In this document: positions 1 to 64,000 of the stretch, piece after piece
How the letters are laid out: the number at the start of each line of letters is the position of its first letter
Numbering within the stretch: position 1 is the stretch's first letter
Virus record (IMG/VR): IMGVR_UViG_3300021426_000004
Coordinates: 64,001-128,000 of that record
DNA: 64,000 nt
Strand: one strand, 5' to 3'
DNA from: a virus
Taxonomy: Duplodnaviria; Caudoviricetes
Made by a program: the position numbers and the translations under genes
Notes under the pieces: generated by a model
Database searches by the model: none
Seen by the model: only the letters and a program-made list of their open reading frames with translations
Told to the model about the DNA's origin: nothing

Positions 1-3000
1 ATCTTCGCTGGCTTTACCGTATTTATCTTGATATGTTCCATCTTCTATAGATTGAATCATATCATAAGCGCCTTGAATTTTATCTATCTGAGTTATTCCA
101 TCATATCCTTGAGCATACCTTTGCATGCGAAGTGTTGCATAGCTTTCTTCGGGCGCCGTTAATGTATAGTTTTGATCTTTTGTTCTTTCTGCAATATCAG
201 AACCAACAACAGCAGCATAATCGTTGTAGAATTGTGGATTAGTTATTGGATTATATAAGGACGCTGCATTATAAATCTCGTCTCTTGTTTTATATCCAAA
301 GTCTGCATATGCAGCAGTTTGCATAGCATTATATCTGTTTATCTTTTCTTGATCTCCTGGTAAATAATCTGTACTGCCACCGTAATGGTTCATGATAGAG
401 TTATATTCATCTTGTATTGCAAGATAATCCTTTTGATTTTGAGTTAATCCATTAAACGCTTGTTGGTAAAGCTCGTTATTGCCTTTTCTTAACTCATCAA
501 TCCTGTTAGTATCACCGCTGAGAATTACTCTTTGAGCTTGTTCAATTTCATATGGAGTTTTCGAACGCTGTAAACCATAGGCAAGGTTTTCTCTGTCAAT
601 ATCTTGTGTAGTGCCAATTGGTTCAAATTCTCCAAACGCCATTCTGTCAAACCAGTTTTGAAACTCAGGTGTTGCTGCATAACGTTGTCCAGTATCTTTA
701 CTCGTCCAATATAATGCTCCTGTTGTTTCATCGTATTGATACGGTTGATAAATGGCATATTTGTTTATTTCTTCTAACGCATCTTTAACTAAAATAGGAT
801 TTGTTTTTGTTTTATATCCCATTTTTGCAGCTTCTTGTTGTGCGTAATCAACACCCATCGTTTTTGCAAGTTGGGTGAGCCGTCCAGCCGTTTGTTCTCT
901 TTGATCTTGAATTGCTCTATCTGCATTAGCTCTAGCTTCTGTCATATTTGCTTCTATACGAGCTTTACTCCATCCTGGATTCAGGCTCATTAAAGCATTC
1001 ATTTGTTCTTCCGAAGTTCCATTTTGAAGCATAGCTACTTGCTGTTCAAAATTATAATTATCAGACTCCATTTGAAGCTTAGCTTTAATCTCAAATTGTC
1101 CGCCCTTTTTAAGGTTCTCAATTAACTGAGTTGTTCCTTGAAGAACTTTATTAGCACTTTCAAGATCGTCGATTCCAGCAACAGCAATCTTAACATCAAA
1201 GTCTCTCTTAAGATTGAGTCCTTCGATATCAGTCCGCTGTGCTTCTGTCATATTTTTATATCTATCAATTTCAGCGCCATAAATACTATTAACAGCATCA
1301 TACTGACTTTTAGTCCAATTATTTGCTTGAGCATATTCAGCCAAAGACTTATAATCACTTGACATTGCTTTATCGGCAAGATCTGCGATTTCTTTCTTTG
1401 TGTATTGCGTCAATCCAGTATCTGGTTTTAATGAATTTTTGCTGATTGACTGATTGATGTATTTCTCAATCTCTTCAGAAACTTCGCCATTTTCATATGC
1501 TTTTAATATCTCATCGGTCATATCACCGAATATATTTTGCATATTTTTATATACTACTTCAAATACATCATCATTCTTAAATTCAGAGGCCCATGCATTA
1601 TCAGCTTCCATTGCGCTCATTGCTGTTTTTACAATATCTACAGGTTGTGAATATCCGATCTTTGCTTTGCTTGCAATATCTTGAAACTGTTCCCAAGTGA
1701 TTGAAGGATTTTCGCCTGTTGCCATCACATAAGCAGATAACAGTTCAGGAGAATTCGCAAGAACATTAGCAAACTCTTGAGCTCTGTCATTTTCTTCGTA
1801 GGATTTCTTAAGTTCTGACATATTTGTTGCTGTAGACACAGCAGCAATTAAATCTTCTCTTTGTTGATTGATTGGTCTTTTCTTTCTTAAATCAATTAAT
1901 GAAGCATCAACAGCGTTATCAACAGATGTTCTGTATTGAGCTATCTCTTCAGGAGTATATCCTTCAAGAAGATAATTTGAACCTTTTTTCTTCAGGTTGT
2001 CAATTTCAGCTGAAATTGCGGAAACATTCAATAAGTCACCAATGAAATACTTATCTTTTATATCTCCGTTTTCATCAGTTATCATCTTGAAAAATTTATC
2101 AGTAAAAATATTTTGTATAGTACTTTCACTAACAGTGTCTGTTGCCAAATCGCTTAAATTCCACTGTCCAATCAACTCTTTGATATAATCATTATTAAAG
2201 GTACGTCTCTGAGCATCATATGTTTCTTCATTGCTAAAATCTAATTTAAAACGATTTTTCCAAAAACTATCGTAAGCAGCTGCAATGATTCTTTGATCTG
2301 AAGCTTGTAAATCTTTAACTTTCTTAGGATCTGTACCAAGCAAAGATAACATTGTTTCATCGTTTTTGTAATATGATCCAATGATTTTTTTAGCAACGTC
2401 ACTCTTATTAAAAAGATTAACAAAACCAGTGGCTTTATCAAGCGTTGGATTATTACTTTCACTAAAAATATTTTGTGATGTACTAAAGTTATCAATTATT
2501 TCATGAGATTGTAAATCGCCATTTTCATCATAATATGTTGTGTCTGCACCAGCTTCGGATAAATATTTTATTGCTTCTCGATCTAAATGACCATAATCAA
2601 ATCCACCAATAACAGTTTCATCAAACTTTTTATTGTATTCTTGTTGTCCATAAACTTCTTGATGTTGTTTGGTCATTTCATCTGTTTCTTTGTGTATTCT
2701 TGCTGCTTCGGCATCGGCAGCGTCAGATGCCTTAGTCAAAGCGCTAGAAAACTCAGAAAGATTCGTTGTTGCATTTTTAACTTCTGGTGCAATGGTAGGG
2801 AAGGCATTCCCTAAATCATTCATAGCAGAAATTAACTTTGCTCTTGCATCTTTTTCTGATATTGTATTTCCAGATTCGGTTGCTTTTAAATATTCATCAT
2901 ATTTCTTTTGAGCTTCACTTATAATATCTCTTCTATTATTTAAAGAAGACATACTCTTCGAATAATAATTATTTACATTAGCAAGATCAGCAGCGCTTTC

Positions 3001-6000
3001 ACGGGCGAATCTTTCTTCATCTGTTTCGACGGAGCCGCCGCCGAAAATTGTTTTTAATACGCCTGTAGTACCAATACCTGCAACTAATCCTACAATAGCA
3101 GATAATCCAGCAAGGATTGGCATTTTCAACTTTAATGCAAGAATTGCTCCACCTATTGCTGTTAACGTGCCGACAATAACGCCACCTGCTTGTTCAAAGG
3201 CATCCGATCCGGCCGCAAATTGAAGGAATCCTGAAACAATATCAAGAGCTCCTGTAACAACACCGCTATTGACAAAACTTTCAACAACCGCATCCCACGA
3301 ACTTTTAAGCGTATCTAAAGAAGCGGCGAGACTTTGCATAGCAATTTCATATTTTGATTGTGTTATTCCACCGCTATTTGAAGCAAGGTCAAGATATTCT
3401 TTTATCCTTTTGCCGCCGTCTTCGGACATACCTTCCATTAATGTTGAGAAGATATTTGTCTGTCTAGTTCCAGCTAAAGCGTTTGTAACAACGGATTTCT
3501 GAACATCACTCAACTTTTCCCATACACCAGCAAGATCACTTAAAACTTCGTATGCCGTGCGCATCTTTTGTCCGTTCTTATCTGAAAACAGATCTATACC
3601 AACAGACTTTAATGCTGCTTCAGCATCTGAAGCAGTTGTTTTTTCACCGTTTTGATCTGCCGTCCAGCCCGAAAGACTAATTCTTCTCATACGAGTAAAG
3701 ACAGTCTGCAAAGCCGTACCAACCTGAGTGCCGCTCAACTGAGTATCGGAAGTACCAACAGTGAGCAATGCAGTTAATTCTGCATAAGATACACCTGCAA
3801 CTTTAGCAGATGCAGCAGCCTTTTGCATACCTTTACCAATTTCGGCGGCGGTAGTTGCAGCGCTATCACCAAGCGCGACAAGTGCGTCCATTGCCTGTTC
3901 TGCAGAAGGCACCAGGTCATTCTGAAGAGCAGTTGTAATAATCTTTGTAGCTTCAGTAACGTTTAGTTTTGTAACTGTAGCAAATTTAATGATAGATTCT
4001 GTTCGATTTGAAACTTCTTGATCGCTTAATCCTTGACGATATAAAGCAGCTTCAGTGTTAGCAACATTGGAAACAGAAGTACGAAGTCCAATAGCTTTAT
4101 TAATTGTATTAGAACGAACAGAAGCCATATCACTATCTGACTTAAGCGTAATGGCCTGTATTTCGTTCATAGAAGCATCAAATTCTTTTATAAAACGCTT
4201 GGTTTCTTGGAGAGCTTTTTGAAAAAGTTGACGACCAAGACGAGCTGCAACTCTTTCAATTGTTTGACCAAACACAGCTGCAGTTGCACTGGCTTTGCCA
4301 AACGGACTTTGAAGCTGAGAAAGATCCTGACTTGCTCTTTGCGCTTCTTCTCTAAGTTTCGCGAGGTTAGTCTGAGCTTCAGCGTAACCATTGTCGCCTT
4401 CTTTTAATCCAGCAGTTTCTTTTTCGTAAGCTCGAAGCTTAGATTGCGCTTCAACGTTCCTATTTTCAGCTTGAGTAAGAGCGTTATTATAGATGCTGTA
4501 AGCACGAGTAGCAATATTTCTAGAAGTGCCAAAGCGATTCATACGCATCATATTGCCACGTCGAGTAATCTGATTTACTGCATAGCCTTGTTGTAATTGA
4601 CGAAGATCGTTTTGTGATTCAAAATCTTTTTTATACTGTTCTGTTACTTTTTCTACTTCACTGTTATACTCATCTTCAACTTGTTTTTTGTAATCTGATA
4701 AACGAGCATGAGGATTTGTCAGACGATCTTCTTTAAATTGTTGCGCGGCTTTTCTTGCATTTAACTCTTTTTGCGCATTTAATACATTAATACGCTCTTG
4801 TAAACCCTTGTTATATATTTCATCTTTCGATGCTTGAGTTATTCCGAGTTTTAATTTTGCAGCATCGATTTGATTTTGATCAAACTGATTTAAGGATTCG
4901 TTGCTTAACAAATGTTCTGCCTGAGAAAGCCGAGATGTCAATTCTGTTCCGCTTATAAGTCCTCGTTCAAACAAATCTTTAGCGTCGACTTTAGCATTGT
5001 TAATCTGTTCAATAAAAGAAAGCCTATTTTTTGCTAAGTCCATTGGCTTTGCGGCTTCTTTATCAACCATCGCTGTTAAAGAATTGAATGTATTTCCGAG
5101 AAGTTCTGTTGCAGATCCTTGTAATTGTTTAATATACTGTTGAACAAATGGTTCGTTTAGTTTCTCTTGTTGAGTAGCTGCATCCAAATTTTTTGTCATT
5201 GCTTCAACTTCTGAAACTTTTAAATCCATTTCCTCTTCTTGTTTTTTTCTAAGATCTTGCGTAGCTTGCAATCTGGATGTTGTTTTTTCTCTTGCAGTTT
5301 CAAGTCTTTCAGCAGCAAGTTTATCGTTTCCTTCTTTTATAGCACTGCTAATAGTAAAGAATTCATCGCTAGAAGCTAATTCTGGATGTCTGTTGAGAAG
5401 TTTTGTTCTTTCTCTTTTAGCAATTCCTTTTTCTTTTGTAGTCAAACCCGAGGAATTAATAGCATCAGTATATCCTTGAATACGATCTAATATATCTTTT
5501 TCTTCTTTGAGTTCTCGTTCTTGACTTTTTAAACTGTTTATGCGACCAGATGCATCTTCTATGTCTTGGTTTCGTTCGTCTATTCTTTCTGATAAATAAT
5601 CTTTATCTCTTCGAATATTATTAAATCTTTCCTGTACTTTATCATAAGATTCAACTAAAGCTCGACCGGCTTTTGTTCCGCTGTTTCCTGCAATGGACCT
5701 AAATATATCTTCTCCAAAGTTTTCAGTGTCCAGCACAACTGCTTGTGAAAGGCCAAGATCCAAATTGCTCATTGCTGCATCATATCGAGCTTGTAAGTCC
5801 TTTGCCTGAGCTGTATTACCAGCAATTTCCTCTTGTTTGGATTGCTCAAGAAGTAAGTTTGCTTGATTATACTTTGATCTCCATATTACATCGTCTGGAG
5901 TCCTTTTATCTCTTTCTCTTGTTCTTTTGTTAACAAAACTTTGAATTTCTTCATCTGCTTCAATTGCTTCATTATATCTGTCGTGCAACCATAAAGCATC

Positions 6001-9000
6001 TGTTATACTTCCTGTATTAAATTTTCCGCTTTTAGAACTTCCTTTTCTGTTAACAATTTGATCTGCAACACTTTCCCTAATATCTCCAAACATGTTTTCA
6101 CGGAGAAATTTAGCTGCATCAAGCACGTCTCCGATAGATGTATTTTCTTTTGCAAGTTGTTGAATTCTATTAATCGACCTAGATACATTATCATCACTTA
6201 AACTTAAATCAGCATCAGAAAAAATCATTTTTCGAATTCGATTCTGGTATGGTTCTATAATGCCAACTTCACCAATGTTTACTCCATTTTTTTGAAGTTG
6301 ACTATCATAAATAGCCTGCTGTACTCTCCATTTTTTCCAATCGTCGTCTGATGGTTTCCAATAATTCTTAATATCTGCCATCACTTCGCGTTGGTCATCT
6401 TTTCTGCTTCTGAATCTTAAGTCGTATGAACCAGTCATACCTACGTCTTCATCTGTTGTTAATTTTTTCCCTTTACCTGTTATTATCATATTTCCAGCAG
6501 CAGTTTTTGGACCTTTTCCTACGTCGCTTGATTCTATGCCAACGACTTGCCAATCGCTTTCTGGATAAATGCTTAATAATCCTTCTCCACCTAAAAATTG
6601 ACGAAGAGCGTAATATCTGTCGTTTAAGTTTGTTCCACTTGTTTTTAACGTTTGGCGTTCAGCATCTGTTAATCCTCTGCTTCCTGCAGGAAGTTTAAAT
6701 CCTTTTCCTTGCTTTTTTAAACCAAGATACTCGTCAAAAACATCAAGAGCTTCTTTTTGTGCTGCTTTCAGCTGATCTTCTGACAATGGTGCTGAAGCAT
6801 TCATTCGCAGTTGCATAAAGTGCTCAATTGCTGTATGTGCAGCTTGCCCAATTTCTGTACTAGCAAGCGTTGAATTATTTTCACGTCCAGTAATTAAGTC
6901 TTCCATAAAGTTTGCTGGATTATATGCAAATTTCGACAATGAGCTAAAAGAAAGTCTTGGCATATTGTCAATCATTCTTTTTTTCTCATCTACAGTCAAC
7001 AAATTAAATGACTCCAAAAGTCTAGCAAGTTTAGTATTCTGAGTGGGTTCACTCATTTCTTCAAACGCTTTAGGAGTTGTTTTTGCAGATAATAACTTTG
7101 TAAAGTCTAAACCTCCGACAACGTTTGGCAACTTCATTGCTTCTAATGTTGTGAAAATCGAATCATTTACGCCTTCATCGTGCATATGCGATGCAGACAT
7201 TGCCATACCAGACAATGCGTTTTGAATAACCTTGCCGCCTAATCTATTAACTACTCTTTCGGCTATTGCTCTGTTTGATCCTTTTTCGTTAAATGCTTTA
7301 CCTTGTCTGTCTCTTTCGTTTTTCACTAACGCTGCTTGTTCATCGATTGCAGCAGAGCGCAATTCTCCTAATTTAGCAATTGTTTCTTCGTCTATGGCAA
7401 GATAATCTGCATTTAAATATCCCATCCAAGTATCACGTAACGCAGATTGCATACGACCTAAAGCAGTTGATTCATCCTTTTTCCCTAACACAGAATCAAA
7501 AATATAATTCCAGTCATAATTTTTATTAATATCTACGCCTCTTTGTTTAGCAAAATACCGAGAAAGCATCATAGAACGTACATTGCTAGACATTGTATTA
7601 AACGGAAGATTGGTTGACCAGAATTTAGCGCCAAGCAAACCATCGCTGCCTTTAGCGCTTTCGATTAAATTTGGAATGGATACGTTTCCATATTTATCTC
7701 TGTTTTTATCGACAATATGGAAAAACTCCGTAAATGCTCTGTATTTTGATAACACTTCTAATTGTTCCGGAGTTGTATCCATTTCTATACCAGTCTTATT
7801 TCTAATAGAATTAACACTGTATTGTGATTCTGCAGCAGACATAGCTTTTAAAACAGTTGAATCCCAAGGAACTTGCATTGCGTTACGAATAGTTGCGTCA
7901 GGACCACCCATAAAATACCCATTCTGCATTGCTGGAACGAGTACTTTCATAACATCTATACCTTTATTTAAATCAATATCATCTGCACCAAAGACGTTAT
8001 GTTTAAATTCTTCTTTTATTTTATCTGCTTCAGCTTGAGAAAGGCCTCTTTCGTCTATTTTCTTTATACCTAAATCATAAGCTTTTTTCAAAATCTCTGC
8101 CGCTGCAACTTTTTCGCCTTTTTTATTTTTACCTGTATATGCAAGACCAATCAAATCCATGACGTCTCCATCGAAATCAGCGTCTTGCAGAAGCTGCATA
8201 ACTGGAGATGAAGGTGAAATATAAAAAGCATCCGGATCAAAACCAGAATCTGAAAGATACTTTTGAATTGCTTTTTCACGTTGAGAGTTTCCGACAGATA
8301 TATTTTTAACTTCTCTTGCAGAACGTGTCGTTGCAGGATACCGACTAATTCCTACAACTGAAGCCATGAGCTTCTGAAAAGCAATTTCGTCATCATCCAT
8401 AGTCAGCAAACCAAGTGTTTTTCTTTGGTCTTCAGACATTTGAGAGTACAGTGTATCGTAATATGATTTTGTTTCTCCGTCTTTAATTATGCCTGTGCCG
8501 CTTTCGTTTATGTTTTTTAATCCAGATATAATTGCATTAAAGAAATATGGTTGAGCCATTGCCCTGGAAGTTTCTAAGGATCTAGGTAAAATTGTATCTC
8601 CTTGCGAAATTCTCGTAAGCATTCCAAGACGGAATCCTTGTATTTCGTCCTGAATGCGCTTATCTCCCATGACAGCACCGTTTGTTGCTAATATTAAATC
8701 TCTCATTTCTGAGTTACCAGCAAAGACGGTATCAAGAGCTCCCTGCATTGTTCCAACACGGGCATACTCGTCTAAAAATGCTCGTGTTGTCATTTCGACA
8801 AATTCCGGAGAATTACCAAGAATCTGCGATGCTTGTCTGGACATCCAGTGGATTCCGCCTTGAGCATCTTTCATTGTTTTGTTTGCAAAAATTTTTCCAC
8901 CTGAACGTTCAATTTCTTCTGCAATATTCTTTTTAATTTCTTCTGTAGGAAGTAGTTTTCCATTATCATCTTTATATTTGATTCCGGCGTTTTTTACATC

Positions 9001-11028
9001 GGACATACTAAGTAAAAGATCCAAATCGTCTGTTATTTCTTCTACTCTTCCGTCAGGACCGATTGTTTTTACGGAGCCACCAAAGGGAGCCAGAAAACTT
9101 GATAAATTCAATGGGCTTAAGGCTGTTTTAACACCTGGCATGCGTGCTTGAAATCCTCTTGGAACATACTTGCTGTTTATGTAGCTTGTTCCGTTCATAC
9201 CAGACCCGCCAATTTCTGAAGGTGTTTGTCCAAATTTTGCGGCATCTTCAAGATCAAACAGTCCAATTTTTAAGTTCTTTGGCAGTTTGGTGCCAAATAA
9301 ATCTTGAATGCTTTCGCCAGATGTTGCAGGTTTACTCGCGTATTCTAGCGTTTTTGCTGCTTTATTAAATGCTTCGTCTCCGACGAAGTGCAAATTTTTT
9401 AGTCCGCCCCAAAAAACACTTTTATCTCTTTCTCCTGTTTCTTGATTTATAACAGGCGCAATGGCATTATATAAAGGATCAGCAACAAACTCCAAACCTA
9501 ATCCTTTATGTGCTCGCGAAAACGTATAATGTGTTTGTTTTCCGTGAGGAGACTTTGTAAGTCCTTCGTCAATGTATTTCGCATATTGTTGCATTAAATC
9601 GTTTCTTGTTTTTTCATCAAGACCTGGATCTGCAAGTCGCGGATCAACTTGAAGATAAACAATATCATCAATTGCATCGTTATTATTCGGCATCTTACCA
9701 GTTTTACGATGTCTAAATATGTTTTCCAGATGCAAACTATGGTCAATAGACATATAACGATCATCTCTGTCTGATTGACCGTAAAACTTTGTTCTATCTC
9801 TATTTAAATCAACACCGGCTTGTAAATCAGATAAAGTATAATTTGCAACTTCGTATCGTTTAATGTTTGGAGAAAACGGTATTTTTGCCTCTGTGTCACT
9901 AAATTGATTTAATGGAATATTTGATACTTTTGCTCCACGATTAGGCGTGAGCCAACTGAAATTATCGGATAGAATGCGTGCTGCATTCATATTACCTAAA
10001 AAAGGTTTATTGTTTTTTCTAGCGATTCTATCCCAAAATTGTTTATCATTAACATCTGTAATGCCATACATCGGCATACCTTTTGCAGAAGAAATGATCG
10101 CATCATATAACTCGCTGGAAAGGTTGTTGATTAACCCCCGGGTTAGTCCATTCCTCATTCCAATCGTTCCGTTTAATCGAACAGCTACTCCCGATTTTTC
10201 AGCAGCTGACAAAAAGTAAGGATTGGTTTTAAGTAAATTTTCAACTATAGCCTTTTCTTTGTTTGTTAAAGCTTCGTTGCTGTTTGGCTCGGATATAGCG
10301 CCTTTTGCCGCGTGAAAATTTTGAAATTGAGATGGAAGCATATTTGCAAAGCTATCAAAAAGATGTGCTTGTTTTTCAGATCCTCTTGATATTTGCGACA
10401 TAAAACCTTTACGTTGTGTTTGGTCTGTTCCTTGGAACATTAATATTTCTGACAAAGCATCTGCTGCTTTTGAAGTTCTTGACATTCCAAGTTGTTCAAA
10501 AATACCATTATCAAAAAGTTTATTTTTTATTCCTGCTTTAAAAGAAGCTGTATCCATCAGTGTTGTAGCAGATCTTTGAAAATCAGCAACTTGTGTTACC
10601 AATGCACGCATATTTGGCATTAAATTGGTTGCAGTTTTCAATAAACTCTGGCCTGCTTTTTTCCCGCCAACAGAAGACATTAAAGTAGATGAAGCAGTAA
10701 CAAATGAACGCATTTCATTTATTGTTGCTTCAATTCCTCTGCGAAGCATTTCTCTTTCAGCGTACAAGTCACTTAATTGCTTTTCTGAAAAAATAGGTGA
10801 ACTATCTATCTCTTGGTTTATCTTATTAATTCTGGAAAAAGAATTAACAATTGAGTCCTTCCCTTGAGAAAAAAACTCATCAGAACCGGAAATCATTTCT
10901 CCAGCCGAATTTTGTATTTGTTTAATATTATCAAGTACGCCCTTTGAAGCATCTTTTATACTTGAAAACTCTTTAATTGCGCTTGAACCATCAACATCAA
11001 GAGCAATACGAATAGTTGTATCAACCAT
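1..11028 (-). CDS. Giant tape-measure protein (3' end outside window, >3676 aa) with N-terminal two-barrel RNA polymerase domain and PD-(D/E)xK nuclease domain
   Basis: ATG at 11028 with AGAGGTG RBS. Absent from the ORF track, consistent with no stop before the window edge; frame checked by hand at several points. TP901-type TMP core near 3300-4190 (EFDASMNEIQAIT...MDALVALGDSAATTAAEIGKGMQKAAASAKVAGVSYAELTALL). RNAP motifs PRGFQARMPGVK (about 9127-9162), SRYP (about 8335-8346) and DADFDGD (8164-8184). Nuclease motifs LSFSSLSKF, GQAAHTAIE, GSYD...DIK, QQAIY (about 6300-6960). Confidence 0.9.
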   Translation of the reverse strand, partial: MVDTTIRIALDVDGSSAIKEFSSIKDASKGVLDNIKQIQNSAGEMISGSDEFFSQGKDSIVNSFSRINKINQEIDSSPIFSEKQLSDLYAEREMLRRGIEATINEMRSFVTASSTLMSSVGGKKAGQSLLKTATNLMPNMRALVTQVADFQRSATTLMDTASFKAGIKNKLFDNGIFEQLGMSRTSKAADALSEILMFQGTDQTQRKGFMSQISRGSEKQAHLFDSFANMLPSQFQNFHAAKGAISEPNSNEALTNKEKAIVENLLKTNPYFLSAAEKSGVAVRLNGTIGMRNGLTRGLINNLSSELYDAIISSAKGMPMYGITDVNDKQFWDRIARKNNKPFLGNMNAARILSDNFSWLTPNRGAKVSNIPLNQFSDTEAKIPFSPNIKRYEVANYTLSDLQAGVDLNRDRTKFYGQSDRDDRYMSIDHSLHLENIFRHRKTGKMPNNNDAIDDIVYLQVDPRLADPGLDEKTRNDLMQQYAKYIDEGLTKSPHGKQTHYTFSRAHKGLGLEFVADPLYNAIAPVINQETGERDKSVFWGGLKNLHFVGDEAFNKAAKTLEYASKPATSGESIQDLFGTKLPKNLKIGLFDLEDAAKFGQTPSEIGGSGMNGTSYINSKYVPRGFQARMPGVKTALSPLNLSSFLAPFGGSVKTIGPDGRVEEITDDLDLLLSMSDVKNAGIKYKDDNGKLLPTEEIKKNIAEEIERSGGKIFANKTMKDAQGGIHWMSRQASQILGNSPEFVEMTTRAFLDEYARVGTMQGALDTVFAGNSEMRDLILATNGAVMGDKRIQDEIQGFRLGMLTRISQGDTILPRSLETSRAMAQPYFFNAIISGLKNINESGTGIIKDGETKSYYDTLYSQMSEDQRKTLGLLTMDDDEIAFQKLMASVVGISRYPATTRSAREVKNISVGNSQREKAIQKYLSDSGFDPDAFYISPSSPVMQLLQDADFDGDVMDLIGLAYTGKNKKGEKVAAAEILKKAYDLGIKKIDERGLSQAEADKIKEEFKHNVFGADDIDLNKGIDVMKVLVPAMQNGYFMGGPDATIRNAMQVPWDSTVLKAMSAAESQYSVNSIRNKTGIEMDTTPEQLEVLSKYRAFTEFFHIVDKNRDKYGNVSIPNLIESAKGSDGLLGAKFWSTNLPFNTMSSNVRSMMLSRYFAKQRGVDINKNYDWNYIFDSVLGKKDESTALGRMQSALRDTWMGYLNADYLAIDEETIAKLGELRSAAIDEQAALVKNERDRQGKAFNEKGSNRAIAERVVNRLGGKVIQNALSGMAMSASHMHDEGVNDSIFTTLEAMKLPNVVGGLDFTKLLSAKTTPKAFEEMSEPTQNTKLARLLESFNLLTVDEKKRMIDNMPRLSFSSLSKFAYNPANFMEDLITGRENNSTLASTEIGQAAHTAIEHFMQLRMNASAPLSEDQLKAAQKEALDVFDEYLGLKKQGKGFKLPAGSRGLTDAERQTLKTSGTNLNDRYYALRQFLGGEGLLSIYPESDWQVVGIESSDVGKGPKTAAGNMIITGKGKKLTTDEDVGMTGSYDLRFRSRKDDQREVMADIKNYWKPSDDDWKKWRVQQAIYDSQLQKNGVNIGEVGIIEPYQNRIRKMIFSDADLSLSDDNVSRSINRIQQLAKENTSIGDVLDAAKFLRENMFGDIRESVADQIVNRKGSSKSGKFNTGSITDALWLHDRYNEAIEADEEIQSFVNKRTRERDKRTPDDVIWRSKYNQANLLLEQSKQEEIAGNTAQAKDLQARYDAAMSNLDLGLSQAVVLDTENFGEDIFRSIAGNSGTKAGRALVESYDKVQERFNNIRRDKDYLSERIDERNQDIEDASGRINSLKSQERELKEEKDILDRIQGYTDAINSSGLTTKEKGIAKRERTKLLNRHPELASSDEFFTISSAIKEGNDKLAAERLETAREKTTSRLQATQDLRKKQEEEMDLKVSEVEAMTKNLDAATQQEKLNEPFVQQYIKQLQGSATELLGNTFNSLTAMVDKEAAKPMDLAKNRLSFIEQINNAKVDAKDLFERGLISGTELTSRLSQAEHLLSNESLNQFDQNQIDAAKLKLGITQASKDEIYNKGLQERINVLNAQKELNARKAAQQFKEDRLTNPHARLSDYKKQVEDEYNSEVEKVTEQYKKDFESQNDLRQLQQGYAVNQITRRGNMMRMNRFGTSRNIATRAYSIYNNALTQAENRNVEAQSKLRAYEKETAGLKEGDNGYAEAQTNLAKLREEAQRASQDLSQLQSPFGKASATAAVFGQTIERVAARLGRQLFQKALQETKRFIKEFDASMNEIQAITLKSDSDMASVRSNTINKAIGLRTSVSNVANTEAALYRQGLSDQEVSNRTESIIKFATVTKLNVTEATKIITTALQNDLVPSAEQAMDALVALGDSAATTAAEIGKGMQKAAASAKVAGVSYAELTALLTVGTSDTQLSGTQVGTALQTVFTRMRRISLSGWTADQNGEKTTASDAEAALKSVGIDLFSDKNGQKMRTAYEVLSDLAGVWEKLSDVQKSVVTNALAGTRQTNIFSTLMEGMSEDGGKRIKEYLDLASNSGGITQSKYEIAMQSLAASLDTLKSSWDAVVESFVNSGVVTGALDIVSGFLQFAAGSDAFEQAGGVIVGTLTAIGGAILALKLKMPILAGLSAIVGLVAGIGTTGVLKTIFGGGSVETDEERFARESAADLANVNNYYSKSMSSLNNRRDIISEAQKKYDEYLKATESGNTISEKDARAKLISAMNDLGNAFPTIAPEVKNATTNLSEFSSALTKASDAADAEAARIHKETDEMTKQHQEVYGQQEYNKKFDETVIGGFDYGHLDREAIKYLSEAGADTTYYDENGDLQSHEIIDNFSTSQNIFSESNNPTLDKATGFVNLFNKSDVAKKIIGSYYKNDETMLSLLGTDPKKVKDLQASDQRIIAAAYDSFWKNRFKLDFSNEETYDAQRRTFNNDYIKELIGQWNLSDLATDTVSESTIQNIFTDKFFKMITDENGDIKDKYFIGDLLNVSAISAEIDNLKKKGSNYLLEGYTPEEIAQYRTSVDNAVDASLIDLRKKRPINQQREDLIAAVSTATNMSELKKSYEENDRAQEFANVLANSPELLSAYVMATGENPSITWEQFQDIASKAKIGYSQPVDIVKTAMSAMEADNAWASEFKNDDVFEVVYKNMQNIFGDMTDEILKAYENGEVSEEIEKYINQSISKNSLKPDTGLTQYTKKEIADLADKAMSSDYKSLAEYAQANNWTKSQYDAVNSIYGAEIDRYKNMTEAQRTDIEGLNLKRDFDVKIAVAGIDDLESANKVLQGTTQLIENLKKGGQFEIKAKLQMESDNYNFEQQVAMLQNGTSEEQMNALMSLNPGWSKARIEANMTEARANADRAIQDQREQTAGRLTQLAKTMGVDYAQQEAAKMGYKTKTNPILVKDALEEINKYAIYQPYQYDETTGALYWTSKDTGQRYAATPEFQNWFDRMAFGEFEPIGTTQDIDRENLAYGLQRSKTPYEIEQAQRVILSGDTNRIDELRKGNNELYQQAFNGLTQNQKDYLAIQDEYNSIMNHYGGSTDYLPGDQEKINRYNAMQTAAYADFGYKTRDEIYNAASLYNPITNPQFYNDYAAVVGSDIAERTKDQNYTLTAPEESYATLRMQRYAQGYDGITQIDKIQGAYDMIQSIEDGTYQDKYGKASED

Positions 11029-11321
11029 AATAACACCTCTTCACAAAATAAAATGTATATGTTAACTTTCTTAGAAAGGAGATTTTACACATAAATAACA
11101 AAGGTATGACTGTTGCTCAAAGAAAACAATTGCATATAATTGATGGTATAGAAGATATACCTTATAAAAAAATGTTTAAGAAAAGATAATTATTGTTATA
11201 GAAAGTATTCAAAGTGTAATCCTGTTGTTCTGTTATCAACAAGATTGTTATAGCAATAATAAAAGTTTGATTCTGGATATATTTAAAGATATTATTATAT
11301 GTATATATTAAATAAAAAAAT

Positions 11322-11352
11322 AGGGGAGTACCAAAATAAGGTACTCCCCTTA
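11322..11352. terminator. Intrinsic terminator hairpin
   Basis: AGGGGAGTACC-aaaataa-GGTACTCCCCT inverted repeat, preceded on the plus strand by an A-tract (U-tract on the minus strand). Confidence 0.7.
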
Positions 11353-11355
11353 ATC

Positions 11356-11706
11356 TTATTCCTTCAATGTAACGCCTTCATGATTTGCTTTCATGTATTC
11401 CATTACTTGTTTAATATAATCAGTTTCTTCCTGAAGCATCGCTGGTTCAACTTGAGCTGTAATTAAATCATAAAGCCAATGTAATACATATGGCTTTTCT
11501 GAATTTATGATATTCTTTTTTTCAACTTCAAGTTTTAAAACTTCCAATACTTCAGCGGGGTTAACCTTAAAATCACTGATATCTTCACAATTTAAATTAG
11601 CATCATGCAATATAGTTCTCCATAATGGTTCCAGATAATTTAACCCATTATCAGCTTGTGTTATAGTTAAGTCTATTGCCTTATTAATAAACTCACCATA
11701 TAACAT
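11356..11706 (-). CDS. Hypothetical protein
   Basis: 116-aa ORF co-oriented with the late operon. Confidence 0.6.
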   Translation of the reverse strand: MLYGEFINKAIDLTITQADNGLNYLEPLWRTILHDANLNCEDISDFKVNPAEVLEVLKLEVEKKNIINSEKPYVLHWLYDLITAQVEPAMLQEETDYIKQVMEYMKANHEGVTLKE

Positions 11707-11708
11707 TG

Positions 11709-11885
11709 TTAATCATCTGCCTTTCCTTCCAGTGTAACGGTTTTAATCTTTCTACCGAATAACAATTCTTCTTCTGAATAATGCAATTCATCTATGTCAA
11801 TTCGGCCGTATTTATTATGACGATACATAACTACAGCATCCTTCGGCTGCTTTTTGAGGAGATCGATAAGTTCTTTTACTGTCAT
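11709..11885 (-). CDS. Small hypothetical protein (MTVKELIDLLKKQPKDAVV...), 58 aa
   Basis: Hand-translated, below the ORF-track cutoff. N-terminus resembles the adjacent ORF (MTVRELIEELEEYPMDLPV). Confidence 0.6.
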   Translation of the reverse strand: MTVKELIDLLKKQPKDAVVMYRHNKYGRIDIDELHYSEEELLFGRKIKTVTLEGKADD

Positions 11886-11891
11886 ATATTA

Positions 11892-12059
11892 TCACTCCAA
11901 TACTACAGCCGTAGTGTACACATACCCAGTAGGATATGTCTCGTCCATATAATAGTGACTTTCATTAATATCGACTTGCGTTACTTCTTTATAATCAACG
12001 CATACTGGTAAATCCATAGGATATTCTTCCAGTTCTTCGATTAATTCTCTCACTGTCAT
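11892..12059 (-). CDS. Small hypothetical protein (MTVRELIEEL...)
   Basis: Internal ATG of track ORF 11892..12116; common phage MTVxELIExL N-terminus. Confidence 0.6.
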   Translation of the reverse strand: MTVRELIEELEEYPMDLPVCVDYKEVTQVDINESHYYMDETYPTGYVYTTAVVLE

Positions 12060-12063
12060 AAGA

Positions 12064-12501
12064 TCACCGATTCTTACGTTTGTTGAAAAGCTTTGGCTTT
12101 TCTTCTGGAATAACACCGAGAATATGTTTAGGTTCTTCTTTCTTAATTTCTTCCTTTGGTTCTTCTTTGATAATTTCAGCAGGTTTTACTTCTTCTTTCG
12201 TATTGTCTGCTGGCTCTGGAATTTCCTTGGATTCTTCTTTCTGATAAGGATTTGGAAGTCCCATTTCAGCAAGCTGACGTACACATTCAATCATACGAAT
12301 CTTTGAAATACGTGAGCTGATTGCGTTACTCCGCCAAATTGCACAATACCTTTTAGCAGTCCAGAACAGATCGTTTGCTACAACATTATTAAATTCAACA
12401 TTGTCAGCGCCTTCAATCCAGTTTCTTGCGGCTGCATTAAACGTACCTTCATCACCGTTTAATGCTTCTAAAACTTTTTCATATAATTCGTAATTACTCA
12501 T
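12064..12501 (-). CDS. Hypothetical protein
   Basis: 145-aa ORF with AGGAG RBS and a low-complexity E/K/P-rich C-terminus. Confidence 0.65.
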   Translation of the reverse strand: MSNYELYEKVLEALNGDEGTFNAAARNWIEGADNVEFNNVVANDLFWTAKRYCAIWRSNAISSRISKIRMIECVRQLAEMGLPNPYQKEESKEIPEPADNTKEEVKPAEIIKEEPKEEIKKEEPKHILGVIPEEKPKLFNKRKNR

Positions 12502-12514
12502 TTTGAATTCTCCT

Positions 12515-12799
12515 TTACTTTAAATACTCTTCAAACCAACTGGTATCACCAAGTGCTTGTTTTGCAACGTCCTTTTGTCCGGATTCAATAATAGTCATAC
12601 CTCCGGGCATGCTAAGGAACGTCGCTGCACTATTGGAAGTGCTTGGTTTGATAAGCGGATTTGCTTGCTGTATCATTCTGGTTATTGCTTCTCCGCCCTT
12701 TTTGTCGAACACGGTTTTGCCATACATATTCGATATGGACTCAAAGTTAATTCTCTTACCAAGAGCAGCAAGAACATCTTGGAAGAAAACATAAGACAT
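12515..12799 (-). CDS. Tail assembly chaperone, frameshift extension (gpT-like part)
   Basis: Frame stays open upstream to the A_AAA_AAC slippery site at 12898-12904 and is -1 relative to ORF 12868..13413. Confidence 0.7.
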   Translation of the reverse strand: MSYVFFQDVLAALGKRINFESISNMYGKTVFDKKGGEAITRMIQQANPLIKPSTSNSAATFLSMPGGMTIIESGQKDVAKQALGDTSWFEEYLK

Positions 12800-12867
12800 A
12801 TTATTGATTTTGTCCTCGTCTACTTCGCCCAGGTGTGCAGCGACAGCAGCAACTGCTTCGTCTAAGT

Positions 12868-13413
12868 TTAATGTTTCGCTTGCTCCTGGGCTTCCCTGTT
12901 TTTTCTTGCAGCCTCTTCTTTTTCGTCTATATGATTAATTCGGCCGAAAATCTTAGTAACTCTGTCTAATATTTCAGCATCCATTTCATTATAATTATCT
13001 CTGACAAAAGTAGAGTCATTGAAAGCGGCAACAAGAAAGTCATATACAAGCTGATCTGCGTCTCGTTCCGGATCGAGAATTCCTTTTTCATATTTAAATA
13101 ACTCATGCACAGGTACAGCTTTGATAATCCCATAACCTGAAGCGCTTTTATTCCGGAAATACTTCAGCTTAGTGGGCTTGATTTCAATTTTAACGCCATC
13201 AACTTCTACACAATTCTCTTCTTTAATATCTGATGGCATTTCTTTTTTTTCAGGAGTTGTCTCTGGAACTTCTCCTTTTTCTTTTGTTTCTTCCGGAATA
13301 TCTGGATTTTCGGGTTCGGTATATTTAATCGTAAAACCTTCAGGCATACTTGTTTTATGTTCTTCCGGTGGCGGAAGTTCTTTAGTCGGTTTTGGAATCG
13401 GCTTTGGCATCAT
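12868..13413 (-). CDS. Tail assembly chaperone (gpG-like)
   Basis: Lies directly downstream of the major tail gene and has a canonical -1 slippery heptamer near its 3' end. Confidence 0.7.
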   Translation of the reverse strand: MMPKPIPKPTKELPPPEEHKTSMPEGFTIKYTEPENPDIPEETKEKGEVPETTPEKKEMPSDIKEENCVEVDGVKIEIKPTKLKYFRNKSASGYGIIKAVPVHELFKYEKGILDPERDADQLVYDFLVAAFNDSTFVRDNYNEMDAEILDRVTKIFGRINHIDEKEEAARKNREAQEQAKH

Positions 13414-13440
13414 TTTTCCTTCTTTCCTTCAATCCTTATA

Positions 13441-13476
13441 AAAAAAGGGGATACTGCAAGGTTGCAGTATCCCCTT
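13441..13476 (-). terminator. Intrinsic terminator after major tail gene
   Basis: AAGGGGATACTGCA-aggt-TGCAGTATCCCCTT hairpin followed by a U-tract on the minus strand. Confidence 0.75.
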
Positions 13477-13547
13477 AAGAGATTAACTAACTGAAACCTT
13501 TATTGTAAAATACCTTGCGGTAAAACCTTATTGTTAGTAATCTTTGC

Positions 13548-15308
13548 TTACTTCTTGAAGTAAGCGGTGCTGTACGCACCCTCGTCGTTACGCTTGGCGT
13601 CCAGAGCCGTTAATTCGAACTGGAACGTTGCAGCACTCTTATACGATGTGTCCATACCAGGAATCGTAGTAATACGAGCACGGAACACTTTGACCACATA
13701 GTAGCCAACAATAGCGCTTTCGGTGCAGTCATCGCCAGAGCCGTAGACCGGCCAAATAGCAGAACACTCACCGATAGCGGATTCCTTATTGGTGACGACG
13801 GCTTCATACGCTTCCTGCGTATAAGCATACACCACATCCACAAAATCAATATCTTCATCAGCAGAGAAAGTAATTTCCTTGCCGTTGATCAGATAATGAC
13901 CAGTGGTAACAGTACCGCTCTGAGTCGTAATAGGCTCCATGCCATCAATAAAGATACTACCTTCGATAGGAACCTGCAGCAGTTCAATCTTATGATTTGC
14001 ATCGGGCGTATGACGCTCAGTTGTGTCGATCTGATAGTTGCTGTTCTTTTTATACTGCGTCTTATTCGCCATAGCAAACAGATCAGCGTCGAACTGTCCA
14101 CATGTAAAATTCATCGTGAACGTAGAGTTGCCAGGAATAACAGCAACAGGGAACAGGGACCAACCAGCATTCATTTGGTCTTTGCTTTTTGTTCAGTGTA
14201 GTTCGCTAAGCTACACCCGCTTTATTCAAGCTGCTTTATGTTTCCATAAAGATCAGATCATATCTTACGCATATTCTGCGTCTCTCCATTTCAGCCTGCT
14301 TAGGCTTACGTCTTTCGACTGATCGTTAGAGTTTACACACGTTTAAAATGATATTTTTTTGCTCGAATATTGTTTTTTATTGATTGATACACAGATCCTC
14401 TGGGAAGATTCATTTCTTTTTCTGCGGCTAGCTGAGAATCATAAATACATCCAGTTTCTATACATTGAACTTTGGTTGATTTATGATTGTTTGCGCCCAT
14501 CATACTTGGACGTTTATTGTGCCGACATGCATCTAAAGCAGCTAAGGAGTTCGGATTTTTTCCAGCTCGTATATTTCCTTGACGTATTTTTTCTTTTGTT
14601 TTATCTGACAAATGTTTTCCTTTACGAGAAGCAACGCTTGCCTCGATAGCTTTTTCAGGACGTTTATTCCAAAAAGGATTGAGATTTCCTTTTAAGCCCC
14701 TATTGTTATATCCGCCTTCGGCAAAATTATACCCATAGTCTCTGTTTGTTGTTTGAAGCTTTTTAATTAACATTTTTTCTGTATTAGAAGCTTCGTCTTT
14801 AGTTAAATTCGATGCAAAAATTTCATGATCAAAATTATCCCAACCATATTTTTCAATCGCACTATTGAAATGCCAATTATAATTATATCCTTTTCCATTT
14901 TTCCATCTATTGTTAGGATTTGTTTTTTTAGACATTCCAACATATATTTTTCCATTAATCTTGTTTATATGTATATAAACATAATATGGTCCATTTTCTA
15001 TAATCATTTATTACATCCTTTCGTGTGTTTTACTACGGTAGGTTGTCTTTCTCTCCTTTACGGTTATTTCCGAATGTCTTCAAATGTTTGATTAAATAAT
15101 ATTTTAAAAAAGGAGAGGGAAGAGTTTCCCCGTTTAGAAGAGTTTAACGACACCAACGCTGGAATTTAATGTCGATTGTTTCAATGTTTGCGCTAACAGT
15201 AGCGGCCGTCAGCTCAGTAAAGGCATAAGCATGCCCATCGCACCGACGGAACACTACCTTCGGCACGTCAGCCACATAGCCCTTAAGCGCAGCATTATAG
15301 GTTGCCAT
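13548..15308 (-). CDS. Major tail (tube) protein, split by a group I intron: exon 1 15308-15168, exon 2 14171-13548, about 254 aa
   Basis: Removing the intron joins ...ETIDI to NAGWSLFPVAV... in frame. Lies between neck genes and tail chaperones and shows codon bias typical of highly expressed genes. Confidence 0.8.
14333..15007 (-). CDS. GIY-YIG homing endonuclease (intron-encoded, NUMOD-type C-terminus)
   Basis: YVYIHINKINGKIYVGMS...RW motif, EKMLI catalytic Glu region, GYN, and NUMOD3-like GKHLSDKTKEKIR. Confidence 0.9.
   Translation of the reverse strand: MIIENGPYYVYIHINKINGKIYVGMSKKTNPNNRWKNGKGYNYNWHFNSAIEKYGWDNFDHEIFASNLTKDEASNTEKMLIKKLQTTNRDYGYNFAEGGYNNRGLKGNLNPFWNKRPEKAIEASVASRKGKHLSDKTKEKIRQGNIRAGKNPNSLAALDACRHNKRPSMMGANNHKSTKVQCIETGCIYDSQLAAEKEMNLPRGSVYQSIKNNIRAKKYHFKRV
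15051..15078 (-). promoter_or_regulatory. Repeated motif, class III (GACATTCG-N7-CCGTAAAGGAGA), upstream of the intron endonuclease
   Basis: Minus strand GACATTCGGAAATAACCGTAAAGGAGAG; four related copies elsewhere in the window. Confidence 0.6.
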
Positions 15309-15490
15309 AGTGCATGACCTCTCTTGCAATATATTTATAACCACCATATACCTGCTCTCCCACAAGCTAATATATTTGGGTTATATCGTATTCAGAGGCC
15401 TTCAAATTACCTTTGAGACTGTATTTATTTAGCCGCCCAATGTCTCAGGCGGCATATTTTTTACTATGTTGGTTTAGAAATGCTAAACAA

Positions 15491-15955
15491 TTAGTATACC
15501 TTCATGTATCTGAAAGCTATGCTATATCGCGTATATCCAGTTACGCGAGTACCCATGTCCCAAGCACCAGCTATCCAGAAACGATATCCTGTATCTGCAA
15601 GATATCTTTCCCGTGTTAATAACTTGAATAAACGTTCAGCAATTAAATGAGTACGCATTTTTAAACGATCATCTCCGATATTGTGTAATTCACTTGTTTT
15701 TACATATATATCGAAGAGCAGCATATTCTTCGTTACATTTGGAACATCTGTTTCAGTTCCTTGTACATCAGAATATACTATTCTGCAAACTTCGTCTGTA
15801 AGAAGTTTATTTGTATATCCAGCACTAATAAAATATCTGTCTATAAATTGGATGATGTTTGTTTTTGGCGGTATCTTCATCAATGCTTTCAAATCGTAAT
15901 CAGGCCAGATTACTTTACGTATGATAGTATTCCATGCGTCTATCCAACCCATCAT
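15491..15955 (-). CDS. Putative tail terminator / neck protein
   Basis: 154 aa, immediately upstream of the major tail gene; assigned by position. Confidence 0.5.
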   Translation of the reverse strand: MMGWIDAWNTIIRKVIWPDYDLKALMKIPPKTNIIQFIDRYFISAGYTNKLLTDEVCRIVYSDVQGTETDVPNVTKNMLLFDIYVKTSELHNIGDDRLKMRTHLIAERLFKLLTRERYLADTGYRFWIAGAWDMGTRVTGYTRYSIAFRYMKVY

Positions 15956-16476
15956 GAAGTACCACCTCCTAAAATATTTGTTATTAAAGGAATAACAGCT
16001 TCTTCAGCTGCTTTGATAATTTCTTCTCTTGTAGGAATTCCACTGATTGTTAGTTTCACTTCAAGAGAATCAATTACTTGTTGTGTTGCAAGAGCTTCAT
16101 CCGGATTATCAGAGAATTCACCGGCAATAATTTGATATTGGCTTTTAACAATATTTGTAAGAAAAAATTCCAAGTCTTTTAAGTCATATGATCCATCTAT
16201 CATTCTGTCTATGACGCTTTCAATTTCACCGGGCAAAATACTGTCGATTATTTTTCTGGAATTTTCTTCTGCGTACGTTGCTTCTTCAGATCCGGCTTCG
16301 AATCTTCCGCCAGTTACAGCGGCTTTGGATTGTCTTTGTCCTTGCTGTGGAAGATTAATCATTCCACCAGTAACTTCAGGCGGTTCCATACCTTCGTCAA
16401 TTCGGTTTCTCCAAGATTCATTACCAGATGAAATTGTATAATCGGCAGTAGCAGTAAAAGACTTAATCGTAGCCAT
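15952..16476 (-). CDS. Putative neck/tail completion protein
   Basis: Track ORF 15952..16494, likely start MATIKS; assigned by position. Confidence 0.45.
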   Translation of the reverse strand: MATIKSFTATADYTISSGNESWRNRIDEGMEPPEVTGGMINLPQQGQRQSKAAVTGGRFEAGSEEATYAEENSRKIIDSILPGEIESVIDRMIDGSYDLKDLEFFLTNIVKSQYQIIAGEFSDNPDEALATQQVIDSLEVKLTISGIPTREEIIKAAEEAVIPLITNILGGGTS

Positions 16477-17239
16477 GTAAACCACCAGCTGCACGTTTCG
16501 CTTGAAATTTCAGTATTCCGTGTGTTTGATTAATGTCGACGCCAACTCCGTCAATATCGACGATTTCATGAGTGTTTCCGCCCCATTCAAACTTGTCTCC
16601 GATTCTTACATTTTTAGTCTGTTCATTATATTGAACAATCAAAATAGTTAAAGCTCCGGCTATGGTACCTGGCGTACCAGATACAGCTACATATTCTGGT
16701 CTTCCATCATATCGGTATGCGTTTGCTGGAATTGAATGACAAATAATTTCATGATTGCTTTCTATTCCTTTGTTATAGTTATAGCCGCTCACAACATAGC
16801 CTTCATCATTAATTGCATAACCTTCATCATCCACATACATTTTGCCATCTCTGTACACTTCAAGGTAAAGATTGCAATATACAGCACGAGATGGAATGTT
16901 GTTGCTTTCTTTGTGCCCATTCCAATCCAACAGATAAATAGTGTTGTCAGGTTCAATAACCATATCGCCTTTACGTATACCGCTTGTAAGAGAACAACGT
17001 ATATTCATGTTGTTGTCTGTATTTTCATAGCGGCTTTTAGTGGCGTCTGGATATATTTCTCCACGAATATACTTTGGTGTATATTCTTCATTTTCTTTTT
17101 CATACCAATCATGAACAAGTTCAAAGTCCATTACAGTATTCGGAATATCATGATTAAGAAAATTGTCAAAGTCAGCGGCTAATGTTTTAGGAACGAGAAA
17201 CCGCGTTCTGGATTCTTGCGGAACATACGGTATCGACAT
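16463..17239 (-). CDS. Putative head closure / head-tail joining protein
   Basis: 258-aa beta-rich ORF with AGGAGG RBS in the neck region. Confidence 0.5.
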   Translation of the reverse strand: MSIPYVPQESRTRFLVPKTLAADFDNFLNHDIPNTVMDFELVHDWYEKENEEYTPKYIRGEIYPDATKSRYENTDNNMNIRCSLTSGIRKGDMVIEPDNTIYLLDWNGHKESNNIPSRAVYCNLYLEVYRDGKMYVDDEGYAINDEGYVVSGYNYNKGIESNHEIICHSIPANAYRYDGRPEYVAVSGTPGTIAGALTILIVQYNEQTKNVRIGDKFEWGGNTHEIVDIDGVGVDINQTHGILKFQAKRAAGGLHGYD

Positions 17240-17255
17240 ATTGCCGCCTCCTTTA

Positions 17256-17594
17256 TTATTTTAAAGATCTTGAGATAAACTCACTAATGGACATAGTGTT
17301 AGCAGGGATTGTTTTATAAGATAAAGTATTTGGTAAACGTTTAATTGCGTTTGCCTGGTCAAGAAGTTTATGCCGAATGTTGTCGAATCGTTCTAACAAT
17401 TCTTTATCCCATTCGTTTTTTGGCTTATAGTCAGACATATAGAAAAAAACGTCTTCTACGTTTTTAAGAATACGGTTAAGTTCTCGACTGAGCATTTCTG
17501 TATAATCAATAAAATCGTATTCTTTTTCTACGACTGTTTCTAACTCTTTATTCTTATATTCAATCTTAACTTTAAAATCACTCATTGTTTTCAT
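17256..17594 (-). CDS. Hypothetical protein
   Basis: 112-aa ORF overlapping its upstream neighbour in the late operon. Confidence 0.55.
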   Translation of the reverse strand: MKTMSDFKVKIEYKNKELETVVEKEYDFIDYTEMLSRELNRILKNVEDVFFYMSDYKPKNEWDKELLERFDNIRHKLLDQANAIKRLPNTLSYKTIPANTMSISEFISRSLK

Positions 17595-18016
17595 CCTTCT
17601 CTGGCCATTAATTTATGAAAAACGATGAGACGTTCTCTTTCGAGGTCTTCAATTTCCTGTTGAATGGATTTGTATGCTTCTTTAGCTCCTGTTACTGATA
17701 ATGCATTAGTTGTATAACTAACGGCATGATCACCAGTTACCTCAGACAAAGACATACGTTTAAACCTAATTTTCGCAAGAATAAAAATATACTCTTCTTC
17801 AAGTATATCAAAATCCTTACCATAATAGAGAACTTCTTCTTCATCTGTAGTAAACAAAGTTCTGTCATAATCATCAGGATGGTTGATATCAACATAAAAT
17901 TTCTTGATAGCTTGAACAATACATTTTCTATATTCGCTATCATATACAAGCACCTGAGAACTCAACGGACTATACCATTCTGCTAGCTCCGTGGCTGCCT
18001 CTGTGATGTTATACAA
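17591..18016 (-). CDS. Putative head-tail adaptor protein
   Basis: 141-aa helical ORF two genes downstream of the capsid gene; AAGGAG RBS. Confidence 0.5.
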   Translation of the reverse strand: MYNITEAATELAEWYSPLSSQVLVYDSEYRKCIVQAIKKFYVDINHPDDYDRTLFTTDEEEVLYYGKDFDILEEEYIFILAKIRFKRMSLSEVTGDHAVSYTTNALSVTGAKEAYKSIQQEIEDLERERLIVFHKLMAREG

Positions 18017-18036
18017 GTCAACCGCTCCTTTCTGAT

Positions 18037-18489
18037 TTATTCTTCTGTGTCAAGAAGATTTTGATTTGGGATTTTCGCCTGTATTACCTTCAGTTTGCTC
18101 CCCTGCAAATCCATTTGTCCAGCCATTGCCGCAATAGCATCTAACTGAACAGGGTCATTTATGTCAGCAATCCAACTAGCAATGTGTTTTGCAGATTTAT
18201 TCAGATTTGCCATAATTTCATCCGGGGAAAACATTTTTTCAACATAAGGATCGGTTGCACCGCCGAGATCCTCAAGAGAATATTCTTTATTATTGGAGTC
18301 CTTGATCGAAAAAATCTTAGAAGAGAAAGGCTTACAACGAGAGTTGTCTTCAATAAAAAGAATGTCTTCAATTGCGACATAGGGTAAAAAAGAACCAGCA
18401 CGAATAACTCGCTGTTGCGTAGAAGATAAAGTTACACCAATGTCATAGTTCGTATTATTGTAAATACGTAAAGTAGTAGTATTATCCAT
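18037..18489 (-). CDS. Hypothetical virion-module protein
   Basis: 150-aa ORF directly downstream of the major capsid gene. Confidence 0.55.
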   Translation of the reverse strand: MDNTTTLRIYNNTNYDIGVTLSSTQQRVIRAGSFLPYVAIEDILFIEDNSRCKPFSSKIFSIKDSNNKEYSLEDLGGATDPYVEKMFSPDEIMANLNKSAKHIASWIADINDPVQLDAIAAMAGQMDLQGSKLKVIQAKIPNQNLLDTEE

Positions 18490-18519
18490 TTATCCTTCAA
18501 TCCTTTCAGTTAATCAAAA

Positions 18520-18552
18520 GCAAAGGGACGGCCGTAAAAGCCGTCCCTTTGC
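18520..18552 (-). terminator. Terminator after major capsid gene
   Basis: GCAAAGGGACGGC-cgtaaaa-GCCGTCCCTTTGC inverted repeat. Confidence 0.75.
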
Positions 18553-18569
18553 GATTAAAAAATCAATAA

Positions 18570-19571
18570 TTAGGGCTGCAGTTCGTGTGCGCCACTGGTA
18601 GGATTCTTACCAGTAACAAACGCAGCGCCAAACCAAGTGTCAAGCAGCACTTCATACGTACGGTCATCGATGTTCTGAGAACTCATAGAGTTCACGCCAC
18701 CCTCGTTGACCAGCTTGAGGTTACGAGCATCCGCAGTCTGTCCACCCGGCAGAATGTACAGCCAGTTAGGATTCAGAATCGGGGTCACGCCGTCATCTTC
18801 GTAAGCATTGGTCATACCAACAACAGCACAGCCATTGTAGTTGCCAATAAAGCCGTTCTTATTCCGCTCATCCAGCATATTTCCGCTGTACTGCATAGAA
18901 GTAGGATTCACAGCCATACCAGTCCAGGCAGCCAGCTGAGACACCAGAGCCATATCGCCAAGGATAGTCACAGGACCAAACCGACGGAAATGCATCAGCT
19001 GAGCATCCAGCAGAGCCTGATTCAGATTGGTCACACTCGCGCTATAGAAGGGAGTGCTGAACTTGGAGATGCCAGCATGCAGAACCTGCTGCGCCATCTT
19101 CAGCTTCTTGTCAGTAATCGCTTCGTTTGCTTCGCGGATCAGATCACCGATCTGAACACGGCCAGTCCGCAGATCAATAATGTTGATAGCAGGACGAGCA
19201 GCGATTTCCTTAGTCTCAACCAGAACCTGACTGTCGCTTACGTAGCTGCGAGGAGCAGTAGCGCCCTTCGCCTGAATGACAGCCTTGATTCCGCCATGGC
19301 GAAGCTTAAAGGCAGCCTTCTCGCCATAGCTAATATTCTTGATATCCGCAACAGTGCCCAGGAAATCCAGAGCATTCTTCTGCAGGTCTTCAACGGTGTA
19401 CGCAACGGTCTGCGCAATCAGATGGCAGTTGCCAGGAGTCAGATCACGAGTTAATTCACTTACGATCTGCTGGGCTTCTGCGATCTTATCGGAGTCGACA
19501 CGTTCACCACGGTTTTCAGCGGCCAGCACCTTAATCAGCTTCATGCCGCGTTCAATCTTTTCGATAGCCAT
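18570..19571 (-). CDS. Major capsid protein
   Basis: 333 aa, strong codon bias, GGAGG RBS, follows the protease/scaffold and decoration genes and ends at a terminator. Confidence 0.8.
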   Translation of the reverse strand: MAIEKIERGMKLIKVLAAENRGERVDSDKIAEAQQIVSELTRDLTPGNCHLIAQTVAYTVEDLQKNALDFLGTVADIKNISYGEKAAFKLRHGGIKAVIQAKGATAPRSYVSDSQVLVETKEIAARPAINIIDLRTGRVQIGDLIREANEAITDKKLKMAQQVLHAGISKFSTPFYSASVTNLNQALLDAQLMHFRRFGPVTILGDMALVSQLAAWTGMAVNPTSMQYSGNMLDERNKNGFIGNYNGCAVVGMTNAYEDDGVTPILNPNWLYILPGGQTADARNLKLVNEGGVNSMSSQNIDDRTYEVLLDTWFGAAFVTGKNPTSGAHELQP

Positions 19572-19587
19572 GTCTATTCACCTCCGA

Positions 19588-20007
19588 TTAACCGATAGTA
19601 CCGTCAGCCTGCACACCATAAGAGGTGCCAGCAACAGGCGTCCCGGTAACCATAGTAGTAACAAATTCATCGCCAACCAGCAGAGGATGAGCACGCAGCT
19701 CAAGATCTGCAGGCACAGCATGTTCCCTGTTGTCGTACTCGGCCTGATCATTGAAATACTCAGAGCCGTTCTCGACAAAATAGTAACGCTTATTCAGCTT
19801 ATCAACAATAAAACGGTAAGCGACCATACCATCATAAATAGTAGTAACTTCTTTGCAGATGAACTTGGTCGTGGACTCAGCAGAGGGAAGAACAAGACTG
19901 TTGCCGTCCTGAACCATAATGATGCCGTTCTTAACAGGAGCATTAGTTCCGTTGACAAGCTCGCCCTCATACACGTAGCCCTGAAGCTTGGTCATATATC
20001 CAGCCAC
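19588..20007 (-). CDS. Putative capsid decoration/cement protein
   Basis: 139-aa beta-rich ORF between scaffold and capsid genes with the same high-expression codon bias. Confidence 0.6.
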   Translation of the reverse strand: MAGYMTKLQGYVYEGELVNGTNAPVKNGIIMVQDGNSLVLPSAESTTKFICKEVTTIYDGMVAYRFIVDKLNKRYYFVENGSEYFNDQAEYDNREHAVPADLELRAHPLLVGDEFVTTMVTGTPVAGTSYGVQADGTIG

Positions 20008-20039
20008 GCTAGGTCATTCCTTTCAAATAAATTTATTCT

Positions 20040-21356
20040 TTACATAGACAGTAAAGAATAGGTGGGTACTTTTTCATCCTTCTCAAGCAGAGAATATTTA
20101 TTCTCGGTCTTAAGCGTATCCATAAAAGGATTAATTTCAGCTGTAACTGTTTTCTTTTCTTTCAGTTCAGCAATTTCAGACTTCAGATCATTGATTACTT
20201 CAACAAGCTCTGCAATCATTTGTTCTGCAGTCTTTTTCTGGTCTTCGACATGAACGACGTCTGGTGTTTCAGCGGGTTCATCCGCAGGACCGGGTTCTTC
20301 AGAAGGGGTATCCGATGGTGTATCATCGTTAGTATCACCATCGTTTTGAGTTGGAGCGCCGTCGTCTTCAGCCTTTACTGTTTCGACAACTTGCTCCTCA
20401 GCAGCTTCATTTTCCGCAACATGCACGCCATCATCAGTAACCACAAGTTCACCATCAACAGGTTCGGTAGTGGTTGTCTGAATTTCGACTTCCTGATGCA
20501 CTGCACGATCTGTTTCAGAATCATAAGCATGAGTTTCATGCGTTACTGTTTCTGTGGTCGTAACGTATACAGTTGCGATCTCTTCTTCTGCATTTTCCTT
20601 CTTCTTGTTATTGCAGGCAGCATCTTCCTGGGAAGCATTTTCTTCTTCGGAAGCAGTTTCTTCCTGTTTGGCGGTTTCCTCTTCGGAAACTGCCTTTTTT
20701 TCTTCAGCCAGTTCAGACTGAGTGGCTTCGGTTTCAACAACTTCAGCCTTGTTTTCTACTTCTGCCATTTCCTCATCATCCTTTCTGGTTTCATCTGCTT
20801 TTTGCTGTGCAACTAATTCAAGCGCAACAGCATCTTCACAGGCTGGATAGGTCACAATGGCAGTGCCCTCCAAGTAATTGTTTTCAGACACATCAATCAG
20901 GATAGTGTTATCATCAAGTTCCTCGTATTCGCCAACGGTAACTTCAAAAGAAAACTTTAAAGCATTTTCTGAGAATAACTCAAGAATAGCCTTGCTAAGC
21001 TTCTTGTTACGTTTTGGAATCCGCGCATATCCAATTAAGGCGCAACCGTCTTTATTAGATTGCTTTTCAAACTTGTAAAACGATCCGATTTGTGTCGAAT
21101 GAAATTCGCCTGTTTTAATGTCATACAGATGACCAAGGCGATTGTAATTTCCGCTGATCAAAGCCTTTTTATCGGCGTACAGCGGCAAGCCCACATACCT
21201 TGCTTCGTTATTGACAATTTCATCAATAAAAGCTTCGGTTACTCTCGCTCCATTAAGATTAGCCTCAGGAGCTTCGCAGATGCGAGCTTTCACAGTCATA
21301 AACACATCTGACTGTTCAATTGCGGAGATGGTAGAAGCAAATACTAATTTGCTCAT
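20040..21356 (-). CDS. Prohead protease / scaffold protein
   Basis: N-terminal domain with FSFEV and GTAIVTYPA motifs like HK97-type head proteases, a long acidic linker and a C-terminal coiled coil. Confidence 0.7.
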   Translation of the reverse strand: MSKLVFASTISAIEQSDVFMTVKARICEAPEANLNGARVTEAFIDEIVNNEARYVGLPLYADKKALISGNYNRLGHLYDIKTGEFHSTQIGSFYKFEKQSNKDGCALIGYARIPKRNKKLSKAILELFSENALKFSFEVTVGEYEELDDNTILIDVSENNYLEGTAIVTYPACEDAVALELVAQQKADETRKDDEEMAEVENKAEVVETEATQSELAEEKKAVSEEETAKQEETASEEENASQEDAACNNKKKENAEEEIATVYVTTTETVTHETHAYDSETDRAVHQEVEIQTTTTEPVDGELVVTDDGVHVAENEAAEEQVVETVKAEDDGAPTQNDGDTNDDTPSDTPSEEPGPADEPAETPDVVHVEDQKKTAEQMIAELVEVINDLKSEIAELKEKKTVTAEINPFMDTLKTENKYSLLEKDEKVPTYSLLSM

Positions 21357-21446
21357 TTTGACTCTCCTTTTGCTTTGCGTTCAGTGGTGGGAGACAAAGA
21401 GCGCAAGGCTAATCTATGATTAACACCTTTCGGTGAGAACCATCCG

Positions 21447-21518
<72 letters not shown>

Positions 21519-21720
21519 AAACTCTGGGACTTACACCTTACGGATGCCCAGACACTGTCAAGGTGCGCATTATAATTCGTCATAACAAATAACAAACGAG
21601 ATATAAGAGGCGCTGACAGCACTACTAATATTCTCGGCTTTTCGGTGCCGTTACCACTCCAACGTTGCATTAAGGCGCAACAACCTTTTCACAGTCCCAG
21701 TTTATTTACCGTCGCCTGGA

Positions 21721-23286
21721 CTACGACTCGTCATCCATTGATCCTTCTGGATTACTTGGCTTTGGTTCACGACCTCTTACAGCACTTTCAGGATCGGATG
21801 TGCGCTCGTCATTGTCCAATTCAGGACGTCCGACGTTTTCATTGTTATTTTGTGTATTGTAAAGCTCCCTTGGAAGCATTGTTTCATCAGTGCCATCTGT
21901 CTTTTCCTTTTGTCTCTTATCTCTTTCAACTTCAAGAGAATATCCTTGAGACTTAGACATGGTATCTGTAGAAATAACGCCTTTCTGCCATAACTCAAGA
22001 GCCTTTTCACGTAAAGCTTTCTTGCCTTCCATGGACAACGGCTGGAAATGAAATTCAGGAATATCTTTAAGGTTATATGTCCCTGGAATTTCTTCAGCAA
22101 GTCTTTTGTTGATTTTAGTCATCATGTCACAGAATTCATCACGTACAGCATTAATACGGGCTTCAGCGGTTTGTGTTGAAACCTGAGCAGAAGCAAAAGT
22201 AGAACCGTCATCAGATACACCTGTAACTAAAACAGCGCTTATTCCGCCAGCTGCAAGAATATCGTTGTTAACACCTTTATATTTATCCCATTGGAAAAGA
22301 TCGTTTAAGTCAAACTGAACAGGATTAGCAGTAGCAAGGTGATTTGTTACAGCAAGCGGTGTTCCGCTCATAGCTGAAATGAAGATTCTTCTGATTTTAC
22401 TCAACTGTTGTTCGTCAGGTAGTATGTCATTTGTTTTAGAACTTTCTCCATATTTCACATGAACAAAGCTTCGTTTGCCAATATTCAGCATCGCGTCTTC
22501 ATAACTGGAAATTAGTTCTTTCTTTGATAATGCTCTTAAGCAAGCAACAAGAAAAGGAATGGAATATCTTTGCCAACTTTCCTTTGTGCATTGCAAAACA
22601 AAAGTATTCTCAGGATTCAACTGAGCATACTGTCTGTTTTCTTTTACTGCTTTTTGAATTTCTTCTGGATAACCTTTAAGAATATAATCAATATTACTAT
22701 CCTTTACATATTTGTCCTCAACACTATATGTCTTGGCACGTATTTCGTTAATAATACTTTGACAGTCGTAATCAACAATTGGTGTACCATTGAAAGTAGT
22801 ATTACCAATTCTCCATTTGTGAATCGGAAGTGTGATCAAATCGCCATTATACAAATAGCAACAGACATTATAGTATTTCCATACTTCAAGCATGATAGCA
22901 TCTATTTTTTCTCTGAGCCGCATTCGCTTATATTGTTCTTCAAAAAGCGCATACGTCTTTTTCTTTGATCCTGTAAGATACCAGTCGGAACAAGTGGAAA
23001 ATGGAACATATACATGTTTTATAATTCCATGAACAATAGGATCTGCGTCAGTATAATAGTCAACCAGCTGATAAATACTCTGGATGTTATCCTGTTTATT
23101 ACGAAGGATGCCGACATAATCAAAATCAGCAAGCTCACCAGTAAATGTAAAGTTTGAGTTATTGAAACTTTGAATAGTAGTTTGATCTTTTTCCCGGTCT
23201 ACTCCAACAATAACTTCACGTTTCTTTTGAGGCTGTGTCTCTGCAACAGTCTCAGTACGGCCCAGAAGCCGATTAAATAAGCCCAT
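21721..23286 (-). CDS. Portal protein
   Basis: 521 aa, directly downstream of the terminase, with the C-terminal GRP motif common in portals. Confidence 0.8.
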   Translation of the reverse strand: MGLFNRLLGRTETVAETQPQKKREVIVGVDREKDQTTIQSFNNSNFTFTGELADFDYVGILRNKQDNIQSIYQLVDYYTDADPIVHGIIKHVYVPFSTCSDWYLTGSKKKTYALFEEQYKRMRLREKIDAIMLEVWKYYNVCCYLYNGDLITLPIHKWRIGNTTFNGTPIVDYDCQSIINEIRAKTYSVEDKYVKDSNIDYILKGYPEEIQKAVKENRQYAQLNPENTFVLQCTKESWQRYSIPFLVACLRALSKKELISSYEDAMLNIGKRSFVHVKYGESSKTNDILPDEQQLSKIRRIFISAMSGTPLAVTNHLATANPVQFDLNDLFQWDKYKGVNNDILAAGGISAVLVTGVSDDGSTFASAQVSTQTAEARINAVRDEFCDMMTKINKRLAEEIPGTYNLKDIPEFHFQPLSMEGKKALREKALELWQKGVISTDTMSKSQGYSLEVERDKRQKEKTDGTDETMLPRELYNTQNNNENVGRPELDNDERTSDPESAVRGREPKPSNPEGSMDDES

Positions 23287-23304
23287 TGGACTCAGCCCCT
23301 TTCT

Positions 23305-25029
23305 TTAAAATCTACCAAACGTTTTAGCAATACGTTTAGAATAAGCATCACCAAAGCCACCAGTTATGCCAACGCACACTGGTCCCCTTTGATGTTGCTT
23401 GACATTCATTTTTTCGAGTTCTGATATGTAGTCATTGCCCATAGCCAATGCTGAATATCTATCCTTATGTTGTGTTGCTTTAGGAACATCATATGTTTTA
23501 TTACCTGAAGAGCTTGTCTTTTCTACGATATTGCCCATTTCCATTTGCATAGCGTCTGCTTCAAGGAATATAGCCATTTCTTCTTTTGACATTCTTTTGG
23601 ATTCTTCAGGAATATCCAATTGTTTAGCACGCATAGTTCTTTCCTGAATGGGTAATTCAATTGTTCCTTTTTCAAAGCACACACGAAGATTTGTGTAAAT
23701 TCTCTGGTTCAGATTATTTACAGCCCGGAACGGATGCAACGTTTGTTCAGCAACAGGATTGGACAAAGGTTGATCATCCACAACAAGTGGAGGATATTCA
23801 CGACCGGACGACACATCAACCCATTCTTTATCGAAGAATCTGTCAAAGCTGTCTCCGACACCGCGAGCATCGTAAATAATTTTTTCGGTGTTTGGAAATC
23901 TGATATGATAATATTCCCTTATTATTTCTGCCAGATAATCCAAAGGCTCACCATTGAAAGTTCGTATATTCACAACTTTACGAGCAAAAGATCCATCTGA
24001 CTTTTCTGTAAATTTAATTACAACAAGGCATGTGTTATCAGAACCTTTAGCTCTTGAAGTTGCTATATCGATACAAATGATATATCTTGATTTTGAATTT
24101 TTCGGCTGTTCCATTTCTATATTTTCGAGTGTTCTGCATTTTGATGTAAGATCAAAAGGCAAAGCAGAATTGGAATTGGAACCTACGAACTTAGAACCAT
24201 ACTCTACTTGAAAGGTAAGGTCTGGCATCTTCTCTTTTTCTTTTAAGAAGAAGTCCATGTCCGTAATGCCATTCGCAGCTGCAGCACGATAATCCAAAGC
24301 ACAGGCAAAAGAACCAGGTTCACCCTTTGCCATATCTTTTAGCACTCTTATGAAGTCATCATAAAAAGTGTTTGCTTTAGGGCATGCAGATGTTGTGCAT
24401 ATAGTCTTGGAAGCATAGTCTTTAAAATTATAGTTAAAAGATATATCCCGTTTATAGTTTTTAACAGGGCCGATGACAGAATCCTGTTCTTCCTGAGGAA
24501 TTAAAGCTGTTTCATCCAATACAAGAATCTTCGCTCTGTTACCACGCATACTGTCAATGGAAAATGATTCGATATACGAACCATTCTTAAATGAACACTT
24601 GCCCTTATCTTTCGAGATCTGAACAAGGCTTCTGGCGTTCGAAGCTGAAATTTCATTTGCAAGATTAGGATTCTGATCAGAAATCAACTTTAATTTCTGA
24701 AGAACAATAGTAGCCTGTGCTGCTGTGCCTGATACAACAGCACATACCGTGCCTGGATAAAGAACGCAAGTTGCAGCACAACACAAAGCAACAAGCCATG
24801 TTTTACCGGAGCCTCTGGATTGAACGATTTTAACATCGCTCCCTCTTCCAAAGGCTCTTGCGATCACATGCTGATCTCTTGTTAGCTTGATAGGTGCAAA
24901 CATTTGTTCGATTGCAATATCAAGATGGTCTCTCCAGAAAAGTATCTGCTTTTCGGCCGCGCTGAAATTAGTGATAACTCCCGCTCTGGCTATCATATAA
25001 ATACACTCCTTACATAGAATCCAGGCCAA
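23305..25029 (-). CDS. terL: Terminase large subunit (probable start at MIARAG, 24994)
   Basis: Walker A SRGSGKT, Walker B ILVLDE, nuclease motifs CIDIA, YDARG and HKDRYSA. Confidence 0.92.
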   Translation of the reverse strand: MAWILCKECIYMIARAGVITNFSAAEKQILFWRDHLDIAIEQMFAPIKLTRDQHVIARAFGRGSDVKIVQSRGSGKTWLVALCCAATCVLYPGTVCAVVSGTAAQATIVLQKLKLISDQNPNLANEISASNARSLVQISKDKGKCSFKNGSYIESFSIDSMRGNRAKILVLDETALIPQEEQDSVIGPVKNYKRDISFNYNFKDYASKTICTTSACPKANTFYDDFIRVLKDMAKGEPGSFACALDYRAAAANGITDMDFFLKEKEKMPDLTFQVEYGSKFVGSNSNSALPFDLTSKCRTLENIEMEQPKNSKSRYIICIDIATSRAKGSDNTCLVVIKFTEKSDGSFARKVVNIRTFNGEPLDYLAEIIREYYHIRFPNTEKIIYDARGVGDSFDRFFDKEWVDVSSGREYPPLVVDDQPLSNPVAEQTLHPFRAVNNLNQRIYTNLRVCFEKGTIELPIQERTMRAKQLDIPEESKRMSKEEMAIFLEADAMQMEMGNIVEKTSSSGNKTYDVPKATQHKDRYSALAMGNDYISELEKMNVKQHQRGPVCVGITGGFGDAYSKRIAKTFGRF

Positions 25030-25924
25030 GAGCCTCTACTATGTAAGAGAATTCCTGGATAGTTTTGTCTACATCGTCCTTATCCCAATAGACAAGTTTG
25101 TCTGCTAAAAAACCATGAGTTTCAAGATGCAAAGTAAGTTCAGACCACGAACTCATTCCTTCCTTATCTCCGGGTTTACGTTTACATGCAGCAAAGTTAC
25201 CTGTTTTCATAAGAAGGTCCAATTGAGCAATTGCATCTTTAACATCCTGTAAAGAGCATCGTCCAAGCATATAATCGTTCTGAACTTTATCCGCAAGCAA
25301 AGAAGCCTTTGCAACTTTTTTAGCCGTATCCCTAAGAGCAGTGTCAGAAAGGTTGAAATCATTCTCCAGACCACTGTAGTAATTTTCCAGATATTCAAGT
25401 TCAGACTCTTTGAATTCGCCGTTGAAAAATTCATTGTAGACTTTCAGATTTTTATCAACCTTTGTTTTCTTAGGATCAAACTCAACGATCTTACCGTTTT
25501 CTTTGGCTTCGTCATAGTCATTTGTGTTTGTGTCCGTAGAGTGATCCTCATACTTATAGTTCTGAGTTTTCTGCATTAATGCAGGCATAATAGGACACGC
25601 AATTGACTCTAATAGTACCTGTCTTCTTTCGGCGTTGGATTTTTGATATACAGAAGATTTAGCTGCTTGTATTTCTGCTTGTTTAATGGCGTTGTTCCAA
25701 ACGTTCTCGCGCCATTCTCTGTTGTTCTCCCAAAAGTATCTCCGCATCTCATCTTTGGTTCTGATCTTTGCAAGACACTGTTTACACCATTTATCCTTTT
25801 TCCCATTCTCAATCCAATCTCTATTGGAGTAAAACTGAGATAGAGGTTTTGTCTGGTTACAGTGAAAACAAAGCCGTGTCTGAGCAGGAGTCTTGCCTTT
25901 GGGTTTCGACAGTATGTATGCCAT
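25010..25924 (-). CDS. Zinc-finger protein, candidate terminase small subunit
   Basis: CFHC...CKQC N-terminal zinc finger; immediately upstream of terL. Confidence 0.45.
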   Translation of the reverse strand: MAYILSKPKGKTPAQTRLCFHCNQTKPLSQFYSNRDWIENGKKDKWCKQCLAKIRTKDEMRRYFWENNREWRENVWNNAIKQAEIQAAKSSVYQKSNAERRQVLLESIACPIMPALMQKTQNYKYEDHSTDTNTNDYDEAKENGKIVEFDPKKTKVDKNLKVYNEFFNGEFKESELEYLENYYSGLENDFNLSDTALRDTAKKVAKASLLADKVQNDYMLGRCSLQDVKDAIAQLDLLMKTGNFAACKRKPGDKEGMSSWSELTLHLETHGFLADKLVYWDKDDVDKTIQEFSYIVEALGLDSM

Positions 25925-26265
25925 TACTCAGTGTCGTCCTGAATAACTGCAACTAAATCTTCTCCGGTAATAGTTTTCTTTTCAGCATCAGATAATTCAG
26001 ATTCCTTTACGGAAATATAACCCTGTTCAAGAGGCATCTTATCGATTTTCTTATGAATCTGTTCAGTGCGAACTTGATTGTAATATTCAGCCAATGCTAA
26101 AAAGAGTTCAGGCGTCTTAGTATATTTGTATGTGATAATCGGATATTTATAATGCTTCTTAGCATAAGTATAGTTAATCCCTTTATCTTCGAGGAATTTA
26201 ACTTCCCGTTTCCACTGAGTGGAATACTCTTTATCAAAAATATACTTTGGGATCTGATAGTCCAT
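25924..26265 (-). CDS. Hypothetical protein, first gene of the late operon
   Basis: 113 aa with AGGAG RBS. Confidence 0.65.
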   Translation of the reverse strand: MDYQIPKYIFDKEYSTQWKREVKFLEDKGINYTYAKKHYKYPIITYKYTKTPELFLALAEYYNQVRTEQIHKKIDKMPLEQGYISVKESELSDAEKKTITGEDLVAVIQDDTE

Positions 26266-26303
26266 AAAATAATCACTCCTAAAAAATCATAATAGGGAGT
26301 CTT

Positions 26304-26330
26304 TCTCCCTTACGGTCTTTTTCGAAAGAC
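26304..26330 (-). promoter_or_regulatory. Repeated motif, class III, at the head of the morphogenesis operon
   Basis: Minus strand GTCTTTCGAAAAAGACCGTAAGGGAGA matches the other four copies. Confidence 0.6.
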
Positions 26331-26528
26331 ACGTTAAAAAGTGATAATAAATGCTGTTTATTTTTTTATAGTGTTTTGAAATGTTTACAAAATATTTTAT
26401 TAATGTCGAAGAAGATTTGATTTTAAGCATGCTTTTTTATTTCAGCGTAAAAAAAGGGGACAAGATTTATTTTTAATATACATGTCCCCTTTAAATGTTC
26501 TATTCAGAAAATTGATTTAAGGAATGGG

Positions 26529-26600
26529 TTGGAAGAATCATTTGGAAGAATGATTTGGAAAAATAAGTTGGAAGATGATTTAAAGGACGACTTGGAAGAG
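26529..26600. repeat. About six tandem 12-13 nt repeats (TTGGAAGAATGAT-like)
   Basis: ttggaagaatcat / ttggaagaatgat / ttggaaaaataag / ttggaagatgat / ttaaaggacgac / ttggaagag. Confidence 0.75.
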
Positions 26601-26728
26601 AACATATCTACATCCTTTTTCTTTTATTGGAATTTTCCAGCGTAAATTCCCACCCTCCCACTTGGGATGGTGAACTGCCGGGCGCTTACGAGCAAACCCG
26701 AGCAAAAAGAAAAATGGAGGAAACAAAA

Positions 26729-26917
26729 ATGAAACATTCTGATTTCGTCATCATCATAATGAAGAACTCCCATTCTGCCTATGTGCAGATGGAAAGTCGG
26801 GAGTTTGAATGCTCCCGCAATGCCGCAGAGTCCTTAATGGTTTATGCTAGAACCAATTATGCCCTAACCGGTGTAATCAGAAATGAAATTGGAGATGTTA
26901 AATACATCTTCAACTAA
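26729..26917 (+). CDS. Early hypothetical protein
   Basis: GGAGG RBS before MKHSDF; followed by a terminator. Confidence 0.6.
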   Translation: MKHSDFVIIIMKNSHSAYVQMESREFECSRNAAESLMVYARTNYALTGVIRNEIGDVKYIFN

Positions 26918-26990
26918 TTCCAAGAAAGAGGTCGTCGTAAGACGACCTCTTTTCTCTATGAACAAAAAACATAAATAGGAGGATTGAACA

Positions 26991-27332
26991 ATGTATAACA
27001 GAGAAACTGAAAAAATGTTGGAAAAAGAAGGTGTAAACACATTTGCATACGTAAGTGCATTCAAGCCCTACGTTGAATCACTAAAAATGCGGAGAGAAGC
27101 ACTCCGCAGCGGTGATGAGAGTATGTTCCGCTACGTGTTTTCTATTCCCTTTGACAGGGAAAAGCACGAAGCGCATAACATGGCGGTAAAAACAGTAACC
27201 GAACTCAACGCCAAGTGCGTTGAGCTGGGATACCAGCCAATCTTTTCTGGTGATTTACACAACCGTCAGGAGATTGGCAAATTTGCATGTGAATTTAGCG
27301 GGGAAGGCGAACTCGCTAAATTCGCAGATTAA
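26991..27332 (+). CDS. Early hypothetical protein
   Basis: 113 aa, AGGAGG RBS, terminator at 27333-27360. Confidence 0.7.
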   Translation: MYNRETEKMLEKEGVNTFAYVSAFKPYVESLKMRREALRSGDESMFRYVFSIPFDREKHEAHNMAVKTVTELNAKCVELGYQPIFSGDLHNRQEIGKFACEFSGEGELAKFAD

Positions 27333-27453
27333 GAGAGGCTCGAAAGAGCCTCTTTTTTTTTATTTTTAATGGAGTCTAACAATAGATCCACCGGGCAACA
27401 GCGGTACTGAAGCTCCAGAAGTAGTCGAACTGGAGTAGATAGAGGAGGAAACC

Positions 27454-27942
27454 ATGAAGAAGGTTTACGTCCGTTGGATTGGTGCATTCGCAGGTCGCGA
27501 ATACAGTCTGAAAGAGTCCATCTCCTTTGAAATGACTCGTAAAGACGAAGCAGCCTGCGAGCCGCTGATCAGAGCCAATCATCGTTTCTACACTGGTGTT
27601 GGTCAAATCAACCAAGTTGGTTTGATCATTCGGAACGAAGCGATCTTCAGAGAGTTTCGTTCCGACATTTGGTCCTACTACGGACAAGATACTAAGAAAA
27701 AGTATTCTGCCAGCAAGGACCAAAACCCAAAAGCTCTGTATGTTGGACGTTCTCAGAACGAATCCAACCATGCAGAAGCATGGGTAAAAATGTCGGATGC
27801 CGTAACCGGAATCGTGGTTTACGGCTCCATTTGCGAACTACGCAAAGATAAGCGTAACACGCTTCTGAACGCAGCTCGTAAATATAATCTTCCCATTTAC
27901 GATTTGAATCGTAAAGGAGAACTCGTCGAAAGGAGGTTTTAA
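27454..27942 (+). CDS. Early hypothetical protein
   Basis: 162 aa, GGAGG RBS. Confidence 0.7.
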   Translation: MKKVYVRWIGAFAGREYSLKESISFEMTRKDEAACEPLIRANHRFYTGVGQINQVGLIIRNEAIFREFRSDIWSYYGQDTKKKYSASKDQNPKALYVGRSQNESNHAEAWVKMSDAVTGIVVYGSICELRKDKRNTLLNAARKYNLPIYDLNRKGELVERRF

Positions 27943-28418
27943 GATGACGAGCAACAACAAAGATCCTCCGGCTTATCTTGGCGGGCTACACCAGAGGCGC
28001 TTAACAGTACAGGTCTGCTAGATCAATAAACAGATCTGATGAAGCTGTTAAGTTGGGTGCAAGTGCCAAACGGGCTCAGAGGAGCTCAGGCGAAACCCTG
28101 TGGCATTCTTCGGAATGGGACGTCTTTACAGGGGGTGCAGAAGCGGCTGTTACCTGACTAAAGGCTGTTAACCGCTACCGGCAACTCCGCCTGGAGAAGC
28201 CAATGGGCCAACATGGAAATGTGCTTATGACGTACATGGGGGTGTTGGTGTGCAAACCAGGACATTGAAAAAAGCACGGAAAGGAGACGTGATGTAAATT
28301 GCGTGTTTTTATAGAGCAGATATAATGTCTGCTCTTTTTTTTTATTTTACGGCAGTTCAAAGAGGCTGCACCGAGGTCCCAACTCGGTAACAGTTAACAC
28401 CACAAGCATCGGAAGGAG

Positions 28419-28877
28419 GTGTGTAGTGTGGTGTGGACAACGTTTACCTTTGCCATCGTGGCTGTTCTGTTTATAGCCGTGGTGGCATTGGTTGGATACT
28501 TGGCTTACCGCTATTGGGAAGTAGCGGCGAGCTTGGTATTCGTCATGGTTCTTCTTGCAGGATTTATCTTCCTGCCGGGAGCAATGGCAGATCCAATTGT
28601 TGAAGGCAACATCGATCTTAATGATCGTATTGTTGTCTTCAATGAAGATGGCTCCTTTTCAACGGAGATCAGCTTTTCTGTTGAGATCGACGGATTGGAG
28701 GTCCTCCTCCCGTTGATCATAAACGGCGAACTGGTTTCTGAAGAAGAAGCTGTCGAACACTTCCTCGAAACAGGAGAACACTTGGGGATGTTCTCCTCCA
28801 TAGAGGAAGCAGAACAGTACGCCGAAGAACTGCATCTTCAGCAAGAAGAAAGATACAAAGAAAAGGAGGAATTCTAA
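28419..28877 (+). CDS. Hypothetical protein with N-terminal hydrophobic helices
   Basis: Two hydrophobic segments followed by an acidic domain (...ETGEHLGMFSSIEEAEQYAEELH). Confidence 0.6.
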   Translation: MCSVVWTTFTFAIVAVLFIAVVALVGYLAYRYWEVAASLVFVMVLLAGFIFLPGAMADPIVEGNIDLNDRIVVFNEDGSFSTEISFSVEIDGLEVLLPLIINGELVSEEEAVEHFLETGEHLGMFSSIEEAEQYAEELHLQQEERYKEKEEF

Positions 28878-29245
28878 TGAACATTATGACCATCATTATC
28901 CTGCTGTCCCTTCTGGAGGAGCTGCCGGAGCTCCCGGAGTACATTCGCGCCAACCGCAAAGCCGCTCGGGATAACGTAATTGCCCGCAATAAGGCGATTG
29001 CCAAATCTCACAAGTGGGGTTTGTGGTATGACGAGGAACAGAGAGAAAACGGTTATCTGCATCTTGGGTGCAGCTGGAAACCCCAGCAGGTACACCATAA
29101 AAATCAGGAGGGTCGGTACGCCGAGCCTCATTTCGGTGGACATCGTCGGTTCCAGAAACAGAGTAGGGATTATTATCCCAGTTGGACAGACGAAAAATGT
29201 CGTCGCCGTGCAGACGATGCATTGAAAGATTATTTCAATTCCTAA
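28877..29245 (+). CDS. Early hypothetical protein
   Basis: AGGAGG RBS, translationally coupled to the upstream gene, terminator after. Confidence 0.6.
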   Translation: MNIMTIIILLSLLEELPELPEYIRANRKAARDNVIARNKAIAKSHKWGLWYDEEQRENGYLHLGCSWKPQQVHHKNQEGRYAEPHFGGHRRFQKQSRDYYPSWTDEKCRRRADDALKDYFNS

Positions 29246-29331
29246 CAATTAGCCTGAGCCTAACAAGCTCAGGCTTTTTTATTTTTAATGGCGGTTCAAA
29301 CCGTCAAATATAGCTCTAAAGAGCAGGAGGG

Positions 29332-29583
29332 ATGACCATGGCAAAAATCGTTCCGTTTAACCAGTTAAAACCTGATACAACTTATTGGGAGCAGAGTCGC
29401 TACTGGCATAAGCTTCTTGGGCCGTGCAAGGTGATTCAGTTCTATGAGGGAATTCCACTTCTCGTGAAAAACGAAACTGGCTCGCACTACATTGAACCAA
29501 ATTGGGACTGGTTCTGGGATAGCGAGCCTACTGAAGAAGAACAGGCCGAACACGTTCGGTCGTTCTTTGGATGGCCGTCCTAA
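29332..29583 (+). CDS. Early hypothetical protein
   Basis: 83 aa, AGGAGG RBS. Confidence 0.6.
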   Translation: MTMAKIVPFNQLKPDTTYWEQSRYWHKLLGPCKVIQFYEGIPLLVKNETGSHYIEPNWDWFWDSEPTEEEQAEHVRSFFGWPS

Positions 29584-29714
29584 ACAAAACGTTAAACTTC
29601 CCAAATGGCAAATTATACTTCTTCAAGAGAGAACGCAAGTAACATTGCGTTCTCTTTTTTTATCTTTTACGGCAACTCAGCCGCCAATAAAGTGTTGAGA
29701 GAAAGAGGTGTCCT

Positions 29715-31517
29715 ATGAATACTATCTTCTGGTTCAATCCTTACAAGCAGACTGTGCGTATTCCCGATGCGAAGATCACCGTCCCTGGTATCAAAACCTT
29801 GGAAGACGCAAAACGGTTTGTCGAAACCGAAGACTTCGACAATTTCCGGTTTATTGTGAAATCCAAAACCGGAAAACCCTATCCATTCAAAGATGTCGCA
29901 GAAGCAAAAGACTTTGCTCAGAAAAAGAGCACAAAGTCGGTTTGCTACACCGTGTGGAACGATGGAGATCCTATTACCTCTTTCGTGAATAAGAAAGAGT
30001 TGACAAAGTGGAATACTGTATTTATCAAACTCTATGATGATAAACCCGATAGGAATAAATGGTATTGCAGTACTTCAAAGGGTCAGTTTGCAAAAACAAC
30101 GTGGTCTTATGGAGCAAAGATTGATGTAGCACCTGGTAAAGTGCGTTTACAGCGCATTTATATCGAATGGATTAAATGTGTAAATGGTCATCTGGCTACA
30201 AAGTTCCACAATATTTCGATCACATTCCACAAAGATGGTTCTGTCTATCTTTATAACGGAAGAATCCAACATGTCAGCGCAAATGAATTAGTAACATCGT
30301 ATGACGATGACGTCTTAAGCGCTTTGAAGGATGAGTTAACGAAACTTAGGCCTGAATTAAAGAAAATGATCAGTGAAGCAGGTACTTATAGTCTGTGTGG
30401 TGTTTTCAGCAGACCAACAGCTTATTATAAGTTCGATACGTTCCACCATACCGCAACAAAACGGTATTGTCCGTTTTACTTTGGTAATTACCCAAAAGAG
30501 ATTGTGGACGAATCAAAGTTGATCGACGTGATTGCAAAGAGAATGCACATACCAACAAGCAAAACGTTAAGAAAATTGTATAACGAAAATATCCACAACA
30601 TGGAAGTAGTGCATTTTCTGAAATTCATCGGTTTCAAGGATGTGAATTCATATCAGAAGCTGACTGGGTTTGGTGTACATTTCAGCCGTCGTAATCCTGC
30701 TGAATTCGCAGCTTTCTTTAAGAAGTTCATCAAACTTCGCGGAGAAAATAACGTTGTTAGAATGACAAGTGATACCGACTTTAATCTTATTGATGATGTC
30801 GCTATGTCATACAACGAGATCGTCGAAGAGGCGTCTGAATTCGTGCTTAATAAATGCCGCAACTTCGAGGAAATCCACGAGACCTTTAATAGATCTTGCG
30901 CGACTCGGGAAAACCTCGTAGATGAAAAGATTCCGTACTCGAAGACAGAGAAAAAGAAGTACGAATTCATCAGCGAAAACGGAATTCGGTTCGAACTTGC
31001 GGAAGGAAGAAAAGATCTTGCCATCATCGGTGCTAACATGGGTATCTGTGTTGGTGGTTATGGCGATAAAGCAGTTAACAAACATTGCGTTATCGTAAAA
31101 ATGATGGATGGTGATGATTACGCTGCCTGCATCGAAGTTCAAAAACAGGGCGTTGTTCAACTCAAAGCAAAATACAATAACCCCGTTCGTAGTAAATATC
31201 GTGCCGATATTGATGCATGGCTGGAAAACGGTGAGATTAAATGCGAGTGCTACGATTATAATTGCATTGGAGAAGACTGGAATAGCACTTGCCGTTATGA
31301 CCAAATTCGTCCTGATGATTTCGAGCCTACTGATCATGAACCGATTCTGCAGATTGTAAAAGCCAAACATGAGAAATACGTTCACAATAACAAGTGGTTC
31401 ACTAAAGACGAAGCGAATCGATTGGAACGTATCCAAGAACTTGCCACCTCAGCAGAACCGCACAGATTCGAAGATTTTGAATTCGAAGCTATTGAAACGG
31501 ATGAACTTCCGTTTTAA
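29715..31517 (+). CDS. PcfJ-like domain protein
   Basis: C-terminal DLAIIGANMGICVGGY...ACIEV...VVQLKAKYN matches the PcfJ-type pattern (xGxxMxHCVxxY...Q). Confidence 0.7.
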   Translation: MNTIFWFNPYKQTVRIPDAKITVPGIKTLEDAKRFVETEDFDNFRFIVKSKTGKPYPFKDVAEAKDFAQKKSTKSVCYTVWNDGDPITSFVNKKELTKWNTVFIKLYDDKPDRNKWYCSTSKGQFAKTTWSYGAKIDVAPGKVRLQRIYIEWIKCVNGHLATKFHNISITFHKDGSVYLYNGRIQHVSANELVTSYDDDVLSALKDELTKLRPELKKMISEAGTYSLCGVFSRPTAYYKFDTFHHTATKRYCPFYFGNYPKEIVDESKLIDVIAKRMHIPTSKTLRKLYNENIHNMEVVHFLKFIGFKDVNSYQKLTGFGVHFSRRNPAEFAAFFKKFIKLRGENNVVRMTSDTDFNLIDDVAMSYNEIVEEASEFVLNKCRNFEEIHETFNRSCATRENLVDEKIPYSKTEKKKYEFISENGIRFELAEGRKDLAIIGANMGICVGGYGDKAVNKHCVIVKMMDGDDYAACIEVQKQGVVQLKAKYNNPVRSKYRADIDAWLENGEIKCECYDYNCIGEDWNSTCRYDQIRPDDFEPTDHEPILQIVKAKHEKYVHNNKWFTKDEANRLERIQELATSAEPHRFEDFEFEAIETDELPF

Positions 31518-31544
31518 TGAATAAAATTATAGGAGGAAAACAAA

Positions 31545-31697
31545 ATGCGTAAATTCACTAAGAACATTGCCGCCGAGATGGGCCTGCAGCCCATTTCCAT
31601 CCTGACAGCCCTGAAGCTCATGCTTAAAGGGTATCGTCCCGGCTTCTGCTGGGGATTCAAGCATGGAAAAGGAATCCGTTCGTGGCGAACAAAGTAA
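31545..31697 (+). CDS. Small basic protein, 50 aa (MRKFTKNIAAEMGLQPISILTALKLMLKGYRPGFCWGFKHGKGIRSWRTK)
   Basis: AGGAGG RBS, clean ORF, terminator immediately after; below the ORF-track cutoff. Confidence 0.65.
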   Translation: MRKFTKNIAAEMGLQPISILTALKLMLKGYRPGFCWGFKHGKGIRSWRTK

Positions 31698-31817
31698 CAA
31701 ATGATTGGCTGGGTTAACAACCCAGCCTTTTTTTATTTTCATGCAAATGGATCGTCTGCCGCACGTCAAAGACGGAGCTTTGGCATTAAAACGATTCAAA
31801 AAGAAAGGAAGATCACA

Positions 31818-32138
31818 ATGACAAAGAAGTCCATAGTAGAAATCGACATTAACAACCGTAAATTGTTAAAAGCTGAAAGATACCATACTGGTTTTGAAGT
31901 TACCATTGGATATGGTCTTGGACTTTTTACAGTTGACATGCTCAGATGGGTCGAAGGAGAAGAATTGCCTGTATATTATTTTACCACTCCGTTCTGCAGT
32001 GGAATGGAAGGAATGATCGAAGAGATGATCAAAAATATCCGGAACAGCAATGAATCTTTATCTTTGCAAGATGAAGCAATAAATTCTTTTGCTAGTGCGC
32101 TCATGTATTTCAGAATCAAACATCACCACAAACATTAA
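31818..32138 (+). CDS. Early hypothetical protein
   Basis: Internal start MTKKS with AAGGA RBS within track ORF 31701..32138. Confidence 0.6.
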   Translation: MTKKSIVEIDINNRKLLKAERYHTGFEVTIGYGLGLFTVDMLRWVEGEELPVYYFTTPFCSGMEGMIEEMIKNIRNSNESLSLQDEAINSFASALMYFRIKHHHKH

Positions 32139-32246
32139 AAACCAGCCTTCTTGGCTGATTGAGTTTTGATACACGAAAGCCTCTTCGAAAGAAGGGGCTT
32201 TCGTAATCAGGACTCGATCCTGAAATAAAAAAAGGAAGGTGTAACT

Positions 32247-32603
32247 ATGAACAACTACTACGGACGAATCACACTTGCAACTTCAGCAGGAGATGACTTT
32301 TTCGACACAGTGCCTGCTCCTTCGTTCGCGTTGGCCTGCACAGAGCTTGGCTTTGCGATTCGAATGTTTCCTTCTTGTTCTGTTTTGAAATATGAGGTAA
32401 TAAACAAAACAGACAATACAAGCATAACAGTTTGGGAGATGGATGAGCACAGCAAAGAATGTTCTTGTCGTTTTGCAAAAACGAATAAGAATTTTCATAA
32501 GATGTGGTCTATCCTGGAAGAAAGATGGAACAGCTTACAATTAGCTCAATCGAAATATGACGACTATCTCTATGGAGGAAATGAATTCCCGAATTTCAGC
32601 TAA
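32247..32603 (+). CDS. Early hypothetical protein
   Basis: 118 aa, RBS, terminator after. Confidence 0.65.
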   Translation: MNNYYGRITLATSAGDDFFDTVPAPSFALACTELGFAIRMFPSCSVLKYEVINKTDNTSITVWEMDEHSKECSCRFAKTNKNFHKMWSILEERWNSLQLAQSKYDDYLYGGNEFPNFS

Positions 32604-32895
32604 TACATATAAATACGACTGCAACCCAAATTTAATACAACGATAAAGACCGGACTAATCCGGTCTTTTTTTATTTTTATGCGCTTAGCGAGTCTGGAGC
32701 TAAGTAGCGTTGGTTTCTTCCAGACCGCATCGTCGTCCCTCTGACGATGTGACTTCAGCCGCGAATTCCAGCGGAACAGAGGAGTCCTGATTTGGCAGGC
32801 GGGTGACTCCCGAATTAACAGTCTCTCGTCATGTCCCGACGAGATCAAATTAAGGCATCTGTGAGCCGTGATCACAGAAAAGGAAAGGAGACAAT

Positions 32896-35616
32896 ATGTC
32901 TAAACTCGAAGGAATCAAAATCTTGAACGACGGAAACCCTATGGACGTTAACAGCGAAGAAGGGTTCCTCTTCACTGTCAGTCCTTCTACCGCCAAGAAA
33001 GGCACTGGTTATCGCACCGATAAGCCGGTGTCATTGACCGAATACGAACTCCGGATGCCTGGAGTAGTAGTCTGTCAGAACAGAGGAATGATCTTCTCCA
33101 GCTGCCGTCCGATTAATGGAGAATATGTCATTCCGACTCTGGACAATCTTAATCTCATCATCGTCGATGAGAAGTCCAGGAAACTGGTTCCCGTTGACGA
33201 CCCTGAAAACAAGATTGTGTGGAAAGGCAACGGACCGCATGAAGTAAAGGATGTCGCCGCCGATGGTGCCGGTGTTCATTACTTCAAGACTAAAGAAGGT
33301 ATAATGGCTTTCTGGCTTTGGTTAAAGATCGCACTGTTTGGCTATGGCATCAAGGGAATGCTTATGCCTGGTCTTGCAACAGATATCGGCAAGAAAGTCA
33401 TTGACCATTGGGGCGTTGAGCGCACCATCACACTTGGCAACACTTTGTTGCTTAATTCCAGCCTCGTCAAGGGACTCGGTGCCTACAACAGCCTGGAAGA
33501 GCTGATTGCCCATTCTAAAGAGTGGGGACTGACCACTATGATGAAGCAGTGGCAGTCTGGCGACCACGAGGTTGCCAACAAGAGAATTCTTGGAATTCAG
33601 ATCAATAGCACAAACTTTGCGCTGGAACGGCCTGAGATTCGTGAACTGCTGAAGCCTGAAGCTCGTAAGATTTGGTCTATGCAGTTTCCTGAAATTGCGT
33701 GGCGGAAGATGGCAAGTGTCAATACAAGCCGTGGTCGTGCGTTTGCAGCTCGTCCGAGTCTGATGTACAAAGACTTGGTCATGCGGCAGATCGACAATAA
33801 ATGCGGCAATGACTTCCTTCGCAACGCACAGGGTAAAACGATGGTAGCAGCAAGCTACCTGAAGATGTATCCTGACCGTCTTGCGTACAGTCTTTGCTAT
33901 GTCGATGGTATGGACATCAACGAAGCGGCAAAGAAAGCGGCTTCCTGCGGACTTCATGGTGAAATCCGTGTCAGCCCTTCGTATGCTGGCCGCAAGGTCA
34001 AGCACAACGAAGACGGAACGGTGACGATTACTTTCAAGAAGGAGACGCACCTTGATAGCAAAGGTCGTTACGTTGAAGTAGCACTTGTTAGATATCCGCA
34101 TGGCGCTCCTTCTGAAACTATCGTCGTTAAAGCGTATCTTGACGATACGGTTCCGGCCGATGTAATCGTGTTTCCGTTCCCGGTCGCCAATGACGACGGA
34201 ACAATTCCGGTAAAGTGCTTGTATGCGATGCGCCTTCAGGGTGCAGATTACGATGGTGATGCTGTAACGGCATTTACCGAGAAGATCTGGCTGGAAGCAC
34301 AGAAGCGGAATGCTGGAAAATCGTACATGATTATCCCGGTGAATACAGAAGGAACAGAAAAGGACAAGACTCTGGTGACAGATGAATCCTTCGAGTCTTT
34401 CTGTCAGACTAAGATCGAATCTCTCACCAATCAGGTTGGTCTGATTGCAACAAGCCTGAAGTATTACCTCTCTCAGGCTGCTGATAGTATCAGGATGGGC
34501 TCAAATCCTGAAATCATCGAGCAGATGATTGTAGATCACGCTTGTGCCATGGGAGATGACATTGATGAATTCAAGCATGGCAAGGCCAATAATGAAATTG
34601 CCTTGTTTACGATTCATCATGAAGGCGAAAAGGACGAAACTCTGTTCAGCCCGTACTTCAACAGATACTCTTGCAAATTCCGGTCCAAAGAAGATATGGA
34701 TAAGACAATCTTCACAAAGACCGGTAAAGAGAAGAAAGCCGGAAATGGCGTACTCGACATGTTTGCCACGGAGTGGGAGAAGCTTATGGCTGAAGCCGGA
34801 CTTCAGATCATCTCTGATACGACTGAAGTTTCTGATGGAAGCAAGAGGTTCTACTTCACAGTTCATCCTGTGAAATGGAGCAGCAAATACGTAGACCTGT
34901 ATACCTCTGATAAAGGTATTGGTCAGATCGCAGTTGAACTTCCGGAAGAACTGGAAAAGGCGTACAAGCTGAAAGCCAATACGAAGCTGACAGCGAAAGA
35001 TCTGTTCAGAGTGTTGTATCGTGATCACTCTGCGTCTTGCAAAGATCTTGTTGGTTGCAACGATGACAGAGACATGCGGTTCAAGGCTCTGGCGAAGATT
35101 GATGCCAGATATGCGCTGGCAAAGGTAGCTATCGTCGCCTGGACTCAGCGGATGTGGAAGCAGAAGTCCAGTGAAGATCTCACCGCCGAAGAAGCGATGG
35201 TGATGTTCACTACACTGATGACTCAGCATACTGAAAGATCAAGATCCACGATTGACTCCGAAACCAGGTATGGAGTCTTCGAGCGGGAAGACGGCACTGA
35301 GTACAAAATCGACGTATTCAGCGCTCAGAGGAAATACAACTATTTCCTTGATGTCTGCGGCGATGGACTGCTTCTGGCGAAGACTGAAGAGCCAGATTTC
35401 CCTGATGTATCAGATAAGATCATCGAAGCGGCTGAAGCGAAAGCTCCTGACCTGGAACTGGCTAAAGCGAAAGCTACCAAAGAGCTGGATCTGATCGGTG
35501 AACTGGTGACCATGCTGAACGATAACGGCATTGAGAGTGTTGTCGAGGAAATCAACAATGAGCTCGTGCCGCTTCGGGATGATGAAGACGAAGACTACAT
35601 CCCCGAAGAGATCTGA
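32896..35616 (+). CDS. Divergent single-chain two-barrel (DxDGD) RNA polymerase, 906 aa
   Basis: ADGAG and GIKGML (first barrel), ALVRYPH (RxP motif), and RLQGADYDGD at 34240-34260 (catalytic loop). Confidence 0.8.
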   Translation: MSKLEGIKILNDGNPMDVNSEEGFLFTVSPSTAKKGTGYRTDKPVSLTEYELRMPGVVVCQNRGMIFSSCRPINGEYVIPTLDNLNLIIVDEKSRKLVPVDDPENKIVWKGNGPHEVKDVAADGAGVHYFKTKEGIMAFWLWLKIALFGYGIKGMLMPGLATDIGKKVIDHWGVERTITLGNTLLLNSSLVKGLGAYNSLEELIAHSKEWGLTTMMKQWQSGDHEVANKRILGIQINSTNFALERPEIRELLKPEARKIWSMQFPEIAWRKMASVNTSRGRAFAARPSLMYKDLVMRQIDNKCGNDFLRNAQGKTMVAASYLKMYPDRLAYSLCYVDGMDINEAAKKAASCGLHGEIRVSPSYAGRKVKHNEDGTVTITFKKETHLDSKGRYVEVALVRYPHGAPSETIVVKAYLDDTVPADVIVFPFPVANDDGTIPVKCLYAMRLQGADYDGDAVTAFTEKIWLEAQKRNAGKSYMIIPVNTEGTEKDKTLVTDESFESFCQTKIESLTNQVGLIATSLKYYLSQAADSIRMGSNPEIIEQMIVDHACAMGDDIDEFKHGKANNEIALFTIHHEGEKDETLFSPYFNRYSCKFRSKEDMDKTIFTKTGKEKKAGNGVLDMFATEWEKLMAEAGLQIISDTTEVSDGSKRFYFTVHPVKWSSKYVDLYTSDKGIGQIAVELPEELEKAYKLKANTKLTAKDLFRVLYRDHSASCKDLVGCNDDRDMRFKALAKIDARYALAKVAIVAWTQRMWKQKSSEDLTAEEAMVMFTTLMTQHTERSRSTIDSETRYGVFEREDGTEYKIDVFSAQRKYNYFLDVCGDGLLLAKTEEPDFPDVSDKIIEAAEAKAPDLELAKAKATKELDLIGELVTMLNDNGIESVVEEINNELVPLRDDEDEDYIPEEI

Positions 35617-35705
35617 CCCAACGACATGGAGACTGCTGAAAAGCAGTCTCCTTTTTTTTGTTTTCATGCAGACGGAAGTCTAGCAAAAATAAAGGAGGAG
35701 ATCCC

Positions 35706-36119
35706 ATGTTCCAGATTTTATTCAAAGACAATAATGGTTGTGATGTTCTTATGCAGGACAGAATGACAGAAGAGATGGCCAATGCCATCGTTCAGGCGCT
35801 TTCTAATTCTGGTATCAGTGCCATAAAAGTAAATGCCGCAGAAAAGAAATGGCATTTGGCAAAGGTTGTCTTCGACCTTCAGCTGATTCCAGCTGCCAAG
35901 AAGGCTATCAAAGAAGGGAAGACAATGAAAGGTCTTTACACCTTCGGAGATCCGAAAGAGATCGCAAAAGAAGGGAATGCAGTAAAAGTTGAATGCACAA
36001 CTGCAGAGAAAAAGGTCGCCTATGTTGTTGGTATCTGGTTGGCGACAGCAGAAGAGATTAAATCGTTCAAAGTCAAGATCGGTTATCCAAAGCTTGGTCT
36101 TGTTGCAGAAAAAATCTAA
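35706..36119 (+). CDS. Hypothetical protein
   Basis: AGGAGG RBS before MFQILF. Confidence 0.65.
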   Translation: MFQILFKDNNGCDVLMQDRMTEEMANAIVQALSNSGISAIKVNAAEKKWHLAKVVFDLQLIPAAKKAIKEGKTMKGLYTFGDPKEIAKEGNAVKVECTTAEKKVAYVVGIWLATAEEIKSFKVKIGYPKLGLVAEKI

Positions 36120-36140
36120 AAGAAAGAAAGGGGTTTAACC

Positions 36141-36422
36141 ATGAGAAACATTCACAATATGACAATCGATGACGCGATTTCAATCGTCGCTTATTCCGAA
36201 AATGAAGAATACAAACTTTATCTTTGCTTCCTTGACGACCTGGAAATAAGGAAGGAAGTCAACGACTTAAATAAAGCAAGAAAAATACTTGCTGAAAATA
36301 ATATTGGTAACAAAGCTATAGCAAAACACATTGAACGGCAAAAGAATAAAATTCCTGAGCCCGTACGGTTCATCGACAGGATTCACCTTAAGGCTGTCGA
36401 TACAGATGAGTTGCCATTCTAA
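36141..36422 (+). CDS. Hypothetical protein ending DTDELPF
   Basis: 93 aa; followed by a terminator. Confidence 0.65.
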   Translation: MRNIHNMTIDDAISIVAYSENEEYKLYLCFLDDLEIRKEVNDLNKARKILAENNIGNKAIAKHIERQKNKIPEPVRFIDRIHLKAVDTDELPF

Positions 36423-36528
36423 AATTAAGAGTCAGCTTTCGAGCTGGCTCTTTTTATTTTTTATGAACGGGGAGCCAGACGAGAAACTCGGACTGTGCGA
36501 CGATCCGCAAAAGAAAGGAAGGTTACCA

Positions 36529-36837
36529 ATGGAGTACATCAAATTCATCAAACTGACAGACGAAGAAATGGAAATCATCATCGGCATCAGCGGAAGGACC
36601 ATCAAATTCTGGTGTGAGTATGCCATTAAAACGTTCGTTGGAGCATTTCACGACAATTCTTCTATTCCTGAGAAAGTTATGAATGGGAAAACTATCGAAA
36701 CCATCAACAAAGAAGAAGCAGCTCAGCTTTTGCTTAAGATTGCTAAGGCAACCAGCAAAACGAACGCTTCTCGGTATTCTAAAGAAATCGAAGAAGTCAT
36801 ACAAAGAATTGATGAACAGACCAAGTTGCCGTTCTAA
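36529..36837 (+). CDS. Hypothetical protein ending KLPF
   Basis: Start MEYIK after an AAGGAAGG RBS. Confidence 0.6.
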   Translation: MEYIKFIKLTDEEMEIIIGISGRTIKFWCEYAIKTFVGAFHDNSSIPEKVMNGKTIETINKEEAAQLLLKIAKATSKTNASRYSKEIEEVIQRIDEQTKLPF

Positions 36838-36852
36838 AATAAAAGAGGGGAA

Positions 36853-37362
36853 ATGAAAATGAAAATTGCATTTACTGGACATCGTCCGAAAGATCTTTAT
36901 GGATATTCCAGCCGTGAGCCATACATGAAGGTTATCAAGATGATTATGGATAATCTTAAGACTCTTGATGACGAGCTTGTTGTCATTACCGGTGGAGCAC
37001 AAGGCGTTGATCAGCTCGCTTTCTGGTCCGCCGAACGAATGAAACGTGAAGGCTTCAATGTAAAGACTATCGTTTCGGTACCTTTTAAAGGACAGGAGCT
37101 CCGCTGGAAAGAAACTGGAATGTTTAGTCAAGCTGAATACAAACATATGCTGAAATTAGCAGATGAAGTTGTATATTTATCTGATAACAGCAACGATGCC
37201 ATTCATAAGTTGGATGAAAGGAACCATTGGATGGTTGATCATTCTGACTTGCTTGTTTGTGTGACTCCGTATGATAACATTGAAACCAGACACGGAGGAA
37301 CTGGAAATTGTGTTAGATATGCAATATTGAAGAAACATAAATATACAGTCTGGAAAATTTAA
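36853..37362 (+). CDS. YspA/DUF1273-like SLOG family protein
   Basis: IAFTGHRP, ITGGAQGVD, RNHWMVDHSD and GGTGNCVRYA motifs. Confidence 0.85.
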   Translation: MKMKIAFTGHRPKDLYGYSSREPYMKVIKMIMDNLKTLDDELVVITGGAQGVDQLAFWSAERMKREGFNVKTIVSVPFKGQELRWKETGMFSQAEYKHMLKLADEVVYLSDNSNDAIHKLDERNHWMVDHSDLLVCVTPYDNIETRHGGTGNCVRYAILKKHKYTVWKI

Positions 37363-37450
37363 GAGCCTTCGGGCTCTTTTTTTATTTTGCGAACGACGGT
37401 AGCCAGGGCGGAAACCGCAACTGTGCCGTGACCCGTCAAAAGAAAGGAGA

Positions 37451-37849
37451 TTGTATATGTATCAGATTTTTATTGTCATGAATCGTCTGTTTGGAACTAT
37501 TGAACGAGTTGTTGAAACCGATAAAGATGTTGCAAACATCATGTGGAAAGACTTTATGAGCACTGGTTGTCCGATTATCACCGTACATGAAAACAAATTC
37601 AAAGTCTGGAACGCAAAACAAACACATCAACCCGCAATAATACATGATTGGCCTAAGTGGGCAGAAAAAGAATGGGAAATCCGTAAAACAAATAACAGGT
37701 ATCTCGGAGCTAGGCTGATTGACTGGGATAGTATCGGGTGTTTTGAACTTCGTCATTCAACGATGGAAGAAACTGGAATGAAAAAGATCCAAAGAGTATT
37801 TTACACATACAAAGGAAAACAATTATTTTCGGTTGTTGAATTCGACTAA
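37451..37849 (+). CDS. Hypothetical protein
   Basis: AAGGAG RBS, terminator after. Confidence 0.6.
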   Translation: MYMYQIFIVMNRLFGTIERVVETDKDVANIMWKDFMSTGCPIITVHENKFKVWNAKQTHQPAIIHDWPKWAEKEWEIRKTNNRYLGARLIDWDSIGCFELRHSTMEETGMKKIQRVFYTYKGKQLFSVVEFD

Positions 37850-38147
37850 CAAATAAGCGACCCATCATTGGGTCGCTTTTTTATTTTTTTGCGGCAACCT
37901 AAGCCGGGGAGTGACAACTCCCAAATTAGGAGACGTGGGCGCCCCCATTTTTTCGGCAGGGGGGATTTTTTTCGCTTCGCTTCGTTCGGCTTTCACTGCA
38001 TTGCTGCTTCGCCTTCGATGTTGCTAGGCTTTGGCTTGCAAGCAAGCCTTGATTCTCCTGAATTTCTATCTCCATGTTGCTTGGCTGATATTGCACGTTC
38101 CTTTGTTTGTTGATTCGTGTGCGAGTACGTGTATTGTGGCTGATGCA

Positions 38148-38174
38148 CCGCAAGCAAAGCTTGCGGGAATTCGC
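38148..38174 (+). promoter_or_regulatory. Hairpin-AAGC-N8-ATTCGC element (class II), copy 1 of 6
   Basis: CCGCAAGC-aaa-GCTTGCGG-ga-ATTCGC. Other copies at 38572, 40152, 40270, 45702 and 56030. Confidence 0.6.
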
Positions 38175-38231
38175 CTGAATAATAAATCCCTTTGTTGTTC
38201 TATTTCAATGAAATATTTAGGAGGAGTCTCA

Positions 38232-38561
38232 ATGAACATTGAAGCAAAATGGACCGGAAAGTGGCCGTGCCTCTGTCACGGTGAATGGATCATCACCATC
38301 GATGGAGTGAAGGTTGATCTTCCGGAAGAAGTTCGCACCAGCGACATGGGCACCTTTGGTTGCTACCGGAGATGGTGGTTCGAATCAAACTGGGAAGAAG
38401 CCTGGGACAGCTACGAAGACGGTCTGGAATTTCAGCCGTGGGTTGAGGAAAACTCATCGTGGCTTTCCAACCTCCACCTGAGCGAAGAAGATCTTCACGC
38501 TCTCTATGACGCCATTTCCGAAGAAGACTGGCGGCATGGAAGCTGTGGTGGTTGTATCTGA
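38232..38561 (+). CDS. Trp/Cys-rich hypothetical protein
   Basis: AGGAGG RBS before MNIEAKW; WPCLC...SCGGCI. Confidence 0.7.
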   Translation: MNIEAKWTGKWPCLCHGEWIITIDGVKVDLPEEVRTSDMGTFGCYRRWWFESNWEEAWDSYEDGLEFQPWVEENSSWLSNLHLSEEDLHALYDAISEEDWRHGSCGGCI

Positions 38562-38633
38562 TCGGTTCCACAAAGCGAGGACAAGCCTCGCTTTATTCGC
38601 CTAAAAAACAAATTTTGAAAGGAGATCCCATCT

Positions 38634-38837
38634 ATGAAAATCACACTGGCCGAAATCATCAACATCAAGAACGAGATTCGCACAAGAGAGATGTATCTCA
38701 AGAAGATCACAGAGAAAGCCGAGAGGCTTGGTCTGAACAAGAACGATCTTGACATCGCTAATGCCCATATGAAATGGATCAGCGAGAATGAAAAGATCGT
38801 GAAGGAATTCTACAAACCCGCAATGGTTATCCAGTAA
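38634..38837 (+). CDS. Hypothetical protein
   Basis: 67 aa, AAGGAG RBS. Confidence 0.6.
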   Translation: MKITLAEIINIKNEIRTREMYLKKITEKAERLGLNKNDLDIANAHMKWISENEKIVKEFYKPAMVIQ

Positions 38838-39237
38838 AAGCCTGCCCCGGCTGCTGCTTAGCGCCGGTCGGGGTGGATGATTTCTATGCATGTTGATCTG
38901 CAGTCTCGCTGGGACTGCAGACTTATATGCATAGGACCTGAGTTTTCAGCGGCTGGCTGTATAAAAGCTGAAATTCAGACATGTCCTACATACAGGTTCT
39001 GTTTTGCGGAGATTGCCAGCTCTGCTTGACAGAGTTTTGTACGGGTCGGGGTGGTTTAAGGGACTACTCCGATTTTAGCTATTTTCAGCCCGAGCGGGCT
39101 TTGACATGGGACTCCTCCTTTCTGCCTGTGAGTAAGGGACGACTCACAGGTTGGCCGCAATGTTCACGCCTCCATGTTGGTGCGGCTGGATTCGACTGAA
39201 TGTGAACAAAAAAATATTTCGAAAGGAGTTTTAGACA

Positions 39238-39684
39238 ATGAAAAGCGTTGAAATCTACATCGACGGCGCATGCTCAGGAAATCCTGGCCCCATAGGATTC
39301 GCGGCAATCTATCAGGGCAAAAATGGTGTTCTCGGTAAATCCGGTTATGACTCTAACCCTAAGTGCACGAACAACCAGGCAGAACTTCGTGCAGCGATCA
39401 TCGGACTGTCGGCGTTGAAGAATCCCTGTAAGGTGACCTTCTACACTGACTCGCAGTATGTGACCAATGGCTATAAGCATTCTGAGGAATGGCTTACAGC
39501 CGAAGGACGGCTCAACCGTGAGCTTTGGATGGAATTGATTTCAGCCGTGAAGAATGGCAAGCATGAGATTCGCTTTGTGAAAGTGAAAGGCCATGCCAAT
39601 GTTCGGCTGAATGAGATCGCTGACAAGCTCGCAAAAGCAAAGTGCAAAGAAGCGAAGCATCAACTTCTCAAGGAGGGGTATTAA
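39238..39684 (+). CDS. rnhA: Ribonuclease HI
   Basis: IYIDGACSGNPGP, TNNQAEL, YTDSQYV and VKGH...NEIADKLA motifs. Confidence 0.95.
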   Translation: MKSVEIYIDGACSGNPGPIGFAAIYQGKNGVLGKSGYDSNPKCTNNQAELRAAIIGLSALKNPCKVTFYTDSQYVTNGYKHSEEWLTAEGRLNRELWMELISAVKNGKHEIRFVKVKGHANVRLNEIADKLAKAKCKEAKHQLLKEGY

Positions 39685-39881
39685 TGGCAGAGTTCAGCTA
39701 TTACATGGTCGGTAATCAGGTTTATGGCATTATGCCGTGCGGAGACGGAAAGTTCTTTGATTCGGTTACCGACTATGAAAATGCCTATCGCGATGAAGAG
39801 AACGAGATCGTCGATGAGCTCGCTCGTCTCCACTACAACGATGAACCCATTGATTATCCGGAAGACTGGAGGATCGCATAA
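39684..39881 (+). CDS. Acidic hypothetical protein
   Basis: Start MAEFSY overlaps the rnhA stop; AGGAGG RBS. Confidence 0.6.
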   Translation: MAEFSYYMVGNQVYGIMPCGDGKFFDSVTDYENAYRDEENEIVDELARLHYNDEPIDYPEDWRIA

Positions 39882-40120
39882 TGGGACTGCTTGATAATGT
39901 CATTATCTTGCTTCTGATCGTTGGGTCTTTCATTGCTGGCAAAACGATCTCTGATAAATACCATGACAAGATTATATCAGAGTATCAGTATCAACAAAGG
40001 CTTTCAGCGGCGGAAAGGGGAGTAGGCTATGTCGCTCCTCCCGCCAGAAAACGCACCTCTATAGGTGAACCTTTCATGGACAAGCTTAAGAACAATGGCA
40101 AGGCTGTCCAGAAAATGTAA
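39881..40120 (+). CDS. Small membrane protein
   Basis: N-terminal hydrophobic helix; translational coupling. Confidence 0.6.
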   Translation: MGLLDNVIILLLIVGSFIAGKTISDKYHDKIISEYQYQQRLSAAERGVGYVAPPARKRTSIGEPFMDKLKNNGKAVQKM

Positions 40121-40487
40121 TCCTTTTCCTTTCTTTCTTGATTTGTTTTGCCCCGACGCAAGCGTCGGGTGATTCGCCTGAAATAATTCTCTTTTAATAC
40201 TTGTCAGGTTTGAAGGTTTTCTTGGCTTAATTTACCAAAAGCCTTTTCCTTCAAACTTGATTTGTATACGGCGAGTACAAGCCTCGCCTTATTCGCTCGG
40301 GATTGGGGTTCCCATCTCCCCATTTCCTACACAGTGGCGTCCGATACCCACACTAAATACCGCCGTCGGATAGACTGTCTCAGTCGAAAAATGAGAAGCC
40401 GCATACGGGTTGAACAGTATGACTCCCACGTTTTAAACGTGACGACAGAAAACAACTACTACAGAAAAATATGGAGGTACAAACACT

Positions 40488-40847
40488 ATGACTACTTTCG
40501 TTGGAAACATTTCTAAGGCTGCTGAGACCCGCACTGTCGATGTGAACGGAGCCAAGGTTCTGGTTACCGATTTCAACATCGCCGAGAACTATCCCGGTTC
40601 TGACGGGACGCAGAAGGTGCAGTTCTACCGTGTCAGCCTGTGGCGTGACCGTGGTGCCAAGCTGGCGCAGTACCTGACCAAGGGTCGGCCTGTGCAGATC
40701 ACCGGTCGTGTCCGCGCTCGTGCGTACATGGACAAGAACGGCCAGCCTGCTTGCCAGATGGAGATCGCCAATCCGCAGATCACCTTCGTGACTGGGAATC
40801 CGACCGCCGATGGAGAAGAGTTCGTCGGTGATCCCATCGAGGCGTAA
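40488..40847 (+). CDS. ssb: Single-stranded DNA-binding protein (short, no canonical PF tail)
   Basis: FVGNI...FYRVSLW...LAQYLTKGRPVQITGRVRARAY OB-fold pattern. Confidence 0.9.
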   Translation: MTTFVGNISKAAETRTVDVNGAKVLVTDFNIAENYPGSDGTQKVQFYRVSLWRDRGAKLAQYLTKGRPVQITGRVRARAYMDKNGQPACQMEIANPQITFVTGNPTADGEEFVGDPIEA

Positions 40848-40972
40848 TGAAATATCGGGCTCTCCCTTTGGGGGAGCCCTTTATTTTGACAGTGACTGCT
40901 TTAAGAGGATCTGGCGCTGCAAGCCAGGTCCTTTTTTTATACTGCCCCCGGCTTCTTGCAGGAGACAGTATA

Positions 40973-41020
40973 TTCGGTACCTAACTTTGGCGACATTCGA
41001 GAATGACCGTAAAGGAGAGG
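40973..41020 (+). promoter_or_regulatory. Repeated motif, class III (extended form)
   Basis: TTCGGTACCTAACTTTGGCGACATTCGAGAATGACCGTAAAGGAGAGG. Confidence 0.6.
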
Positions 41021-41281
41021 GTATTTTTTAAAACGGCCTGATTTTTTTAATGCCCGTTTTTTTGCAGGAGCGGATATAAAATTTCAGCCGCGAATAAACG
41101 TACCCGAGAGCCCTCACTAAAATCCAGTGGATCGTCTGGCTAGACCTCTGAATTACGTGGGCAATTCTGAATGCCTGAATCTGAGGATGAGTATTTATCG
41201 GTTCAAAACTGAGAGGTATTTTTCCTCCGCTAAAATAGAGGAGGCTAACATGATTGGCCTCAAGAAAAAGGAGATGGGTCT

Positions 41282-41575
41282 GTGAAAGGCAAGATTGGCA
41301 ACCCGCTCGATGAGCAGGAAACCATTATTAACATTGCTCCGAATGTGATCAACAAACGTGCATCGATATACACTACAATGCCCAATATGCTGGCAAAGAT
41401 GTGGAAGATGCAGGAGCAATATCCGGATGATGTGCTGATCGTACATGATGACAAGTACGGTACTGAGTTTTCAGTGCCGAATGACTGGATCAAGATCAAG
41501 CCTAAACGTAAGTTAAGTGATGAACAGCGGGAAGCTGCTGTTGCACGACTGGCTGAATATCGTAACAAGGAATAA
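41282..41575 (+). CDS. Hypothetical protein
   Basis: 97 aa, AAGGAG RBS, GTG start. Confidence 0.65.
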   Translation: MKGKIGNPLDEQETIINIAPNVINKRASIYTTMPNMLAKMWKMQEQYPDDVLIVHDDKYGTEFSVPNDWIKIKPKRKLSDEQREAAVARLAEYRNKE

Positions 41576-41650
41576 TCTGGCCCAATAGTTTTTCTTTATA
41601 GATATAACATTGTATTGGGCTGTCAGGCAAACCTGCAATTGCCTGTTCAT

Positions 41651-41724
41651 GCTCCATTAGCTCAGCAGGTGAGAGCGACGGCCTTATAAGCCGCAGGTCC
41701 TGTGTTCGAATCACAGATGGAGTA
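41651..41724 (+). tRNA. tRNA-Ile(TAT)
   Basis: Cloverleaf with GCTCCAT/ATGGAGT acceptor, CGGC-CTTATAA-GCCG anticodon arm, CTGTG-TTCGAAT-CACAG T-arm. Confidence 0.88.
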
Positions 41725-42241
41725 CGCTGCAGTCGCCGCAATGACAACAAAAAAATAAATTAAAAGAGTGACTGCAACAGGAGCCTCGTTCTCCCCATAA
41801 TTATCTTTTAGGTTTTTCGGCCGCCTTTGGAGGGCGGCCAACTGTCCTTAAGGATTGGGGAGAACGGCTCCTTATAAAAAACAGGGGTACATAATATATA
41901 TGCAGTAACTGCCAGCTGTAACTGTATATATTTATTATATTGTCTTTTAAAAGATAATTTGCATTTATTATTCTCCTTCAGTATATAACTCTCTTTAGTA
42001 AACACCACCAAGAGTGTTTACTAAAGAGAGAGAATAAATAATTATTCCACAGTAATAATCTTCAGTATATATTTATTAATATAATAAAAGGAGTGAGAAT
42101 CTATGTTCACTGAATACTCTAAAATGTCCAAGAAACAGAAAAAGATTATCAACAGCCAGAAAAGAACAACCTGGAACTTCAGTCCCGTTACACGGCTGAA
42201 ACCCAGTAAGAAAATCTACTCCAGAAAGAGAGTGACTGTAT

Positions 42242-42481
42242 ATGAATAATAAAGAAATGTGGTTATTGCTTGCTACTAAGTTTATTTGCTCAACTACTAC
42301 ATGCAAGGCATGCAAGAACTTGCTCGATGCCGAAAAATGTCCTGAACCAGAGTTTTCCCGTGAAGACTATGAAGACGTTTTCCGTTTTATCAGAGACGTT
42401 ACTAAACGAATCGAGAAACTTGAGGATAGTCAATTATCCTTGTCAGAAGACGAGCTTGCTCGGCTGATTATGGAGGGCTGA
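42242..42481 (+). CDS. Small Cys-containing protein with shared acidic C-terminal motif
   Basis: 79 aa; ends LSLSEDELARLIMEG. Confidence 0.6.
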   Translation: MNNKEMWLLLATKFICSTTTCKACKNLLDAEKCPEPEFSREDYEDVFRFIRDVTKRIEKLEDSQLSLSEDELARLIMEG

Positions 42482-42483
42482 AA

Positions 42484-42690
42484 ATGATATATGATATCGT
42501 CAAAGAGATCTGTAATAAGTATTTTATATGCAGTGATGGTTGTCCTCTGAAAACAGAGAATGGTTATATCTGCAACAAGGCTGACAAACCCACTGAAGAA
42601 TTGTTACTTATATTATCTTCTCTTGGGTATAACTTTAATGATCAGATTAATATTGTTGAAGATGATATAGAAAGTATACTTAATGAATGA
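42484..42690 (+). CDS. Small Cys-containing protein with shared acidic C-terminal motif
   Basis: 68 aa; ends INIVEDDIESILNE. Confidence 0.6.
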   Translation: MIYDIVKEICNKYFICSDGCPLKTENGYICNKADKPTEELLLILSSLGYNFNDQINIVEDDIESILNE

Positions 42691-43215
42691 CCTCTATCCC
42701 TTGTAATATATACTCTTAAGGGTTATTTTACTCTATAAATATGAACCTATTCTCTATCATTAATAATAATAATATATATATACTCTTTATTATGAATATT
42801 TATTCTTCTTTAGAAATTACTCTATAAATAATTACTTTTCCTTTAAATATTAATCATTTATTTTCCTTTAGTAGGTATTTATATCTTTCTTTATTATCTT
42901 GATATTTATTATCCTTCAGTAGTTATTTATTCTTAATTACTGTTTTGATATTTATTTGAATGATTGGTATTTATAAGTATTTATTCTTGTGATATTTATT
43001 GGTCTTTAGTAGAGAACTATTCTTTTTAATAAATCTTATCCCTATAATAAATCTTATCCCTGTAATAAATCCTATCCATATAATTATTCTTTCTAATAAA
43101 TCCTATCTCTATAATATCTCTATAATAATCATTTCTCTTAATAAACAATCTCTATAATAAATCTTATATCTTTTAATAAATAATCTCTTATATATTCCAT
43201 TCTTTATTTATTTTC
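42691..43215. repeat. Very AT-rich non-coding region with iterated ATAAATC(T/C)TATC motifs; candidate replication origin
   Basis: No ORF. TATTTAT repeats in the left half, and AATAAATCTTATCCCT(A/G)T tandem and degenerate copies at about 43028-43180 in the opposite orientation. Confidence 0.55.
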
Positions 43216-43235
43216 AGCGGGGGAGGTAACTAAAT

Positions 43236-43634
43236 ATGACCCTTACGGCTTTTAAGGAAATACACAAGAATGATACAGCCGGTCAGTTGCTTCAGCTGCT
43301 GACTGATGAAGTATTCTTAATCAAATTCGATCAGACAAATAAAACTACAGCGCAGCTTGTGTATCATAATCAAAAACTGTTTGAATATTACTCAAGTGAA
43401 TTGAAGTATCACAGTGACAGGTTTAACTGGATAGTCGATCAGCTCAGAATAAAGATGACTGCTCCTGAAGATATTCTGAATGGGCTAAAACACTGTAGCA
43501 ACTATAAGGATATCAGCGACTGTAATGGATGTCCTTATAAAGACGGAGACTATGCAAGATGCGGCTGCGAAAATAAGTTAATGCAAGACACTTTGAAATT
43601 ATTTTGCGAGGTGACTGGAAATGAACATGAATAA
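43236..43634 (+). CDS. Hypothetical protein with C-terminal Cys cluster
   Basis: GGAGG RBS; C...CNGCPY...C. Confidence 0.65.
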   Translation: MTLTAFKEIHKNDTAGQLLQLLTDEVFLIKFDQTNKTTAQLVYHNQKLFEYYSSELKYHSDRFNWIVDQLRIKMTAPEDILNGLKHCSNYKDISDCNGCPYKDGDYARCGCENKLMQDTLKLFCEVTGNEHE

Positions 43635-43772
43635 CGAGGAAATTAATGAGTTTAAAATTTATTGGCAGGATCTTAACAGTGACTGTCAGCAGCGACTGTT
43701 TGAATTCCTGGGAGAAAATGGAAACTATGACGTTTATCCTATTGTAACAATTGAAAGGCTGGAAGAAGAACA

Positions 43773-44126
43773 ATGAATCTTGTTTCTATATCAAAAGAGG
43801 ATTTGGACTTGCTTATGAATCGTGAGGCTTTTCTGGATATCAGAGGCTGCTCCAATGAAGAAATAGTCGAGTTGGTTAAATTAATCGATCCTGAGCTGGA
43901 ATACTGCAATATAATCGATTATTTATCAACAGATGGTTATTACGAAAGTTTTATCGGCTGGGATGTTCTGTTTATTGATAATGATAAGAAACTAAATGCA
44001 TACAGAGGAGATACTGCTAAAAATATTCTGAGTCAAAGACATATCATTAAACCAATTCTTACAGAAATTACAATTGATGACGATGATATTTTGTCAACAA
44101 TTGATGGAGGAAACGGCAGTGACTGA
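43773..44126 (+). CDS. Hypothetical protein with shared acidic C-terminal motif
   Basis: Ends EITIDDDDILSTIDGG. Confidence 0.6.
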   Translation: MNLVSISKEDLDLLMNREAFLDIRGCSNEEIVELVKLIDPELEYCNIIDYLSTDGYYESFIGWDVLFIDNDKKLNAYRGDTAKNILSQRHIIKPILTEITIDDDDILSTIDGGNGSD

Positions 44127-44331
44127 ATATCAGAAATTTCAGCTGCAATGGATGGCTGATCATTCATATTCCCTTGATGATCTGATTGACGAATTGGAAA
44201 AAAATATGACCACTGAAGAATCTATCAGGAATCTTTTCTATACATGGCAGAACGAAATCGGCTTCAGCGGCTCGATTTGGCCATGCGAATCAGAATGGAA
44301 CGATTGTGAAAGGAGCTTAAACCATGAATGA
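44119..44331 (+). CDS. Hypothetical protein
   Basis: GTG start after GGAGG; overlaps neighbours. Confidence 0.55.
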   Translation: MTEYQKFQLQWMADHSYSLDDLIDELEKNMTTEESIRNLFYTWQNEIGFSGSIWPCESEWNDCERSLNHE

Positions 44332-44692
44332 TATTTTTACTATGCTTAACAGTATGAACAGAATGCTTGATCCTTCGGAAATGCCAAGAAATAATTACAC
44401 TCCGCTGGAGAAAGATAAGATTGATACAATTATGTCCAATGCCAAGAATTTCGAGAAAGGTAATAGGTTCGGCGGGCTGTATTATTATGCAGAGTTCGAG
44501 AACGGATATGGAATCGATATTATCAAGCATAACGGCTCCTATGGCGGTGATGAAGACTTGTTTGAAATCGCTGTCATGAAAGATGGAGATGTTTGCTACG
44601 ATACTTCGATTACAGATGATGTTGTTGGCTGGCTGACTTCAGAAGAGGTTATGTCTTATGTATTCAAAGTAAAAGAACTTAAAACGGAGTGA
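44324..44692 (+). CDS. Conserved-looking phage hypothetical protein
   Basis: FENGYGIDII...SYGG...LFEIAV pattern. Confidence 0.65.
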   Translation: MNDIFTMLNSMNRMLDPSEMPRNNYTPLEKDKIDTIMSNAKNFEKGNRFGGLYYYAEFENGYGIDIIKHNGSYGGDEDLFEIAVMKDGDVCYDTSITDDVVGWLTSEEVMSYVFKVKELKTE

Positions 44693-44985
44693 CTGGAATG
44701 AATACTGAAGCAAAAAAGGATACTGGAAAAGCGCAACTCTCTCTCGTACCTTTGCAGATTCTTTATGATATAGCCAGGGTACGGGAATTTGGTTTGATCA
44801 AATATAAAGATCCTGATAACTGGAAGAAAGTTGAGCCGAAAAGATACAGGGATGCAATGATGCGTCATATGTGTGCTTATATTGAGGACCCGGATGGAAT
44901 AGACGAAGAAAGTGGTCTTCCTCATTTATGGCACCTTGCTTGTAACGTGGCTTTTCTTTGCGACCTTGAAAAGAAACGACAATAA
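44689..44985 (+). CDS. dATP/dGTP diphosphohydrolase domain protein (DUF5664-like)
   Basis: KxDxGK-xxLSLVP, FGxxKY-xxxNW, RH, and DEESGLPHLxH motifs. Confidence 0.85.
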   Translation: MTGMNTEAKKDTGKAQLSLVPLQILYDIARVREFGLIKYKDPDNWKKVEPKRYRDAMMRHMCAYIEDPDGIDEESGLPHLWHLACNVAFLCDLEKKRQ

Positions 44986-45001
44986 TAAAATGGAGTAAAA
45001 A

Positions 45002-45313
45002 ATGCTTGAAGAATTTTTGAATCATAAATTATTTATCGTTATTCCAAGAAATAGAATTGACAGACTTGATGAACTGGATGAGCGAATTGGTCATGTGAAA
45101 TTCCCAAGTGGTGCAACTATGCCAACGTATGTAAAACAACTCTTGAAAAATTGCAGTGAAATTGGGATCATTGGTGACGGATTTGGTCGTATTCTTTATT
45201 CAGTACAATCGTATGGAACTGTAAATTATGTATCTATCGATGAATTTCTTGGAAAGGAAATCACAATAGACGAAGAAGACTTTGACTTAATTTTCGAGAA
45301 GGAGAAAATATGA
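45002..45313 (+). CDS. Hypothetical protein with shared acidic C-terminal motif
   Basis: Ends EITIDEEDFDLIFEKEKI. Confidence 0.6.
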   Translation: MLEEFLNHKLFIVIPRNRIDRLDELDERIGHVKFPSGATMPTYVKQLLKNCSEIGIIGDGFGRILYSVQSYGTVNYVSIDEFLGKEITIDEEDFDLIFEKEKI

Positions 45314-45433
45314 TTCCAACGCCGCAAACTGTTATATTCCATATAACAAGTACAATAATGGCTCTTGGTTATCTTGGGTTGGTTGTTTTCTTGATCCTTT
45401 ATATTTCGTACCTGATCATTAAGAGGTGAAATT

Positions 45434-45670
45434 ATGTTTGATGAAAAACTTGCTCTGAAAATGCTTGTTGAAGACAGGAATACTTATATCAAAAGAGCTA
45501 TTGAATTTACTCAGGGTTTTCTGGATAGAGGAATGGATGAAGCTGCAGCTATGACAATCATGACAGCTGGAGACTGTCTTCGTGAATTGGAAGGAACTAT
45601 GGAGTACGTAAAACAACTTCAAGGTTTCAACGAAAACGGATATCCGAGATATGTTCCTGTTTTCAATTAA
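45434..45670 (+). CDS. Hypothetical protein
   Basis: GAGGTG RBS. Confidence 0.6.
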   Translation: MFDEKLALKMLVEDRNTYIKRAIEFTQGFLDRGMDEAAAMTIMTAGDCLRELEGTMEYVKQLQGFNENGYPRYVPVFN

Positions 45671-45781
45671 TAAGCCTTTGATTTTACAAAATACTCCAGA
45701 GGTCGCCGCAAGCGGCGACTGATTCGCTAGGCCTTTCTTTCCTTTCTTTCTTGGCCTTTCCCTACGAAATTGAGGTGAAAT

Positions 45782-46006
45782 ATGTATAAAGTTTGTGTAA
45801 ACCGAGGCGACAGAACCATTCTATTGGCTTCGTTTGAATCTTTGGAAAAAGCAAGACGTTTTACGTCTCATGATTATTATCCGGAAGAAGATGATGATGT
45901 TTGTATTCATGCCAATGAAATGTATATTGACAATAAAGATACAGCATTTCCGGACATCAATGTGAATGAAGTTAAATATTTGCCAAATGATGAACTTCCA
46001 TTTTGA
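45782..46006 (+). CDS. Hypothetical protein ending NDELPF
   Basis: GAGGTG RBS; downstream of a class II element. Confidence 0.6.
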   Translation: MYKVCVNRGDRTILLASFESLEKARRFTSHDYYPEEDDDVCIHANEMYIDNKDTAFPDINVNEVKYLPNDELPF

Positions 46007-46014
46007 GGTTAAAA

Positions 46015-46329
46015 ATGAGTGATTTAAAGAAAATTGATGATTTTATAAAAGGTTCAGCCATAGTTCATATAGGCACAGAAGAAAAGGACATTTTTGCGCT
46101 TCTTTCTGAACTGGGAATTATGACAGAAAAGAATAAAAGAGCAATAAACACTGCTATAATGACTTATAAACAAGACGCATGTTTACGAATGGAAGCACAA
46201 AGGAAAATATGTTTTGGTTCGATGGGCTTCTATGAAGAATACAATTATATAATTTATGACATTGAAGAACTGTTAGGAAGAGAAATAGCAATCGGAGAAG
46301 AAGATATTCAGAATATTCTTTTCTCGTGA
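46015..46329 (+). CDS. Hypothetical protein with shared acidic C-terminal motif
   Basis: Start MSDLKK after GAGG; ends EIAIGEEDIQNILFS. Confidence 0.6.
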   Translation: MSDLKKIDDFIKGSAIVHIGTEEKDIFALLSELGIMTEKNKRAINTAIMTYKQDACLRMEAQRKICFGSMGFYEEYNYIIYDIEELLGREIAIGEEDIQNILFS

Positions 46330-46340
46330 AAGGATAAATA

Positions 46341-46646
46341 ATGTTCCGTACTAACGACCTCGTCCGGGTTAAAAATTTAAACGAGATTAAAGACACTAAA
46401 TACTGTGATTTTGCTCATCAAATGAACAAGTATTGTGGTGAGATTTTCAAGGTAACTTTTGGAGTATATAACGATAGAAGCAGGCATTGGTTCTATATGC
46501 TTGAAAACGAATGGAATGAGGGTTTTGCGTTTCTAGATGATTGGCTTGAGCCAGCCGAAGCTGTAGAAATAGATGATTTTCCTGAAACAATAACATCAAT
46601 CAATATTACTGATGAGGAACTTGATGCTATGTTTAAAACTAAATAA
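46341..46646 (+). CDS. SH3/KOW-like small protein with shared acidic C-terminal motif
   Basis: MFRTNDLVRVK...M-KYCG...WLEPA; paralogous to 51547..51849. Confidence 0.6.
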   Translation: MFRTNDLVRVKNLNEIKDTKYCDFAHQMNKYCGEIFKVTFGVYNDRSRHWFYMLENEWNEGFAFLDDWLEPAEAVEIDDFPETITSINITDEELDAMFKTK

Positions 46647-46946
46647 AATCCTGTGGTATTATCCAAGTTGAATTTTTAAATATATAAAAAGCATAAAAAT
46701 ACACATTTTTTGTATATTGCAATCAACCTGAAAATACTGCAAATTAAGGAACAGCTGAACAATCAAGTAATCGCTATACTGTATTTGCCGATCTTCTGTC
46801 TATGTGTAAAATATAAACTTGCGTCGATGCATAAATAGTAACTATTTTTAAATTATTACTGAATGTTACAAAAATAATGTCCAGTAATTTTTGTTGTTTC
46901 CCATTCACATTCACTACAGAAAAACATTAAAAGTTAGGAGAAAAAA

Positions 46947-47336
46947 ATGAACAAGATTATTATTTGCGGAAATCTTACTGCAGATCCGGTTATCACAGAA
47001 GTGGAATACACCAATAGGACTACCGGTGAGATTATCAAGACAAAGGTTTGTAACTTTACAGTTGCTTGTGATGATGGATTTGGTGAATCCAAAATGACAC
47101 AGTATTTCAGGGTTAACTCTTGGCGCGGTCAGGGTGAAACATGCATGAAATACCTTAAGAAGGGGCGCGAAGTCCTTGTTGAAGGGCCTGTAAAGCTGAA
47201 TACTTATGTTGACAAGAACAATGTTGCACGGTCTTCTATGGAAGTCAGGGCAAACAGTATTCAGTTCCTGCGTGGCGGTAAAAACGCGAATCCACCTGAA
47301 GAAAATGCTCCAGAAGAAGAAGAAGCACTATATTGA
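46947..47336 (+). CDS. ssb: Single-stranded DNA-binding protein (second copy)
   Basis: MNKIIICGNLTADP...NFTVA...YLKKGREVLVEG pattern. Confidence 0.92.
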   Translation: MNKIIICGNLTADPVITEVEYTNRTTGEIIKTKVCNFTVACDDGFGESKMTQYFRVNSWRGQGETCMKYLKKGREVLVEGPVKLNTYVDKNNVARSSMEVRANSIQFLRGGKNANPPEENAPEEEEALY

Positions 47337-47407
47337 CAGACATTTACTAATCAGCCGAGGGTGACTGGTTTGATGGGGCCAGTCACCCTATCTTTATGAG
47401 GTGATTT

Positions 47408-47884
47408 ATGAGATATTTGGTTAATGAAACTTATTATGACGATATCGACGATGTAATTAATGCTTGCATTGAAGACGATTATCATGAAGATGATGAGTAC
47501 TTCGAAGAATGGCTAAATGATGAATATGGATATATTACCATTGCCGGACAGACTTTCCATGCTTATGACATTTTGGATTCAATGAATGATTATTTGCTTG
47601 AGGAAGAACGTGACGAGTTTTGCGAGCGAATGAACGATAACGATAGGGAAGATGCAATGTACGATCTTCGACATGCTAAACCCGGTGATACTGTTTATAT
47701 TCATCGTTCTGAAGTTTCGTGTGTTGAAGACGAAGAAGATGATGATGATGAAAACTACAACCGTGAAGAGAGTCTTGAAGCAGTAAGAACCTTCGTTGAA
47801 GAACAGAAACTTCTTGCTGATGCAAAAGCCGCTGAAGAAAAAGTTGAAGAAGACGACATAATGAGAATGTTTCAGGTGATTTAA
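47408..47884 (+). CDS. Highly acidic hypothetical protein
   Basis: 158 aa, very D/E-rich; ends VEEDDIMRMFQVI. Confidence 0.65.
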   Translation: MRYLVNETYYDDIDDVINACIEDDYHEDDEYFEEWLNDEYGYITIAGQTFHAYDILDSMNDYLLEEERDEFCERMNDNDREDAMYDLRHAKPGDTVYIHRSEVSCVEDEEDDDDENYNREESLEAVRTFVEEQKLLADAKAAEEKVEEDDIMRMFQVI

Positions 47885-47885
47885 T

Positions 47886-48239
47886 ATGTATTTTTCATTA
47901 ACAATCAGAAATATAAGGAATCTGAAGGAATATAATAAGCTTTTAAACAGCATTAATAAATTTGATCTGATTAATTATGTTTTCGATGATGGAGAATATG
48001 AGCCGGAAAATCATCAGGCAGTGTTTTCAAGCTGGGACGAGCAAAGATGGGAAAGGCACTATGGTCAGATGATCATTCTGTCAGAAGAACATCCTACAAT
48101 GACGTTTGAGCTTACCTGTCAGGATGGAATAATGTTCTGGAAAGAATATTACAAAGACGGAACTGAGGAAAATTGCTCCGGTGATGTAGTCTTTGAAACT
48201 CCCAAGAAAATCAAATGGGATTCTTTAGTAAACTTTTAA
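47886..48239 (+). CDS. Hypothetical protein
   Basis: 117 aa, adjacent in operon. Confidence 0.6.
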   Translation: MYFSLTIRNIRNLKEYNKLLNSINKFDLINYVFDDGEYEPENHQAVFSSWDEQRWERHYGQMIILSEEHPTMTFELTCQDGIMFWKEYYKDGTEENCSGDVVFETPKKIKWDSLVNF

Positions 48240-48245
48240 TTATTA

Positions 48246-48290
48246 GGTACCGAACTTTGGGGACATTCGAAAAATACCGTAAAGGAGGAG
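48246..48290 (+). promoter_or_regulatory. Repeated motif, class III (extended form)
   Basis: GGTACCGAACTTTGGGGACATTCGAAAAATACCGTAAAGGAGGAG; overlaps the RBS of the next gene. Confidence 0.6.
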
Positions 48291-48294
48291 TAGT

Positions 48295-48756
48295 ATGGGT
48301 CTTGATATGTATCTTAACAAGGTGAAAAAAGAAGAGATTGCATATTGGCGTAAAGCAAATGCTATTCATGCGTGGTTTGAAAGACATTTAACGGATGATG
48401 AAAAAGGCATTGAAAACTGCAGATCTTATTATGTTGATAAATCGCTTCTTCAAAAATTGAAAAGAGATTGTAAAACTGTTTTGAAATCTTCTGAACTTGT
48501 TTATAAGGATGTGCCAGTTAAGGAGTATGATTACGATCAGAAACAGTATGTTACGGTCACAAAACATTTGAAAGTTCTTGATGATCCAAAAGTTGCAGAG
48601 GAACTTCTGCCAACTCAGTCTGGATTCTTCTTTGGAAGCACTGAATATGATGAAGGATATGTTGAAGAACTTAAGAGTACAATTGAACAAATAGATGAAG
48701 TACTGAATACTGTGGATTTCGACGAATATGACGTTGAATATCATGCATGGTGGTAA
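48295..48756 (+). CDS. Conserved-looking phage hypothetical protein
   Basis: MGLDMYL...YWRKANAIHAWF...LLPTQSGFFFGS pattern. Confidence 0.7.
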   Translation: MGLDMYLNKVKKEEIAYWRKANAIHAWFERHLTDDEKGIENCRSYYVDKSLLQKLKRDCKTVLKSSELVYKDVPVKEYDYDQKQYVTVTKHLKVLDDPKVAEELLPTQSGFFFGSTEYDEGYVEELKSTIEQIDEVLNTVDFDEYDVEYHAWW

Positions 48757-48759
48757 TAA

Positions 48760-48947
48760 TGAACGGTGGTGGAAAAGGTAGACACTGATGGCTGGGTAAG
48801 GACAAGGCAGACTGAAACGGCGTGAAGGTCACCAATCTTAAATCGGTAAAGACACGCCTGCTGGTACACACTAAAGCCCACGAGCCGTGAATCCGGTGAT
48901 TGTTGTGTGTGCAAGTCCATGTGGGGTGCAAATCCTCACCCGTTCAA
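48760..48947 (+). ncRNA. tRNA-like RNA with large insertion (family copy A)
   Basis: TGAACGG/CCGTTCA acceptor, GTGGAAAAGGTAGACAC D-arm, GTGGGG-TGCAAAT-CCTCAC T-arm. Confidence 0.7.
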
Positions 48948-48981
48948 TCAATCAAACACATCTCAAAAAGGAGAAAATATT

Positions 48982-49548
48982 ATGGATTTGGGAGCCTACG
49001 CACAAATTGAAGATCTTGACAAAATCATGGTAGACAACGGAATCACCGTTCCAAGACTGCGCGGACTTAGGTTGATGAGTCAGGAAAAAGCAATTTCTGC
49101 GAACGATATTTCAGAATCTGCCAATCAATTGGCCCTTCAAGAATGTGAATCTCTCTGTGAATCAGACTTTCGGATCAATGCCTATTGTTTCGAATGTTCA
49201 GACAGAACCCGTCGAATCAAGCGAAAATACCTGAAGTATGACACCGATCAATTCACACCTGTCGGAGTTAGATGGGATCGTATTCATGGTAAAAAGCGCA
49301 AGAAGTTCAAGTATGTCATCAAAAACGCTTATCGGCGCAATCGTGAACAGCTTGAATTATTCAATCGTTATTGCGGTAGGCCTGACATTCTTTATATCCA
49401 TGCAAGAATTGGCGGCGGAAACTGGCCGTATTACTGTAACGAGGTGAAAGATCAGCCGTGGTTCATCTGCAGGATCGATGATGCATTTGATTCCACTTAC
49501 TGTGATATTTACGCCACGATCAAACCGCCGGAAGAAAGCAATGACTGA
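48982..49548 (+). CDS. Hypothetical protein
   Basis: Start MDLGAY after AAGGAG; HARIGGGNW motif. Confidence 0.65.
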   Translation: MDLGAYAQIEDLDKIMVDNGITVPRLRGLRLMSQEKAISANDISESANQLALQECESLCESDFRINAYCFECSDRTRRIKRKYLKYDTDQFTPVGVRWDRIHGKKRKKFKYVIKNAYRRNREQLELFNRYCGRPDILYIHARIGGGNWPYYCNEVKDQPWFICRIDDAFDSTYCDIYATIKPPEESND

Positions 49549-49566
49549 TGTTCAGTAAATAATAAT

Positions 49567-49675
49567 ATGCGGTGGTGGAAAAGGTAGACACGATTAGCAC
49601 GGAGACATGCTTCCTGATGCCGTGCACGGCTAAACGGAGAAAAATCCATGTGAGGTGCAAATCCTCACCCGCTTA
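49567..49675 (+). ncRNA. tRNA-like RNA (family copy B)
   Basis: GCGG/CCGC acceptor, same D-arm as copy A, GTGAGG-TGCAAAT-CCTCAC T-arm. Confidence 0.7.
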
Positions 49676-49891
49676 GAATTACTGTTTTGTGAGGTGCTAT
49701 ATGGACGAAACGACAGATTACGACATCGAGCAAGATTTATTGGATTTAATGGTCGAGTATTTATGCGAAGATCATAGCAATGATGATTTGATATCGTTGG
49801 CAAAAAAAGCAATACAATATTCACTAGGTGATTAAAACAACACAAAAAAGTTGGTTTGTTTTAATATAGAAGTATTTGTCGAAGATATGAG

Positions 49892-50116
49892 ATGACAATA
49901 ATGGATATAATGAGTGAGTTTGTTGTTTCAAGAGGATCTGGAAAAACTGCAACCTCTTATATGATCGGTTTAAGCAAACTGTACAATTCTGGAAAAATAA
50001 GTAAAGAAGATTACTTTACAATGAGAGGCGCAGCTTTGGTTCTTATGTTCGGGATGTCGGAAGAAGATGCTTTAAACCAGATTGCAAAAGAGCTTGAGGA
50101 AGACGATTTCAGGTAA
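49892..50116 (+). CDS. Small hypothetical protein
   Basis: 74 aa; contains SRGSGKT. Confidence 0.5.
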   Translation: MTIMDIMSEFVVSRGSGKTATSYMIGLSKLYNSGKISKEDYFTMRGAALVLMFGMSEEDALNQIAKELEEDDFR

Positions 50117-50234
50117 GTAAAGAAACTGGCAAATCTAAAAAAAGGGGGTGGTGCTATGCAGAAAGCAGTTGATGAATTTAATCGTAAATATACTGTTCCT
50201 CAGTAGCATTGCCCAAAAACAGGGCTATAAAATA

Positions 50235-50465
50235 GAGCGGTGGCGGAATAGACAGCTATCACTCCTGCGGAGAGTAGATAAGGACGTGGCTCTTATTTAA
50301 GTACACCTGATAACAGGGGCGCAGGTCACGGCTGGTAAAACAGGTTTTTTCGGATTTGTACCTGTAATAGTAGACGCTGGAACGGCAAGATTGAGTCATT
50401 ATTATCCGGGGTTGTTTTAACAACCAAAAGACTGATCATGTAAGGTGCAAATCCTTACCCGCTTA
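50235..50465 (+). ncRNA. tRNA-like RNA with D-loop insertion (family copy C)
   Basis: GAGCGG/CCGCTT acceptor; GCGGAATAG...[insert]...AGTAGACGC; GTAAGG-TGCAAAT-CCTTAC. Confidence 0.65.
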
Positions 50466-50651
50466 TAAAAATTTTTAAATAATATTTTTGAAACCGCACA
50501 GCATACTATGGGAGACGGCACGGCGTAGAGTGTTTGTCAGCACTGAAACCGGGCATAAACGGATCGACCCATGCTTCAGGCGATCTTTCGGGGTTGTAAA
50601 GTCATGATCGGGTTGACATCCTGAATGGCTTAGTTTGACGAAGATCAACGC

Positions 50652-50804
50652 GAGTGGTGGCGGAATAGACATCGGATAAGGATGCATACGATTCCGATGG
50701 TAAAGCTGGTTCAGCAAGAGTAGACGCTTATAACGTAAGATTCCGACTTCTTGATTTCAAGAAACGTTAAGGAATCATACGAGGTGCAAATCCTCGTCCA
50801 CTCA
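50652..50804 (+). ncRNA. tRNA-like RNA with D-loop insertion (family copy D)
   Basis: GAGTGG/CCACTC acceptor; GCGGAATAG...AGTAGACGC; ACGAGG-TGCAAAT-CCTCGT. Confidence 0.65.
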
Positions 50805-50845
50805 TCTTCAAACTAAATTTCAAGAGAGGGAAAAGATGTCGCAAT

Positions 50846-51049
50846 ATGGGACTGAATAAATACGGACCAGGACGTTGGGAAGATGTCTCCAGCTGGCCAC
50901 TGCCAAAGCTGGTAACGGAAATTCTTAATATCGAAAAAGAAAAAGAAAAAGAATATAAAGCATATATGCGTCGTTGTATGTTTCTTGATGAGCAATATGA
51001 AATAATTGAAAAGGAACTTTCAAGAAGAAAGATTTATATGGATGAATAA
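50846..51049 (+). CDS. Hypothetical protein
   Basis: 67-aa ORF between RNA genes. Confidence 0.5.
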   Translation: MGLNKYGPGRWEDVSSWPLPKLVTEILNIEKEKEKEYKAYMRRCMFLDEQYEIIEKELSRRKIYMDE

Positions 51050-51122
51050 GGGGAATTAGCTCATTCAGCAGAGCACTGCCTTTGCACGGCAGAGGTGACG
51101 GGAGCAAAGCCTGTATTCTTCA
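51050..51122 (+). tRNA. tRNA-Ala(TGC), degenerate
   Basis: CTGCC-TTTGCAC-GGCAG anticodon arm, G3:U70 pair, non-canonical T-loop AGCAAAG. Confidence 0.6.
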
Positions 51123-51546
51123 ATTGTCCATTAGGACAGCTTTGTATAATCAGCACAAAGTAAAATAAGCTGATTGGCACAGTGAACGTGACTGTTAAAA
51201 ATATGCCTGACCAGCATATGCCGTATTAAAGCGTGCGGTTAACGCAATCAGCCTACGCTGTGGCCGTTGATAACGGGGCTCTTATGTCTTGCAGGTAGGT
51301 ATAAACCGAGTGTCTGGGCCGATGCTACTCATGCCCAGCCGAAACGCACAAAGACTTGCGCCCAGAGTAGGGGTAGGTGAACGGTAACCTGAGAGGCTGC
51401 CGACACGAAGAAGCAAGTTGCCGGATTTACATCCCTGCGGTTTTCCGGCTTTATGTCATTATCTCTAGCCTGCTAATAACGGACAGTGACTTTCAGCCAA
51501 TGCCCCCTGAGCGGGCCGTAGAAGGGGGATTGGCACTTAATGATAA

Positions 51547-51849
51547 ATGAGGTATGTTATGTTTAATATAGGTGATCATGTAAGAATAAAAGAAGATGCT
51601 GATAAGATAGAATCAGGCTTTTGTTACTTTGCTGAAAGTATGAAATCATTCCTTGGACATGAAGATACTATTTGCGGAGAACCTAAGGATGGAGTTTATG
51701 CTCTTAGTAATTGTAAAAGTAGCTATATAAACTATGGACAATATGCTAATTATTACTGGTTCGATGAAAATTGGTTAGAACCAGCAGATAATATTGATTT
51801 CAGCCTCGAAGAAAATGAAATAATTGAAATGATTAAAAAGGAGGTGTAA
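51547..51849 (+). CDS. SH3/KOW-like small protein with shared acidic C-terminal motif
   Basis: MFNIGDHVRIK...WLEPA; ends FSLEENEIIEMIKKEV. Confidence 0.6.
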   Translation: MRYVMFNIGDHVRIKEDADKIESGFCYFAESMKSFLGHEDTICGEPKDGVYALSNCKSSYINYGQYANYYWFDENWLEPADNIDFSLEENEIIEMIKKEV

Positions 51850-51851
51850 AA

Positions 51852-52361
51852 ATGAATAATGTAAAGTATGTAGCATCATGGAGACCAGAATCTGAAAAGT
51901 ATTATACTGCTGATGCGCAGAAAGTTGCAGATGAAATTTTCGCTCTTGGAAAGAATCCTGATACAAAGGAAATTCTCGATATGGCAAGGAACGAAAATAC
52001 TGAAATTCACAAAATTATTGATTGGGATGATAATTCAGCTGCTGAAAAATACAGATTGGAACAAGTACGTCATATTCAGAGAGACTTGCAAATAGTTGAA
52101 ATTGGTCTCAACAAAAAGGAACCAACTAAGAAATTGGAAGTTCCTGTTCGTATGTTTTATCATTTGCATGGCGAAACTGGCTATCGCCCTACTCCTTTGA
52201 TAATTCAAGACGAAGATTTGCATAAGAAATTACTTCGCACAGCAAAGCTTGAATTGGATTCATATTTAAAGAAATATGCAATTTTAACAGAAATGCATCC
52301 TTTGATTGAAGCAATTAATAGTAAGCTCATCGAGCTGAAAATTTTTGATGAAGTAAGTTAA
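51852..52361 (+). CDS. Accessory protein of the RAMP/pentamer-array locus
   Basis: 169 aa with ILDMAR...IHKIIDWDDNSAAEKYRLEQVR motif; ends 6 nt before the array. Confidence 0.7.
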   Translation: MNNVKYVASWRPESEKYYTADAQKVADEIFALGKNPDTKEILDMARNENTEIHKIIDWDDNSAAEKYRLEQVRHIQRDLQIVEIGLNKKEPTKKLEVPVRMFYHLHGETGYRPTPLIIQDEDLHKKLLRTAKLELDSYLKKYAILTEMHPLIEAINSKLIELKIFDEVS

Positions 52362-52367
52362 AATATA

Positions 52368-53048
52368 CCTGTCGGTCTGATTAAGGATGCAATGCATCCT
52401 AAAATAGCAAAGTGCATCATAACTGAACACAAGTTACGATAGGACATAATAGCACAAAACATTGCATCTTTACTCAGGCCGACAGGCTAACAATAGATCA
52501 TAACAGTACAACATAGATTACTATAACTCATTTTAATACACAATTGTGCCAACTCTGCGGTTGGCATAATTGGAGACTTGTTCTCCGTAGATTAGGATAG
52601 GATAGGATAATTTATGAAATCTTTGCATGGAATAGAACATTACAGTATAAAACAAGTCTTCAATTGTGCTAATCGCACAAAGCATAATACAGGATATTCA
52701 AGAATAATACATGACGGCGTAGGACACAATAATACTACCAATCCATTTGTGTGATTGGTACAATAAGTGGCTTATCAGTCCTAAGATAACATATCGTATT
52801 TTAACACATCATAATATAGAACATTATTGAAATAAGCTTCTTATTGTGCCAGTGGCACAAATATACAATTGCATAGCCAATAATTGAATAGAACAGGATA
52901 CATTATTATAAAATACTATAACATTAATTGAGTAATTGGTATACTAAGAAGTCTATGACTTCTTAAGTATAGAACATATCGCTCTATAATAGAATATTTC
53001 TCTATAGCATAAAATAAAACACGAATAGACTTCTTGGTGTGCCAATTG
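52368..53048 (+). ncRNA. Array of about seven (AYA-NN)n pentamer tracts separated by long pairing stems; candidate guide-RNA array
   Basis: 5-nt periodicity (e.g. ata-GC-aaa-GT-gca-TC-ata-AC-tga-AC-aca-AG-tta-CG-ata-GG-aca-TA-ata-GC-aca-AA). Imperfect inverted repeats at 52368-52394/52460-52486, 52557-52582/52651-52676, 52746-52775/52832-52861 and 52933-52956/53025-53048. Confidence 0.8.
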
Positions 53049-53097
53049 CGTAAAGAAAAGATTTAAACAAATAATAAAGATTAATAAGGAGATTATT

Positions 53098-53754
53098 ATG
53101 CCGACTAAAGCTAAAGAAAATGCAAATCTGATTGATATTGAAGCTAAGATTAAAAGGATGCTTGTTACCATTGAAGGTGAAGGCGATCTGATTCTTAATA
53201 AAATGAACGCTCGCAATGAACGTGCACTGACTGCAGATGATCGTAAGAGCATTAAAGAAGTACCTAATTTCTGGGAAGATGTTATTACTGCAATTCATTG
53301 GCGCGATCCTCTTCCTGTAAAAGACACATATACGGAATGCAATGAAGAACTTATGCATAGTCTACTCAAAGATAACGCTCCGTCTTTAAGTGCGTTTGCG
53401 TTGAAAAGAAGTTTCTGTGATGCTGTTGTTCGTAATGAAATTGATAACTATAAAACAAAATTCGAAAATGCAATTAATGTTACATCTGAAAATGGAAGAG
53501 AACTTATTCCTATTAAGTTTGCAGGTTGGGAGGCCGAAAAGAGGCTTATGAGTCCTAAGCGTGGTAAGCCGATTAATGTTGTTCTGAATCATTTCCATAA
53601 CTGGTCTGCAAAATTTATGGTAACTTATCTGGATCATGTTTATAGTCGAGATGAGATTCTGAATATTATTAATCTTGCAGGATTCGGCCTTGGAATTGGC
53701 AGTGGTCGGACAAGCGGTTATGGTCGTTATCATATTACAAATGTTGAAGTGTAA
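53098..53754 (+). CDS. Stand-alone RAMP (Cas7/Csm3-like) protein
   Basis: N-terminal strand VTIEGEGDLILN, LSAFALKRSF (cf. IPxSSLKG), and C-terminal Gly-rich loop GLGIGSGRTSGYGRY. Confidence 0.8.
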   Translation: MPTKAKENANLIDIEAKIKRMLVTIEGEGDLILNKMNARNERALTADDRKSIKEVPNFWEDVITAIHWRDPLPVKDTYTECNEELMHSLLKDNAPSLSAFALKRSFCDAVVRNEIDNYKTKFENAINVTSENGRELIPIKFAGWEAEKRLMSPKRGKPINVVLNHFHNWSAKFMVTYLDHVYSRDEILNIINLAGFGLGIGSGRTSGYGRYHITNVEV

Positions 53755-54044
53755 TATTTTAATTATTGTATGAAAGTGTTTATATCCGGTGCTACAGCGG
53801 TTAATCTGTAGTATTTATCGAGGATGTAGTGTAACGGTAACATAAAGGATTGTCGTTACGAAGAAGCAAAATGCCGGTTTATATATATATATATGTTTTA
53901 CCGGCTTTAAACCGAACGCCAGAGAGAGTCTGCCATCCTCTCTATCTACGGAGAACGTTATCCGGAAGGCGAGAAGACATGCGGCAGGGCAGAATGTAAG
54001 ACGTGTCAGCCAGGTTTACACACAATGCGGTTTACTGGCGTAAC

Positions 54045-54118
54045 GGGGCATTGGTTCAACGGTAAAACGGTTCCCTTGCAAGGAACGGTTAGCAGTTCGA
54101 TTCTGCTATGCTCCACCA
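54045..54118 (+). tRNA. tRNA-Ala(TGC)
   Basis: Cloverleaf, GTTCC-CTTGCAA-GGAAC, G3:U70, encoded CCA. Confidence 0.92.
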
Positions 54119-54214
54119 CAACCGAGGGCGACGTTAGGGCGGTTGTAAAATAAACTCTGAACAAGTCCCTGTCAAAAGCCGGCAAATGTTTGACATACTT
54201 GACGTCGTAGTTAT

Positions 54215-54285
54215 CGAGGATGTGGTGTAACGGTAACACGCGTCGCTTGGGCCGACGAGTAGCAGTTCAACTCTGACATCTTCGA
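54215..54285 (+). tRNA. tRNA-Pro(TGG)
   Basis: CGAGGAT/ATCTTCG acceptor, CGTCG-CTTGGGC-CGACG; T-arm slightly irregular. Confidence 0.75.
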
Positions 54286-54396
54286 CTTTAACCGCCGATG
54301 AGTGTCGTACGTTTTGGCCAGCCTTGCGAAAGCAAGTGGGCGGTATATAAATTGAACTCCTTGTCTGTGTGTAGGTGCGACTGCACATAGCTGTAT

Positions 54397-54480
54397 GCGG
54401 ATATGGCGAAATAGGCAGCACGCTCGGGTCTTAAAAACCCGTGGGTTAATCCCGTGTGGGTTCAAGTCCCACTATCCGCA
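54397..54480 (+). tRNA. tRNA-Leu(TAA)
   Basis: GCGGATA/TATCCGC acceptor, CGGGT-CTTAAAA-ACCCG, long variable arm. Confidence 0.9.
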
Positions 54481-54575
54481 CTGCCTCTGTGCTTTTACCA
54501 GATAGCGCAGAGGACATCGTTTATAATATCCTTTCTTGCTCCCTGACGGCCGGGAGCATAATAGACCGTCATTTT

Positions 54576-54678
54576 GCTTCTGTAACTTAATGGGAAAGTT
54601 TGGAGTGCTCCCTGAGATAGTGGGATACAACCGGAACACATGTCAACGGTAATTCAGGTTCGAGTCCTGGCGGAAGCA
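54576..54678 (+). ncRNA. tRNA-like RNA with expanded anticodon region
   Basis: GCTTCTG/CGGAAGC acceptor, AACT...AGTT D-arm, CAGG-TTCGAGT-CCTG T-arm; no canonical anticodon arm. Confidence 0.55.
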
Positions 54679-54729
54679 CGTTTTCATACATTCAGATTAA
54701 TAATTATTAAAAGAAAAGGAAGTGTCACT

Positions 54730-55071
54730 GTGAAAATTACTGGTTGGACAAATTTTGAAACTAACAAATATGAAGATGTCTTTGGTATTCCTGGAAACCC
54801 CAGACTTACAAAGAAACAGGAAGAAGAAGTAGAAAATATTATCGTCGCTGAAATGAAGAGCAAGGGCTATAAATTCAATGGTATTTATCATCAGCAGGGT
54901 GATTTCGGCTGTCCTGTTATTGATAATAAGTATATATACGCTGTTTCTATGAGAAAATGGGGCAATCTCATGGCAAAGGTATGTGATTTGCCGGATGATG
55001 ATAAACTCGCATACGTGACATGGGCTTGGAGTACACCTGTTGGTATTACGCCTGTTTATCCGGAGGGTTAA
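54730..55071 (+). CDS. Hypothetical protein
   Basis: GTG start after AAGGA; HQQGDFGCPV...SMRKWGNLMA. Confidence 0.6.
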   Translation: MKITGWTNFETNKYEDVFGIPGNPRLTKKQEEEVENIIVAEMKSKGYKFNGIYHQQGDFGCPVIDNKYIYAVSMRKWGNLMAKVCDLPDDDKLAYVTWAWSTPVGITPVYPEG

Positions 55072-55073
55072 AT

Positions 55074-55262
55074 ATGAATTCTATAGAAGAACTGGATAAA
55101 TATTTTGACGTGCATCCTGAAATGAAAAAATATTGGGAAGATATAAAAGATTATATCATACACCAGCAGGATAAAATTAATTCGTTAGATGATGAGTTAT
55201 TTGTGACGAGAAATGTTGGTATCAAACTTACCAGAGAATTGAAAGAACTAAAGAGTAGGTAA
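55074..55262 (+). CDS. Hypothetical protein
   Basis: GGAGG RBS before MNSIEE. Confidence 0.55.
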   Translation: MNSIEELDKYFDVHPEMKKYWEDIKDYIIHQQDKINSLDDELFVTRNVGIKLTRELKELKSR

Positions 55263-55560
55263 TATCAGCTTCGGCTGTTATTATACAAATGGAAGGTAAG
55301 CGAATGGCAGACGTGTCAGAAAGAAAGTTCGGCAATCCGAGAATGCTCAGGCTCCAACGCCTATGCCTGATAAGAGAACACCGAGAGTGTACACAAAAAC
55401 TTAGCATAAAAGAAAACTCGGGCTAATCAAAAGAGCTTTCGCCTTTCTATTTATTATTCCGAGCCTTGCGGGATAAAACAGCTGTTAACTCCGAGGAAGA
55501 CAAGTACGACGGTAATACAGCACACATGAAGTCATGCGATAAAGGTATGGCTTCTCTTAA

Positions 55561-55634
55561 TGGGGATTCATATAACAGTAGTATACGAGACTTTGACTCT
55601 CGGAGCGAAGGGGCGGCACCTTCATCCCCAGCCA
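55561..55634 (+). tRNA. tRNA-Gln(TTG)
   Basis: TGGGGAT/ATCCCCA acceptor, CGAGA-CTTTGAC-TCTCG, encoded CCA; atypical T-loop. Confidence 0.8.
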
Positions 55635-55690
55635 GATTATTAAATCAATGATTATCATATTAAAAAAATAATGAAATGGAGGGATGACAA

Positions 55691-56014
55691 ATGAGTAACT
55701 ATTGTATGTACGAAGCAATAAAAGGAAATGTTCCTGATTGTGACAGGACATGCCAGGGAGACTGCTGTGCTTATTATTACGTAGATCCTATTGCAAAAAT
55801 AATAACCGAATGGAAAGCAGAAGCTGGAGTTACGGCTCCAGTTCTTTGGAAGGTTAATTACTTAAAGAACGAAATCAATATCAGCACTACAAGGCCAGGA
55901 TTTCTTATTGGTGGACACGGAAGACTCATTAATAAATATAAAAGTAAGTTCGATGAAGAGCTGCACGGAAAAATTAAGAACATTGAATTTACAGAATGTG
56001 ACGATTATGCATGA
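55691..56014 (+). CDS. KH-domain protein (ribosomal protein S3-like KH motif)
   Basis: INISTTRPGFLIGGHGRLI resembles the S3 KH signature IxIxTARPGxxIGxxG. Confidence 0.6.
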   Translation: MSNYCMYEAIKGNVPDCDRTCQGDCCAYYYVDPIAKIITEWKAEAGVTAPVLWKVNYLKNEINISTTRPGFLIGGHGRLINKYKSKFDEELHGKIKNIEFTECDDYA

Positions 56015-56327
56015 ATAAGATAGTGAAAGGCCGCGGCAAGCCGCGGCTTATTCGCATAATATTCCTTTTCTTTCCTGCTTTCACGTTCCCAGTATTTTCA
56101 GGATAGAAAAAGGAATTTTATATATACGGGGTGTTGCGTAAAAACTTAATTCAAACCTCGCCAGTTTGAGCCTCATACAATTCAATAGTGAGAATTTAAT
56201 AATGCCTTGTGCCTTGTTAAAGACTCACCTCCTATTCATAAAGAGTTTGGATAGCAACTCTTGAAACTCTCGTGCTATCCGCTAACCATCTTATTTAAAA
56301 AATTTGATTAAGGAGCGTGATTAGAAG

Positions 56328-56936
56328 ATGGTAAAGGTTTATGTGACTACGACTGGTGGACGGAAGAGTGATCTGTTTGACGAAGGCACGACGCTGCGTG
56401 AAGTGTTTGATGCATTTGATATCGACTATTCCGTTGCGACAAACACTATCGACGGTACAAGGATTGATCCTGCCGGGATGGACAAGTCTCTTCGTGACTG
56501 GGGAGTGAAGGATGAGTGCCGTATGTCCTCTATTGTTAAGATCGACAATGCGGCTCATATCGACATTTCCGGTGGTTCTGCTGTCCTGGTATCTGATGTC
56601 TCCAGGGAAGATTGGGAACGTGTTGAGAAGTATGCGCCTGAAATGCTGAAGATGATTGACGATGAAGGTAACGCAGTCTTCAAGGTAAAGATTGGCTGCG
56701 GAGGAGGATCTGTTAATAAGTATGGTGTGTGCTTCGGTTCTCATACGAATGAAGGCGGCAAGGCGACCGTTACTGTGATTCTGGATTATGAAGTTGAAGA
56801 TAAGATTGCCGCTGTGAAGGATGTTATGGGTTCCGCTCTGCTGGATCTGAACGAGATCGAGAAGGAACTGCCGACTGTGCTGAAGGATATTGCTGACAAA
56901 GAAGCGGAGATTAACAAGCTTATTACGCTGAAGTAA
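56328..56936 (+). CDS. Ubiquitin-like (beta-grasp) domain fused to a C-terminal domain
   Basis: First ~75 aa fit a Ubl pattern (VKVYV...TTLREVF...DKSLRDWGV...SIVKIDNA); lies upstream of E2/JAB/E1-like genes. Confidence 0.65.
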   Translation: MVKVYVTTTGGRKSDLFDEGTTLREVFDAFDIDYSVATNTIDGTRIDPAGMDKSLRDWGVKDECRMSSIVKIDNAAHIDISGGSAVLVSDVSREDWERVEKYAPEMLKMIDDEGNAVFKVKIGCGGGSVNKYGVCFGSHTNEGGKATVTVILDYEVEDKIAAVKDVMGSALLDLNEIEKELPTVLKDIADKEAEINKLITLK

Positions 56937-57012
56937 TCTCCAAAACTAAAGACAACAAGGGGCTGGAACGATTATGATCCAGCCCCTTTTTTAACTAAGG
57001 AGATTAAAAAAT

Positions 57013-58455
57013 ATGTTTCGTGATTTACTTAATAATCCCATCGATCCCATCCCGATTGATTATATCAATACGCTGAGCAGACCGACAAAAGAAGTTGATA
57101 TGACGTTAACTCATATCGGTATTGCCATGCTTCGGCCGAGAATTGAAAATTATACTGGCATCACTGGATGCTATCAAACTCTTTCAGAGGAATCAGCTTG
57201 TGTAAACGATTTTCTGACTAATCAGTATCCGAAACTCGATAATGCACCAATGCTGTGTTATTATGTTTACAGGAATAAAAATGCTGATGGCGCTTCTGAA
57301 AAGCTGCTTAAAGAAAGTGGTTTTGAACTTAAGGAAAACATTTCCACGCTTATGGCTACAAAAGGAAATGTGAAATGTATTGCTGCGTATCATCCTGTAA
57401 AGAACTGCGCCGCCTTATTTGTGAATTCTAACGATATTCGTTTCTATCATATGTTAATCTCGTTTGTTTCTCTGCTTTGGCCTAGCCTGTTCAAAGATAA
57501 ACCTTTAACAGAACAGGATTATAACATTGTCAAGGCTCTTGGGAAAACCGACAAGAACACTTTTATCCAGCAAATTCAGACAAGCATCGCACCTTACATT
57601 GTTGAATTCAGGAAGATGATGCTTGCTACACTGCTTAAGAATATTCATCAGACTAAAATCGAAAGCGCAAAGCATGATGTAGCAGGACAGCGTCAGTATG
57701 TTGAAAAGGTAGCAAACGATTATGATGAAGCTATGAAACGGCTGAAAACCCTCATTGTAACTTATGAAGGACTGAAAGCAACTGAATCTTTCGATGAGGT
57801 TGAGGAAGATTTGATTGAATATCTCTCTACCAAGAAAGAGCTGCATAATCTTAGTGTTGTAGGTCAGGAGATTACTTTCAGCGTTGCAACATTACTGAAT
57901 AATTACAATGCAGATGCGTGGAGGATATTCTCTGAACGTGGTTCTATTTATGACGGAGAATATGGTCCGGAAGCGAATCCTTCAAACATTCAGCTTCTTG
58001 ATGTATTCAAAGATAAAACGAATCGCAAGATCTTCCTTGATAATGTGTTCTCTGAATCGCCTGACTTTGCGATTAAGATCGCTGGTAATTACAGGCTTGA
58101 TCTTTATGGATGCAATGTAAGGAGCGAAAGAGGATATAATTATATTGCCGCAGATCCTGTTTATACTTCATATATTCCTAATCCGCATCTTAAGATTTTC
58201 TCGTGTCTTGGCGGTTATGAAACAAGGATTAATCGTGCGCTTCGTGATCGTAATTATGTTGCGGCTGTTGAACTTTGCTGTACCTCTGCAGGTTCTGTAG
58301 ATCTTGATGAAACTGCACAGACATTTCGTCCGTTCCTTGGATGGATTCTGACAAGCCGTGAAAAGATTATGCACAGGCGGGATGGTGTAGATATGACACC
58401 AGAAGAAGCGCTGATTTGGCTGATTGATAAGGAGAAGAAGAATGAAACCAATTAA
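57013..58455 (+). CDS. Coiled-coil protein with C-terminal prokaryotic E2-like domain
   Basis: IPNPHL...SCLGGY resembles the E2 HPH/N...CLG active-site pattern; operon context. Confidence 0.6.
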   Translation: MFRDLLNNPIDPIPIDYINTLSRPTKEVDMTLTHIGIAMLRPRIENYTGITGCYQTLSEESACVNDFLTNQYPKLDNAPMLCYYVYRNKNADGASEKLLKESGFELKENISTLMATKGNVKCIAAYHPVKNCAALFVNSNDIRFYHMLISFVSLLWPSLFKDKPLTEQDYNIVKALGKTDKNTFIQQIQTSIAPYIVEFRKMMLATLLKNIHQTKIESAKHDVAGQRQYVEKVANDYDEAMKRLKTLIVTYEGLKATESFDEVEEDLIEYLSTKKELHNLSVVGQEITFSVATLLNNYNADAWRIFSERGSIYDGEYGPEANPSNIQLLDVFKDKTNRKIFLDNVFSESPDFAIKIAGNYRLDLYGCNVRSERGYNYIAADPVYTSYIPNPHLKIFSCLGGYETRINRALRDRNYVAAVELCCTSAGSVDLDETAQTFRPFLGWILTSREKIMHRRDGVDMTPEEALIWLIDKEKKNETN

Positions 58456-59221
58456 AATTACAGAAGAACTGGAAGAAAAGATTCTTTCAGACTTTATTCA
58501 GAAATTTCAGAAAGAATGGACTCAGTTTAAAGAGAATATGAACGAGACAAAGTTCAACTTCTCTGTTCAGATGTCACAGAAAGCGAAAGAGAAGATTACT
58601 GTTCGTTATTCTCAATCTGCATATCTTAAAATGCAGGCACTTGTAGAGAATTTCGACACAGAAGTCGGCTGGTATGGATTTGTTAAACGTTTGGATGAAA
58701 ACACATATTATGTTTATGATGTAAAAGTCTGTAAGCAATATGTTACAAGCGGAAAGGTTGATACAGAAGATGAAGATACGCTGAAGTTCTTTGATTCTTT
58801 GACGGATGAAGAAATTGAGGATATGCATTTTCAGGCGCATTCTCATGTAAATATGTCTACAATGCCGTCCGGAACCGATCTTCAGAATCAGTCCGATGTT
58901 GTCAGAAATATGGGCAACAAAGGATTCTATTTGTTCCAGATCTGGAATAAGCGAGGAGATATAAACAGTTTCCTGTATAACCTTGATGAAAACCTTTTCT
59001 ATGATAGGAATGATATTGTTACTGAAATTGAAGGACTTGATGAGTTTATCCTATCTGTAGATGATCTGGTTATAGAACAAAAGACATATCCGTATCAATA
59101 TTCTCCTTATCCTGTTCCCGTAAATCAAAAAGAGAAGACAACTAAAAAAAACGAAGAAAAAAGTCCGTATCTAAATGATTATTGGGATGGATGCAATTAT
59201 AACGAAAGGTGGGATTGGTAA
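58442..59221 (+). CDS. JAB/MPN+ metallopeptidase (deubiquitinase-like)
   Basis: TEVGW and HSHVNMSTMPSGTD (E...HxH-x7-SxxD). Confidence 0.88.
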   Translation: MKPIKITEELEEKILSDFIQKFQKEWTQFKENMNETKFNFSVQMSQKAKEKITVRYSQSAYLKMQALVENFDTEVGWYGFVKRLDENTYYVYDVKVCKQYVTSGKVDTEDEDTLKFFDSLTDEEIEDMHFQAHSHVNMSTMPSGTDLQNQSDVVRNMGNKGFYLFQIWNKRGDINSFLYNLDENLFYDRNDIVTEIEGLDEFILSVDDLVIEQKTYPYQYSPYPVPVNQKEKTTKKNEEKSPYLNDYWDGCNYNERWDW

Positions 59222-59893
59222 TTGAATCTTACAAAAAGTGCAGAGTTTTTCAATCCTGAAAGCGTTAAAGAAACAATTAACTTGATTGGATGTGGTTCTG
59301 TTGGATCTGCCGTTGCTGAGCTTCTTGCAAGGTTCGGACTGACTCGTGTCAATCTTTATGATTTTGACACGGTAGAAGAGCACAATCTTTCCAATCAGAT
59401 GTTCACAACGAAGAATCTTTATAAACCTAAGCTCGAAGGTGTTTATGACAGATGGACTGAAATCAACCCTGAAGCAGCTAAGAACATCAAGCTATTTGGG
59501 GATGGCTGGGACGGCCAGAAACTTTCTGGATATGTATTCCTTTGCGTAGATAATATCGAATTACGCAAACGAATCGTTGAAGAAAATAAGTATAACATCA
59601 ACATAAAGGCTATGTTTGATTTTAGGACGGCTCTTGTTTCAGCGCAGCATTATGCGGCAGACTGGAGCAAGGACGAAGACATTGCTGCATTTCTTGATAC
59701 GATGGACTTTACCCACGCTGAAGCAGAAAAGAATGTTCCAGTAAGTGCTTGTAAGGTATCTTTGTGCGTAATGCCAACCGTATGGAGTGTGGCAATGGCC
59801 GGAGTTGTGAACTTCGTTAATTTCGTAAAAGAAGGAAAACTGGAAAAGGCAATGATTCTTAAGCCTTTTGATTTCGAAACTTTAATTCTGTGA
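59222..59893 (+). CDS. ThiF/E1-like adenylating enzyme
   Basis: LIGCGSVGS, DFDTVEEHNLSNQ, CVDNIELR and candidate catalytic Cys in SAC. Confidence 0.9.
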   Translation: MNLTKSAEFFNPESVKETINLIGCGSVGSAVAELLARFGLTRVNLYDFDTVEEHNLSNQMFTTKNLYKPKLEGVYDRWTEINPEAAKNIKLFGDGWDGQKLSGYVFLCVDNIELRKRIVEENKYNINIKAMFDFRTALVSAQHYAADWSKDEDIAAFLDTMDFTHAEAEKNVPVSACKVSLCVMPTVWSVAMAGVVNFVNFVKEGKLEKAMILKPFDFETLIL

Positions 59894-59894
59894 T

Positions 59895-60156
59895 TCATAA
59901 AGACCAAAAATGTTCAATCATTAGCAGTTTATGTTATAAGCTGAATCATTTTGCTCGGAGAAGAAGAAGAAGAGCCAGACCGACGCCTCCGCCGGTCTGG
60001 CTCTTGGGAAATTCAGGAAATAACAGTCAGAAAGATGAAGATCAATAAATAGAAACGGGTAAGACGACTGGAAATGGCCAAATAGCAGGGAAATTCACTT
60101 AAACATGCTGCAAGATCCGGACTATTTCCAGGTAAGACTGTAGAGAGTTTATGAAG
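59895..60156 (+). ncRNA. Structured ncRNA upstream of the reverse transcriptase
   Basis: Terminal TTCATAAA/TTTATGAA pairing, GTT-loop hairpin CAGTTTAT/ATAAGCTG, perfect 13-bp hairpin AAGAGCCAGACCG/CGGTCTGGCTCTT, and CTGGAAATG/TATTTCCAG stem. Confidence 0.65.
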
Positions 60157-60174
60157 CAACAGAAAGGATAACAA

Positions 60175-61323
60175 ATGATTTATATTACTTCACATCAGCA
60201 TAGAAAACCAAGAACAATAACATGGGAAGATGTCATTGCTGATAAAATTGTTTTTAATGACATGGCTAATGATGTTTCAAACTACACAGGCACAATAACA
60301 AGAAAACTCTCGGAAATTGATTCAGCAATGTTAAAAAAGATTAACATAGACGGAATGATCCAATGGCTGGAATCGTATAATAATGAAAATGAGGAATTAT
60401 TCAAAGCAAGAAGACAAGATCTTTACTCTTCATTTATGATCCCAAAAGCAACTGGAGGGTTTAGACGCATTGATAATCCTTGCGACAAACTACAAAACGC
60501 TTTAAGGAAATTAAGTACATTTCTGACAGAAGACTGTGGACTTTTGTATCATACTGCAGCATTTGCGTATGTTAAAGGAAGAAGTATTGTAGATTGCTTG
60601 AGAAAACATCAGAGAAATAACTCGAACTGGTTTCTTAAAACGGATTTCAGCGGCTTCTTTCCGAATACTACTTTGGAATTTACTATGAAAATGCTGAAAA
60701 TGATATTTCCTTTATCTGAAATATGTAAAAGGAATGACGGTTATAAAGCGTTAAGAAAGGCTATAAGCTTAGGATTCCTGAACGGTGGATTACCCCAAGG
60801 AACGGTATTGTCGCCTACACTTACAAACATAATTTGTATTCCTATTGATTATCGTCTGTTTAATAGATTTTCTGATATGAAAATTGTGTACACAAGATAT
60901 GCAGATGATATGCATATTTCAGCAGAAAGCAAATTTCCAAAAGAGAAAGCAATTCAAATAATCAATGAAACGCTTGAAAAGTTTGGAGCTCCTTGGGAGC
61001 TGAAACCTGAAAAGACGCATTATGGTAACAGAAAGGGTAAGAACTGGTGCCTTGGATTACTGATCAATGCACAAAATAATATCAGCGTAGGAGATAAGAA
61101 GAAGAAATATTTCCAGGCAGCGCTTAATTCGTTTATTCTGGATACCAAGAATAATAAGCTGTGGAACATGGAAGATGTTGTACATCTGAATGGTTTGCTG
61201 TCTTATTACAAGATGGTTGAAAAAGAATACTTTATGAAGACTATTGAAAAATATAACAAAAAGTATTCAGTTGATGTACACGAAATGTTTAAAAGTTATA
61301 TGAACGGTAGTTTAGCAGCATAA
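60175..61323 (+). CDS. Reverse transcriptase, retron-like / unknown-group
   Basis: IPKATGGFRRI, KTDFSGFFP, GLPQGTVLSP, YTRYADD, KPEKT and CLGL motifs. Confidence 0.92.
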   Translation: MIYITSHQHRKPRTITWEDVIADKIVFNDMANDVSNYTGTITRKLSEIDSAMLKKINIDGMIQWLESYNNENEELFKARRQDLYSSFMIPKATGGFRRIDNPCDKLQNALRKLSTFLTEDCGLLYHTAAFAYVKGRSIVDCLRKHQRNNSNWFLKTDFSGFFPNTTLEFTMKMLKMIFPLSEICKRNDGYKALRKAISLGFLNGGLPQGTVLSPTLTNIICIPIDYRLFNRFSDMKIVYTRYADDMHISAESKFPKEKAIQIINETLEKFGAPWELKPEKTHYGNRKGKNWCLGLLINAQNNISVGDKKKKYFQAALNSFILDTKNNKLWNMEDVVHLNGLLSYYKMVEKEYFMKTIEKYNKKYSVDVHEMFKSYMNGSLAA

Positions 61324-61328
61324 CAAGA

Positions 61329-61460
61329 AAAGTCTGAAAAGACTCACGAGATGTTATCGAGTGAAACAAGAAGATCCTTTTATAATATAATTTATTATAA
61401 GAATTCCTGAAGGCGGCCACAAGTGGCAGCCTTCAGGAATCATTATAATAAATAATATTA
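61329..61460 (+). ncRNA. Structured element downstream of the reverse transcriptase (about 30-bp imperfect hairpin)
   Basis: ATTTATTATAAGAATTCCTGAAGGCGGCCAC-aa-GTGGCAGCCTTCAGGAATCATTATAATAAAT, preceded by a GTT-loop hairpin and AAGAAGA. Confidence 0.55.
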
Positions 61461-61507
61461 AACTAATACTTCGTATTTAGTTGTTATGATTTAAACTAAT
61501 CTTTTAG

Positions 61508-61555
61508 TTCGGTACCGAACTATGGAGACATTCGAAAATTGACGTAAAGGAGAGA
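61508..61555 (+). promoter_or_regulatory. Repeated motif, class III (extended form)
   Basis: TTCGGTACCGAACTATGGAGACATTCGAAAATTGACGTAAAGGAGAG. Confidence 0.6.
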
Positions 61556-61934
61556 GTGTTGTTAGAAAGGTAGGAATCGCTCTCCTGTAGCACTCTTTCC
61601 TTTATAAAAACATACGTTCCGATGTTAAAAACCTTTGTAGGAACGTTTCTTTGTAATGCGTGGCTTTGCGCTTACAAGGAAAGGCCGTATTAATATATTG
61701 CGAGACAATATGATACGGTCGGGAGCTGCTCGCAATAAGCTTAATGAAGACTCTGCCTGTCTTCGGCTCCCATTTTAATTTAATAAAAAGAGTAGATTCC
61801 CAACACACATAAAAAATCGCTTTTTTAGTGGTTTCAGGATCATCTTATATAGCGACATCTCTCTTGCATCCAGAGCTAACAATGTAAGTTCTCATGTTGC
61901 TATTTAGGCTGATTAATTTCAGCCTATTTTTTTA

Positions 61935-61998
61935 TGCGCAGTCGTCCAACGGAAGGACAACGTACAAGTAAATCCAAGTTCGATTCTTGGCTGTGTAA
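61935..61998 (+). pseudogene. tRNA-like element lacking an anticodon arm
   Basis: Acceptor TGCGCAG/CTGTGTA, D-arm GTCC...GGAC, T-arm CCAAG-TTCGATT-CTTGG. Confidence 0.5.
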
Positions 61999-62306
61999 CT
62001 AAATTCTGAGAGATAAAATACTTAATAGAAAACAATTTGTGGCAAACATTTGTTCTCCTTTCCAATACATAAGAAACGAATCTTCTATTGGGATTTTATC
62101 GAGTGCTCTCTCAGGCATGAACCCTCTGCAGTGCAATCGTTTCTCGCTGCAACAGTTTTGTTAAGGGCAGGCAGCCCCGAAGAGTAAAACCACTGTTTCA
62201 TGGGGATGCGTGGTGATGCTGTACGGAAGGAAACATAACGTACAGCTTTAGCTATGTCTCCGTAAGGAGTTTATATAAACAAAAATTTGAAAGGGGAGAT
62301 TTCTTA

Positions 62307-64000
62307 TTGTCTGTAAAAACATATCTGCTTGAGCAGATAAGGCTGGTGTCCCTATCCAGTTACGATCTTTTTACGGATGAAGAGTACGATCTGTATATGC
62401 AGATAGTTGAACTCAAAAATCATTTGGACGAATTGGATAATAACAACGCAACAAAACAAGAAAAGCAACCAATCATCGATGAAAAGGCAAAATTAAAGCA
62501 TAAGCTTGAAACAATTATACTTCAGCATAAAGATACTCCAAGAACGGTTCGGCTGAAATCAGTTATTTATCATCCCAAAGATGCTGATTATCCGTTTCCG
62601 GAAGGAATAACTTATCGTAATCTGAAAAGCGGTAAAAAAATTGCTGAGTTTTGTTGCGAGCTGTCCAGAGCAATGGGCTTAAAGAATCTTGATTCAACAT
62701 TGGATTTGATTGTTGTTAAATGGAAAAACACCGAAATACTTCGTCAGCTTGTAATGAACGGATTCTATATGCCACTTCTTACTGAAAACGGAATAGAAAA
62801 CCGGCATTACAGATTTTTCACAGCCAGCGCTGGGCAACTGAGAAGAGATAAAATCCAATGTATATCTGATCAAGCATGGGAAAAGGTACACAAAAGACTG
62901 GAATGTGGAATGAACTGGGATTTAATTAACGAAAGAGGATCGTTGAATCCTAATAAGTATCTTGCATACTTAAGTCTTGGGTCTTCCGCTACTGAAGAAT
63001 GGGCAGACTTTGATATTGACCGCTGTATTGTGATCAAGGAATTTGAAGGGCCTGTCACAGACAGAATGATGTATATCAAACCTGATTACACATATGAAAC
63101 AAGTGTTCGCACCGTAATGATTGATCATACAGATGGATGTGGAATGATGCTTCCTGAAGTTTCAAAATCAAATTTTATGGTGAGGAGCTGCTGGATTAAA
63201 GGTCTTCTTGGTAGCTTTGATTTTATGAAGTTTTGCAAAGTAAATAATGTAAGTCCTGTAATTGAAGATGCTTGGGGAAAAACACATGATCTTGTGAAAG
63301 AAAAAATCAATGTTATCCTGACAACATCTATGTTTAAGCTGTATAAGCTTTATAAATCATGGGATGAGTACAAGAAATTCTTCAAAGAAAATGATTGCAG
63401 GTTTTGCAGAACAAACTATGAAGAAGATTATATAAAAGATACAACAATTTCATATCAGATGATTCAAACTTGTGTGCTTTTCAGCGACGCTGAAATAAAA
63501 GAGTTCACCAAGAATGAACATAACAGAATAGAAAACCTTACTAAGGATAAGAAATCAATGCTGGAAATACTGAAGGCAAATCCAAACTCGGATCAGCCTT
63601 ATAAAGCAGCATTAGCGTTATATCCTGAGCTGTTAAGAGAAGCATACACAAGAGAATCTATGAAAAACATCCGTAAAAGAATGTTGCTGGATGCTAAGTC
63701 GGGCCGAATAAGATGTGAAAATAAACGATTATTTGTCTTGCCTGACTTCTATGCAGCCTGTGAATATTGGTTTATGGGTATTGAAAGACCAAAAGGACTG
63801 CTGGCTAAAGATGAGGTTGCTTGTAAGATATTCAGAAGACATGATAAAGCTGATGTTTTGAGGTCTCCTCATCTGTATCTTGAACATTCTATTCAGAAAA
63901 TATCCCATGATCAGAATGTTTATGATTGGTTCTACACAAATGCAATTCATACAAGTGTGCAAAGTATGATTTCCAGAATTTTACAATTCGATGTTGATGG
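62307..64000 (+). CDS. YonO-like single-subunit RNA polymerase (3' end outside window)
   Basis: TTG start after AAGGGGAG. Motifs FFTASAGQLR, HTDGCGMMLP, FMVRSCWIKGLL and LRSPHLY; the window ends in frame at ILQFDVDG. Confidence 0.88.
   Translation, partial: MSVKTYLLEQIRLVSLSSYDLFTDEEYDLYMQIVELKNHLDELDNNNATKQEKQPIIDEKAKLKHKLETIILQHKDTPRTVRLKSVIYHPKDADYPFPEGITYRNLKSGKKIAEFCCELSRAMGLKNLDSTLDLIVVKWKNTEILRQLVMNGFYMPLLTENGIENRHYRFFTASAGQLRRDKIQCISDQAWEKVHKRLECGMNWDLINERGSLNPNKYLAYLSLGSSATEEWADFDIDRCIVIKEFEGPVTDRMMYIKPDYTYETSVRTVMIDHTDGCGMMLPEVSKSNFMVRSCWIKGLLGSFDFMKFCKVNNVSPVIEDAWGKTHDLVKEKINVILTTSMFKLYKLYKSWDEYKKFFKENDCRFCRTNYEEDYIKDTTISYQMIQTCVLFSDAEIKEFTKNEHNRIENLTKDKKSMLEILKANPNSDQPYKAALALYPELLREAYTRESMKNIRKRMLLDAKSGRIRCENKRLFVLPDFYAACEYWFMGIERPKGLLAKDEVACKIFRRHDKADVLRSPHLYLEHSIQKISHDQNVYDWFYTNAIHTSVQSMISRILQFDVD

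Follow-up and report, generated by a model that had tools for sequence, protein, structure and literature searches.

A predicted two-barrel RNA polymerase in frame with the tail tape measure protein of an SPbeta-like phage

To our knowledge, virion RNA polymerases were known before 2024 solely as cargo of the capsid. Two of them, the vRNAP of phage N4 and gp66 of phage phi14:2 (6VR4), lie within giant polypeptides, as does the polymerase described here; both are virion-borne and ejected into the host, but in contrast to ours they are packaged in the capsid, outside the tail ruler. The N4 enzyme has an unrelated, T7-like fold, and phi14:2 gp66 is of the same two-barrel class as the polymerase predicted below. 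An association of polymerase and tape measure, termed previously unsuspected, was then described for the Thermus phage P23-45: an active polymerase is made up of residues ~327-1124 of its 5,002-aa tape measure protein gp96, with a DFDGD motif at 779-783 (crystal structures 8H2M and 8H2N). This polymerase occurs in virions and transcribes the pre-early genes, one of which codes for a second polymerase that is not carried in the virion (Chaban et al. 2024, PMC10770324). In gp96 a 67-residue disordered connector lies between the barrels, and a flat, clamp-less form was proposed to pass through the tail; fusions of this kind have been reported only in P23-45 relatives (PMC10770324). Together with YonO, phi14:2 gp66 and gp64, gp96 belongs to one structural class of DNA-dependent transcriptases (PMC10770324), of which YonO, a DNA-dependent RNA polymerase with a single subunit, has been characterised by experiment (Forrest et al. 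2017, as cited in PMC10770324). The original prediction for the present locus had regarded a fusion of polymerase and tape measure as an unusual architecture, a view which is out of date since Chaban et al. (2024) showed it for gp96. The architecture is already precedented; what we describe here is a new, unannotated family, extending a mechanism known from one phage group.

The window, by which we mean the whole stretch of 64,000 nucleotides that was analysed, covers G000:C1:64001-128000 of a virus record of 148,117 bp, in which terminal repeats are present and which is rated complete. Translation of the minus-strand frame from ATG 11028 gave 3,676 codons up to the window edge without a stop, and the full ORF (G000:C1:59855-75028, read from 75028 down to 59855) encodes 5,057 aa; P0002, a protein of 5,041 aa in a public protein collection, is near-identical to it. 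The earlier expectation that no stop separates the polymerase motifs from the tape measure core was borne out, as neither a stop nor a frameshift occurs across the 5,057 aa. The 1,381 aa lying past the window had been overlooked at that time. The start at ATG 11028 is supported by a GAAGAGGTG ribosome-binding site and by an M-x-D N-terminus conserved in homologues. Further upstream, a strong terminator-like hairpin follows the preceding gene and is separated from the ribosome-binding site by an AT-rich gap of ~290 nt; since this terminator and gap precede the tape measure gene, the gene is not simply regulated as part of the tail operon. The protein consists of five parts, namely a helical N-terminus of ~250 residues, the predicted polymerase (aa ~300-1250), a predicted PD-(D/E)XK nuclease (aa ~1358-1581), a long helical spacer, and the ruler from the PF10145 core onward, in which the core is followed by a hydrophobic segment and then by ~2,400 more ruler residues. 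The features are:

1..11028, minus strand: tape measure gene, aa 1-3676 of 5,057, extending 4,146 nt past the window start to G000:C1:59855
3043..3189, minus strand: hydrophobic segment, probably membrane-inserting, directly after the core (aa 2614-2662)
3469..4089, minus strand: tape measure core PF10145 (PhageMin_Tail), aa 2314-2520, E 1e-29, 104 bits
6286..6957, minus strand: predicted PD-(D/E)XK (RecB/Cas4-like) nuclease domain, aa 1358-1581
7129..10278, minus strand: predicted two-barrel RNA polymerase domain, aa 251-1300
7531-10080, minus strand: core aligning to QDE-1 and RDR2, aa ~317-1166
8164..8178, minus strand: DFDGD, predicted metal-binding loop, aa 951-955
8329..8355, minus strand: VGISRYPAT, R-x-P motif at the entry of the predicted second (beta-prime-like) barrel, aa 892-900
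9127..9153, minus strand: FQARMPGVK, basic motif of the predicted first (beta-like) barrel, aa 626-634, with Q627, R629 and K634 conserved
10279..11028, minus strand: N-terminal helical region, aa 1-250, ahead of the polymerase in every homologue
11322..11350, minus strand: strong terminator-like hairpin after the upstream gene, 11-bp stem then a T run

The record represents a complete low-GC, SPbeta-like siphophage of 148 kb, whose tail tape measure protein the ORF encodes. The PF10145 match coincides with the TP901-type tape measure core that had been placed at aa ~2280-2575, eight PHROG tape measure families match from aa 1897 on, and a C-terminal motif common to the homologues is present. 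The hydrophobic segment contains the sole 19-residue window with a Kyte-Doolittle value >1.6 among the 5,057 aa, and for aa 1-250 Pfam gives weak helical-repeat matches only. Directly downstream of the ORF lie a Dit gene (PF05709) and then a Tal-like gene of 2,014 aa (PF06605 and YomG_N); upstream, on the same strand, genes for a head-tail adaptor, a virion structural protein, the portal and the terminase are found. In this gene context no family model picked out a tail tube gene or a chaperone pair.

For the region upstream of the ruler, an AlphaFold2 model of aa 251-1300, based on an alignment with 27 HMMER relatives, reached a mean pLDDT of 87.8 and a pTM of 0.85, and shows two double-psi beta-barrels, beta-like and then beta-prime-like, with a single predicted active site. 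Searched with Foldseek against the PDB, it retrieved the two-barrel polymerase fold that had been foreseen: each of the 22 matches at E <= 0.001 is a two-barrel polymerase in a single chain, among them QDE-1 (E 2.6e-10), RDR2 and gp62 of P74-26 (1.2e-4), and phi14:2 gp66 (6VR4) ranks below this set (E 4.6e-3). Matches in BFVD comprise phage proteins annotated as RdRP (6.9e-15), crAss-like fragments and P23-45 gp64. Structural Z-scores amount to 17.6 for QDE-1, 14.5 for gp62 and 10.4 for gp96. The strand carrying DFDGD is followed in the model by a 28-residue helix (model residues 773-800) and further helices, in the part where a bridge helix and a trigger loop would be expected, the alignment to QDE-1 reaching model residue 916, and ~180 well-predicted residues separate the two barrel motifs. 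Of the motif positions given in the original prediction, those of VPRGFQARMPGVKTAL (aa 622-637) and LQDADFDGDV (aa 947-956) are correct, whereas VGISRYPAT lies at aa 892-900 and not at 891-899; each of the three occurs once in the protein. According to the model, the protein has, in frame and upstream of the ruler, a two-barrel RNA polymerase in a single chain that falls in the QDE-1/RDR/YonO structural class.

A link to a known polymerase was also obtained without the structure model. A clean 10-sequence alignment of the polymerase domain (A4), compared profile to profile with a four-member YonO alignment, gave E 2.4e-5 over 380 columns, and the two are in register, the basic pair aligning with R/K, R-x-P with LRSPH and DFDGD with DVDGD. 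The claim that these motifs mark a double-psi polymerase is supported by the confident fold, by conservation and by the YonO profile alignment. Other searches were silent: in the PDB, the single sequence of the polymerase region matched nothing and its profile only coiled-coil noise from the N-terminal helices; the region remained unmatched by Pfam in the window protein and in all 10 A4 members (nine relatives), as well as by PHROGs and NCBIfam; among 50,697 GenBank phage records, SPbeta-like phages included, neither tblastn of aa 301-1300 nor megablast gave a match; and HMMER did not link the domain to YonO or PF05183. BLASTP and single-sequence hhalign against the 906-aa and 939-aa polymerases of the same phage aligned short motifs only, without significance. 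The polymerase forms a distinct, unannotated family, and the Bacillota-type phages that carry it encode YonO too.

HMMER found 64 relatives among 1.84 billion protein cluster representatives, and nearly all of those that are full-length measure 3.7-6.5 thousand aa and carry the domain at residues ~250-1300, the polymerase match always starting at residue ~250-270. Across 32 homologues of 21-66% identity the motifs are invariant or nearly so: Q627, R629 and K634 are invariant in both alignments, A1 and A4; the same or nearly so holds in the homologues for R896, P898, D951, D953, G954 and D955; and in the loop, which 30 homologues span, 29 read D-x-D-G-D and the remaining one DFDSD. Being near-invariant and located inside a confidently predicted two-barrel fold, the motifs are more than chance resemblances. 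No part of the protein is better conserved than the polymerase in the three closest homologues, where it shows 51-64% identity and the spacer and ruler core 23-36%. An alignment-based scan of viral contigs from several metagenomes yielded 12 related IMG/VR loci, in all of which one open frame, beginning ~260 residues before the polymerase match, runs through the polymerase to the end of the fetched DNA (4,230-4,701 codons); a single-protein pattern scan of viral contigs gave no loci. A few database relatives are shorter (769-1,818 aa). Two of these were considered as stand-alone polymerases and rejected: P0023 has a frame change inside a conserved region that is continuous in the window protein and looks like a frameshift, and in P0037, which is read with TAG as glutamine, an overlapping ORF follows and runs off the 7.2-kb contig. 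In the remaining short relatives the match extends to the protein's end or close to it.

The nearest precedent in architecture, P23-45 gp96 (with its counterparts in P74-26, G20c and TSP4), likewise has the polymerase N-terminal to the ruler in one polypeptide. However, no sequence or profile similarity was found between the two; hhalign against the single gp96 sequence gave a non-significant E of 0.27, but single-sequence comparisons were equally weak against the phage's own YonO. Structurally, the window polymerase is nearer to QDE-1, RDR2 and gp62 than to gp96, and its inter-barrel stretch of ~180 residues is well predicted, whereas that of gp96 is short and disordered. The window protein further differs in adding a predicted PD-(D/E)XK nuclease, in that no metallopeptidase domain was detected in it, and in its PF10145-type ruler, which belongs to a 148-kb low-GC SPbeta-like phage, while gp96 comes from an 84-kb Thermus phage. 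With YonO of SPbeta the domain shares the structural class and the phage lineage, and the motifs R/K, R-x-P and DxDGD of the two align in register; YonO, in contrast, is a free protein of ~840 aa found outside the virion, and the tape measure domain forms a separate family. Neurospora QDE-1 and plant RDR2 (2J7N, 7ROZ), to which identity is 10-12%, are free-standing eukaryotic RNAi enzymes using RNA or ssDNA templates, with no virion role.

Between polymerase and spacer, the same frame contains what profile and motif set identify as a PD-(D/E)XK nuclease domain (aa 1358-1581). Scanned alone, this fragment matches PF12705 with 24.4 bits against a curated cut-off of 22, and it bears the candidate motifs GQAAHTAIEHF (1394-1404; the G-x3-H-x3-E helix motif), D1536, D1552-I-K1554 and QQAIY (1570-1574; Q-x3-Y). 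In the ESM Atlas it falls among viral PF12705 clusters with a score of 0.95, 27 of 30 matches carrying PF12705. Conservation of the motifs is limited to the closer subclade, more distant members of the polymerase family being without the nuclease domain, and an AlphaFold2 model of the region from a 4-sequence alignment (pLDDT 48.9) was too poor for a fold search. The original prediction had overlooked this domain, although it lies within the very interval which that prediction covered.

The phage itself is a distant relative of SPbeta. From window position 62307 onward it encodes a YonO orthologue of 939 aa (PF05183 1.5e-12, phrog_8308 7e-170) with 32.5% identity to yonO of SPBc2 over 91% of its length, and at 32896-35616 of the window a YonO-like protein of 906 aa, with RYPH...GADYDGD and a weak PF05183 match; a PolIII-alpha-like polymerase and a primase-helicase are encoded as well. 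All five related viral genomes with a ruler-borne polymerase that were checked (108-151 kb, four of them rated at least 90% complete) have a full YonO orthologue as well as a second, more divergent YonO-like gene, and since every genome checked carries it, the set of several polymerases is a lineage trait. From the YonO relatives, the AAGGAG-type ribosome-binding sites of the genome and the low GC only, we infer a Bacillota-type host. Exact and one-mismatch k-mer searches of the upstream regions returned mainly ribosome-binding sites, and an all-against-all intergenic search one repeated element, not assignable to a polymerase.

Taking these data together, we consider it rather probable that the tape measure-borne two-barrel polymerase is delivered through the tail and starts phage transcription without the host polymerase, YonO-type enzymes taking over afterwards. 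Delivery and early transcription are proposed here by analogy with P23-45 gp96; an injection of the polymerase at infection is plausible. The N-terminus of a tape measure protein is nearest to the DNA end of the tail. Built into the tail, the protein would be expelled at infection, its hydrophobic segment possibly helping to form a conduit or envelope channel, and the N-terminal polymerase would reach the cytoplasm with the leading DNA and transcribe the first phage genes, the host polymerase not being needed; later genes would be passed to the YonO orthologue and the third YonO-like enzyme. More speculatively, the nuclease might process the entering DNA end into a template for a sigma-less polymerase. 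What counts against delivery through the tail is size, since a folded domain of 115 kDa cannot fit the lumen of the tail tube, so that its storage would require an unfolded or extended state or a place at the head-tail junction. Because the barrel motifs are ~180 well-predicted residues apart, the enzyme probably does not have the flat, clamp-less form proposed for tail passage. Nor does the fold fix the template preference, as the best matches, QDE-1 and RDR2, are RNA- or ssDNA-dependent.

The similarity to QDE-1 and RDR2, the best structural matches, also speaks for an active polymerase that is no injected early transcriptase, but is instead either released by cleavage ahead of tail assembly to act in the producing cell, or functions as a primase-like, RNA- or ssDNA-templated enzyme in the manner of QDE-1 and not as a promoter-specific transcriptase. 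Such a role is possible, albeit not likely. It would agree with the proteolytic processing of tape measure proteins in some phages and with the adjoining RecB/Cas4-like nuclease, which would suit the making of ssDNA templates, and transcription by the phage is already provided for by YonO and a third YonO-like enzyme. Against it, neither an internal start nor a conserved split at a domain boundary was seen, in the one split relative examined the break falls within the conserved part of the polymerase and resembles a frameshift, every long homologue has retained the fusion, and the phage enzymes of the same structural class (YonO, phi14:2 gp66, gp64 and gp96) are DNA-dependent transcriptases (PMC10770324). 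A different arrangement, which we regard as unlikely, would have the fusion originating in SPbeta-like phages of Bacillota, separately from the Thermus case, with polymerase and nuclease co-injected, the nuclease resecting the genome end to give an ssDNA template, and a cascade leading from the tail-borne enzyme via the 906-aa paralogue to YonO.

It appears quite improbable that the region resembling a polymerase is a relic without catalytic activity, serving now only to lengthen the ruler or to help in assembly. In favour of a relic, no curated family model recognises the region, but its metal-binding loop and basic pair are kept in ~30 lineages down to 21% identity, and in close relatives it is more conserved than the ruler core. 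It is hardly conceivable that the long ORF arose as an artefact of assembly or gene calling which fused the genes of a polymerase and a tape measure. The few shorter relatives, one with an overlapping ORF in another frame, would fit such an error; the frame is nevertheless continuous in 12 independent viral contigs and in ~30 giant database proteins, and the split in L021 lies where the window protein has an unbroken homologous stretch.

If the tail-delivered polymerase is accepted, the same combination of ruler and polymerase is met in a very different setting, the low-GC SPbeta-like phages of 108-151 kb, and ruler-borne polymerases would be a strategy that recurs, not a peculiarity of Thermus phages. 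The well-studied SPbeta/YonO system gains a relative with a possibly complete, host-independent transcription programme, and the mechanical question is sharpened as to how a polymerase of ~115 kDa with a full-size inter-barrel region would pass through the tail tube. In more distant relatives the likeness of the ruler core can greatly exceed that of the polymerase; in P0010 the ruler core is 66% identical and the polymerase 37%, which points to a modular exchange.

In whole-protein comparisons with four database homologues of the tape-measure protein (P0010, P0012, P0018 and P0019), the presence of the nuclease domain varies by subclade, and several distant homologues are 46-66% similar to the window protein in the ruler core versus 25-37% in the polymerase. 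The tape-measure protein is a mosaic, and the uneven similarity together with the patchy nuclease suggests that modules have been swapped inside the tape-measure gene. In the distant relative P0037 (L020:697-6153; ENA ERZ920173 scaffold_13250), the reading frame gives the database protein only when TAG is read as glutamine; a recoded stop codon therefore seems to be used by at least one phage of the wider polymerase-domain family.

Besides the polymerase carried in the ruler, the phage encodes the following further proteins:

Window 62307-64000, continuing to G000:C1:129126 of the full genome (L002:307-3126), plus strand: YonO orthologue, 939 aa (PF05183, E 1.5e-12; phrog_8308, 7e-170)
Window 32896-35616, plus strand: 906-aa protein with RYPH...GADYDGD (weak PF05183 match, 18.7 bits, E 7.7e-4)
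Window 60175-61323, plus strand: reverse transcriptase, 382 aa (PF00078, E 1.8e-19)
Window 14333-15007, minus strand: GIY-YIG homing endonuclease (PF01541; phrog_314, 3e-27)
Window 29715-31517, plus strand: PcfJ-like protein, 600 aa
L002:12068-15238: PolIII-alpha-like polymerase with PHP, NTPase and finger domains
L002:5138-6973: Toprim-DnaB primase-helicase fusion

The YonO orthologue, with DVDGD at aa 562-566, aligns across 91% of its length to SPBc2 yonO at 32.5% identity, and orthologues are also found in five related phages possessing the ruler-borne polymerase. Relatives contain a second YonO-like gene, which matches the YonO profile at E values of 1e-8 to 1e-69; the 906-aa protein of the window genome, probably a highly divergent third two-barrel polymerase, gives no match with this profile. 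The domains of the PolIII-alpha-like polymerase are those in which it resembles SPbeta YorL. No convincing ORF was found in the approximately 980 nt between the reverse transcriptase and YonO genes, and the homing endonuclease gene interrupts the head/tail gene set upstream of the tape measure.

Two features precede the tape-measure start:

Window 11322-11350, minus strand: strong terminator-like hairpin
Window 11029-11321, directly upstream of the start: untranslated AT-rich gap of about 290 nt

Together, they may lower the dose of the giant tape-measure protein, or mark the site of its own promoter.

A conserved element, CATTCGAAAA-N4-CGTAAAGGAG, whose 3' end forms the ribosome-binding site of the next gene, was matched six times in the window (none expected from shuffles):

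15053-15076, minus strand
26305-26328, minus strand
28263-28286, plus strand
40994-41017, plus strand
48264-48287, plus strand
61529-61552, plus strand

Further copies lie near positions 59780 and 142100 of the full genome (G000). The element, which the analysis links to none of the polymerases, may serve as a promoter or leader specific to the phage. It stands upstream of the opening gene of the structural operon and also of the distal tail protein (Dit) gene that comes directly after the tape measure.

Follow-up and report, generated by a model that had tools for sequence, protein, structure and literature searches.

Two clear single-chain RNA polymerases in a 148-kb phage, and a probable third within its giant tape-measure protein

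How does a phage organize its transcription when as many as three of its own proteins carry the DxDGD motif of RNA polymerases (RNAPs)? The question is raised by the central 64,000 nucleotides (hereafter, the window) of a complete virus record of 148,117 bp (39% GC) that is uncultured and metagenome-derived. The record has an assembly repeat of ~127 bp at its end, its sole Rfam matches at gathering thresholds were six tRNAs, and a search of the window DNA against phage sequences gave no match. The reading that we favor, with a probability of about one half, is that the phage encodes three single-chain RNAPs of the two-barrel (double-psi beta-barrel) type, which transcribe the genome in stages.

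The original prediction placed three RNAPs in this phage, and their motifs were all recovered: DADFDGD at 8164-8184, GADYDGD at 34240-34260, and FDVD(GD), within which the window stops. In the ORF set of the whole 148,117-bp genome (~200 ORFs, ~44,000 residues), D[FYV]DGD occurred at these three places and no others; shuffles contained 0.114 on average, and none of the 2000 had as many as three. The looser pattern DxD[GA]D was non-significant alone (three seen, 1.69 expected). The YonO-like enzyme stood on homology and the 906-aa protein on its fold, so that two clear single-chain RNAPs are encoded; the third, within the giant tape-measure protein (TMP), is judged probable from its sequence, short of proof.

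The YonO-like protein (939 aa) is a genuine homolog of SPbeta YonO, as had been proposed (32.5% identity over 91% by tblastn, E 4e-111), and scored 27.1 bits, or 49 summed, with Pfam RdRP (cut-off 23.8). FDVDGD occupies aa 561-566, all of 21 YonO-like sequences retain DVDGD (562-566), and the barrel motif reads FMVRSCWIKG. A PDB sequence search with this protein gave no match, and its two-barrel fold is expected by homology. The gene heads a replication module, which in the relative L020 consists of SSB, primase-helicase, and DNA polymerase III alpha.

The 906-aa protein (hereafter, p906) is encoded 6.3 kb from the divergent junction, in the plus-strand arm, amid small ORFan genes. It too had been proposed as an RNAP, and its predicted fold has two barrels, as that proposal required. 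The AF2 model (pLDDT 88.5, pTM 0.83) matched QDE-1 in Foldseek (E 1.8e-10), and its VIA Z scores were 17.7 with RDR2, 16.5 with QDE-1, and 16.1 with P23-45 gp64 over 435-602 residues, when unrelated rows had Z ~7; phi14:2 gp66 (PDB 6VR4) gave 8.2. From this model we confidently regard p906 as a two-barrel RNAP. At the sequence level it is divergent, with hhalign Prob 71% and E 3.8e-5 against the YonO family and 18.7-20.5 bits with Pfam RdRP, below the cut-off of 23.8. GADYDGD lies at aa 449-455 and RYPH at aa 399-402; DYDGD 451-455 (D451, D453, D455) is invariant in 36 sequences, and YGIKG 150-154 is also invariant. Neither tblastn against the phage collection nor a PDB sequence search matched p906, and a p906-family profile search of 1.8 billion representatives returned its own cluster and fragments and nothing else.

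DADFDGD corresponds to aa 949-955 of the minus-strand ORF 1-11028, which was matched by PHROG tape-measure families. Further polymerase-type motifs precede it (NGTSY 612, GFQARMPGVKT 625-635, DVK 677-679, and RYPAT 896-900), and the set spans aa 612-955 in the N-terminal part of the 5057-aa TMP. GFQARMPGVKT, with F, Q, R, and K invariant, resembles the beta-subunit-like barrel motif of xQxRxxGxKG type, which lies N-terminal to the DxDGD barrel in all three proteins, the order being common to all. The spacing from DG to GxK is 20, 28, and 20 residues in the TMP domain and the other two enzymes, and that from RxP to DxDGD is 55, 52, and 43 residues in the three. FQxRxxGxK, K679, RYP, and QDADFDGD were invariant in 8 and then in 10 TMPs (5000-6900 aa) down to ~28% identity, with DFDGD 951-955 retained in 10/10; TMP homologs had 5331-6925 aa, and the relatives' ORFs with the same layout span 5022-6925 aa. 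The nuclease domain of the TMP matched PDDEXK_1 at 24.8 bits (cut-off 22, E 2.5e-5) when that piece was searched alone. Foldseek and VIA runs on an AF2 model of TMP aa 151-1350 returned helical noise alone, the model having a pLDDT of 44.

Profile comparisons of the TMP domain by hhalign were colinear and marginal, with E values of 5.8e-4 against p906, 1.8e-3 against the early YonO paralogs of related phages (see below), and 0.017 against YonO, the last over 374 columns through the catalytic motif. In the ESM Atlas (a protein language model), 19 of 30 TMP-domain matches fell in clusters labeled PF05183, and a second query agreed. We weighed these results against a phage with two polymerases only (p906 and the YonO-like enzyme), in which the DADFDGD region would be a domain of another kind, structural or metal-binding, and the programme would be started by the host polymerase or by some different factor. 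Such a phage would explain why the TMP domain had no significant match to Pfam RdRP or PDB sequences, no tblastn match in the phage collection, and no relation to the gp96 N-terminus (hhalign Prob 0.1), and why the AF2 model, built on an 8-sequence alignment, was unusable; one loose-pattern DxDGD per ~44,000 residues is also not rare, and a combined p906+YonO HMM put real TMPs only slightly above reversed decoys. That HMM ranked the true RNAPs gp96 and gp64 lower still, and these two are equally invisible to such sequence tests; since gp96 is itself undetectable against gp64 (Prob 15), the tests are not decisive for kinship with gp96. ADFDGD and four further polymerase-type motifs held invariant across TMPs of ~28-37% identity, with an order and spacing that match p906 and YonO, the three independent colinear alignments (6e-4 to 0.017), and the agreement of both ESM Atlas queries on PF05183 all argue for a polymerase, and we consider the two-polymerase alternative rather unlikely. 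The TMP-fused enzyme of the original prediction is a probable one, judged by its motifs, marginal profile matches, and ESM Atlas lead, and we infer that the domain is catalytically active.

The same set of genes was found in three related genomes (G005, G008, and G013). Each has a TMP-domain homolog within a 5022-5665-aa ORF, an 806-842-aa DYDGD protein at the syntenic early position, and a separate YonO-like gene, and therefore the trio is a clade feature. The early polymerases of these relatives were missed by the p906-homolog search and came to light when the DNA was scanned for the pattern D[FY]DGD; they are YonO paralogs (hhalign Prob 100, E 7.6e-46; Pfam RdRP). Members of the clade thus have as their early enzyme either such a plain paralog of YonO or p906, which is far more divergent and homologs of which were not found in 20 large YonO-bearing virus records. 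Contigs beyond this genome may also carry p906 together with the TMP domain and YonO, a possibility supported only indirectly, by contigs of equal size (114,767, 99,178, and 50,345) across the match lists.

Three repeated intergenic signatures in mostly distinct zones had also been noted, and we found three non-chance classes whose zones are largely separate, though they may differ from the three originally meant (Table 1). Signature 1, a hairpin followed by TTTTTAT(C/T)TT, has nine copies between 27.3 and 37.9 kb, all on the plus strand. Signature 2 has a GC stem of 7 bp, closed by a CAAG loop and followed by TKATTCGC, and its five copies lie between 38.6 and 56.1 kb. Signature 3 (TTCGRRAA-N4-CGTAAAGGAG, ~28 nt) occurs five times in the window, with copies on either strand, and a long structured non-coding stretch follows the copy nearest the YonO-like gene. 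For signatures 2 and 3, five matches each were seen and 0.00 expected.

Table 1 Coordinates of the polymerase genes, TMP domains, and intergenic signatures in the window.
Feature	Coordinates	Strand	Remark
TMP, N-terminal 3676 aa	1..11028	-	ORF extends before window start; full 5057 aa
PhageMin_Tail tape-measure core, aa 2314-2520	3469..4089	-	Pfam E 1e-29
PD-(D/E)XK nuclease domain of TMP, aa 1358-1581	6286..6957	-	Pfam PDDEXK_1
Putative two-barrel RNAP core in TMP, aa ~590-1010	7999..9261	-	Motifs, hhalign, ESM Atlas
Signature 3 (GACATTCGGAAA..ACCGTAAAGGAG)	15053..15082	-	71 nt upstream of homing-endonuclease gene, structural block
Signature 3 variant	26305..26334	-	Head of minus-strand structural (late) block
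Signature 1, hairpin + T5AT4-type tract	27331..27367	+	
Signature 1	28313..28348	+	
Signature 1	29251..29286	+	Near-identical copy in relative L008
Signature 1, TTTTTATCTTTT variant	29625..29668	+	
Signature 1	31707..31739	+	
Signature 1	32645..32678	+	228 nt upstream of p906 start
p906, non-virion two-barrel RNAP, 906 aa	32896..35616	+	AF2, Foldseek, VIA, hhalign
Signature 1	36427..36462	+	
Signature 1	37361..37388	+	
Signature 1	37855..37890	+	
Signature 2: GC stem, CAAG loop, TTATTCGC tail	38570..38600	+	
Signature 2	40150..40177	+	
Signature 2	40269..40296	+	
Signature 3	40992..41017	+	
Signature 2	45700..45727	+	
Signature 3	48262..48287	+	33 nt upstream of 153-aa gene
Signature 2	56028..56055	+	
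Signature 3	61527..61552	+	780 nt upstream of YonO-like gene; conserved in relative L020
YonO-like RNAP, first 564 of 939 aa	62307..64000	+	Gene end 1126 bases past window

The signatures vary in how they track the enzymes among relatives. Signature 3 is found again at two corresponding places in G005, where a like element sits at the junction that heads the late block (the equivalent of 26305..26334), and it also lies upstream of YonO in L020. Signature 1 was absent from G005 and G008, both of which have the TMP domain, so it is not tied to TMP-fused polymerases in general. One signature class occurs solely with p906.

Signatures 1 and 2 lie 10-35 nt past stop codons and could be terminators or processing sites, not promoters; terminator-like sites were abundant between 24 and 44 kb (50, with 16.3 expected). 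This position, together with the textbook hairpin and T-run of signature 1, would suit a phage that may have three polymerases and still leaves its earliest genes, or some middle or late genes, to host RNAP, with signatures 1 and 2 as ordinary or class-specific terminators. Host RNAP does serve the late genes of P23-45 (PMC10770324) and the early genes of SPbeta (PMC5467207). Other features of the genome fit such host dependence less well. The T5AT4 core, its fixed A, and the following A(C/T)G are invariant in 22 hairpin-linked copies from four genomes with ~60% protein identity, and one hairpin-free copy stands at the divergent junction, with no gene there to terminate. Sigma70_r2 had no match in the genome, which yielded no gene for a sigma factor. 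Sigma-70-like sites were not enriched (36, with 38.6 expected) and none was well placed; the missing enrichment is weak evidence, as the consensus used to score them may not be the host's. A search for the T7-type RNAP family gave no match, and neither did its control, which makes that result uninformative. We think a host-dependent programme unlikely, if somewhat less so than a phage with only two polymerases.

In the favored reading of three staged phage enzymes, the phage may transcribe its genes largely without the host enzyme, and gene position together with analogy to P23-45 and SPbeta suggests both the order of action (virion RNAP, early RNAP, YonO-like RNAP) and the pairing of enzymes with signatures. 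As part of a tail protein, the putative TMP polymerase domain would be delivered into the cell along with the DNA, and would transcribe the first genes after injection, including that for p906. Middle and late genes would next pass to the non-virion enzymes, and the YonO-like enzyme would probably read the ~28-nt signature 3 that heads the structural block. We also infer independence from host RNAP.

A different division of work would make the two non-virion enzymes alternates or specialists and not sequential, for example one for replication priming or for regulatory or antisense RNA and the other as the transcriptase. The YonO-like gene does head the SSB, primase-helicase, and DNA polymerase III alpha module in L020, and among the folds most like that of p906 are the RNA-dependent QDE-1 and RDR2, yet YonO transcribes late genes as a processive, DNA-dependent enzyme. 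An early-position polymerase and a YonO-like gene are moreover kept together in at least four genomes, which fits a transcriptional division of labor as in P23-45, N4, and phiKZ, and we hold the specialist role to be quite improbable.

Taken at its fullest, the three-enzyme reading describes a clade of 105-150-kb long-tailed phages that run the whole programme without host RNAP, using three single-chain two-barrel enzymes. The TMP fusion would have arisen independently of that in Thermus phages, the T5AT4 and TKATTCGC hairpin-plus-tail elements would be terminator or promoter modules specific to a polymerase class, and signature 3 would be the first defined YonO-type promoter. We offer this joint reading tentatively, as a possibility that falls well short of an even chance. 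To our knowledge, a single group of Thermus phages is the only source of TMP-fused polymerases described to date, YonO is known only from a temperate Bacillus phage, as its lone enzyme for late genes, and the YonO promoter is still undefined. The present clade joins a probable TMP-fused polymerase with YonO and adds a second YonO-type paralog. A phage with three polymerases of its own would be a first, and this combination makes the clade a candidate. The clade also provides a natural experiment in how promoter and terminator classes co-diverge with paralogous minimal RNAPs, and for a YonO-type promoter the conserved signature 3 offers a concrete candidate. If the scheme is true, the three RNAPs, each compact and single-chain and all mutually orthogonal, would make useful tools together with their short cognate signals.

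The closest parallels come from phages with known transcription systems. In P23-45, gp96 is a 5002-aa TMP with an N-terminal RNAP that transcribes the pre-early genes, including that for the second RNAP, gp64 (Chaban et al. 2024, PMC10770324). The present phage shares with it a ~5000-aa TMP with the DFDGD region in the N-terminal fifth (aa 779 in P23-45, aa 951 here), a further single-chain two-barrel RNAP whose gene is one of the early ones (p906, with a model resembling gp64 at Z 16.1), and a recurring AT-rich element in the early region. It differs in the absence of detectable sequence relation between the TMP domains, the extra PD-(D/E)XK nuclease domain, and a third, YonO-type polymerase where P23-45 uses host RNAP for late genes, and it is a 148-kb, 39% GC metagenome phage and not a thermophile isolate.

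YonO is a tested DNA-dependent RNAP for the late genes of SPbeta (Forrest et al. 2017, PMC5467207), and the 939-aa protein is its full-length homolog. The YonO promoter precedes an unannotated ncRNA in SPbeta, much as the signature-3 copy nearest the YonO-like gene here precedes a long structured non-coding stretch. The yonN-yonK gap of SPbeta contained no sequence resembling signature 3. SPbeta is unlike the present phage in being temperate and having one YonO, with neither a polymerase-type TMP domain nor a second paralog.

[quoted passage not shown] In the jumbo phages phiKZ and AR9, two-barrel enzymes of the phage carry out a programme independent of host RNAP, and one of these enzymes is packaged in the virion and is not fused to a tail protein; there the enzymes are two split multisubunit RNAPs, compared with three single-chain candidates here. 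Coliphage N4 passes transcription from a virion RNAP to RNAPII and then to host RNAP, its own enzymes being T7-like right-hand polymerases. The present phage would resemble N4 in a three-stage relay begun by an injected enzyme within a very large virion protein and in its hairpin-containing DNA signals, and would depart from it at the last stage, which belongs to the host enzyme in N4, whereas all three candidates here are of the two-barrel type.

The virus record is a single sequence of 148,117 bp (39% GC; the window is its bases 64001-128000), which IMG/VR classes as having direct terminal repeats and for which the CheckV completeness estimate is 100%; a search of the window DNA against the phage collection returned no similar isolate phage. 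The minus strand at genome 21.4-90.3 kb encodes terminase, portal, head-tail adaptor, virion proteins and the tape measure, and a plus-strand arm starts at a divergent junction (window 26266-26626) and extends across the record ends as far as 21 kb. The original prediction was that three DxDGD RNA polymerases, in the tape measure protein (TMP), a 906-aa early protein (p906) and an enzyme like the SPbeta polymerase YonO, act as a sequential cascade, each with its own promoter class. ORF translation placed all three motifs where it had put them. D[FYV]DGD occurs at these three sites in 200 ORFs and at no others (shuffle mean 0.114; 0/2000 shuffles with three); taken alone, the looser DxD[GA]D was not significant.

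Features of the polymerase trio and other annotated elements (window positions unless marked aa or genome)
Feature	Location	Details
TMP motif DADFDGD	aa 949-955	ORF 1-11028 (-), 5057 aa in full
PhageMin_Tail domain in TMP	aa 2314-2520	several tape-measure PHROG matches to the ORF too
PD-(D/E)XK (RecB/Cas4-like) nuclease domain	6286-6957 (-)	Pfam 24.8 bits vs cut-off 22, piece searched alone
p906 motif GADYDGD	aa 449-455	906-aa ORF 32896-35616
YonO-like motif FDVDGD	ORF from 62307	exits the window inside the motif; 939 aa in full
Homing endonuclease	14333-15007 (-)	PHROG 314, E 3e-27; inserted in structural block
tRNA genes, six	21446-21518, 41651-41725, 51050-51122, 54045-54481	Asn, Ile-tat, two Ala, Pro, Leu-taa
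T-arm-like hairpin copies	48926, 49655, 50445, 50784 (+); genome 15097, 16005	

One of the six tRNA genes sits within the structural block. A T-arm-like hairpin, (G)TGAGGTGCAAATCCTCA followed by CCCGC, has six copies in ORF-free stretches; ARAGORN and Rfam made no tRNA call on them, and these copies may represent tRNA-like RNAs whose T loop is non-canonical. A candidate replication origin is the AT-rich, ORF-free stretch of 545 bp at window 42691-43235, which has several short direct-repeat families, e.g., ATAATAAATCTTATCCCT and TCTTTAGTAGNTATTTAT. Between the genes for a 169-aa and a 218-aa protein lies a 736-bp non-coding array (window 52362-53097) of ~7 units, each with a ATTGTGCCA..TGGCACAA-type hairpin. 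Outside the window, at genome 6.7-15.6 kb, small paralogous genes have in common the DNA motif CTGCTGAAAGAGCAGGAA, which is in frame and reads LLKEQE, and their gene junction, GGTGAAGTGG-ATG, is conserved.

The YonO-like protein aligned with SPbeta yonO over 91% of its length (tblastn, 32.5% identity, E 4e-111), matched Pfam RdRP above the cut-off and belongs to a family with >1800 members in public data. Experiment has shown that YonO is DNA-dependent and processive and that it transcribes the late operon of SPbeta, from a promoter not yet defined (PMC5467207). Immediately before the YonO-like gene, at window 56328-61323, lie an operon encoding proteins of 202, 480, 265 and 223 aa and then a gene for one of 382 aa; the counterparts of the last two genes in a syntenic related locus (L020) carry Pfam ThiF and RVT_1, and the set is a ubiquitin-like activation set beside a reverse transcriptase.

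For p906, no match was found among PDB sequences or in the phage collection, and its Pfam RdRP scores (18.7-20.5 bits) were under the cut-off. The family is narrow, with 37 metagenomic homologs that are all at least 56% identical, and no more distant homologs turned up among 1.8 billion representatives. AlphaFold2, given an alignment of these homologs, produced a model with a pLDDT of 88.5 and a pTM of 0.83, for which QDE-1 and RDR2 were the best Foldseek matches (E 1.8e-10, probability 1.0), followed by the phage enzymes P74-26 gp62, P23-45 gp64 and crAss gp66. VIA-align gave Z scores of 17.7 for RDR2 (576 residues aligned), 16.5 for QDE-1, 16.1 for gp64 and 8.2 for gp66, and about 7 for cellular RNAP large subunits. 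By hhalign, p906 matched the YonO family over 382 columns including the catalytic loop (Prob 71%, E 3.8e-5). Lack of a two-barrel fold in p906 had been named as a refutation of the original prediction, and these results therefore count against that refutation; p906 is, on its modelled structure, a two-barrel polymerase.

The TMP domain (aa ~590-1010), a putative RNAP core, matched nothing in Pfam, PDB sequences or gp96 (the other P23-45 RNAP), and the genuine polymerases gp96 and gp64 were equally undetected by the sequence tests used on it. An AlphaFold2 model of TMP aa 151-1350 reached a pLDDT of 44, too poor for a meaningful structure search. Across 8, then 10, aligned giant TMPs (to ~28% identity), G-FQ-R-G-K (625-634), K679, RYP (896-898) and Q-DFDGD were invariant, and the ordered motif series recurs with similar spacing in p906 and the YonO-like protein. 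In hhalign, a widened TMP-core profile was colinear with p906 (E 5.8e-4) and with early YonO paralogs of related phages (E 1.8e-3), and its match to YonO (E 0.017) spanned 374 columns that start at the first barrel and take in DxDGD. Both TMP-domain queries of the ESM Atlas led to PF05183-labelled clusters, of lead grade only (19/30 matches with scores up to 0.91 for one query; a first named match at 0.81 for the other). Judged from sequence, the TMP domain is probably a polymerase (about 0.7).

We screened 20 large IMG/VR records, each with a YonO-like gene. A TMP-domain homolog was present in four of them (G005, G008, G012 and G013), within ORFs of 5022-5924 aa, and a p906 homolog was detectable in none of the 20 (0/20). 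The DNA pattern D[FY]DGD had a second site beyond the TMP site in G005, G008 and G013, at the distance from TMP that p906 has in this genome; a reversed-pattern control gave zero sites. The ORFs with these second sites are 806-842 aa long and have the site at about aa 460-500; their products matched YonO over 690 columns (hhalign Prob 100, E 7.6e-46) and scored 22.9-35 bits against Pfam RdRP. By sequence comparison, these early proteins (loci L112-L114) are unmistakable YonO paralogs, separate from the YonO-like gene that each of these genomes also has. Because TMP homologs, early YonO paralogs and YonO-like genes co-occur in relatives, this clade has a conserved set made up of the TMP domain, an early polymerase and a YonO-like one. 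Contigs of equal length in the match lists also tie TMP to YonO (114,767; 99,178) and p906 to YonO (50,345). p906 was colinear with the early paralogs at a non-significant level (hhalign, E 0.26). The early enzyme is thus a plain YonO paralog in these three relatives, whereas in this phage and its closest kin it is the far more divergent p906, which points to an early polymerase that either diverged unusually fast or was replaced.

Three intergenic signatures were profiled. Signature 1 consists of a GC-rich hairpin, then TTTTTAT(C/T)TT and, 1-3 bases on, A(C/T)G. Its nine copies at 27.3-37.9 kb are all plus-strand and each stands directly behind a gene, one of them 228 nt upstream of p906; for the related 11-mer TTTTTTATTTT, the count is 9 on the plus strand and 0 on the minus. 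Another 12 copies flank p906 homologs (about 60% protein identity) in three contigs, where the T5AT4 core is exact and the stems mostly differ, and one entire element is almost the same in different genomes. G005 and G008 lack the signature; it travels with the p906 subclade and may serve p906, or the TMP enzyme of that subclade, as its class of promoter or terminator. The divergent junction has a hairpin-free core, TTTTTATTT, at window 26434; the first gene on the plus strand follows 190 nt further on. Also at the junction, directly ahead of that gene, window 26500-26600 holds five TTGGAAGA copies ~12-19 bases apart, a fairly but not strictly regular spacing. In signature 2, TKATTCGC follows a 7-bp GC stem that closes a CAAG loop. 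It has five copies at 38.6-56.1 kb (0.00 expected), each 10-35 nt past a stop codon and lacking a T-run, with looser look-alikes in L020 and G008; it bounds the middle-zone genes.

Signature 3, in full (GGTACC..)GACATTCGAAAA-NN-ACCGTAAAGGAGAG, has five window copies (0.00 expected), two more confident copies elsewhere in the genome and a weaker one with 3 mismatches at window 28261. Its orientation is always that of the gene downstream, and five copies lie 33-83 nt ahead of a start codon. Copies occur at the head of the structural block at the junction, after the TMP gene, and 71 nt upstream of the homing-endonuclease gene, which has its own copy. A further copy precedes the YonO-like gene by 780 nt and is kept in L020, whose YonO shares 76% identity, and G005 has like elements at the same junction and post-TMP positions. 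The 3' end often pairs with downstream sequence to form a hairpin, and its purine-rich end resembles the initially transcribed GGGAGA of T7 promoters, a likeness only. Signature 3 is the most plausible promoter for the YonO-like enzyme, since it stands at the head of the late block and is conserved across relatives in parallel with that enzyme.

In the 24-44 kb region, sigma-70-like sites were not enriched (36 vs 38.6 expected) and none was well placed; terminator-like sites were strongly enriched (50 vs 16.3 expected). No Sigma70_r2 domain is encoded in the genome (the control was positive in 11/14 genomes). A Pfam scan of ten early-zone proteins left nine without a family and gave the tenth, of 600 aa, a PcfJ-like match, a result that fits a host-takeover region. 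By analogy, a mechanism modelled on P23-45 (PMC10770324) is the best-supported reading. The TMP polymerase would enter with the DNA and transcribe the first plus-strand genes including p906, the non-virion enzymes would take over, and the YonO-like enzyme would most likely drive the structural genes, as YonO does in SPbeta. We infer both the enzyme-signature pairings and independence from the host RNAP.

Full-text literature searches turned up no phage described as having three polymerases of its own, or YonO paralogs beside a TMP fusion, and among their results the P23-45 paper (PMC10770324) was the only one on a TMP-fused RNAP. A metallopeptidase domain is described in P23-45 gp96, whereas the TMP of this phage has instead the PD-(D/E)XK nuclease domain, which directly follows the polymerase-type region. 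The trio is not a new category and belongs with the known cases of P23-45 and SPbeta YonO and the relays of N4 and phiKZ.

Follow-up and report, generated by a model that had tools for sequence, protein, structure and literature searches.

What does a small GC-rich hairpin, joined to a fixed sequence and repeated between genes, do in a phage that encodes three RNA polymerases (RNAPs)? We addressed this question in a 64-kb stretch (the window) of the complete 148-kb (148,117 bp) genome of an uncultured gut phage whose RNAPs are one fused into the tape-measure protein, plus proteins of 906 aa and 939 aa. Seven copies of the element mark the middle genes of this phage, and its design is most likely that of a structure-dependent promoter for one of the phage polymerases, a design that related phages keep.

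A hairpin with a fixed downstream sequence recurs between the middle genes

The pattern AAGC-N8-ATTCGC has six exact matches in the window (positions 38157, 38583, 40160, 40279, 45710 and 56038), all on the + strand, compared with 0.18 expected; none of 100 shuffles reached six. The original prediction of six intergenic, plus-strand hairpins sharing this pattern is thus confirmed, and the genome-wide scan that it proposed returned no further match in the whole 148,117-bp record, where the reversed control pattern had none either. ATTCGC alone is not over-represented (33 found versus 38 expected). Every match sits in a perfect inverted repeat with a stem of 6-9 bp and a loop of 3-7 nt, and the stem sequence is different in each copy in the window. 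Folded as DNA, the hairpins have energies of -5.3 to -9.9 kcal/mol (z = -1.4 to -4.8), and DNA nearest-neighbor energies revealed no preference for the template strand. To the six exact sites we added a degenerate seventh copy (38033-38057, + strand), in which a 6-bp stem with a CAAG loop is followed by TTG, ATTCTC and then CTGAA.

A T-tract is absent after the hairpin at all six exact copies and after every copy in related phages, which bears out the earlier view that these are not ordinary terminators. We therefore rejected the ordinary intrinsic terminator (GC-rich hairpin plus U-tract) as a class for the element. The only element listed by a scan with the intrinsic-terminator consensus was the degenerate copy at 38033, via TTGATTCT.

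All copies are intergenic relative to the called genes, in surroundings that are only 62% coding. The degenerate copy is the first of a tandem pair ahead of the first middle gene, and element 1 (38148-38174; 8-bp stem, AAA loop, GA, ATTCGC) is separated by 57 nt from the start of the downstream gene at 38232-38561. Element 2 (38572-38600; 9-bp stem, ACAAG loop, ATTCGC) has a stop codon 10 nt before it and the next start 33 nt after it. Element 3 (40152-40177; 7-bp stem, CAAG loop, TG, ATTCGC) opens a tandem pair located ahead of the SSB gene (40488-40847, + strand); element 4 (40270-40296; 6-bp stem, TACAAGC loop, TT, ATTCGC) is followed by a conserved leader of ~190 nt and then by the SSB gene itself. 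This gene forms a one-gene unit running from elements 3 and 4 to an ordinary hairpin + T-tract terminator just past it (40857-40889, + strand), which shows that a canonical terminator can close a middle unit. Element 5 (45702-45727; 7-bp stem, CAAG loop, TG, ATTCGC) lies 54 nt upstream of the gene at 45782-46006, and element 6 (56030-56055; 7-bp stem, CAAG loop, TT, ATTCGC) lies upstream of a block encoding Ubl, E2, JAB and E1 proteins and a reverse transcriptase. Elements 2, 3, 5 and 6 occur 10-31 nt past stop codons, and from elements 4 and 6 the next start is 192-273 nt away.

Among the genes around the elements are replication genes (RNase H and two SSB genes). An AT-rich repeat region (42691-43235) also lies among the elements, which are on the coding strand on either side of it. 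Weak similarity to RAMP proteins (Pfam E = 0.019, below cut-off) was detected for a 218-aa gene at 53098-53754.

Three signal classes occupy the genome without overlap

Three classes of signal, early, middle and late, could be distinguished in this phage. The early class (26-38 kb) combines a GC hairpin, a T-tract and then ATTTTTAYG; about 11 such units, about one per gene, occupy 26925-37900 on the + strand, and we regard each as an ordinary terminator joined to a candidate early promoter. These hairpin + T-tract units occur only at 26.9-37.9 kb and the seven middle elements only at 38.0-56.1 kb. The middle elements thus begin past the 906-aa RNAP gene, as first noted from the six copies, and take over from the early units. 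A single-copy, conserved, terminator-like boundary element (C-run, ATTTTTTCGGC, G-run, ATTTTTT, CGCTTCGCT; 37937-37984, + strand) separates the last of the early units from the first of the middle elements.

The late class is a 26-nt motif (GACATTCGrrAA-N3/4-CCGTAAAGGAG) found at the heads of late operons on both strands: at 40992-41017, 48262 and 61527 on the + strand, at 15053-15078 and 26305-26330 on the - strand, and in two additional copies outside the window. Late-class copies aside, no other recurring motif was seen across the intergenic gaps of 37.8-57 kb, and sigma-70-like sites are not enriched in that interval (57 versus 54.6 expected).

Related phages keep the layout but not the stems or the core

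Homologues of the 906-aa gene are present on 11 contigs from related phages, with 58-66% identity. On those contigs that have enough downstream sequence, to which the comparison of layout was limited, the layout is kept, the stems are new and the core is shifted: A-N-CAT-N-R-Y-GAA, compared with the TCGC core of this phage. Were polymerase and promoter to change in step, a retained frame with an altered core is what one would expect.

The stems were noted at the outset to differ yet keep pairing, and they do so well beyond the perfect 6-9 bp stems of the window: 26 of 29 curated elements differ in their 6-bp stem, and all are fully paired, compared with 40% pairing with shuffled partners. The variable bases therefore need only pair, as in an N4-type hairpin promoter. 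In one sub-lineage (L010, L014 and L019), the arm sequence is fixed and imperfectly paired. The CAAG loop is shared by this phage and three others (L007, L008 and L016), and the loops of the early class vary freely; conservation of the loop across phages points to recognition of the hairpin itself. No G·U pair occurs among the six loop-proximal pairs of 30 middle elements (0/180), compared with 18/269 (6.7%) in early-class terminators from the same loci (n = 45; Fisher p = 1e-4), though detection biases this contrast, many of the elements having first come to light as perfect repeats. The lack of G·U pairs is expected of a DNA hairpin or cruciform, not of an RNA hairpin.

The distance between hairpin and core is also fixed (N8 from the loop in this phage and, in relatives, 4 nt counted from the base of the stem). 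The 8-14 nt that follow the stem in relatives are rich in G and C (G-G-A-G-C-A-T-G), and conservation stops 10-14 nt past the stem, in Y-G-A-A. Positions relative to genes recur as well: the last early unit and boundary element, then tandem copies, then the first middle gene follow one another in both this phage and L009, and in six phages the conserved leader of the SSB gene has an element ahead of it. Tandem arrays hold 2-4 copies, and the SSB unit ends at an ordinary hairpin + T terminator in this phage and L007.

Candidate polymerases

The 906-aa protein (32896-35616, + strand) carries the invariant motifs VRYPHG and GADxDGDAV (here GADYDGDAV), which correspond to the RxP and DxDGD signatures of two-barrel (YonO / RdRP-like) RNAPs. 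Six of its residues (R399, P401, D451, D453, G454 and D455) are invariant across 10 homologues, and its catalytic motif aligns with the DVDGD of the 939-aa RNAP. The protein matches Pfam RdRP with E = 7.7e-4 and 18.7 bits, below the curated cut-off of 23.8, and 4 of the 10 homologues match the same profile with E up to 0.1. An hhalign comparison with the 939-aa RNAP gave 0.7% probability, a PDB search returned no match and thus no detectable sequence similarity to any solved RNAP, and the AlphaFold model (mean pLDDT 48.6) was too poor for a structure search. Taken together, the weak profile matches and the invariant catalytic motifs make this protein a probable single-chain two-barrel RNAP. 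Its family is very rare, with 8 representatives among 1.84 billion protein clusters.

The second non-virion two-barrel RNAP, the 939-aa protein (DVDGD motif; phrog_8308), is encoded on the + strand by a gene whose 5' part lies at 62307-64000 and which extends to 65126 in window numbering. The tape-measure gene occupies 1-11028 on the - strand (the N-terminal 3,676 codons of 5,057 aa) and has a built-in two-barrel RNAP, with RYP at aa 896 and DFDGD at aa 951, which could be the virion RNAP that serves the early class. In the set of scanned proteins we noticed no T7-like RNAP; the candidates have RxP, DxDGD and Pfam RdRP matches.

A proposed hairpin-dependent middle promoter

From these sequence comparisons we judge it somewhat better than an even bet that the element is a middle promoter that depends on its hairpin, with the 906-aa polymerase, rather than another factor, as its probable reader. 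A structure-plus-sequence signal for a phage RNAP, as originally proposed, fits the comparative evidence, given that the element appears after the 906-aa gene, has covarying Watson-Crick stems and a lineage-specific core, and lies on the 5' side of units that close with ordinary terminators; the appeal to N4 that accompanied this proposal stands as a likeness in mechanism only. The match between three polymerases and three signal classes would also favor a promoter.

Such a promoter would have two parts: a short hairpin of GC-rich DNA (6-9 bp), whose loop usually reads CAAG in the coding strand and CTTG in the template, and, at a fixed distance, a single-stranded or melted recognition sequence. 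The latter would be made up of the A at stem+3, which is invariant, a specificity core of 4 nt (TCGC in this phage, CAT-N in relatives) and then Y-G-A-A, with transcription probably starting in or just past Y-G-A-A, about 10-14 nt beyond the stem. Early units would be transcribed by the tape-measure-borne virion RNAP, and the 906-aa two-barrel RNAP would be among their products. Alone or with an early cofactor, this enzyme would recognize the extruded hairpin and core and so transcribe the replication and accessory genes at 38-62 kb. The 939-aa RNAP, a middle product, would then serve the late-class motif.

A more ambitious version of this proposal, to which we give slightly less than an even chance, is that a new and very rare family of two-barrel phage RNAPs recognizes promoters extruded as DNA hairpins and forms the middle tier of a three-polymerase cascade. 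In that cascade the tape-measure-borne virion RNAP, the 906-aa RNAP and the 939-aa RNAP would act in turn, each with its own signal, and the specificity core would change along with the polymerase between related rumen phages.

Alternative explanations

The element could instead act in RNA, as an endoribonuclease processing site (e.g., Cas6/RAMP-like), a 3' stabilizer or a nut/put-like antitermination site. A conserved loop on variable stems is typical of protein-bound RNA hairpins, and a processing enzyme of phage or host could cut at the hairpin base, just as an antitermination factor could bind the loop and its flank. The element resembles in shape a type I CRISPR repeat, in which about 8 conserved nt follow a GC hairpin capped by a tetraloop, and the 218-aa gene supplies a RAMP-like candidate; however, its match is non-significant and nothing ties it to the element. 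Cas6 enzymes normally read a fixed stem sequence, whereas these stems vary. The absence of G·U pairs, set against their frequency in RNA hairpins of the same genomes, further argues against a role in RNA, as do tandem arrays of a size unusual for nut-type sites and a location away from ribosome-binding sites. A search of the window against Rfam 15 at the gathering score returned six tRNAs only, and the element matches no family. RNA processing, offered as the alternative in the original prediction, is thus weakened, and we consider an RNA-level role unlikely.

We regard as distinctly unlikely a polymerase-specific terminator or pause site, at which an RNA hairpin and conserved bases would stop a two-barrel RNAP without a U-tract. 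A hairpin is common to the early and middle classes and clearly belongs to a terminator in the former, and copies that lie close behind stop codons (elements 2, 3, 5 and 6) or far from the next start would suit a 3'-end signal equally well. A sequence-conserved class of terminator also exists in the Thermus phage P23-45, whose virion RNAP is reported to have a conserved 26-nt termination motif (PMC10770324). Against termination, the GC-rich 8-14 nt after the stem in relatives would form a strong hybrid, unfavorable for release, and the middle region is already served by ordinary hairpin + T terminators (40857 and 47358). These terminators, and others adjoining the elements, look different from the elements, which have no G·U pairs. 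Moreover, the tandem copies before the first middle gene stand downstream of the separate boundary element, and a terminator there would silence the whole middle class; the middle genes would also be left with no recognizable promoter.

A composite is improbable, in which a generic RNA insulator or terminator hairpin stands directly before a short linear promoter and takes no part in promoter recognition. The early class here is built in this way, and P23-45 has one site at which a terminator hairpin abuts an AT-rich promoter (TTS1 at 340, TSS2 at 346; PMC10770324). Independent modules would drift, as they do in P23-45, whereas the middle element has a fixed distance between hairpin and core and a loop conserved across phages, as well as no G·U pairs and no U-tract. 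Lastly, a DNA-level site unrelated to transcription (single-strand initiation for priming, or another replication or packaging structure) would suit the strictly Watson-Crick stems, the replication genes and the AT-rich repeats, but is very improbable for an element that takes over from early-class units, occurs only at gene boundaries in conserved positions relative to genes, and lies on the coding strand in every copy on both sides of the AT-rich region.

Comparison with known systems

The element shares with intrinsic terminators a GC-rich, intergenic hairpin on the coding strand; it differs in its conserved loop, non-U core, lack of a U-tract and lack of G·U pairs. Like lambda nut (boxA/boxB) and CRISPR-repeat/Cas6 sites, it combines a small hairpin with a conserved loop and a conserved linear segment. 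Its order and spacing differ from those of nut, its copies are more numerous and it can be tandem; its stems vary, unlike those of CRISPR repeats, and its copies form no array. We rejected a CRISPR repeat or Cas6 substrate because the copies are dispersed and no significant Cas6 gene was found (RAMP E = 0.019). The promoters of T7, T3 and SP6 likewise have a conserved frame in which few specificity positions differ between relatives (here TCGC versus CAT-N), but they are linear and double-stranded, have no structural element and are read by an unrelated polymerase family.

P23-45 is closer in its polymerases: it has a tape-measure-borne two-barrel RNAP (gp96) and a separate two-barrel RNAP (gp64), the latter encoded in the first-expressed region as in this phage (PMC10770324). 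Its two RNAPs rely on a pair of distinct, short promoter motifs that sit directly before the start sites (PMC10770324). In both phages two different short motifs, candidate promoters in this phage, mark successive genome regions, and early units are bounded by hairpin + T terminators that can abut the next promoter (PMC10770324). This phage differs in having a third RNAP and a third motif class, and no hairpin is seen in the upstream sequences listed for the P23-45 promoters (TTATTCCTTTA; CTAGGGGC at about -16 to -8). We rejected both the gp64-type (GC-rich) and the gp96-type (AT-rich, sought as TTATTCCTTTA ending at -1) promoter after comparing the element by eye with the published lists: there is no CTAGGGGC, and TTATTC alone is shared, with elements 2, 4 and 6.

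To our knowledge, a structure-dependent hairpin promoter has so far been shown only for phage N4, which is unrelated to this phage, and we know of no two-barrel RNAP that uses one. In N4-type promoters the hairpin is extruded from supercoiled DNA and stabilized by SSB on the template strand. Several features are common to N4 and this phage: short GC-rich inverted repeats whose variable positions are constrained by pairing alone, loop bases that are conserved, a constant spacing to bases downstream (in N4, also to the start), and a program run with the phage's own polymerases (PMC4496689). N4 relies on a T7-like, single-subunit virion RNAP; the candidate here is two-barrel. N4 promoters have a 5-7 bp stem and a 3-nt loop centered at -11 with conserved loop purines; the element has a 6-9 bp stem, usually a 4-nt CAAG loop (3-7 nt elsewhere) and a conserved core of 6-12 nt after the stem. 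Early promoters number three in N4, close to one end of its genome, compared with seven middle-class copies here. We accordingly rejected N4-type geometry for the element and a T7-like reader among the candidate polymerases, and the analogy is one of mechanism only. If it holds, two-barrel enzymes would have independently reached a strategy for which the T7-like virion RNAP of N4 is the only known example.

An intergenic hairpin element

Six sites in the window match AAGC-N8-ATTCGC, all on the plus strand (38148, 38572, 40152, 40270, 45702 and 56030; elements 1-6), against 0.18 sites expected, and no shuffled sequence reached six. ATTCGC alone is not enriched; the distinctive feature is hairpin, loop and hexamer combined. 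A scan of the whole 148,117-bp record, the check proposed with the original prediction, found no further exact site outside the window. When we allowed one mismatch in ATTCGC and looked for a folded segment upstream, across the whole genome and on both strands, the sole addition was a degenerate seventh copy at 38033, in which a CAAG loop precedes TTG, ATTCTC and CTGAA. Every exact site lies within a perfect inverted repeat (6-9 bp stem, 3-7-nt loop), all stems are different, and the hairpins fold as DNA with energies of -5.3 to -9.9 kcal/mol. All sites are intergenic in a region that is 62% coding, and none of the six exact sites is followed by a T-run. These results bear out the original prediction of intergenic plus-strand hairpins whose stems differ but stay paired and which lack a U-tract; the element is real and strongly non-random.

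An Rfam search returned only tRNAs. Pyrimidine-rich tracts of the CCTTTTCCTTTCTTTCTT type adjoin several elements, either 5′ or 3′ of the hairpin (40120-40150, 45731-45765 and 56060-56085, +). CCTTT pyrimidine-rich tracts beside elements 1 and 3-6 were set aside, since their position varies, copies are few and no role was evident.

Three polymerases and three classes of signal

The virus record, of which the window covers bases 64001-128000, represents a complete phage of 148,117 bp. Its plus-strand genes begin near 26.7 kb of the window and continue past the end of the record up to 20.3 kb in record numbering, and minus-strand structural genes make up the remainder. Two-barrel RNA polymerases (RNAPs) are related to the RNAPs of cells and to the polymerases of RNA interference. 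One is built into a 5,057-aa minus-strand tape-measure protein (RYP at aa 896, DFDGD at aa 951). A second, probable one is the 906-aa product of 32896-35616, in which VRYPHG and GADxDGDAV are invariant across ten homologues. Its family is very rare (eight representatives among 1.84 billion clusters). The Pfam RdRP match of this protein is weak, as is its hhalign match to the third polymerase; PDB sequence and profile searches returned no match, and its predicted structure was left out of the fold search because mean pLDDT was only 48.6. The third polymerase is a 939-aa protein (gene start 62307; phrog_8308) that exceeds the Pfam RdRP cut-off when its in-window part is scored, and its DVDGD aligns with DYDGD of the 906-aa protein. 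Judged by sequence, it is the clearer member of the two-barrel superfamily.

A listing of all GC-rich hairpins across the genome revealed that hairpin type switches sharply from an early class (26.9-37.9 kb) to a middle class (38.0-56.1 kb). In the early class, each plus-strand hairpin is an ordinary terminator, and its T-run leads on into a common ATTTTTAYG-like motif. About 11 such units, roughly one per gene, span 26925-37900 (+), with T-runs starting, for example, at 27353, 28335, 29275, 31728, 32666, 35652, 36451 and 37877 (+). All relatives retain them with strong conservation, and G·U pairs are tolerated in their stems; they look like terminators joined to a candidate promoter of the tape-measure-borne virion RNAP, by analogy with the AT-rich promoters of Thermus phage P23-45. 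The hairpins of the middle class are the AAGC-N8-ATTCGC element. The late class is a 26-nt motif (GACATTCGAAAA, 3-4 nt, then CCGTAAAGGAG) with seven copies: 40992, 48262 and 61527 of the window and 142097 of the genome on the plus strand, and 15053-15078 and 26305-26330 of the window and 59811 of the genome on the minus strand. It ends in a ribosome-binding site. Minus-strand copies stand at the heads of late or structural operons, including the gene that opens the structural block, and plus-strand copies have a GGTACC palindrome upstream; the motif may serve the 939-aa RNAP as a promoter or leader. Along the genome, the 906-aa gene falls within the early class, and the 939-aa gene comes after the middle class. 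Together, there are three polymerases and three motif classes, without overlap.

Between the early and middle regions lies a strongly conserved, single-copy boundary element (37937-37984, +) composed of a C-run, ATTTTTCGGC, a G-run, ATTTTTT and CGCTYCGCT, which looks like a terminator. It also occurs in loci of other viruses (L007-L019, L034 and L035); no clear middle-class copies were found in L034, which was retrieved through this element. Its 3′ half recurs in other, apparently otherwise unrelated viral contigs (L036 and nine near-identical ones, L032-L033 and L037-L043). Because the early region makes up about 8% of the genome, one idea is that the element might stop early transcription or stepwise DNA entry.

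The two regions hold several other features. A YpsA/SLOG-family protein gene lies in the early region (36853-37362, +; Pfam E = 4e-23), where a crude gene caller chose a minus-strand ORF instead. A second single-stranded DNA-binding protein (SSB) gene (46947-47336, +; Pfam SSB E = 6e-21) is followed by an ordinary terminator-like hairpin at 47358-47389. Four copies of a non-coding unit that starts with GGTGGTGGAAAAGGTAGACAC and ends with GAGGTGCAAATCCTCACCC (48757-48981, 49549-49700, 50301-50470 and 50700-50845, +) have no Rfam match. A 545-nt AT-rich gap (42691-43235) is dense in short direct repeats (CTATAATAAATCTTATCC-like) and may represent an iteron region or replication origin. The 218-aa gene at 53098-53754 (+) was considered as a RAMP-like processing enzyme and rejected, its RAMP match being sub-threshold (E = 0.019) and no link to the element being found.

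Covariation among relatives

Searches with the 906-aa protein recovered thirteen loci on eleven distinct contigs, at 58-66% identity. When 37-47 kb was compared with the phage collection by megablast, no close relative among deposited phages emerged. Contigs with enough downstream sequence keep the layout, with early-type units around the polymerase gene and then GC hairpins without T-runs. In the relatives' hairpins, CAT-N-R-Y-G-A-A begins four bases after the stem. Aligned on the stem base, our elements and theirs share a common frame: an A at stem+3 (26 of 27 in relatives, 7 of 7 in ours), a four-base core (TCGC in ours, CAT-N in relatives) and Y-G-A-A, after which conservation ends. A CAAG loop is found in several phages, and the loop varies in locus L009. 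Stem pairing was scored by scripts; MAFFT alignment lost the register of loop and core because stem lengths differ. We counted 26 different six-base stems in 29 curated elements; all 29 pair perfectly, compared with 40% pairing for randomly re-partnered arms. In one sub-lineage (L010, L014 and L019) the arm sequence is fixed and carries two pyrimidine mismatches on the coding strand.

A complete relative of 116,328 bp (G001; IMGVR_UViG_3300021399_000008; loci L023 and L026-L031) shares with our phage the structural module, tape-measure protein, JAB/E1, reverse transcriptase and 939-aa RNAP (49% identity), and is without the whole early module. None of the early, middle and late motif classes was found in G001, and searches of three records (G001 and those containing L022 and L024; L022-L025 were retrieved via the first middle gene) yielded no 906-aa homologue. 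These absences are compatible with a link between polymerase and element but weak as support, because the whole early module differs.

A structure in DNA or RNA

An RNA-level processing or antitermination site, which we consider unlikely, would act through the transcript, and G·U pairing bears on this reading. We folded 45 early-class hairpins, found via their T-tract motif, with G·U allowed. Loop-proximal pairs were G·U in 18 of 269 cases in these terminators versus 0 of 180 in 30 middle-class hairpins (Fisher p = 1e-4), a contrast that carries a bias, since many of the middle-class hairpins were originally detected as perfect repeats. Motif-first searches allowing G·U added no wobble-containing middle-class member. 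The absence of G·U is as expected if the structure has to form in DNA or on both strands. Nearest-neighbour DNA energies gave no strand preference (mean difference -0.1 kcal/mol); the template-strand loops (CTTG, GNNA) and the tandem G·A mismatches of the L010/L014/L019 variant would presumably favour the template strand.

A start or an end signal

Distances to flanking genes did not separate a 5′ from a 3′ signal; the position of the elements relative to transcription units does help. In our phage and L009, the boundary element comes after the last early unit; two to four tandem middle-class elements and then a homologous first middle gene come next. At this place a polymerase-specific terminator, a reading we hold to be improbable, would silence the class, whereas a promoter is expected; the arrangement thus favours a start signal. 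In six phages the element lies between the same two genes, shortly upstream of the SSB gene (40488-40847, +, in ours). This unit already ends at an ordinary hairpin+T terminator in our phage and L007, which argues that the middle-region polymerase can use normal terminators and that the element marks the opposite end of the unit. The SSB leader between element and gene (40297-40487, +; about 190-200 nt) is conserved in sequence in three of the six, our phage, L007 and L014. It contains complementary TCCGA and TCGGA segments and, at its start, a non-conserved hairpin, and is a candidate autoregulatory 5′ UTR by analogy with T4 gene 32.

Sigma-70-like sites are not enriched in the middle region, and we saw no other motif recurring across its gaps, late-class copies excepted. 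We hold it quite improbable that a generic hairpin merely precedes a separate linear promoter. A replication-related DNA site is very improbable.

Discussion

We favour, with slightly better than even confidence, a middle-class promoter that depends on the hairpin; its probable reader is the 906-aa polymerase. If so, promoter activity would be tied to DNA supercoiling or genome entry. The natural matched variants of polymerase and promoter (TCGC versus CAT-N) offer a way to study how two-barrel RNAPs locate their promoters in the absence of sigma factors, and possibly new orthogonal expression parts. The three-class map lays out, for an uncultured gut phage of 148 kb, a temporal programme that can be tested.

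Among known systems, that of P23-45 comes nearest. Its virion RNAP, fused to the tape measure, and a second two-barrel RNAP each use a different short promoter, the two promoters serving successive regions; the early units of this phage stop at conserved hairpin+T terminators, which can lie directly against the following promoter (PMC10770324). Unlike the middle-class element, the published upstream sequences of its promoters show no hairpin. In mechanism, the nearest known counterpart is the early promoter of N4, a hairpin in which the variable bases need only pair and which is read by a T7-like enzyme (PMC4496689). Polymerase type and hairpin geometry both differ there, so the element is not a member of the N4 promoter family. 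The original prediction of a hairpin promoter for a phage RNAP gains from stem covariation, the class switch and position before middle genes; the likeness to N4 is one of mechanism. No motif was found for the virion two-barrel RNAP of the crAss-like phage phi14:2, and the promoter of YonO is undefined. To our knowledge, hairpin promoters have been described for a single phage group and a single polymerase family; the element, if correctly read, would give a second, unrelated polymerase family a structured DNA promoter, and such promoters would be a recurring phage route to transcription separate from the host.

Follow-up and report, generated by a model that had tools for sequence, protein, structure and literature searches.

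An operon of an uncultured gut phage probably joins a retron with a ubiquitin-like protein (Ubl) conjugation cascade, which would stand in place of the usual retron effector. The retron and a complete Ubl tagging kit lie in this one operon, more than 100 related phage contigs carry both, and no published description of a retron linked to a Ubl-conjugation cascade was found in the literature searched. The window (the whole stretch of 64,000 nucleotides analysed) lies inside a complete virus record of 148,117 bp with direct terminal repeats, which agrees with the phage origin assigned in a first-pass annotation made from the letters alone. ORFs and translations reproduced the five co-oriented genes and the motifs of that annotation, as well as its structured spacer (folding against shuffles, z -3.2). 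The genes occupy 56328-61323, all on the + strand, and encode a Ubl fused to a partner domain (PD) (56328-56936, 202 aa), an E2-like protein (57013-58455, 480 aa), a JAB peptidase (58424-59221, 265 aa), an E1 (59222-59893, 223 aa) and, after a spacer of 281 nt (59894-60174), a reverse transcriptase (RT; 60175-61323, 382 aa). The middle three genes abut or overlap; the real start of the JAB gene is probably the ATG at 58442, which would leave an overlap of 14 nt with the E2-like gene. Transcription likely ends at a terminator-like hairpin followed by a T-run (61905-61934, + strand); no comparably strong + strand site was found at 56328-61900, where three weak ones (6-9 pairs) lie within genes.

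The first gene product is strongly supported as a Ubl-PD pre-protein. Its residues 1-75 (56328-56552, + strand) end with D73-N74-A75, the last part of the translated motif KIDNA (residues 71-75), and an Ubl fold was confirmed for them in the AF2 model (pLDDT 87). Foldseek returned SUMO, ubiquitin and ISG15 as top matches (prob 1.0, TM 0.61-0.74, rmsd 2.2-3.0 A), while the VIA matches (Z 8-9.7) include 8tyz_B, the Ubl of a bacterial E1-E2-Ubl complex, and MoaD (Z 9.1), and VIA aligned the C-terminus of Smt3 with residue 75. The terminal Asp-Asn-Ala is invariant in 35 sequences. The Ubl is encoded as its own gene of about 75 aa in 87 loci and fused to the PD in 32. Of 58 distinct stand-alone sequences, 30 end exactly with ...VKADNA, the remainder mostly with D-[N/G/S]-A plus 1-4 residues. 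Because the separate Ubl gene of most relatives stops there, ...Asp-Asn-Ala75 is strongly supported as the working end of the Ubl. This supports predicted JAB cleavage of the fusion after Ala75, and with it the earlier suggestion of JAB processing near KIDNA. The AF2 model of the PD (residues 76-202; 56553-56936, + strand) shows a beta-rich part and then a helix of 40 residues. Most relatives encode the PD as a gene of its own, 5' of the Ubl gene, and its 127 aa matched nothing in Pfam, PHROGs, the ESM Atlas or PDB sequences.

The product of the third gene was confirmed by profile and motif as a JAB/JAMM metallopeptidase, and it is a candidate enzyme for both processing and deconjugation of the Ubl. 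Its motif HSH-x7-S-GT-D spans residues 139-152, and all of 116 sequences share E80, H139-S140-H141, S149 and D152; the family profile matched Rpn11 (E 0.003) and PADLOC gave 4.5e-4. Similarly, the fourth gene was confirmed to encode a predicted minimal E1/ThiF-type adenylating enzyme with one adenylation domain, an invariant Cys177 and the Rossmann loop GCGSVGS. ThiF was the match in Pfam (6e-18) and the best match in NCBIfam, and the E1 profile hit UBA5 (5e-13), with further matches to Uba1, MoeB, MccB and Cap2. Of 115 sequences, between 113 and 115 retain GxGxxG, D47, D49, N55, N58, Q59, D110, R115, R135 and C177. In this way, the first-pass identities of Ubl, JAB and ThiF/E1 were upheld by fold match, profiles and invariant catalytic residues.

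For the E2-like protein, the AF2 model (pLDDT 94) comprises an alpha/beta domain (residues 1-190), a 65-residue coiled-coil helix (193-257) and a UBC/RWD-like domain (260-480). When VIA was run without Foldseek, every match to residues 260-430 outside coiled coils had the UBC/RWD fold (Knl1 RWD, Z 7.1; listerin RWD, 6.7; SEA complex, 6.6; Ubc9, 6.3), a Z range of 6-7 that VIA itself calls common. The C-terminal domain carries NPH-x5-C-L-G at 390-400 (N390-P391-H392...C398), which departs from HPN...C; H392 and C398 do not vary among 114 sequences, nor across 47 at about 25% identity. The earlier E2 assignment is supported by the predicted fold and these two residues, but by no sequence profile, since Pfam, NCBIfam and PDB sequences gave no match and no profile tied the protein to any known E2. 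Retention of all expected catalytic residues in JAB, E1 and the E2-like protein is strongly supported by the alignments.

The weak E2 assignment and an E1 that is minimal and ThiF/MoeB-like might instead point to a sulfur-carrier or small-molecule pathway of the ThiS/MoaD-ThiF type, in which JAB trims the carrier as in CysO/Mec and no protein is tagged; possible substrates would perhaps be nucleotides, phage DNA or msDNA. MoaD among the structural matches and the annotation 'thiamine biosynthesis protein' on related phage genes also fit such a pathway. We hold it to be very improbable. Known sulfur carriers end in Gly-Gly, whereas this one terminates in Ala, and no sulfurtransferase, rhodanese domain or synthase partner is present. 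Moreover, SUMO, ubiquitin and ISG15 head the Foldseek matches, the gene order is that of Bil, and the block conserves a protein of 480 aa that has a UBC/RWD-like domain and an invariant His and Cys.

Membership of the RT in the retron clade is strongly supported by its matches in PADLOC (retron RT_II-A, 3.5e-48; I-A, 2e-42; III-A, 2e-38). Pfam gave RVT_1 (2e-19), and the NCBIfam match to retron_St85_RT reached 180 bits, under the curated cut-off of 235. It carries no fused effector domain. Its motifs are YADD (242-245), CLRKH (141-145) and CLG (292-294). An alignment of 108 sequences shows no change at D244, H145, G294 or LPQG..SP, and 106-107 of them retain Y242, A243 and D245. The first-pass annotation regarded the retron motifs NAxxH and VTG as replaced, which holds for CLRKH and CLG of this copy but not for the family, whose consensus at these positions is D-A-V-K-R-H and W-N-L-G, with the H of NAxxH and the G of VTG invariant and the A kept in 73 of 108.

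The spacer between E1 and RT contains a first ncRNA unit (msr-msd; 59894-60155, + strand). Its a1 (TTCATAAA, 59894-59901) begins directly after the E1 stop codon and is followed by a candidate branching G (59902), a covarying msr hairpin (59925-59943; compensatory changes in 7 of 9 pairs, 12 spacers aligned), a GC-rich hairpin as candidate msd stem (59970-60005) and a2 (60148-60155). In every unit listed, a1 and a2 are complementary yet divergent in sequence, with a G 3' of a1 and AG 5' of a2. The covariance model of this unit scored 39-76 bits in relatives, and of 111 spacers, 54% contain a stem of at least 9 bp, compared with 4% of shuffles. By its covarying a1/a2 and the conserved G after a1, the 281-nt spacer is, at the level of sequence, a genuine retron-type ncRNA, which agrees with the earlier proposal of a retron-like RT with an adjacent ncRNA.

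It is strongly supported that the RT of this genome would be served by up to three such units. Unit 2 (61319-61488, + strand) overlaps the RT stop codon and folds far better than shuffles (z -8.0). Its a1 (CATAACAA, 61319-61326) precedes a candidate branching G (61327), two small hairpins and a hairpin of about 35 bp (61383-61460), and it ends with GTATTTAG and a2 (61481-61488). Weak covariance-model matches occur at this position in two relatives (L005 and L007), and in relatives with abutting E1 and RT the ncRNA units lie directly 3' of the RT. Unit 3 lies 6.7 kb downstream, beyond the window, exactly between the SSB and primase-helicase genes, a position also seen in at least five relatives. 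Units 2 and 3 are absent from the first-pass annotation.

To examine linkage, 80 viral and 59 MAG loci were collected via E1 alone and annotated with HMMs, a sample that covers E1-bearing genomes and leaves RT-only ones outside view. Of 123 related loci, all found through E1, 119 have an RT that begins no more than 2.5 kb from E1 (median gap 445 nt, minimum 13), and 13 close loci are syntenic at identities down to 28%. The block stays intact at protein identities down to about 25-30% while flanking genes vary: an RdRP-like polymerase adjoins it in only about 20 of 80 loci, and upstream genes are common to only 2 of the 13 close loci. E1, E2-like and RT are missing together from two relatives that are complete and carry terminal repeats (110.6 and 107.1 kb; RNAP identity 46-48%). 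Inheritance of these genes as one block, or their joint absence, is strongly supported by this pattern, and the co-occurrence that the first-pass annotation had proposed as a test was found in other genomes. Additionally, a1 lies at or on the E1 stop codon in this operon and in relatives, leaving no room for a separate promoter, and no other effector-like gene was found consistently next to the RT in the loci compared.

A Bil-like Ubl system and a retron whose effector is absent or encoded elsewhere might also be independent and neighbours merely through inherited gene order. Shared descent accounts for part of the synteny, since every locus belongs to a single broad group of large phages from gut, rumen and termites. 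Adjacency is imperfect: L135 and L158 have 6-7 kb inserted between E1 and RT, many loci have an additional gene of about 260 aa there, and L133 has Ubl genes and an ncRNA-like unit, yet neither the surrounding 9 kb nor its MAG contains an RT. Distant JAB-ThiF pairs of Crassvirales have no RT, so Ubl-type enzymes can work without a retron, and the extra ncRNA units are distant from the Ubl genes, between SSB and primase-helicase. We nevertheless regard independence as rather unlikely, given a block that persists while its flanks change freely, the overlap of a1 with the E1 stop codon, E1-RT gaps of 11-18 nt in some loci, the joint absence of all parts from two complete relatives and an RT with no other consistent partner. 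The coupling of Ubl genes and retron is well supported on genomic grounds.

In the proposed mechanism of the coupled system, JAB would cut after Ala75 and free Ubl and PD. The E1, small and probably homodimeric as ThiF/MoeB are, would adenylate Ala75 and may load the Ubl on its own Cys177, and the Ubl would pass to Cys398 of the E2-like protein and then to a target. No E3 is encoded; the PD, or the large N-terminal domain and coiled coil of the E2-like protein, may decide the target. The RT would make msDNA from the ncRNA units, and the RT-msDNA complex might bind and gate the partner proteins by analogy with characterised retrons, RT-made DNA being a putative regulator or substrate of conjugation. 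Disturbance of the msDNA by host nucleases, defence proteins or a rival phage would then switch on or aim the tagging.

Because the block is dispensable in the lineage, lies among early and replication genes and is Bil-like, we infer that its most likely role is in conflict, where it would help the phage by tagging host-defence or rival-phage proteins, and not in replication itself; this is the least certain part of our reading, and the first-pass annotation had likewise conjectured counter-defence or phage-phage competition. Genes for RNA polymerase, exonuclease, SSB, primase-helicase and PD-(D/E)XK nuclease surround the operon, and a role in phage DNA replication, with msDNAs that act as primers, mark origins or supply recombination substrates and a Ubl system that regulates replication proteins, would suit this setting, the place of unit 3 and the Crassvirales JAB-ThiF pair, which adjoins a primase in a replication module. 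Such a role is improbable in our view: two complete relatives with the same polymerase are without the whole cassette, so replication in the lineage does not require it, and we know of no retron that acts in replication.

Compared with known systems, the Crassvirales pair of JAB ('metalloprotease') and ThiF (for example cr126_1, phiCrAss001 annotation) is likewise phage-encoded among replication genes, with JAMM HSH-x7-S-x2-D intact and JAB directly 5' of the ThiF-type gene, which is 26-28% identical to the E1 here; RT, Ubl and E2-like homologues were all undetected at that locus in the comparisons run. Type II CBASS Cap2/Cap3 shares the E1 domain (best PADLOC match, 7e-15) and an accompanying JAB peptidase. 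The conjugated C-terminus in CBASS can be Ala as well as Gly. Here, by contrast, there is neither CD-NTase nor E1-E2 fusion, and a free Ubl would be the conjugated moiety. [quoted passage not shown]

Bil operons are arranged as Ubl-E2-DUB-E1, with a DUB that processes the Ubl beforehand (10.1101/2023.09.26.559546). With BilABCD Types I/II our operon shares the order Ubl-E2-JAB-E1 and a ubiquitin/SUMO-like Ubl (10.1101/2023.09.26.559546; 10.1101/2023.09.04.556158), besides probable JAB processing of the Ubl C-terminus and a conserved His near the E2 catalytic Cys. In contrast to BilD, with inactive, active and CYS domains, the E1 here is a single 223-aa adenylation domain, and the 480-aa E2-like protein has extra N-terminal and coiled-coil parts and NPH-x5-C. 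The Ubl ends in Ala (D-N-A), whereas Gly is universally conserved in Bil Ubls, and to our knowledge an Ala end has not been shown for any Bil-type Ubl. The system also differs in having no sequence-level similarity to Bil families, a fused or paired PD, phage encoding and a linked retron.

Retrons, composed of RT, msr-msd ncRNA and effector, reportedly fall into 13 types in the classification of Mestre et al. 2020 as modelled in PADLOC. As in these, the RT falls in the retron clade, an ncRNA adjoins it and the operon includes accessory genes; the ncRNA is flanked by the inverted repeats a1/a2, has a G directly 3' of a1 and forms msr hairpins and a long hairpin of the msd type. The differences are an RT that scores below the curated cut-off, with family motifs DAxxH / NLG in place of NAxxH / VTG; up to three ncRNA units per RT, one of them far downstream; encoding by large, apparently virulent phages rather than by bacteria or prophages; and a whole Ubl-conjugation cascade as the partner genes.

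The source record is a 148,117-bp virus with direct terminal repeats that is rated complete, and a DNA-level search found no close relative of it among curated phage records. Terminase and other structural genes lie on the minus strand of the window, in which six tRNA genes were also detected. A giant minus-strand ORF of more than 3,676 aa (1-11028) adjoins the structural genes and runs off the window start. The cassette occupies positions 56328-61323, in a run of plus-strand genes of the early and replication type, and ORF calls and translations recovered its five ORFs with the order, the strand and all the motifs quoted in the first-pass annotation. The JAB gene overlaps the E2-like gene at one end and directly abuts that of E1 at the other; its start codon, judged from protein alignment, is most likely the ATG at 58442, because relatives begin M-x-K-P-I. 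No well-formed terminator-like site was found on the plus strand between 56328 and 61905, and the region from the Ubl gene to beyond the reverse transcriptase (RT) therefore looks like a single transcription unit. The first such site after 56328 is a plus-strand hairpin of eight pairs followed by a T-run (61905-61934). Further downstream, a gene for a 939-aa protein starts at 62307 and continues past the window end at 64000 to genome position 129126 (307-3126 of L015, the source-genome stretch that extends beyond the window). This protein matches the Pfam eukaryotic-type RdRP family (1.5e-12) and PHROG 8308, with an invariant D-x-D-G-D motif, and is probably a YonO/crAss-like single-subunit RNA polymerase. 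Insertions of about 1 kb, suggestive of introns or inteins, break up the polymerase gene in five relatives (loci L010, L012, L029, L033 and L034).

Linkage of the RT to the Ubl genes in other genomes, on which the first-pass annotation had staked its proposal of a single system, was found to be widespread. Thirteen close loci found via the E2-like protein carry the five genes in order, with identities down to 28%. E1 alone as a query retrieved 80 viral contigs and 59 contigs from metagenome-assembled genomes (MAGs). Contig scans with a single RT or E2-like protein returned no viral contigs, alignments being required as queries. Because the MAG contigs carry assignments to many unrelated bacterial taxa and one archaeon, they are most likely phage sequences that were picked up during binning. 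Among the 123 loci with at least 2.5 kb of sequence after E1, which belong to one broad phage group, include some near-duplicates and were gathered via E1, the RT accompanies the Ubl and partner domain (PD), E2-like, JAB and E1 genes in 119, starting within 2.5 kb of E1 (median gap 445 nt). We infer that these genes act as the effector of the RT. The RT lies 6-7 kb from E1 in two of the remaining loci and was not found in the other two. One of these two lies on a contig that stops too soon to judge; the other (L133) has the Ubl genes and an ncRNA-like unit at 9672-10020 (a1 TTGTTGTAAA followed by G; ACAG followed by a2 TTTACAACAA), with small ORFs at the expected RT site and no RT elsewhere in its MAG when the window's RT was used as a query.

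The genes around this block are far less constant. Only about 20 of the 80 viral loci have the RdRP-like polymerase after the RT, and only two of the 13 close loci share the genes that precede the Ubl gene. A search anchored on the polymerase found cassette genes upstream in 24 of 31 loci, and four of the seven without them are short or truncated fragments. Two complete relatives lacking the cassette were identified (110.6 and 107.1 kb, with terminal repeats and polymerases 46-48% identical); E1, the E2-like domain and the RT are absent from their entire genomes, and the covariance model of the 5' part of the ncRNA, the reach of which is too narrow for distant relatives, also gave no match in them. 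Since the block stays while its neighbours vary, and is jointly absent from two relatives, it acts as a single accessory unit whose genes are retained, relocated and lost as a set. In many loci, those with spacers of about 1.2 kb, a further gene of about 260 aa (250-270 aa) lies between E1 and the ncRNA and RT; two copies, at 9707-10516 of locus L056 and 10573-11334 of locus L014, are 25% identical. PHROGs links one copy weakly to 'Hoc-like head decoration', Pfam matches none, and the gene may be an optional accessory of the cassette.

The first protein of the cassette (202 aa) matched no Pfam, PHROG, PADLOC or NCBIfam family. Its AlphaFold model (pLDDT 87) revealed an N-terminal beta-grasp domain, the Ubl (residues 1-75), which resembles SUMO, ubiquitin and ISG15 (Foldseek probability 1.0, TM 0.61-0.74, rmsd 2.2-3.0 A) and gave VIA Z scores of 8-9.7, with matches including 8tyz_B, the Ubl of a solved bacterial E1-E2-Ubl complex. 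The mature C-terminus of Smt3 (residue 98) aligns to residue 75 of the model, so that D73-N74-A75, which is invariant in 35 sequences, occupies the position of the Gly-Gly of ubiquitin. The only low-confidence stretch of the model (71-73) is the hinge between this domain and the PD (residues 76-202), which is modelled as beta-rich with a 40-residue helix and for which Pfam, PHROGs, PDB profile and ESM Atlas searches returned nothing. When 139 related loci were annotated with HMMs built from the window's proteins, Ubl and PD were fused as in the window in 32 loci and encoded by two genes in swapped order in 87, the PD gene coming first and a stand-alone Ubl of about 75 aa following. In two loci (L134 and L135) the pair of PD and Ubl genes is doubled in tandem ahead of the E2-like gene. 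The exact end ...VKADNA was found in 30 of the 58 distinct stand-alone Ubls; in most of the remainder D-[N/G/S]-A is followed by a tail of one to four residues, and a single one has a YGG end. Ubiquitin-like modifiers are either made in mature form or carry a short tail or a fusion partner that is cut off by a peptidase. The ends of the cassette Ubls follow this pattern, which supports the JAB cleavage near KIDNA proposed in the first-pass annotation and places the predicted site after Ala75, where the stand-alone orthologues most often stop (...DNA). A precedent for such processing is the trimming of BilA by BilC (10.1101/2023.09.26.559546). A second is found in Type I Bub operons, where a JAB domain probably cleaves a Ubl-E2 pre-protein (PMC11601596).

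The model of the E2-like protein (480 aa, pLDDT 94) has an alpha/beta domain at either end, with a helix of 65 residues between them. With the whole model, Foldseek found no match at E <= 0.001, and Pfam searches with 19 members and PDB profile searches (protein alignments A1 and A7) gave nothing relevant. A VIA search without Foldseek matched residues 260-430, coiled coils aside, only to proteins of the UBC/RWD fold (Knl1 RWD, Z 7.1, rmsd 3.1 over 92 aligned residues; listerin RWD, 6.7; a SEA-complex subunit, 6.6; Ubc9, 6.3). As these Z scores fall in the range that VIA calls common, the modelled UBC/RWD fold of the C-terminal domain is likely rather than proven. The order of its elements is consistent with an E2 (four strands, N390-P391-H392, C398, helices), and both H392 and C398 are invariant across 114 distinct members and also in a sample at about 25% identity. 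A profile of this domain matched 1,676 clusters at 50% identity in metagenomes; nearly all of the best 150 share this architecture and are roughly 430-560 aa long, the few shorter entries being probably truncated. For the JAB protein, the JAMM signature (E80, H139-S-H141, S149, D152) is complete in 116 of 116 members, and the family profile matches Rpn11 (E 0.003). The E1 (223 aa) is a one-domain ThiF/E1 enzyme (Pfam 6e-18), of which the profile matches UBA5 (5e-13) as well as Uba1, MoeB, MccB and Cap2, these matches spanning only residues 14-125 of known E1s. Its nucleotide loop, D110, R115 and Cys177 are invariant in the family.

The best matches of the RT are all retron RT models (PADLOC RT_II-A, 3.5e-48 and 163 bits; I-A, 144 bits; III-A, 130 bits), and the Group II intron and Drt2 models scored far lower. 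Against NCBIfam retron_St85_RT it reaches 180 bits (5e-53), which is below the curated cut-off of 235, so by sequence comparison the RT belongs to the retron clade as a separate subclade. It had been described as free of a fused effector, and no extra domain was found. A total of 3,643 homologues were retrieved, and YADD is near-invariant in the family (n=108). The first-pass annotation also regarded the retron motifs NAxxH and VTG as replaced by CLRKH and CLG. This is correct for the window's copy but not for the family, in which these positions have the consensus DAVKRH and W-N-L-G, H145 and G294 are invariant and the A of NAxxH is kept in 73 of the 108 members. For this reason, CLRKH and CLG are best taken from the alignment as copy-specific variants of a slightly shifted retron signature. 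In a MAG contig (L105, 9981-12307), an insert of about 1.2 kb follows RT residue 306 and the last 70 residues resume downstream, which may represent an intron or mobile element within a retron RT.

The structured spacer of 281 nt between E1 and the RT, noted in the first-pass annotation, was identified as a retron ncRNA by alignment of 12 spacers. The first inverted repeat (a1) begins at the E1 stop codon and has a G after it each time; then come two hairpins, the second with covariation in seven of nine pairs, the conserved ATCAnTTTGCTCGG, a variable GC-rich long hairpin, (T)TTAG and a2, the complement of a1. Complementarity of a1 and a2 is kept over 7-13 bp although the sequences vary between loci (TTCATAAA/TTTATGAA in the window unit; CACTTAAA/TTTAAGTG, CTCACAAT/ATTGTGAG and TACTGCAAT/ATTGCAGTA in other units), and G after a1 and AG before a2 are present in every unit listed. 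In the wider family, stems of at least 9 bp, anchored on the G and the AG with 200-420 nt spacing, were found in 54% of 111 distinct E1-RT spacers and in 4% of shuffled spacers. A hairpin within the window unit (59970-60005) was considered as a terminator and rejected, as it is terminator-like on the minus strand only; we read it as an msd stem, because it has no T-run on the plus strand and lies inside an a1/a2 unit.

The covariance model, together with a pattern script that was used for the distant relatives for which the model is too narrow, detected three such units in the source genome. Unit 1 (59894-60155, plus strand) is that of the E1-RT spacer, and two tandem copies of it were found in two relatives. 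The a1 of unit 2 (61319-61488, plus strand) extends over the RT stop codon, and the unit also contains a hairpin of about 35 bp (fold z -8.0). Units also stand directly after the RT, with stems of 11-14 bp, in three of nine loci checked in which the E1-RT gap is 11-18 nt (L076, L172 and L170). The approximately 420 nt between unit 2 and the terminator-like hairpin (61489-61904) hold several hairpins; no plus-strand ORF of at least 50 aa and no Rfam family at threshold were found there. Unit 3 lies outside the window, 6.7 kb from the RT (genome 130883-131066, L015 4883-5066), and comprises a1 TCGCTAA, G, two msd-type hairpins, TATTTAG and a2 TTAGCGA. It is flanked by an SSB gene and a Toprim-DnaB primase-helicase gene, and at least five relatives (L005, L006, L007, L008 and L012) have it at the corresponding site. 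The site of unit 3 beside the primase-helicase gene, as well as the position of the cassette among replication genes, keeps alive the idea that the cassette serves replication. We consider a role in conflict with host defences or rival phages more likely, because the lineage can do without the cassette and because the cassette is similar to Bil, which is reported to tag a phage tail protein (10.1101/2023.09.04.556158).

A mechanism can be proposed from what was established here, namely the parts list, the conserved catalytic residues, the end of the Ubl, the retron architecture and the linkage. In characterised retrons, the RT-msDNA complex restrains an effector until it is disturbed. In the cassette, JAB would free Ubl and PD from the pre-protein, E1 would adenylate Ala75 of the Ubl, and the Ubl would be handed, possibly by way of Cys177, to the E2-like protein at Cys398 and from there to a target. 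The RT would make msDNA from its ncRNA units, and by analogy with characterised retrons the RT-msDNA complex may bind and gate the conjugation proteins, the E2-like N-terminal domain with its coiled coil, or PD, being candidates for the contact or for the choice of target. Two elements of the first-pass interpretation are strengthened, the coupling of RT and Ubl by the genomic linkage and the processing of the Ubl by the Asp-Asn-Ala ends of its stand-alone forms. In its fullest form our proposal, to which we give an even chance of being right, is a retron type native to virulent phages, with a complete Ubl cascade as its effector arm, in which an RT-msDNA complex built from dispersed template RNAs senses disturbance and gates or aims the tagging of host or rival-phage proteins by an Ala-ending Ubl. 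In a still bolder version, the RT or the msDNA would itself be the tagged object.

Retrons are bacterial anti-phage systems in which an RT-msDNA complex holds a toxin in check. Here the retron is owned by a phage and has ubiquitin-style tagging machinery as its partner instead of a toxin. If the two halves cooperate, protein tagging would be under the control of reverse-transcribed DNA, which would link two systems hitherto studied apart and give bacterial viruses a ubiquitin-like tool of their own. The cassette family is large and is found in gut, rumen and termite phages. Its Asp-Asn-Ala Ubl end, 223-aa E1 and NPH...Cys carrier enzyme would broaden the definition of a ubiquitin-like cascade, and one RT with several natural ncRNA templates may be of interest for retron-based DNA production in cells.

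In the full-text literature searched, the pairing of a retron with Ubl-conjugation genes was not described, and a survey reported several hundred metagenomic viruses with retron-like RTs of unknown role (PMC13681634). The closest phage-borne relatives are the JAB-ThiF pairs of the Crassvirales replication module, which come without an RT. In cr126_1 (NC_055884.1 27404-29670; 5385-7651 of the corresponding locus L160), the product of the gene directly before a 337-aa ThiF-type gene has 416 aa and retains the full JAMM motif (HSHHILGAFFSGTDL), and the pair adjoins primase and uracil-DNA glycosylase genes. The neighbours of the Crassvirales ThiF gene showed no homology to the cassette Ubl or E2-like protein by hhalign and BLASTP; the JAMM motif is all that they share with the cassette. 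Unlike the carrier of the ThiS/MoaD-ThiF sulfur-carrier pathway, which ends in Gly-Gly, the cassette Ubl ends in Ala, and no rhodanese or synthase domain was found in the operon by Pfam and NCBIfam searches. With Bil operons the cassette shares the gene order Ubl-E2-DUB-E1 (10.1101/2023.09.26.559546), the Ubl fold and a JAB with an intact metal site. The two differ at the end of the Ubl, which is a universally conserved Gly in Bil (10.1101/2023.09.26.559546) and D-[N/G/S]-A here, and in E1, which has inactive and active adenylation domains and a CYS domain in Bil and a single ThiF-type domain in the cassette. Against the Bil criterion for E2, the cassette protein offers structural similarity to RWD/UBC domains at Z 6.3-7.1 and the invariant C398 and H392, with no sequence-profile match. 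With retrons it has in common the clade of the RT, an adjacent ncRNA with a1/a2 and G, and accessory genes in the operon, while its RT motifs, its phage host, the number of templates and the nature of the partners set it apart. The cassette would work like both a retron and a Bil operon, and the current definition of either does not fully cover it.
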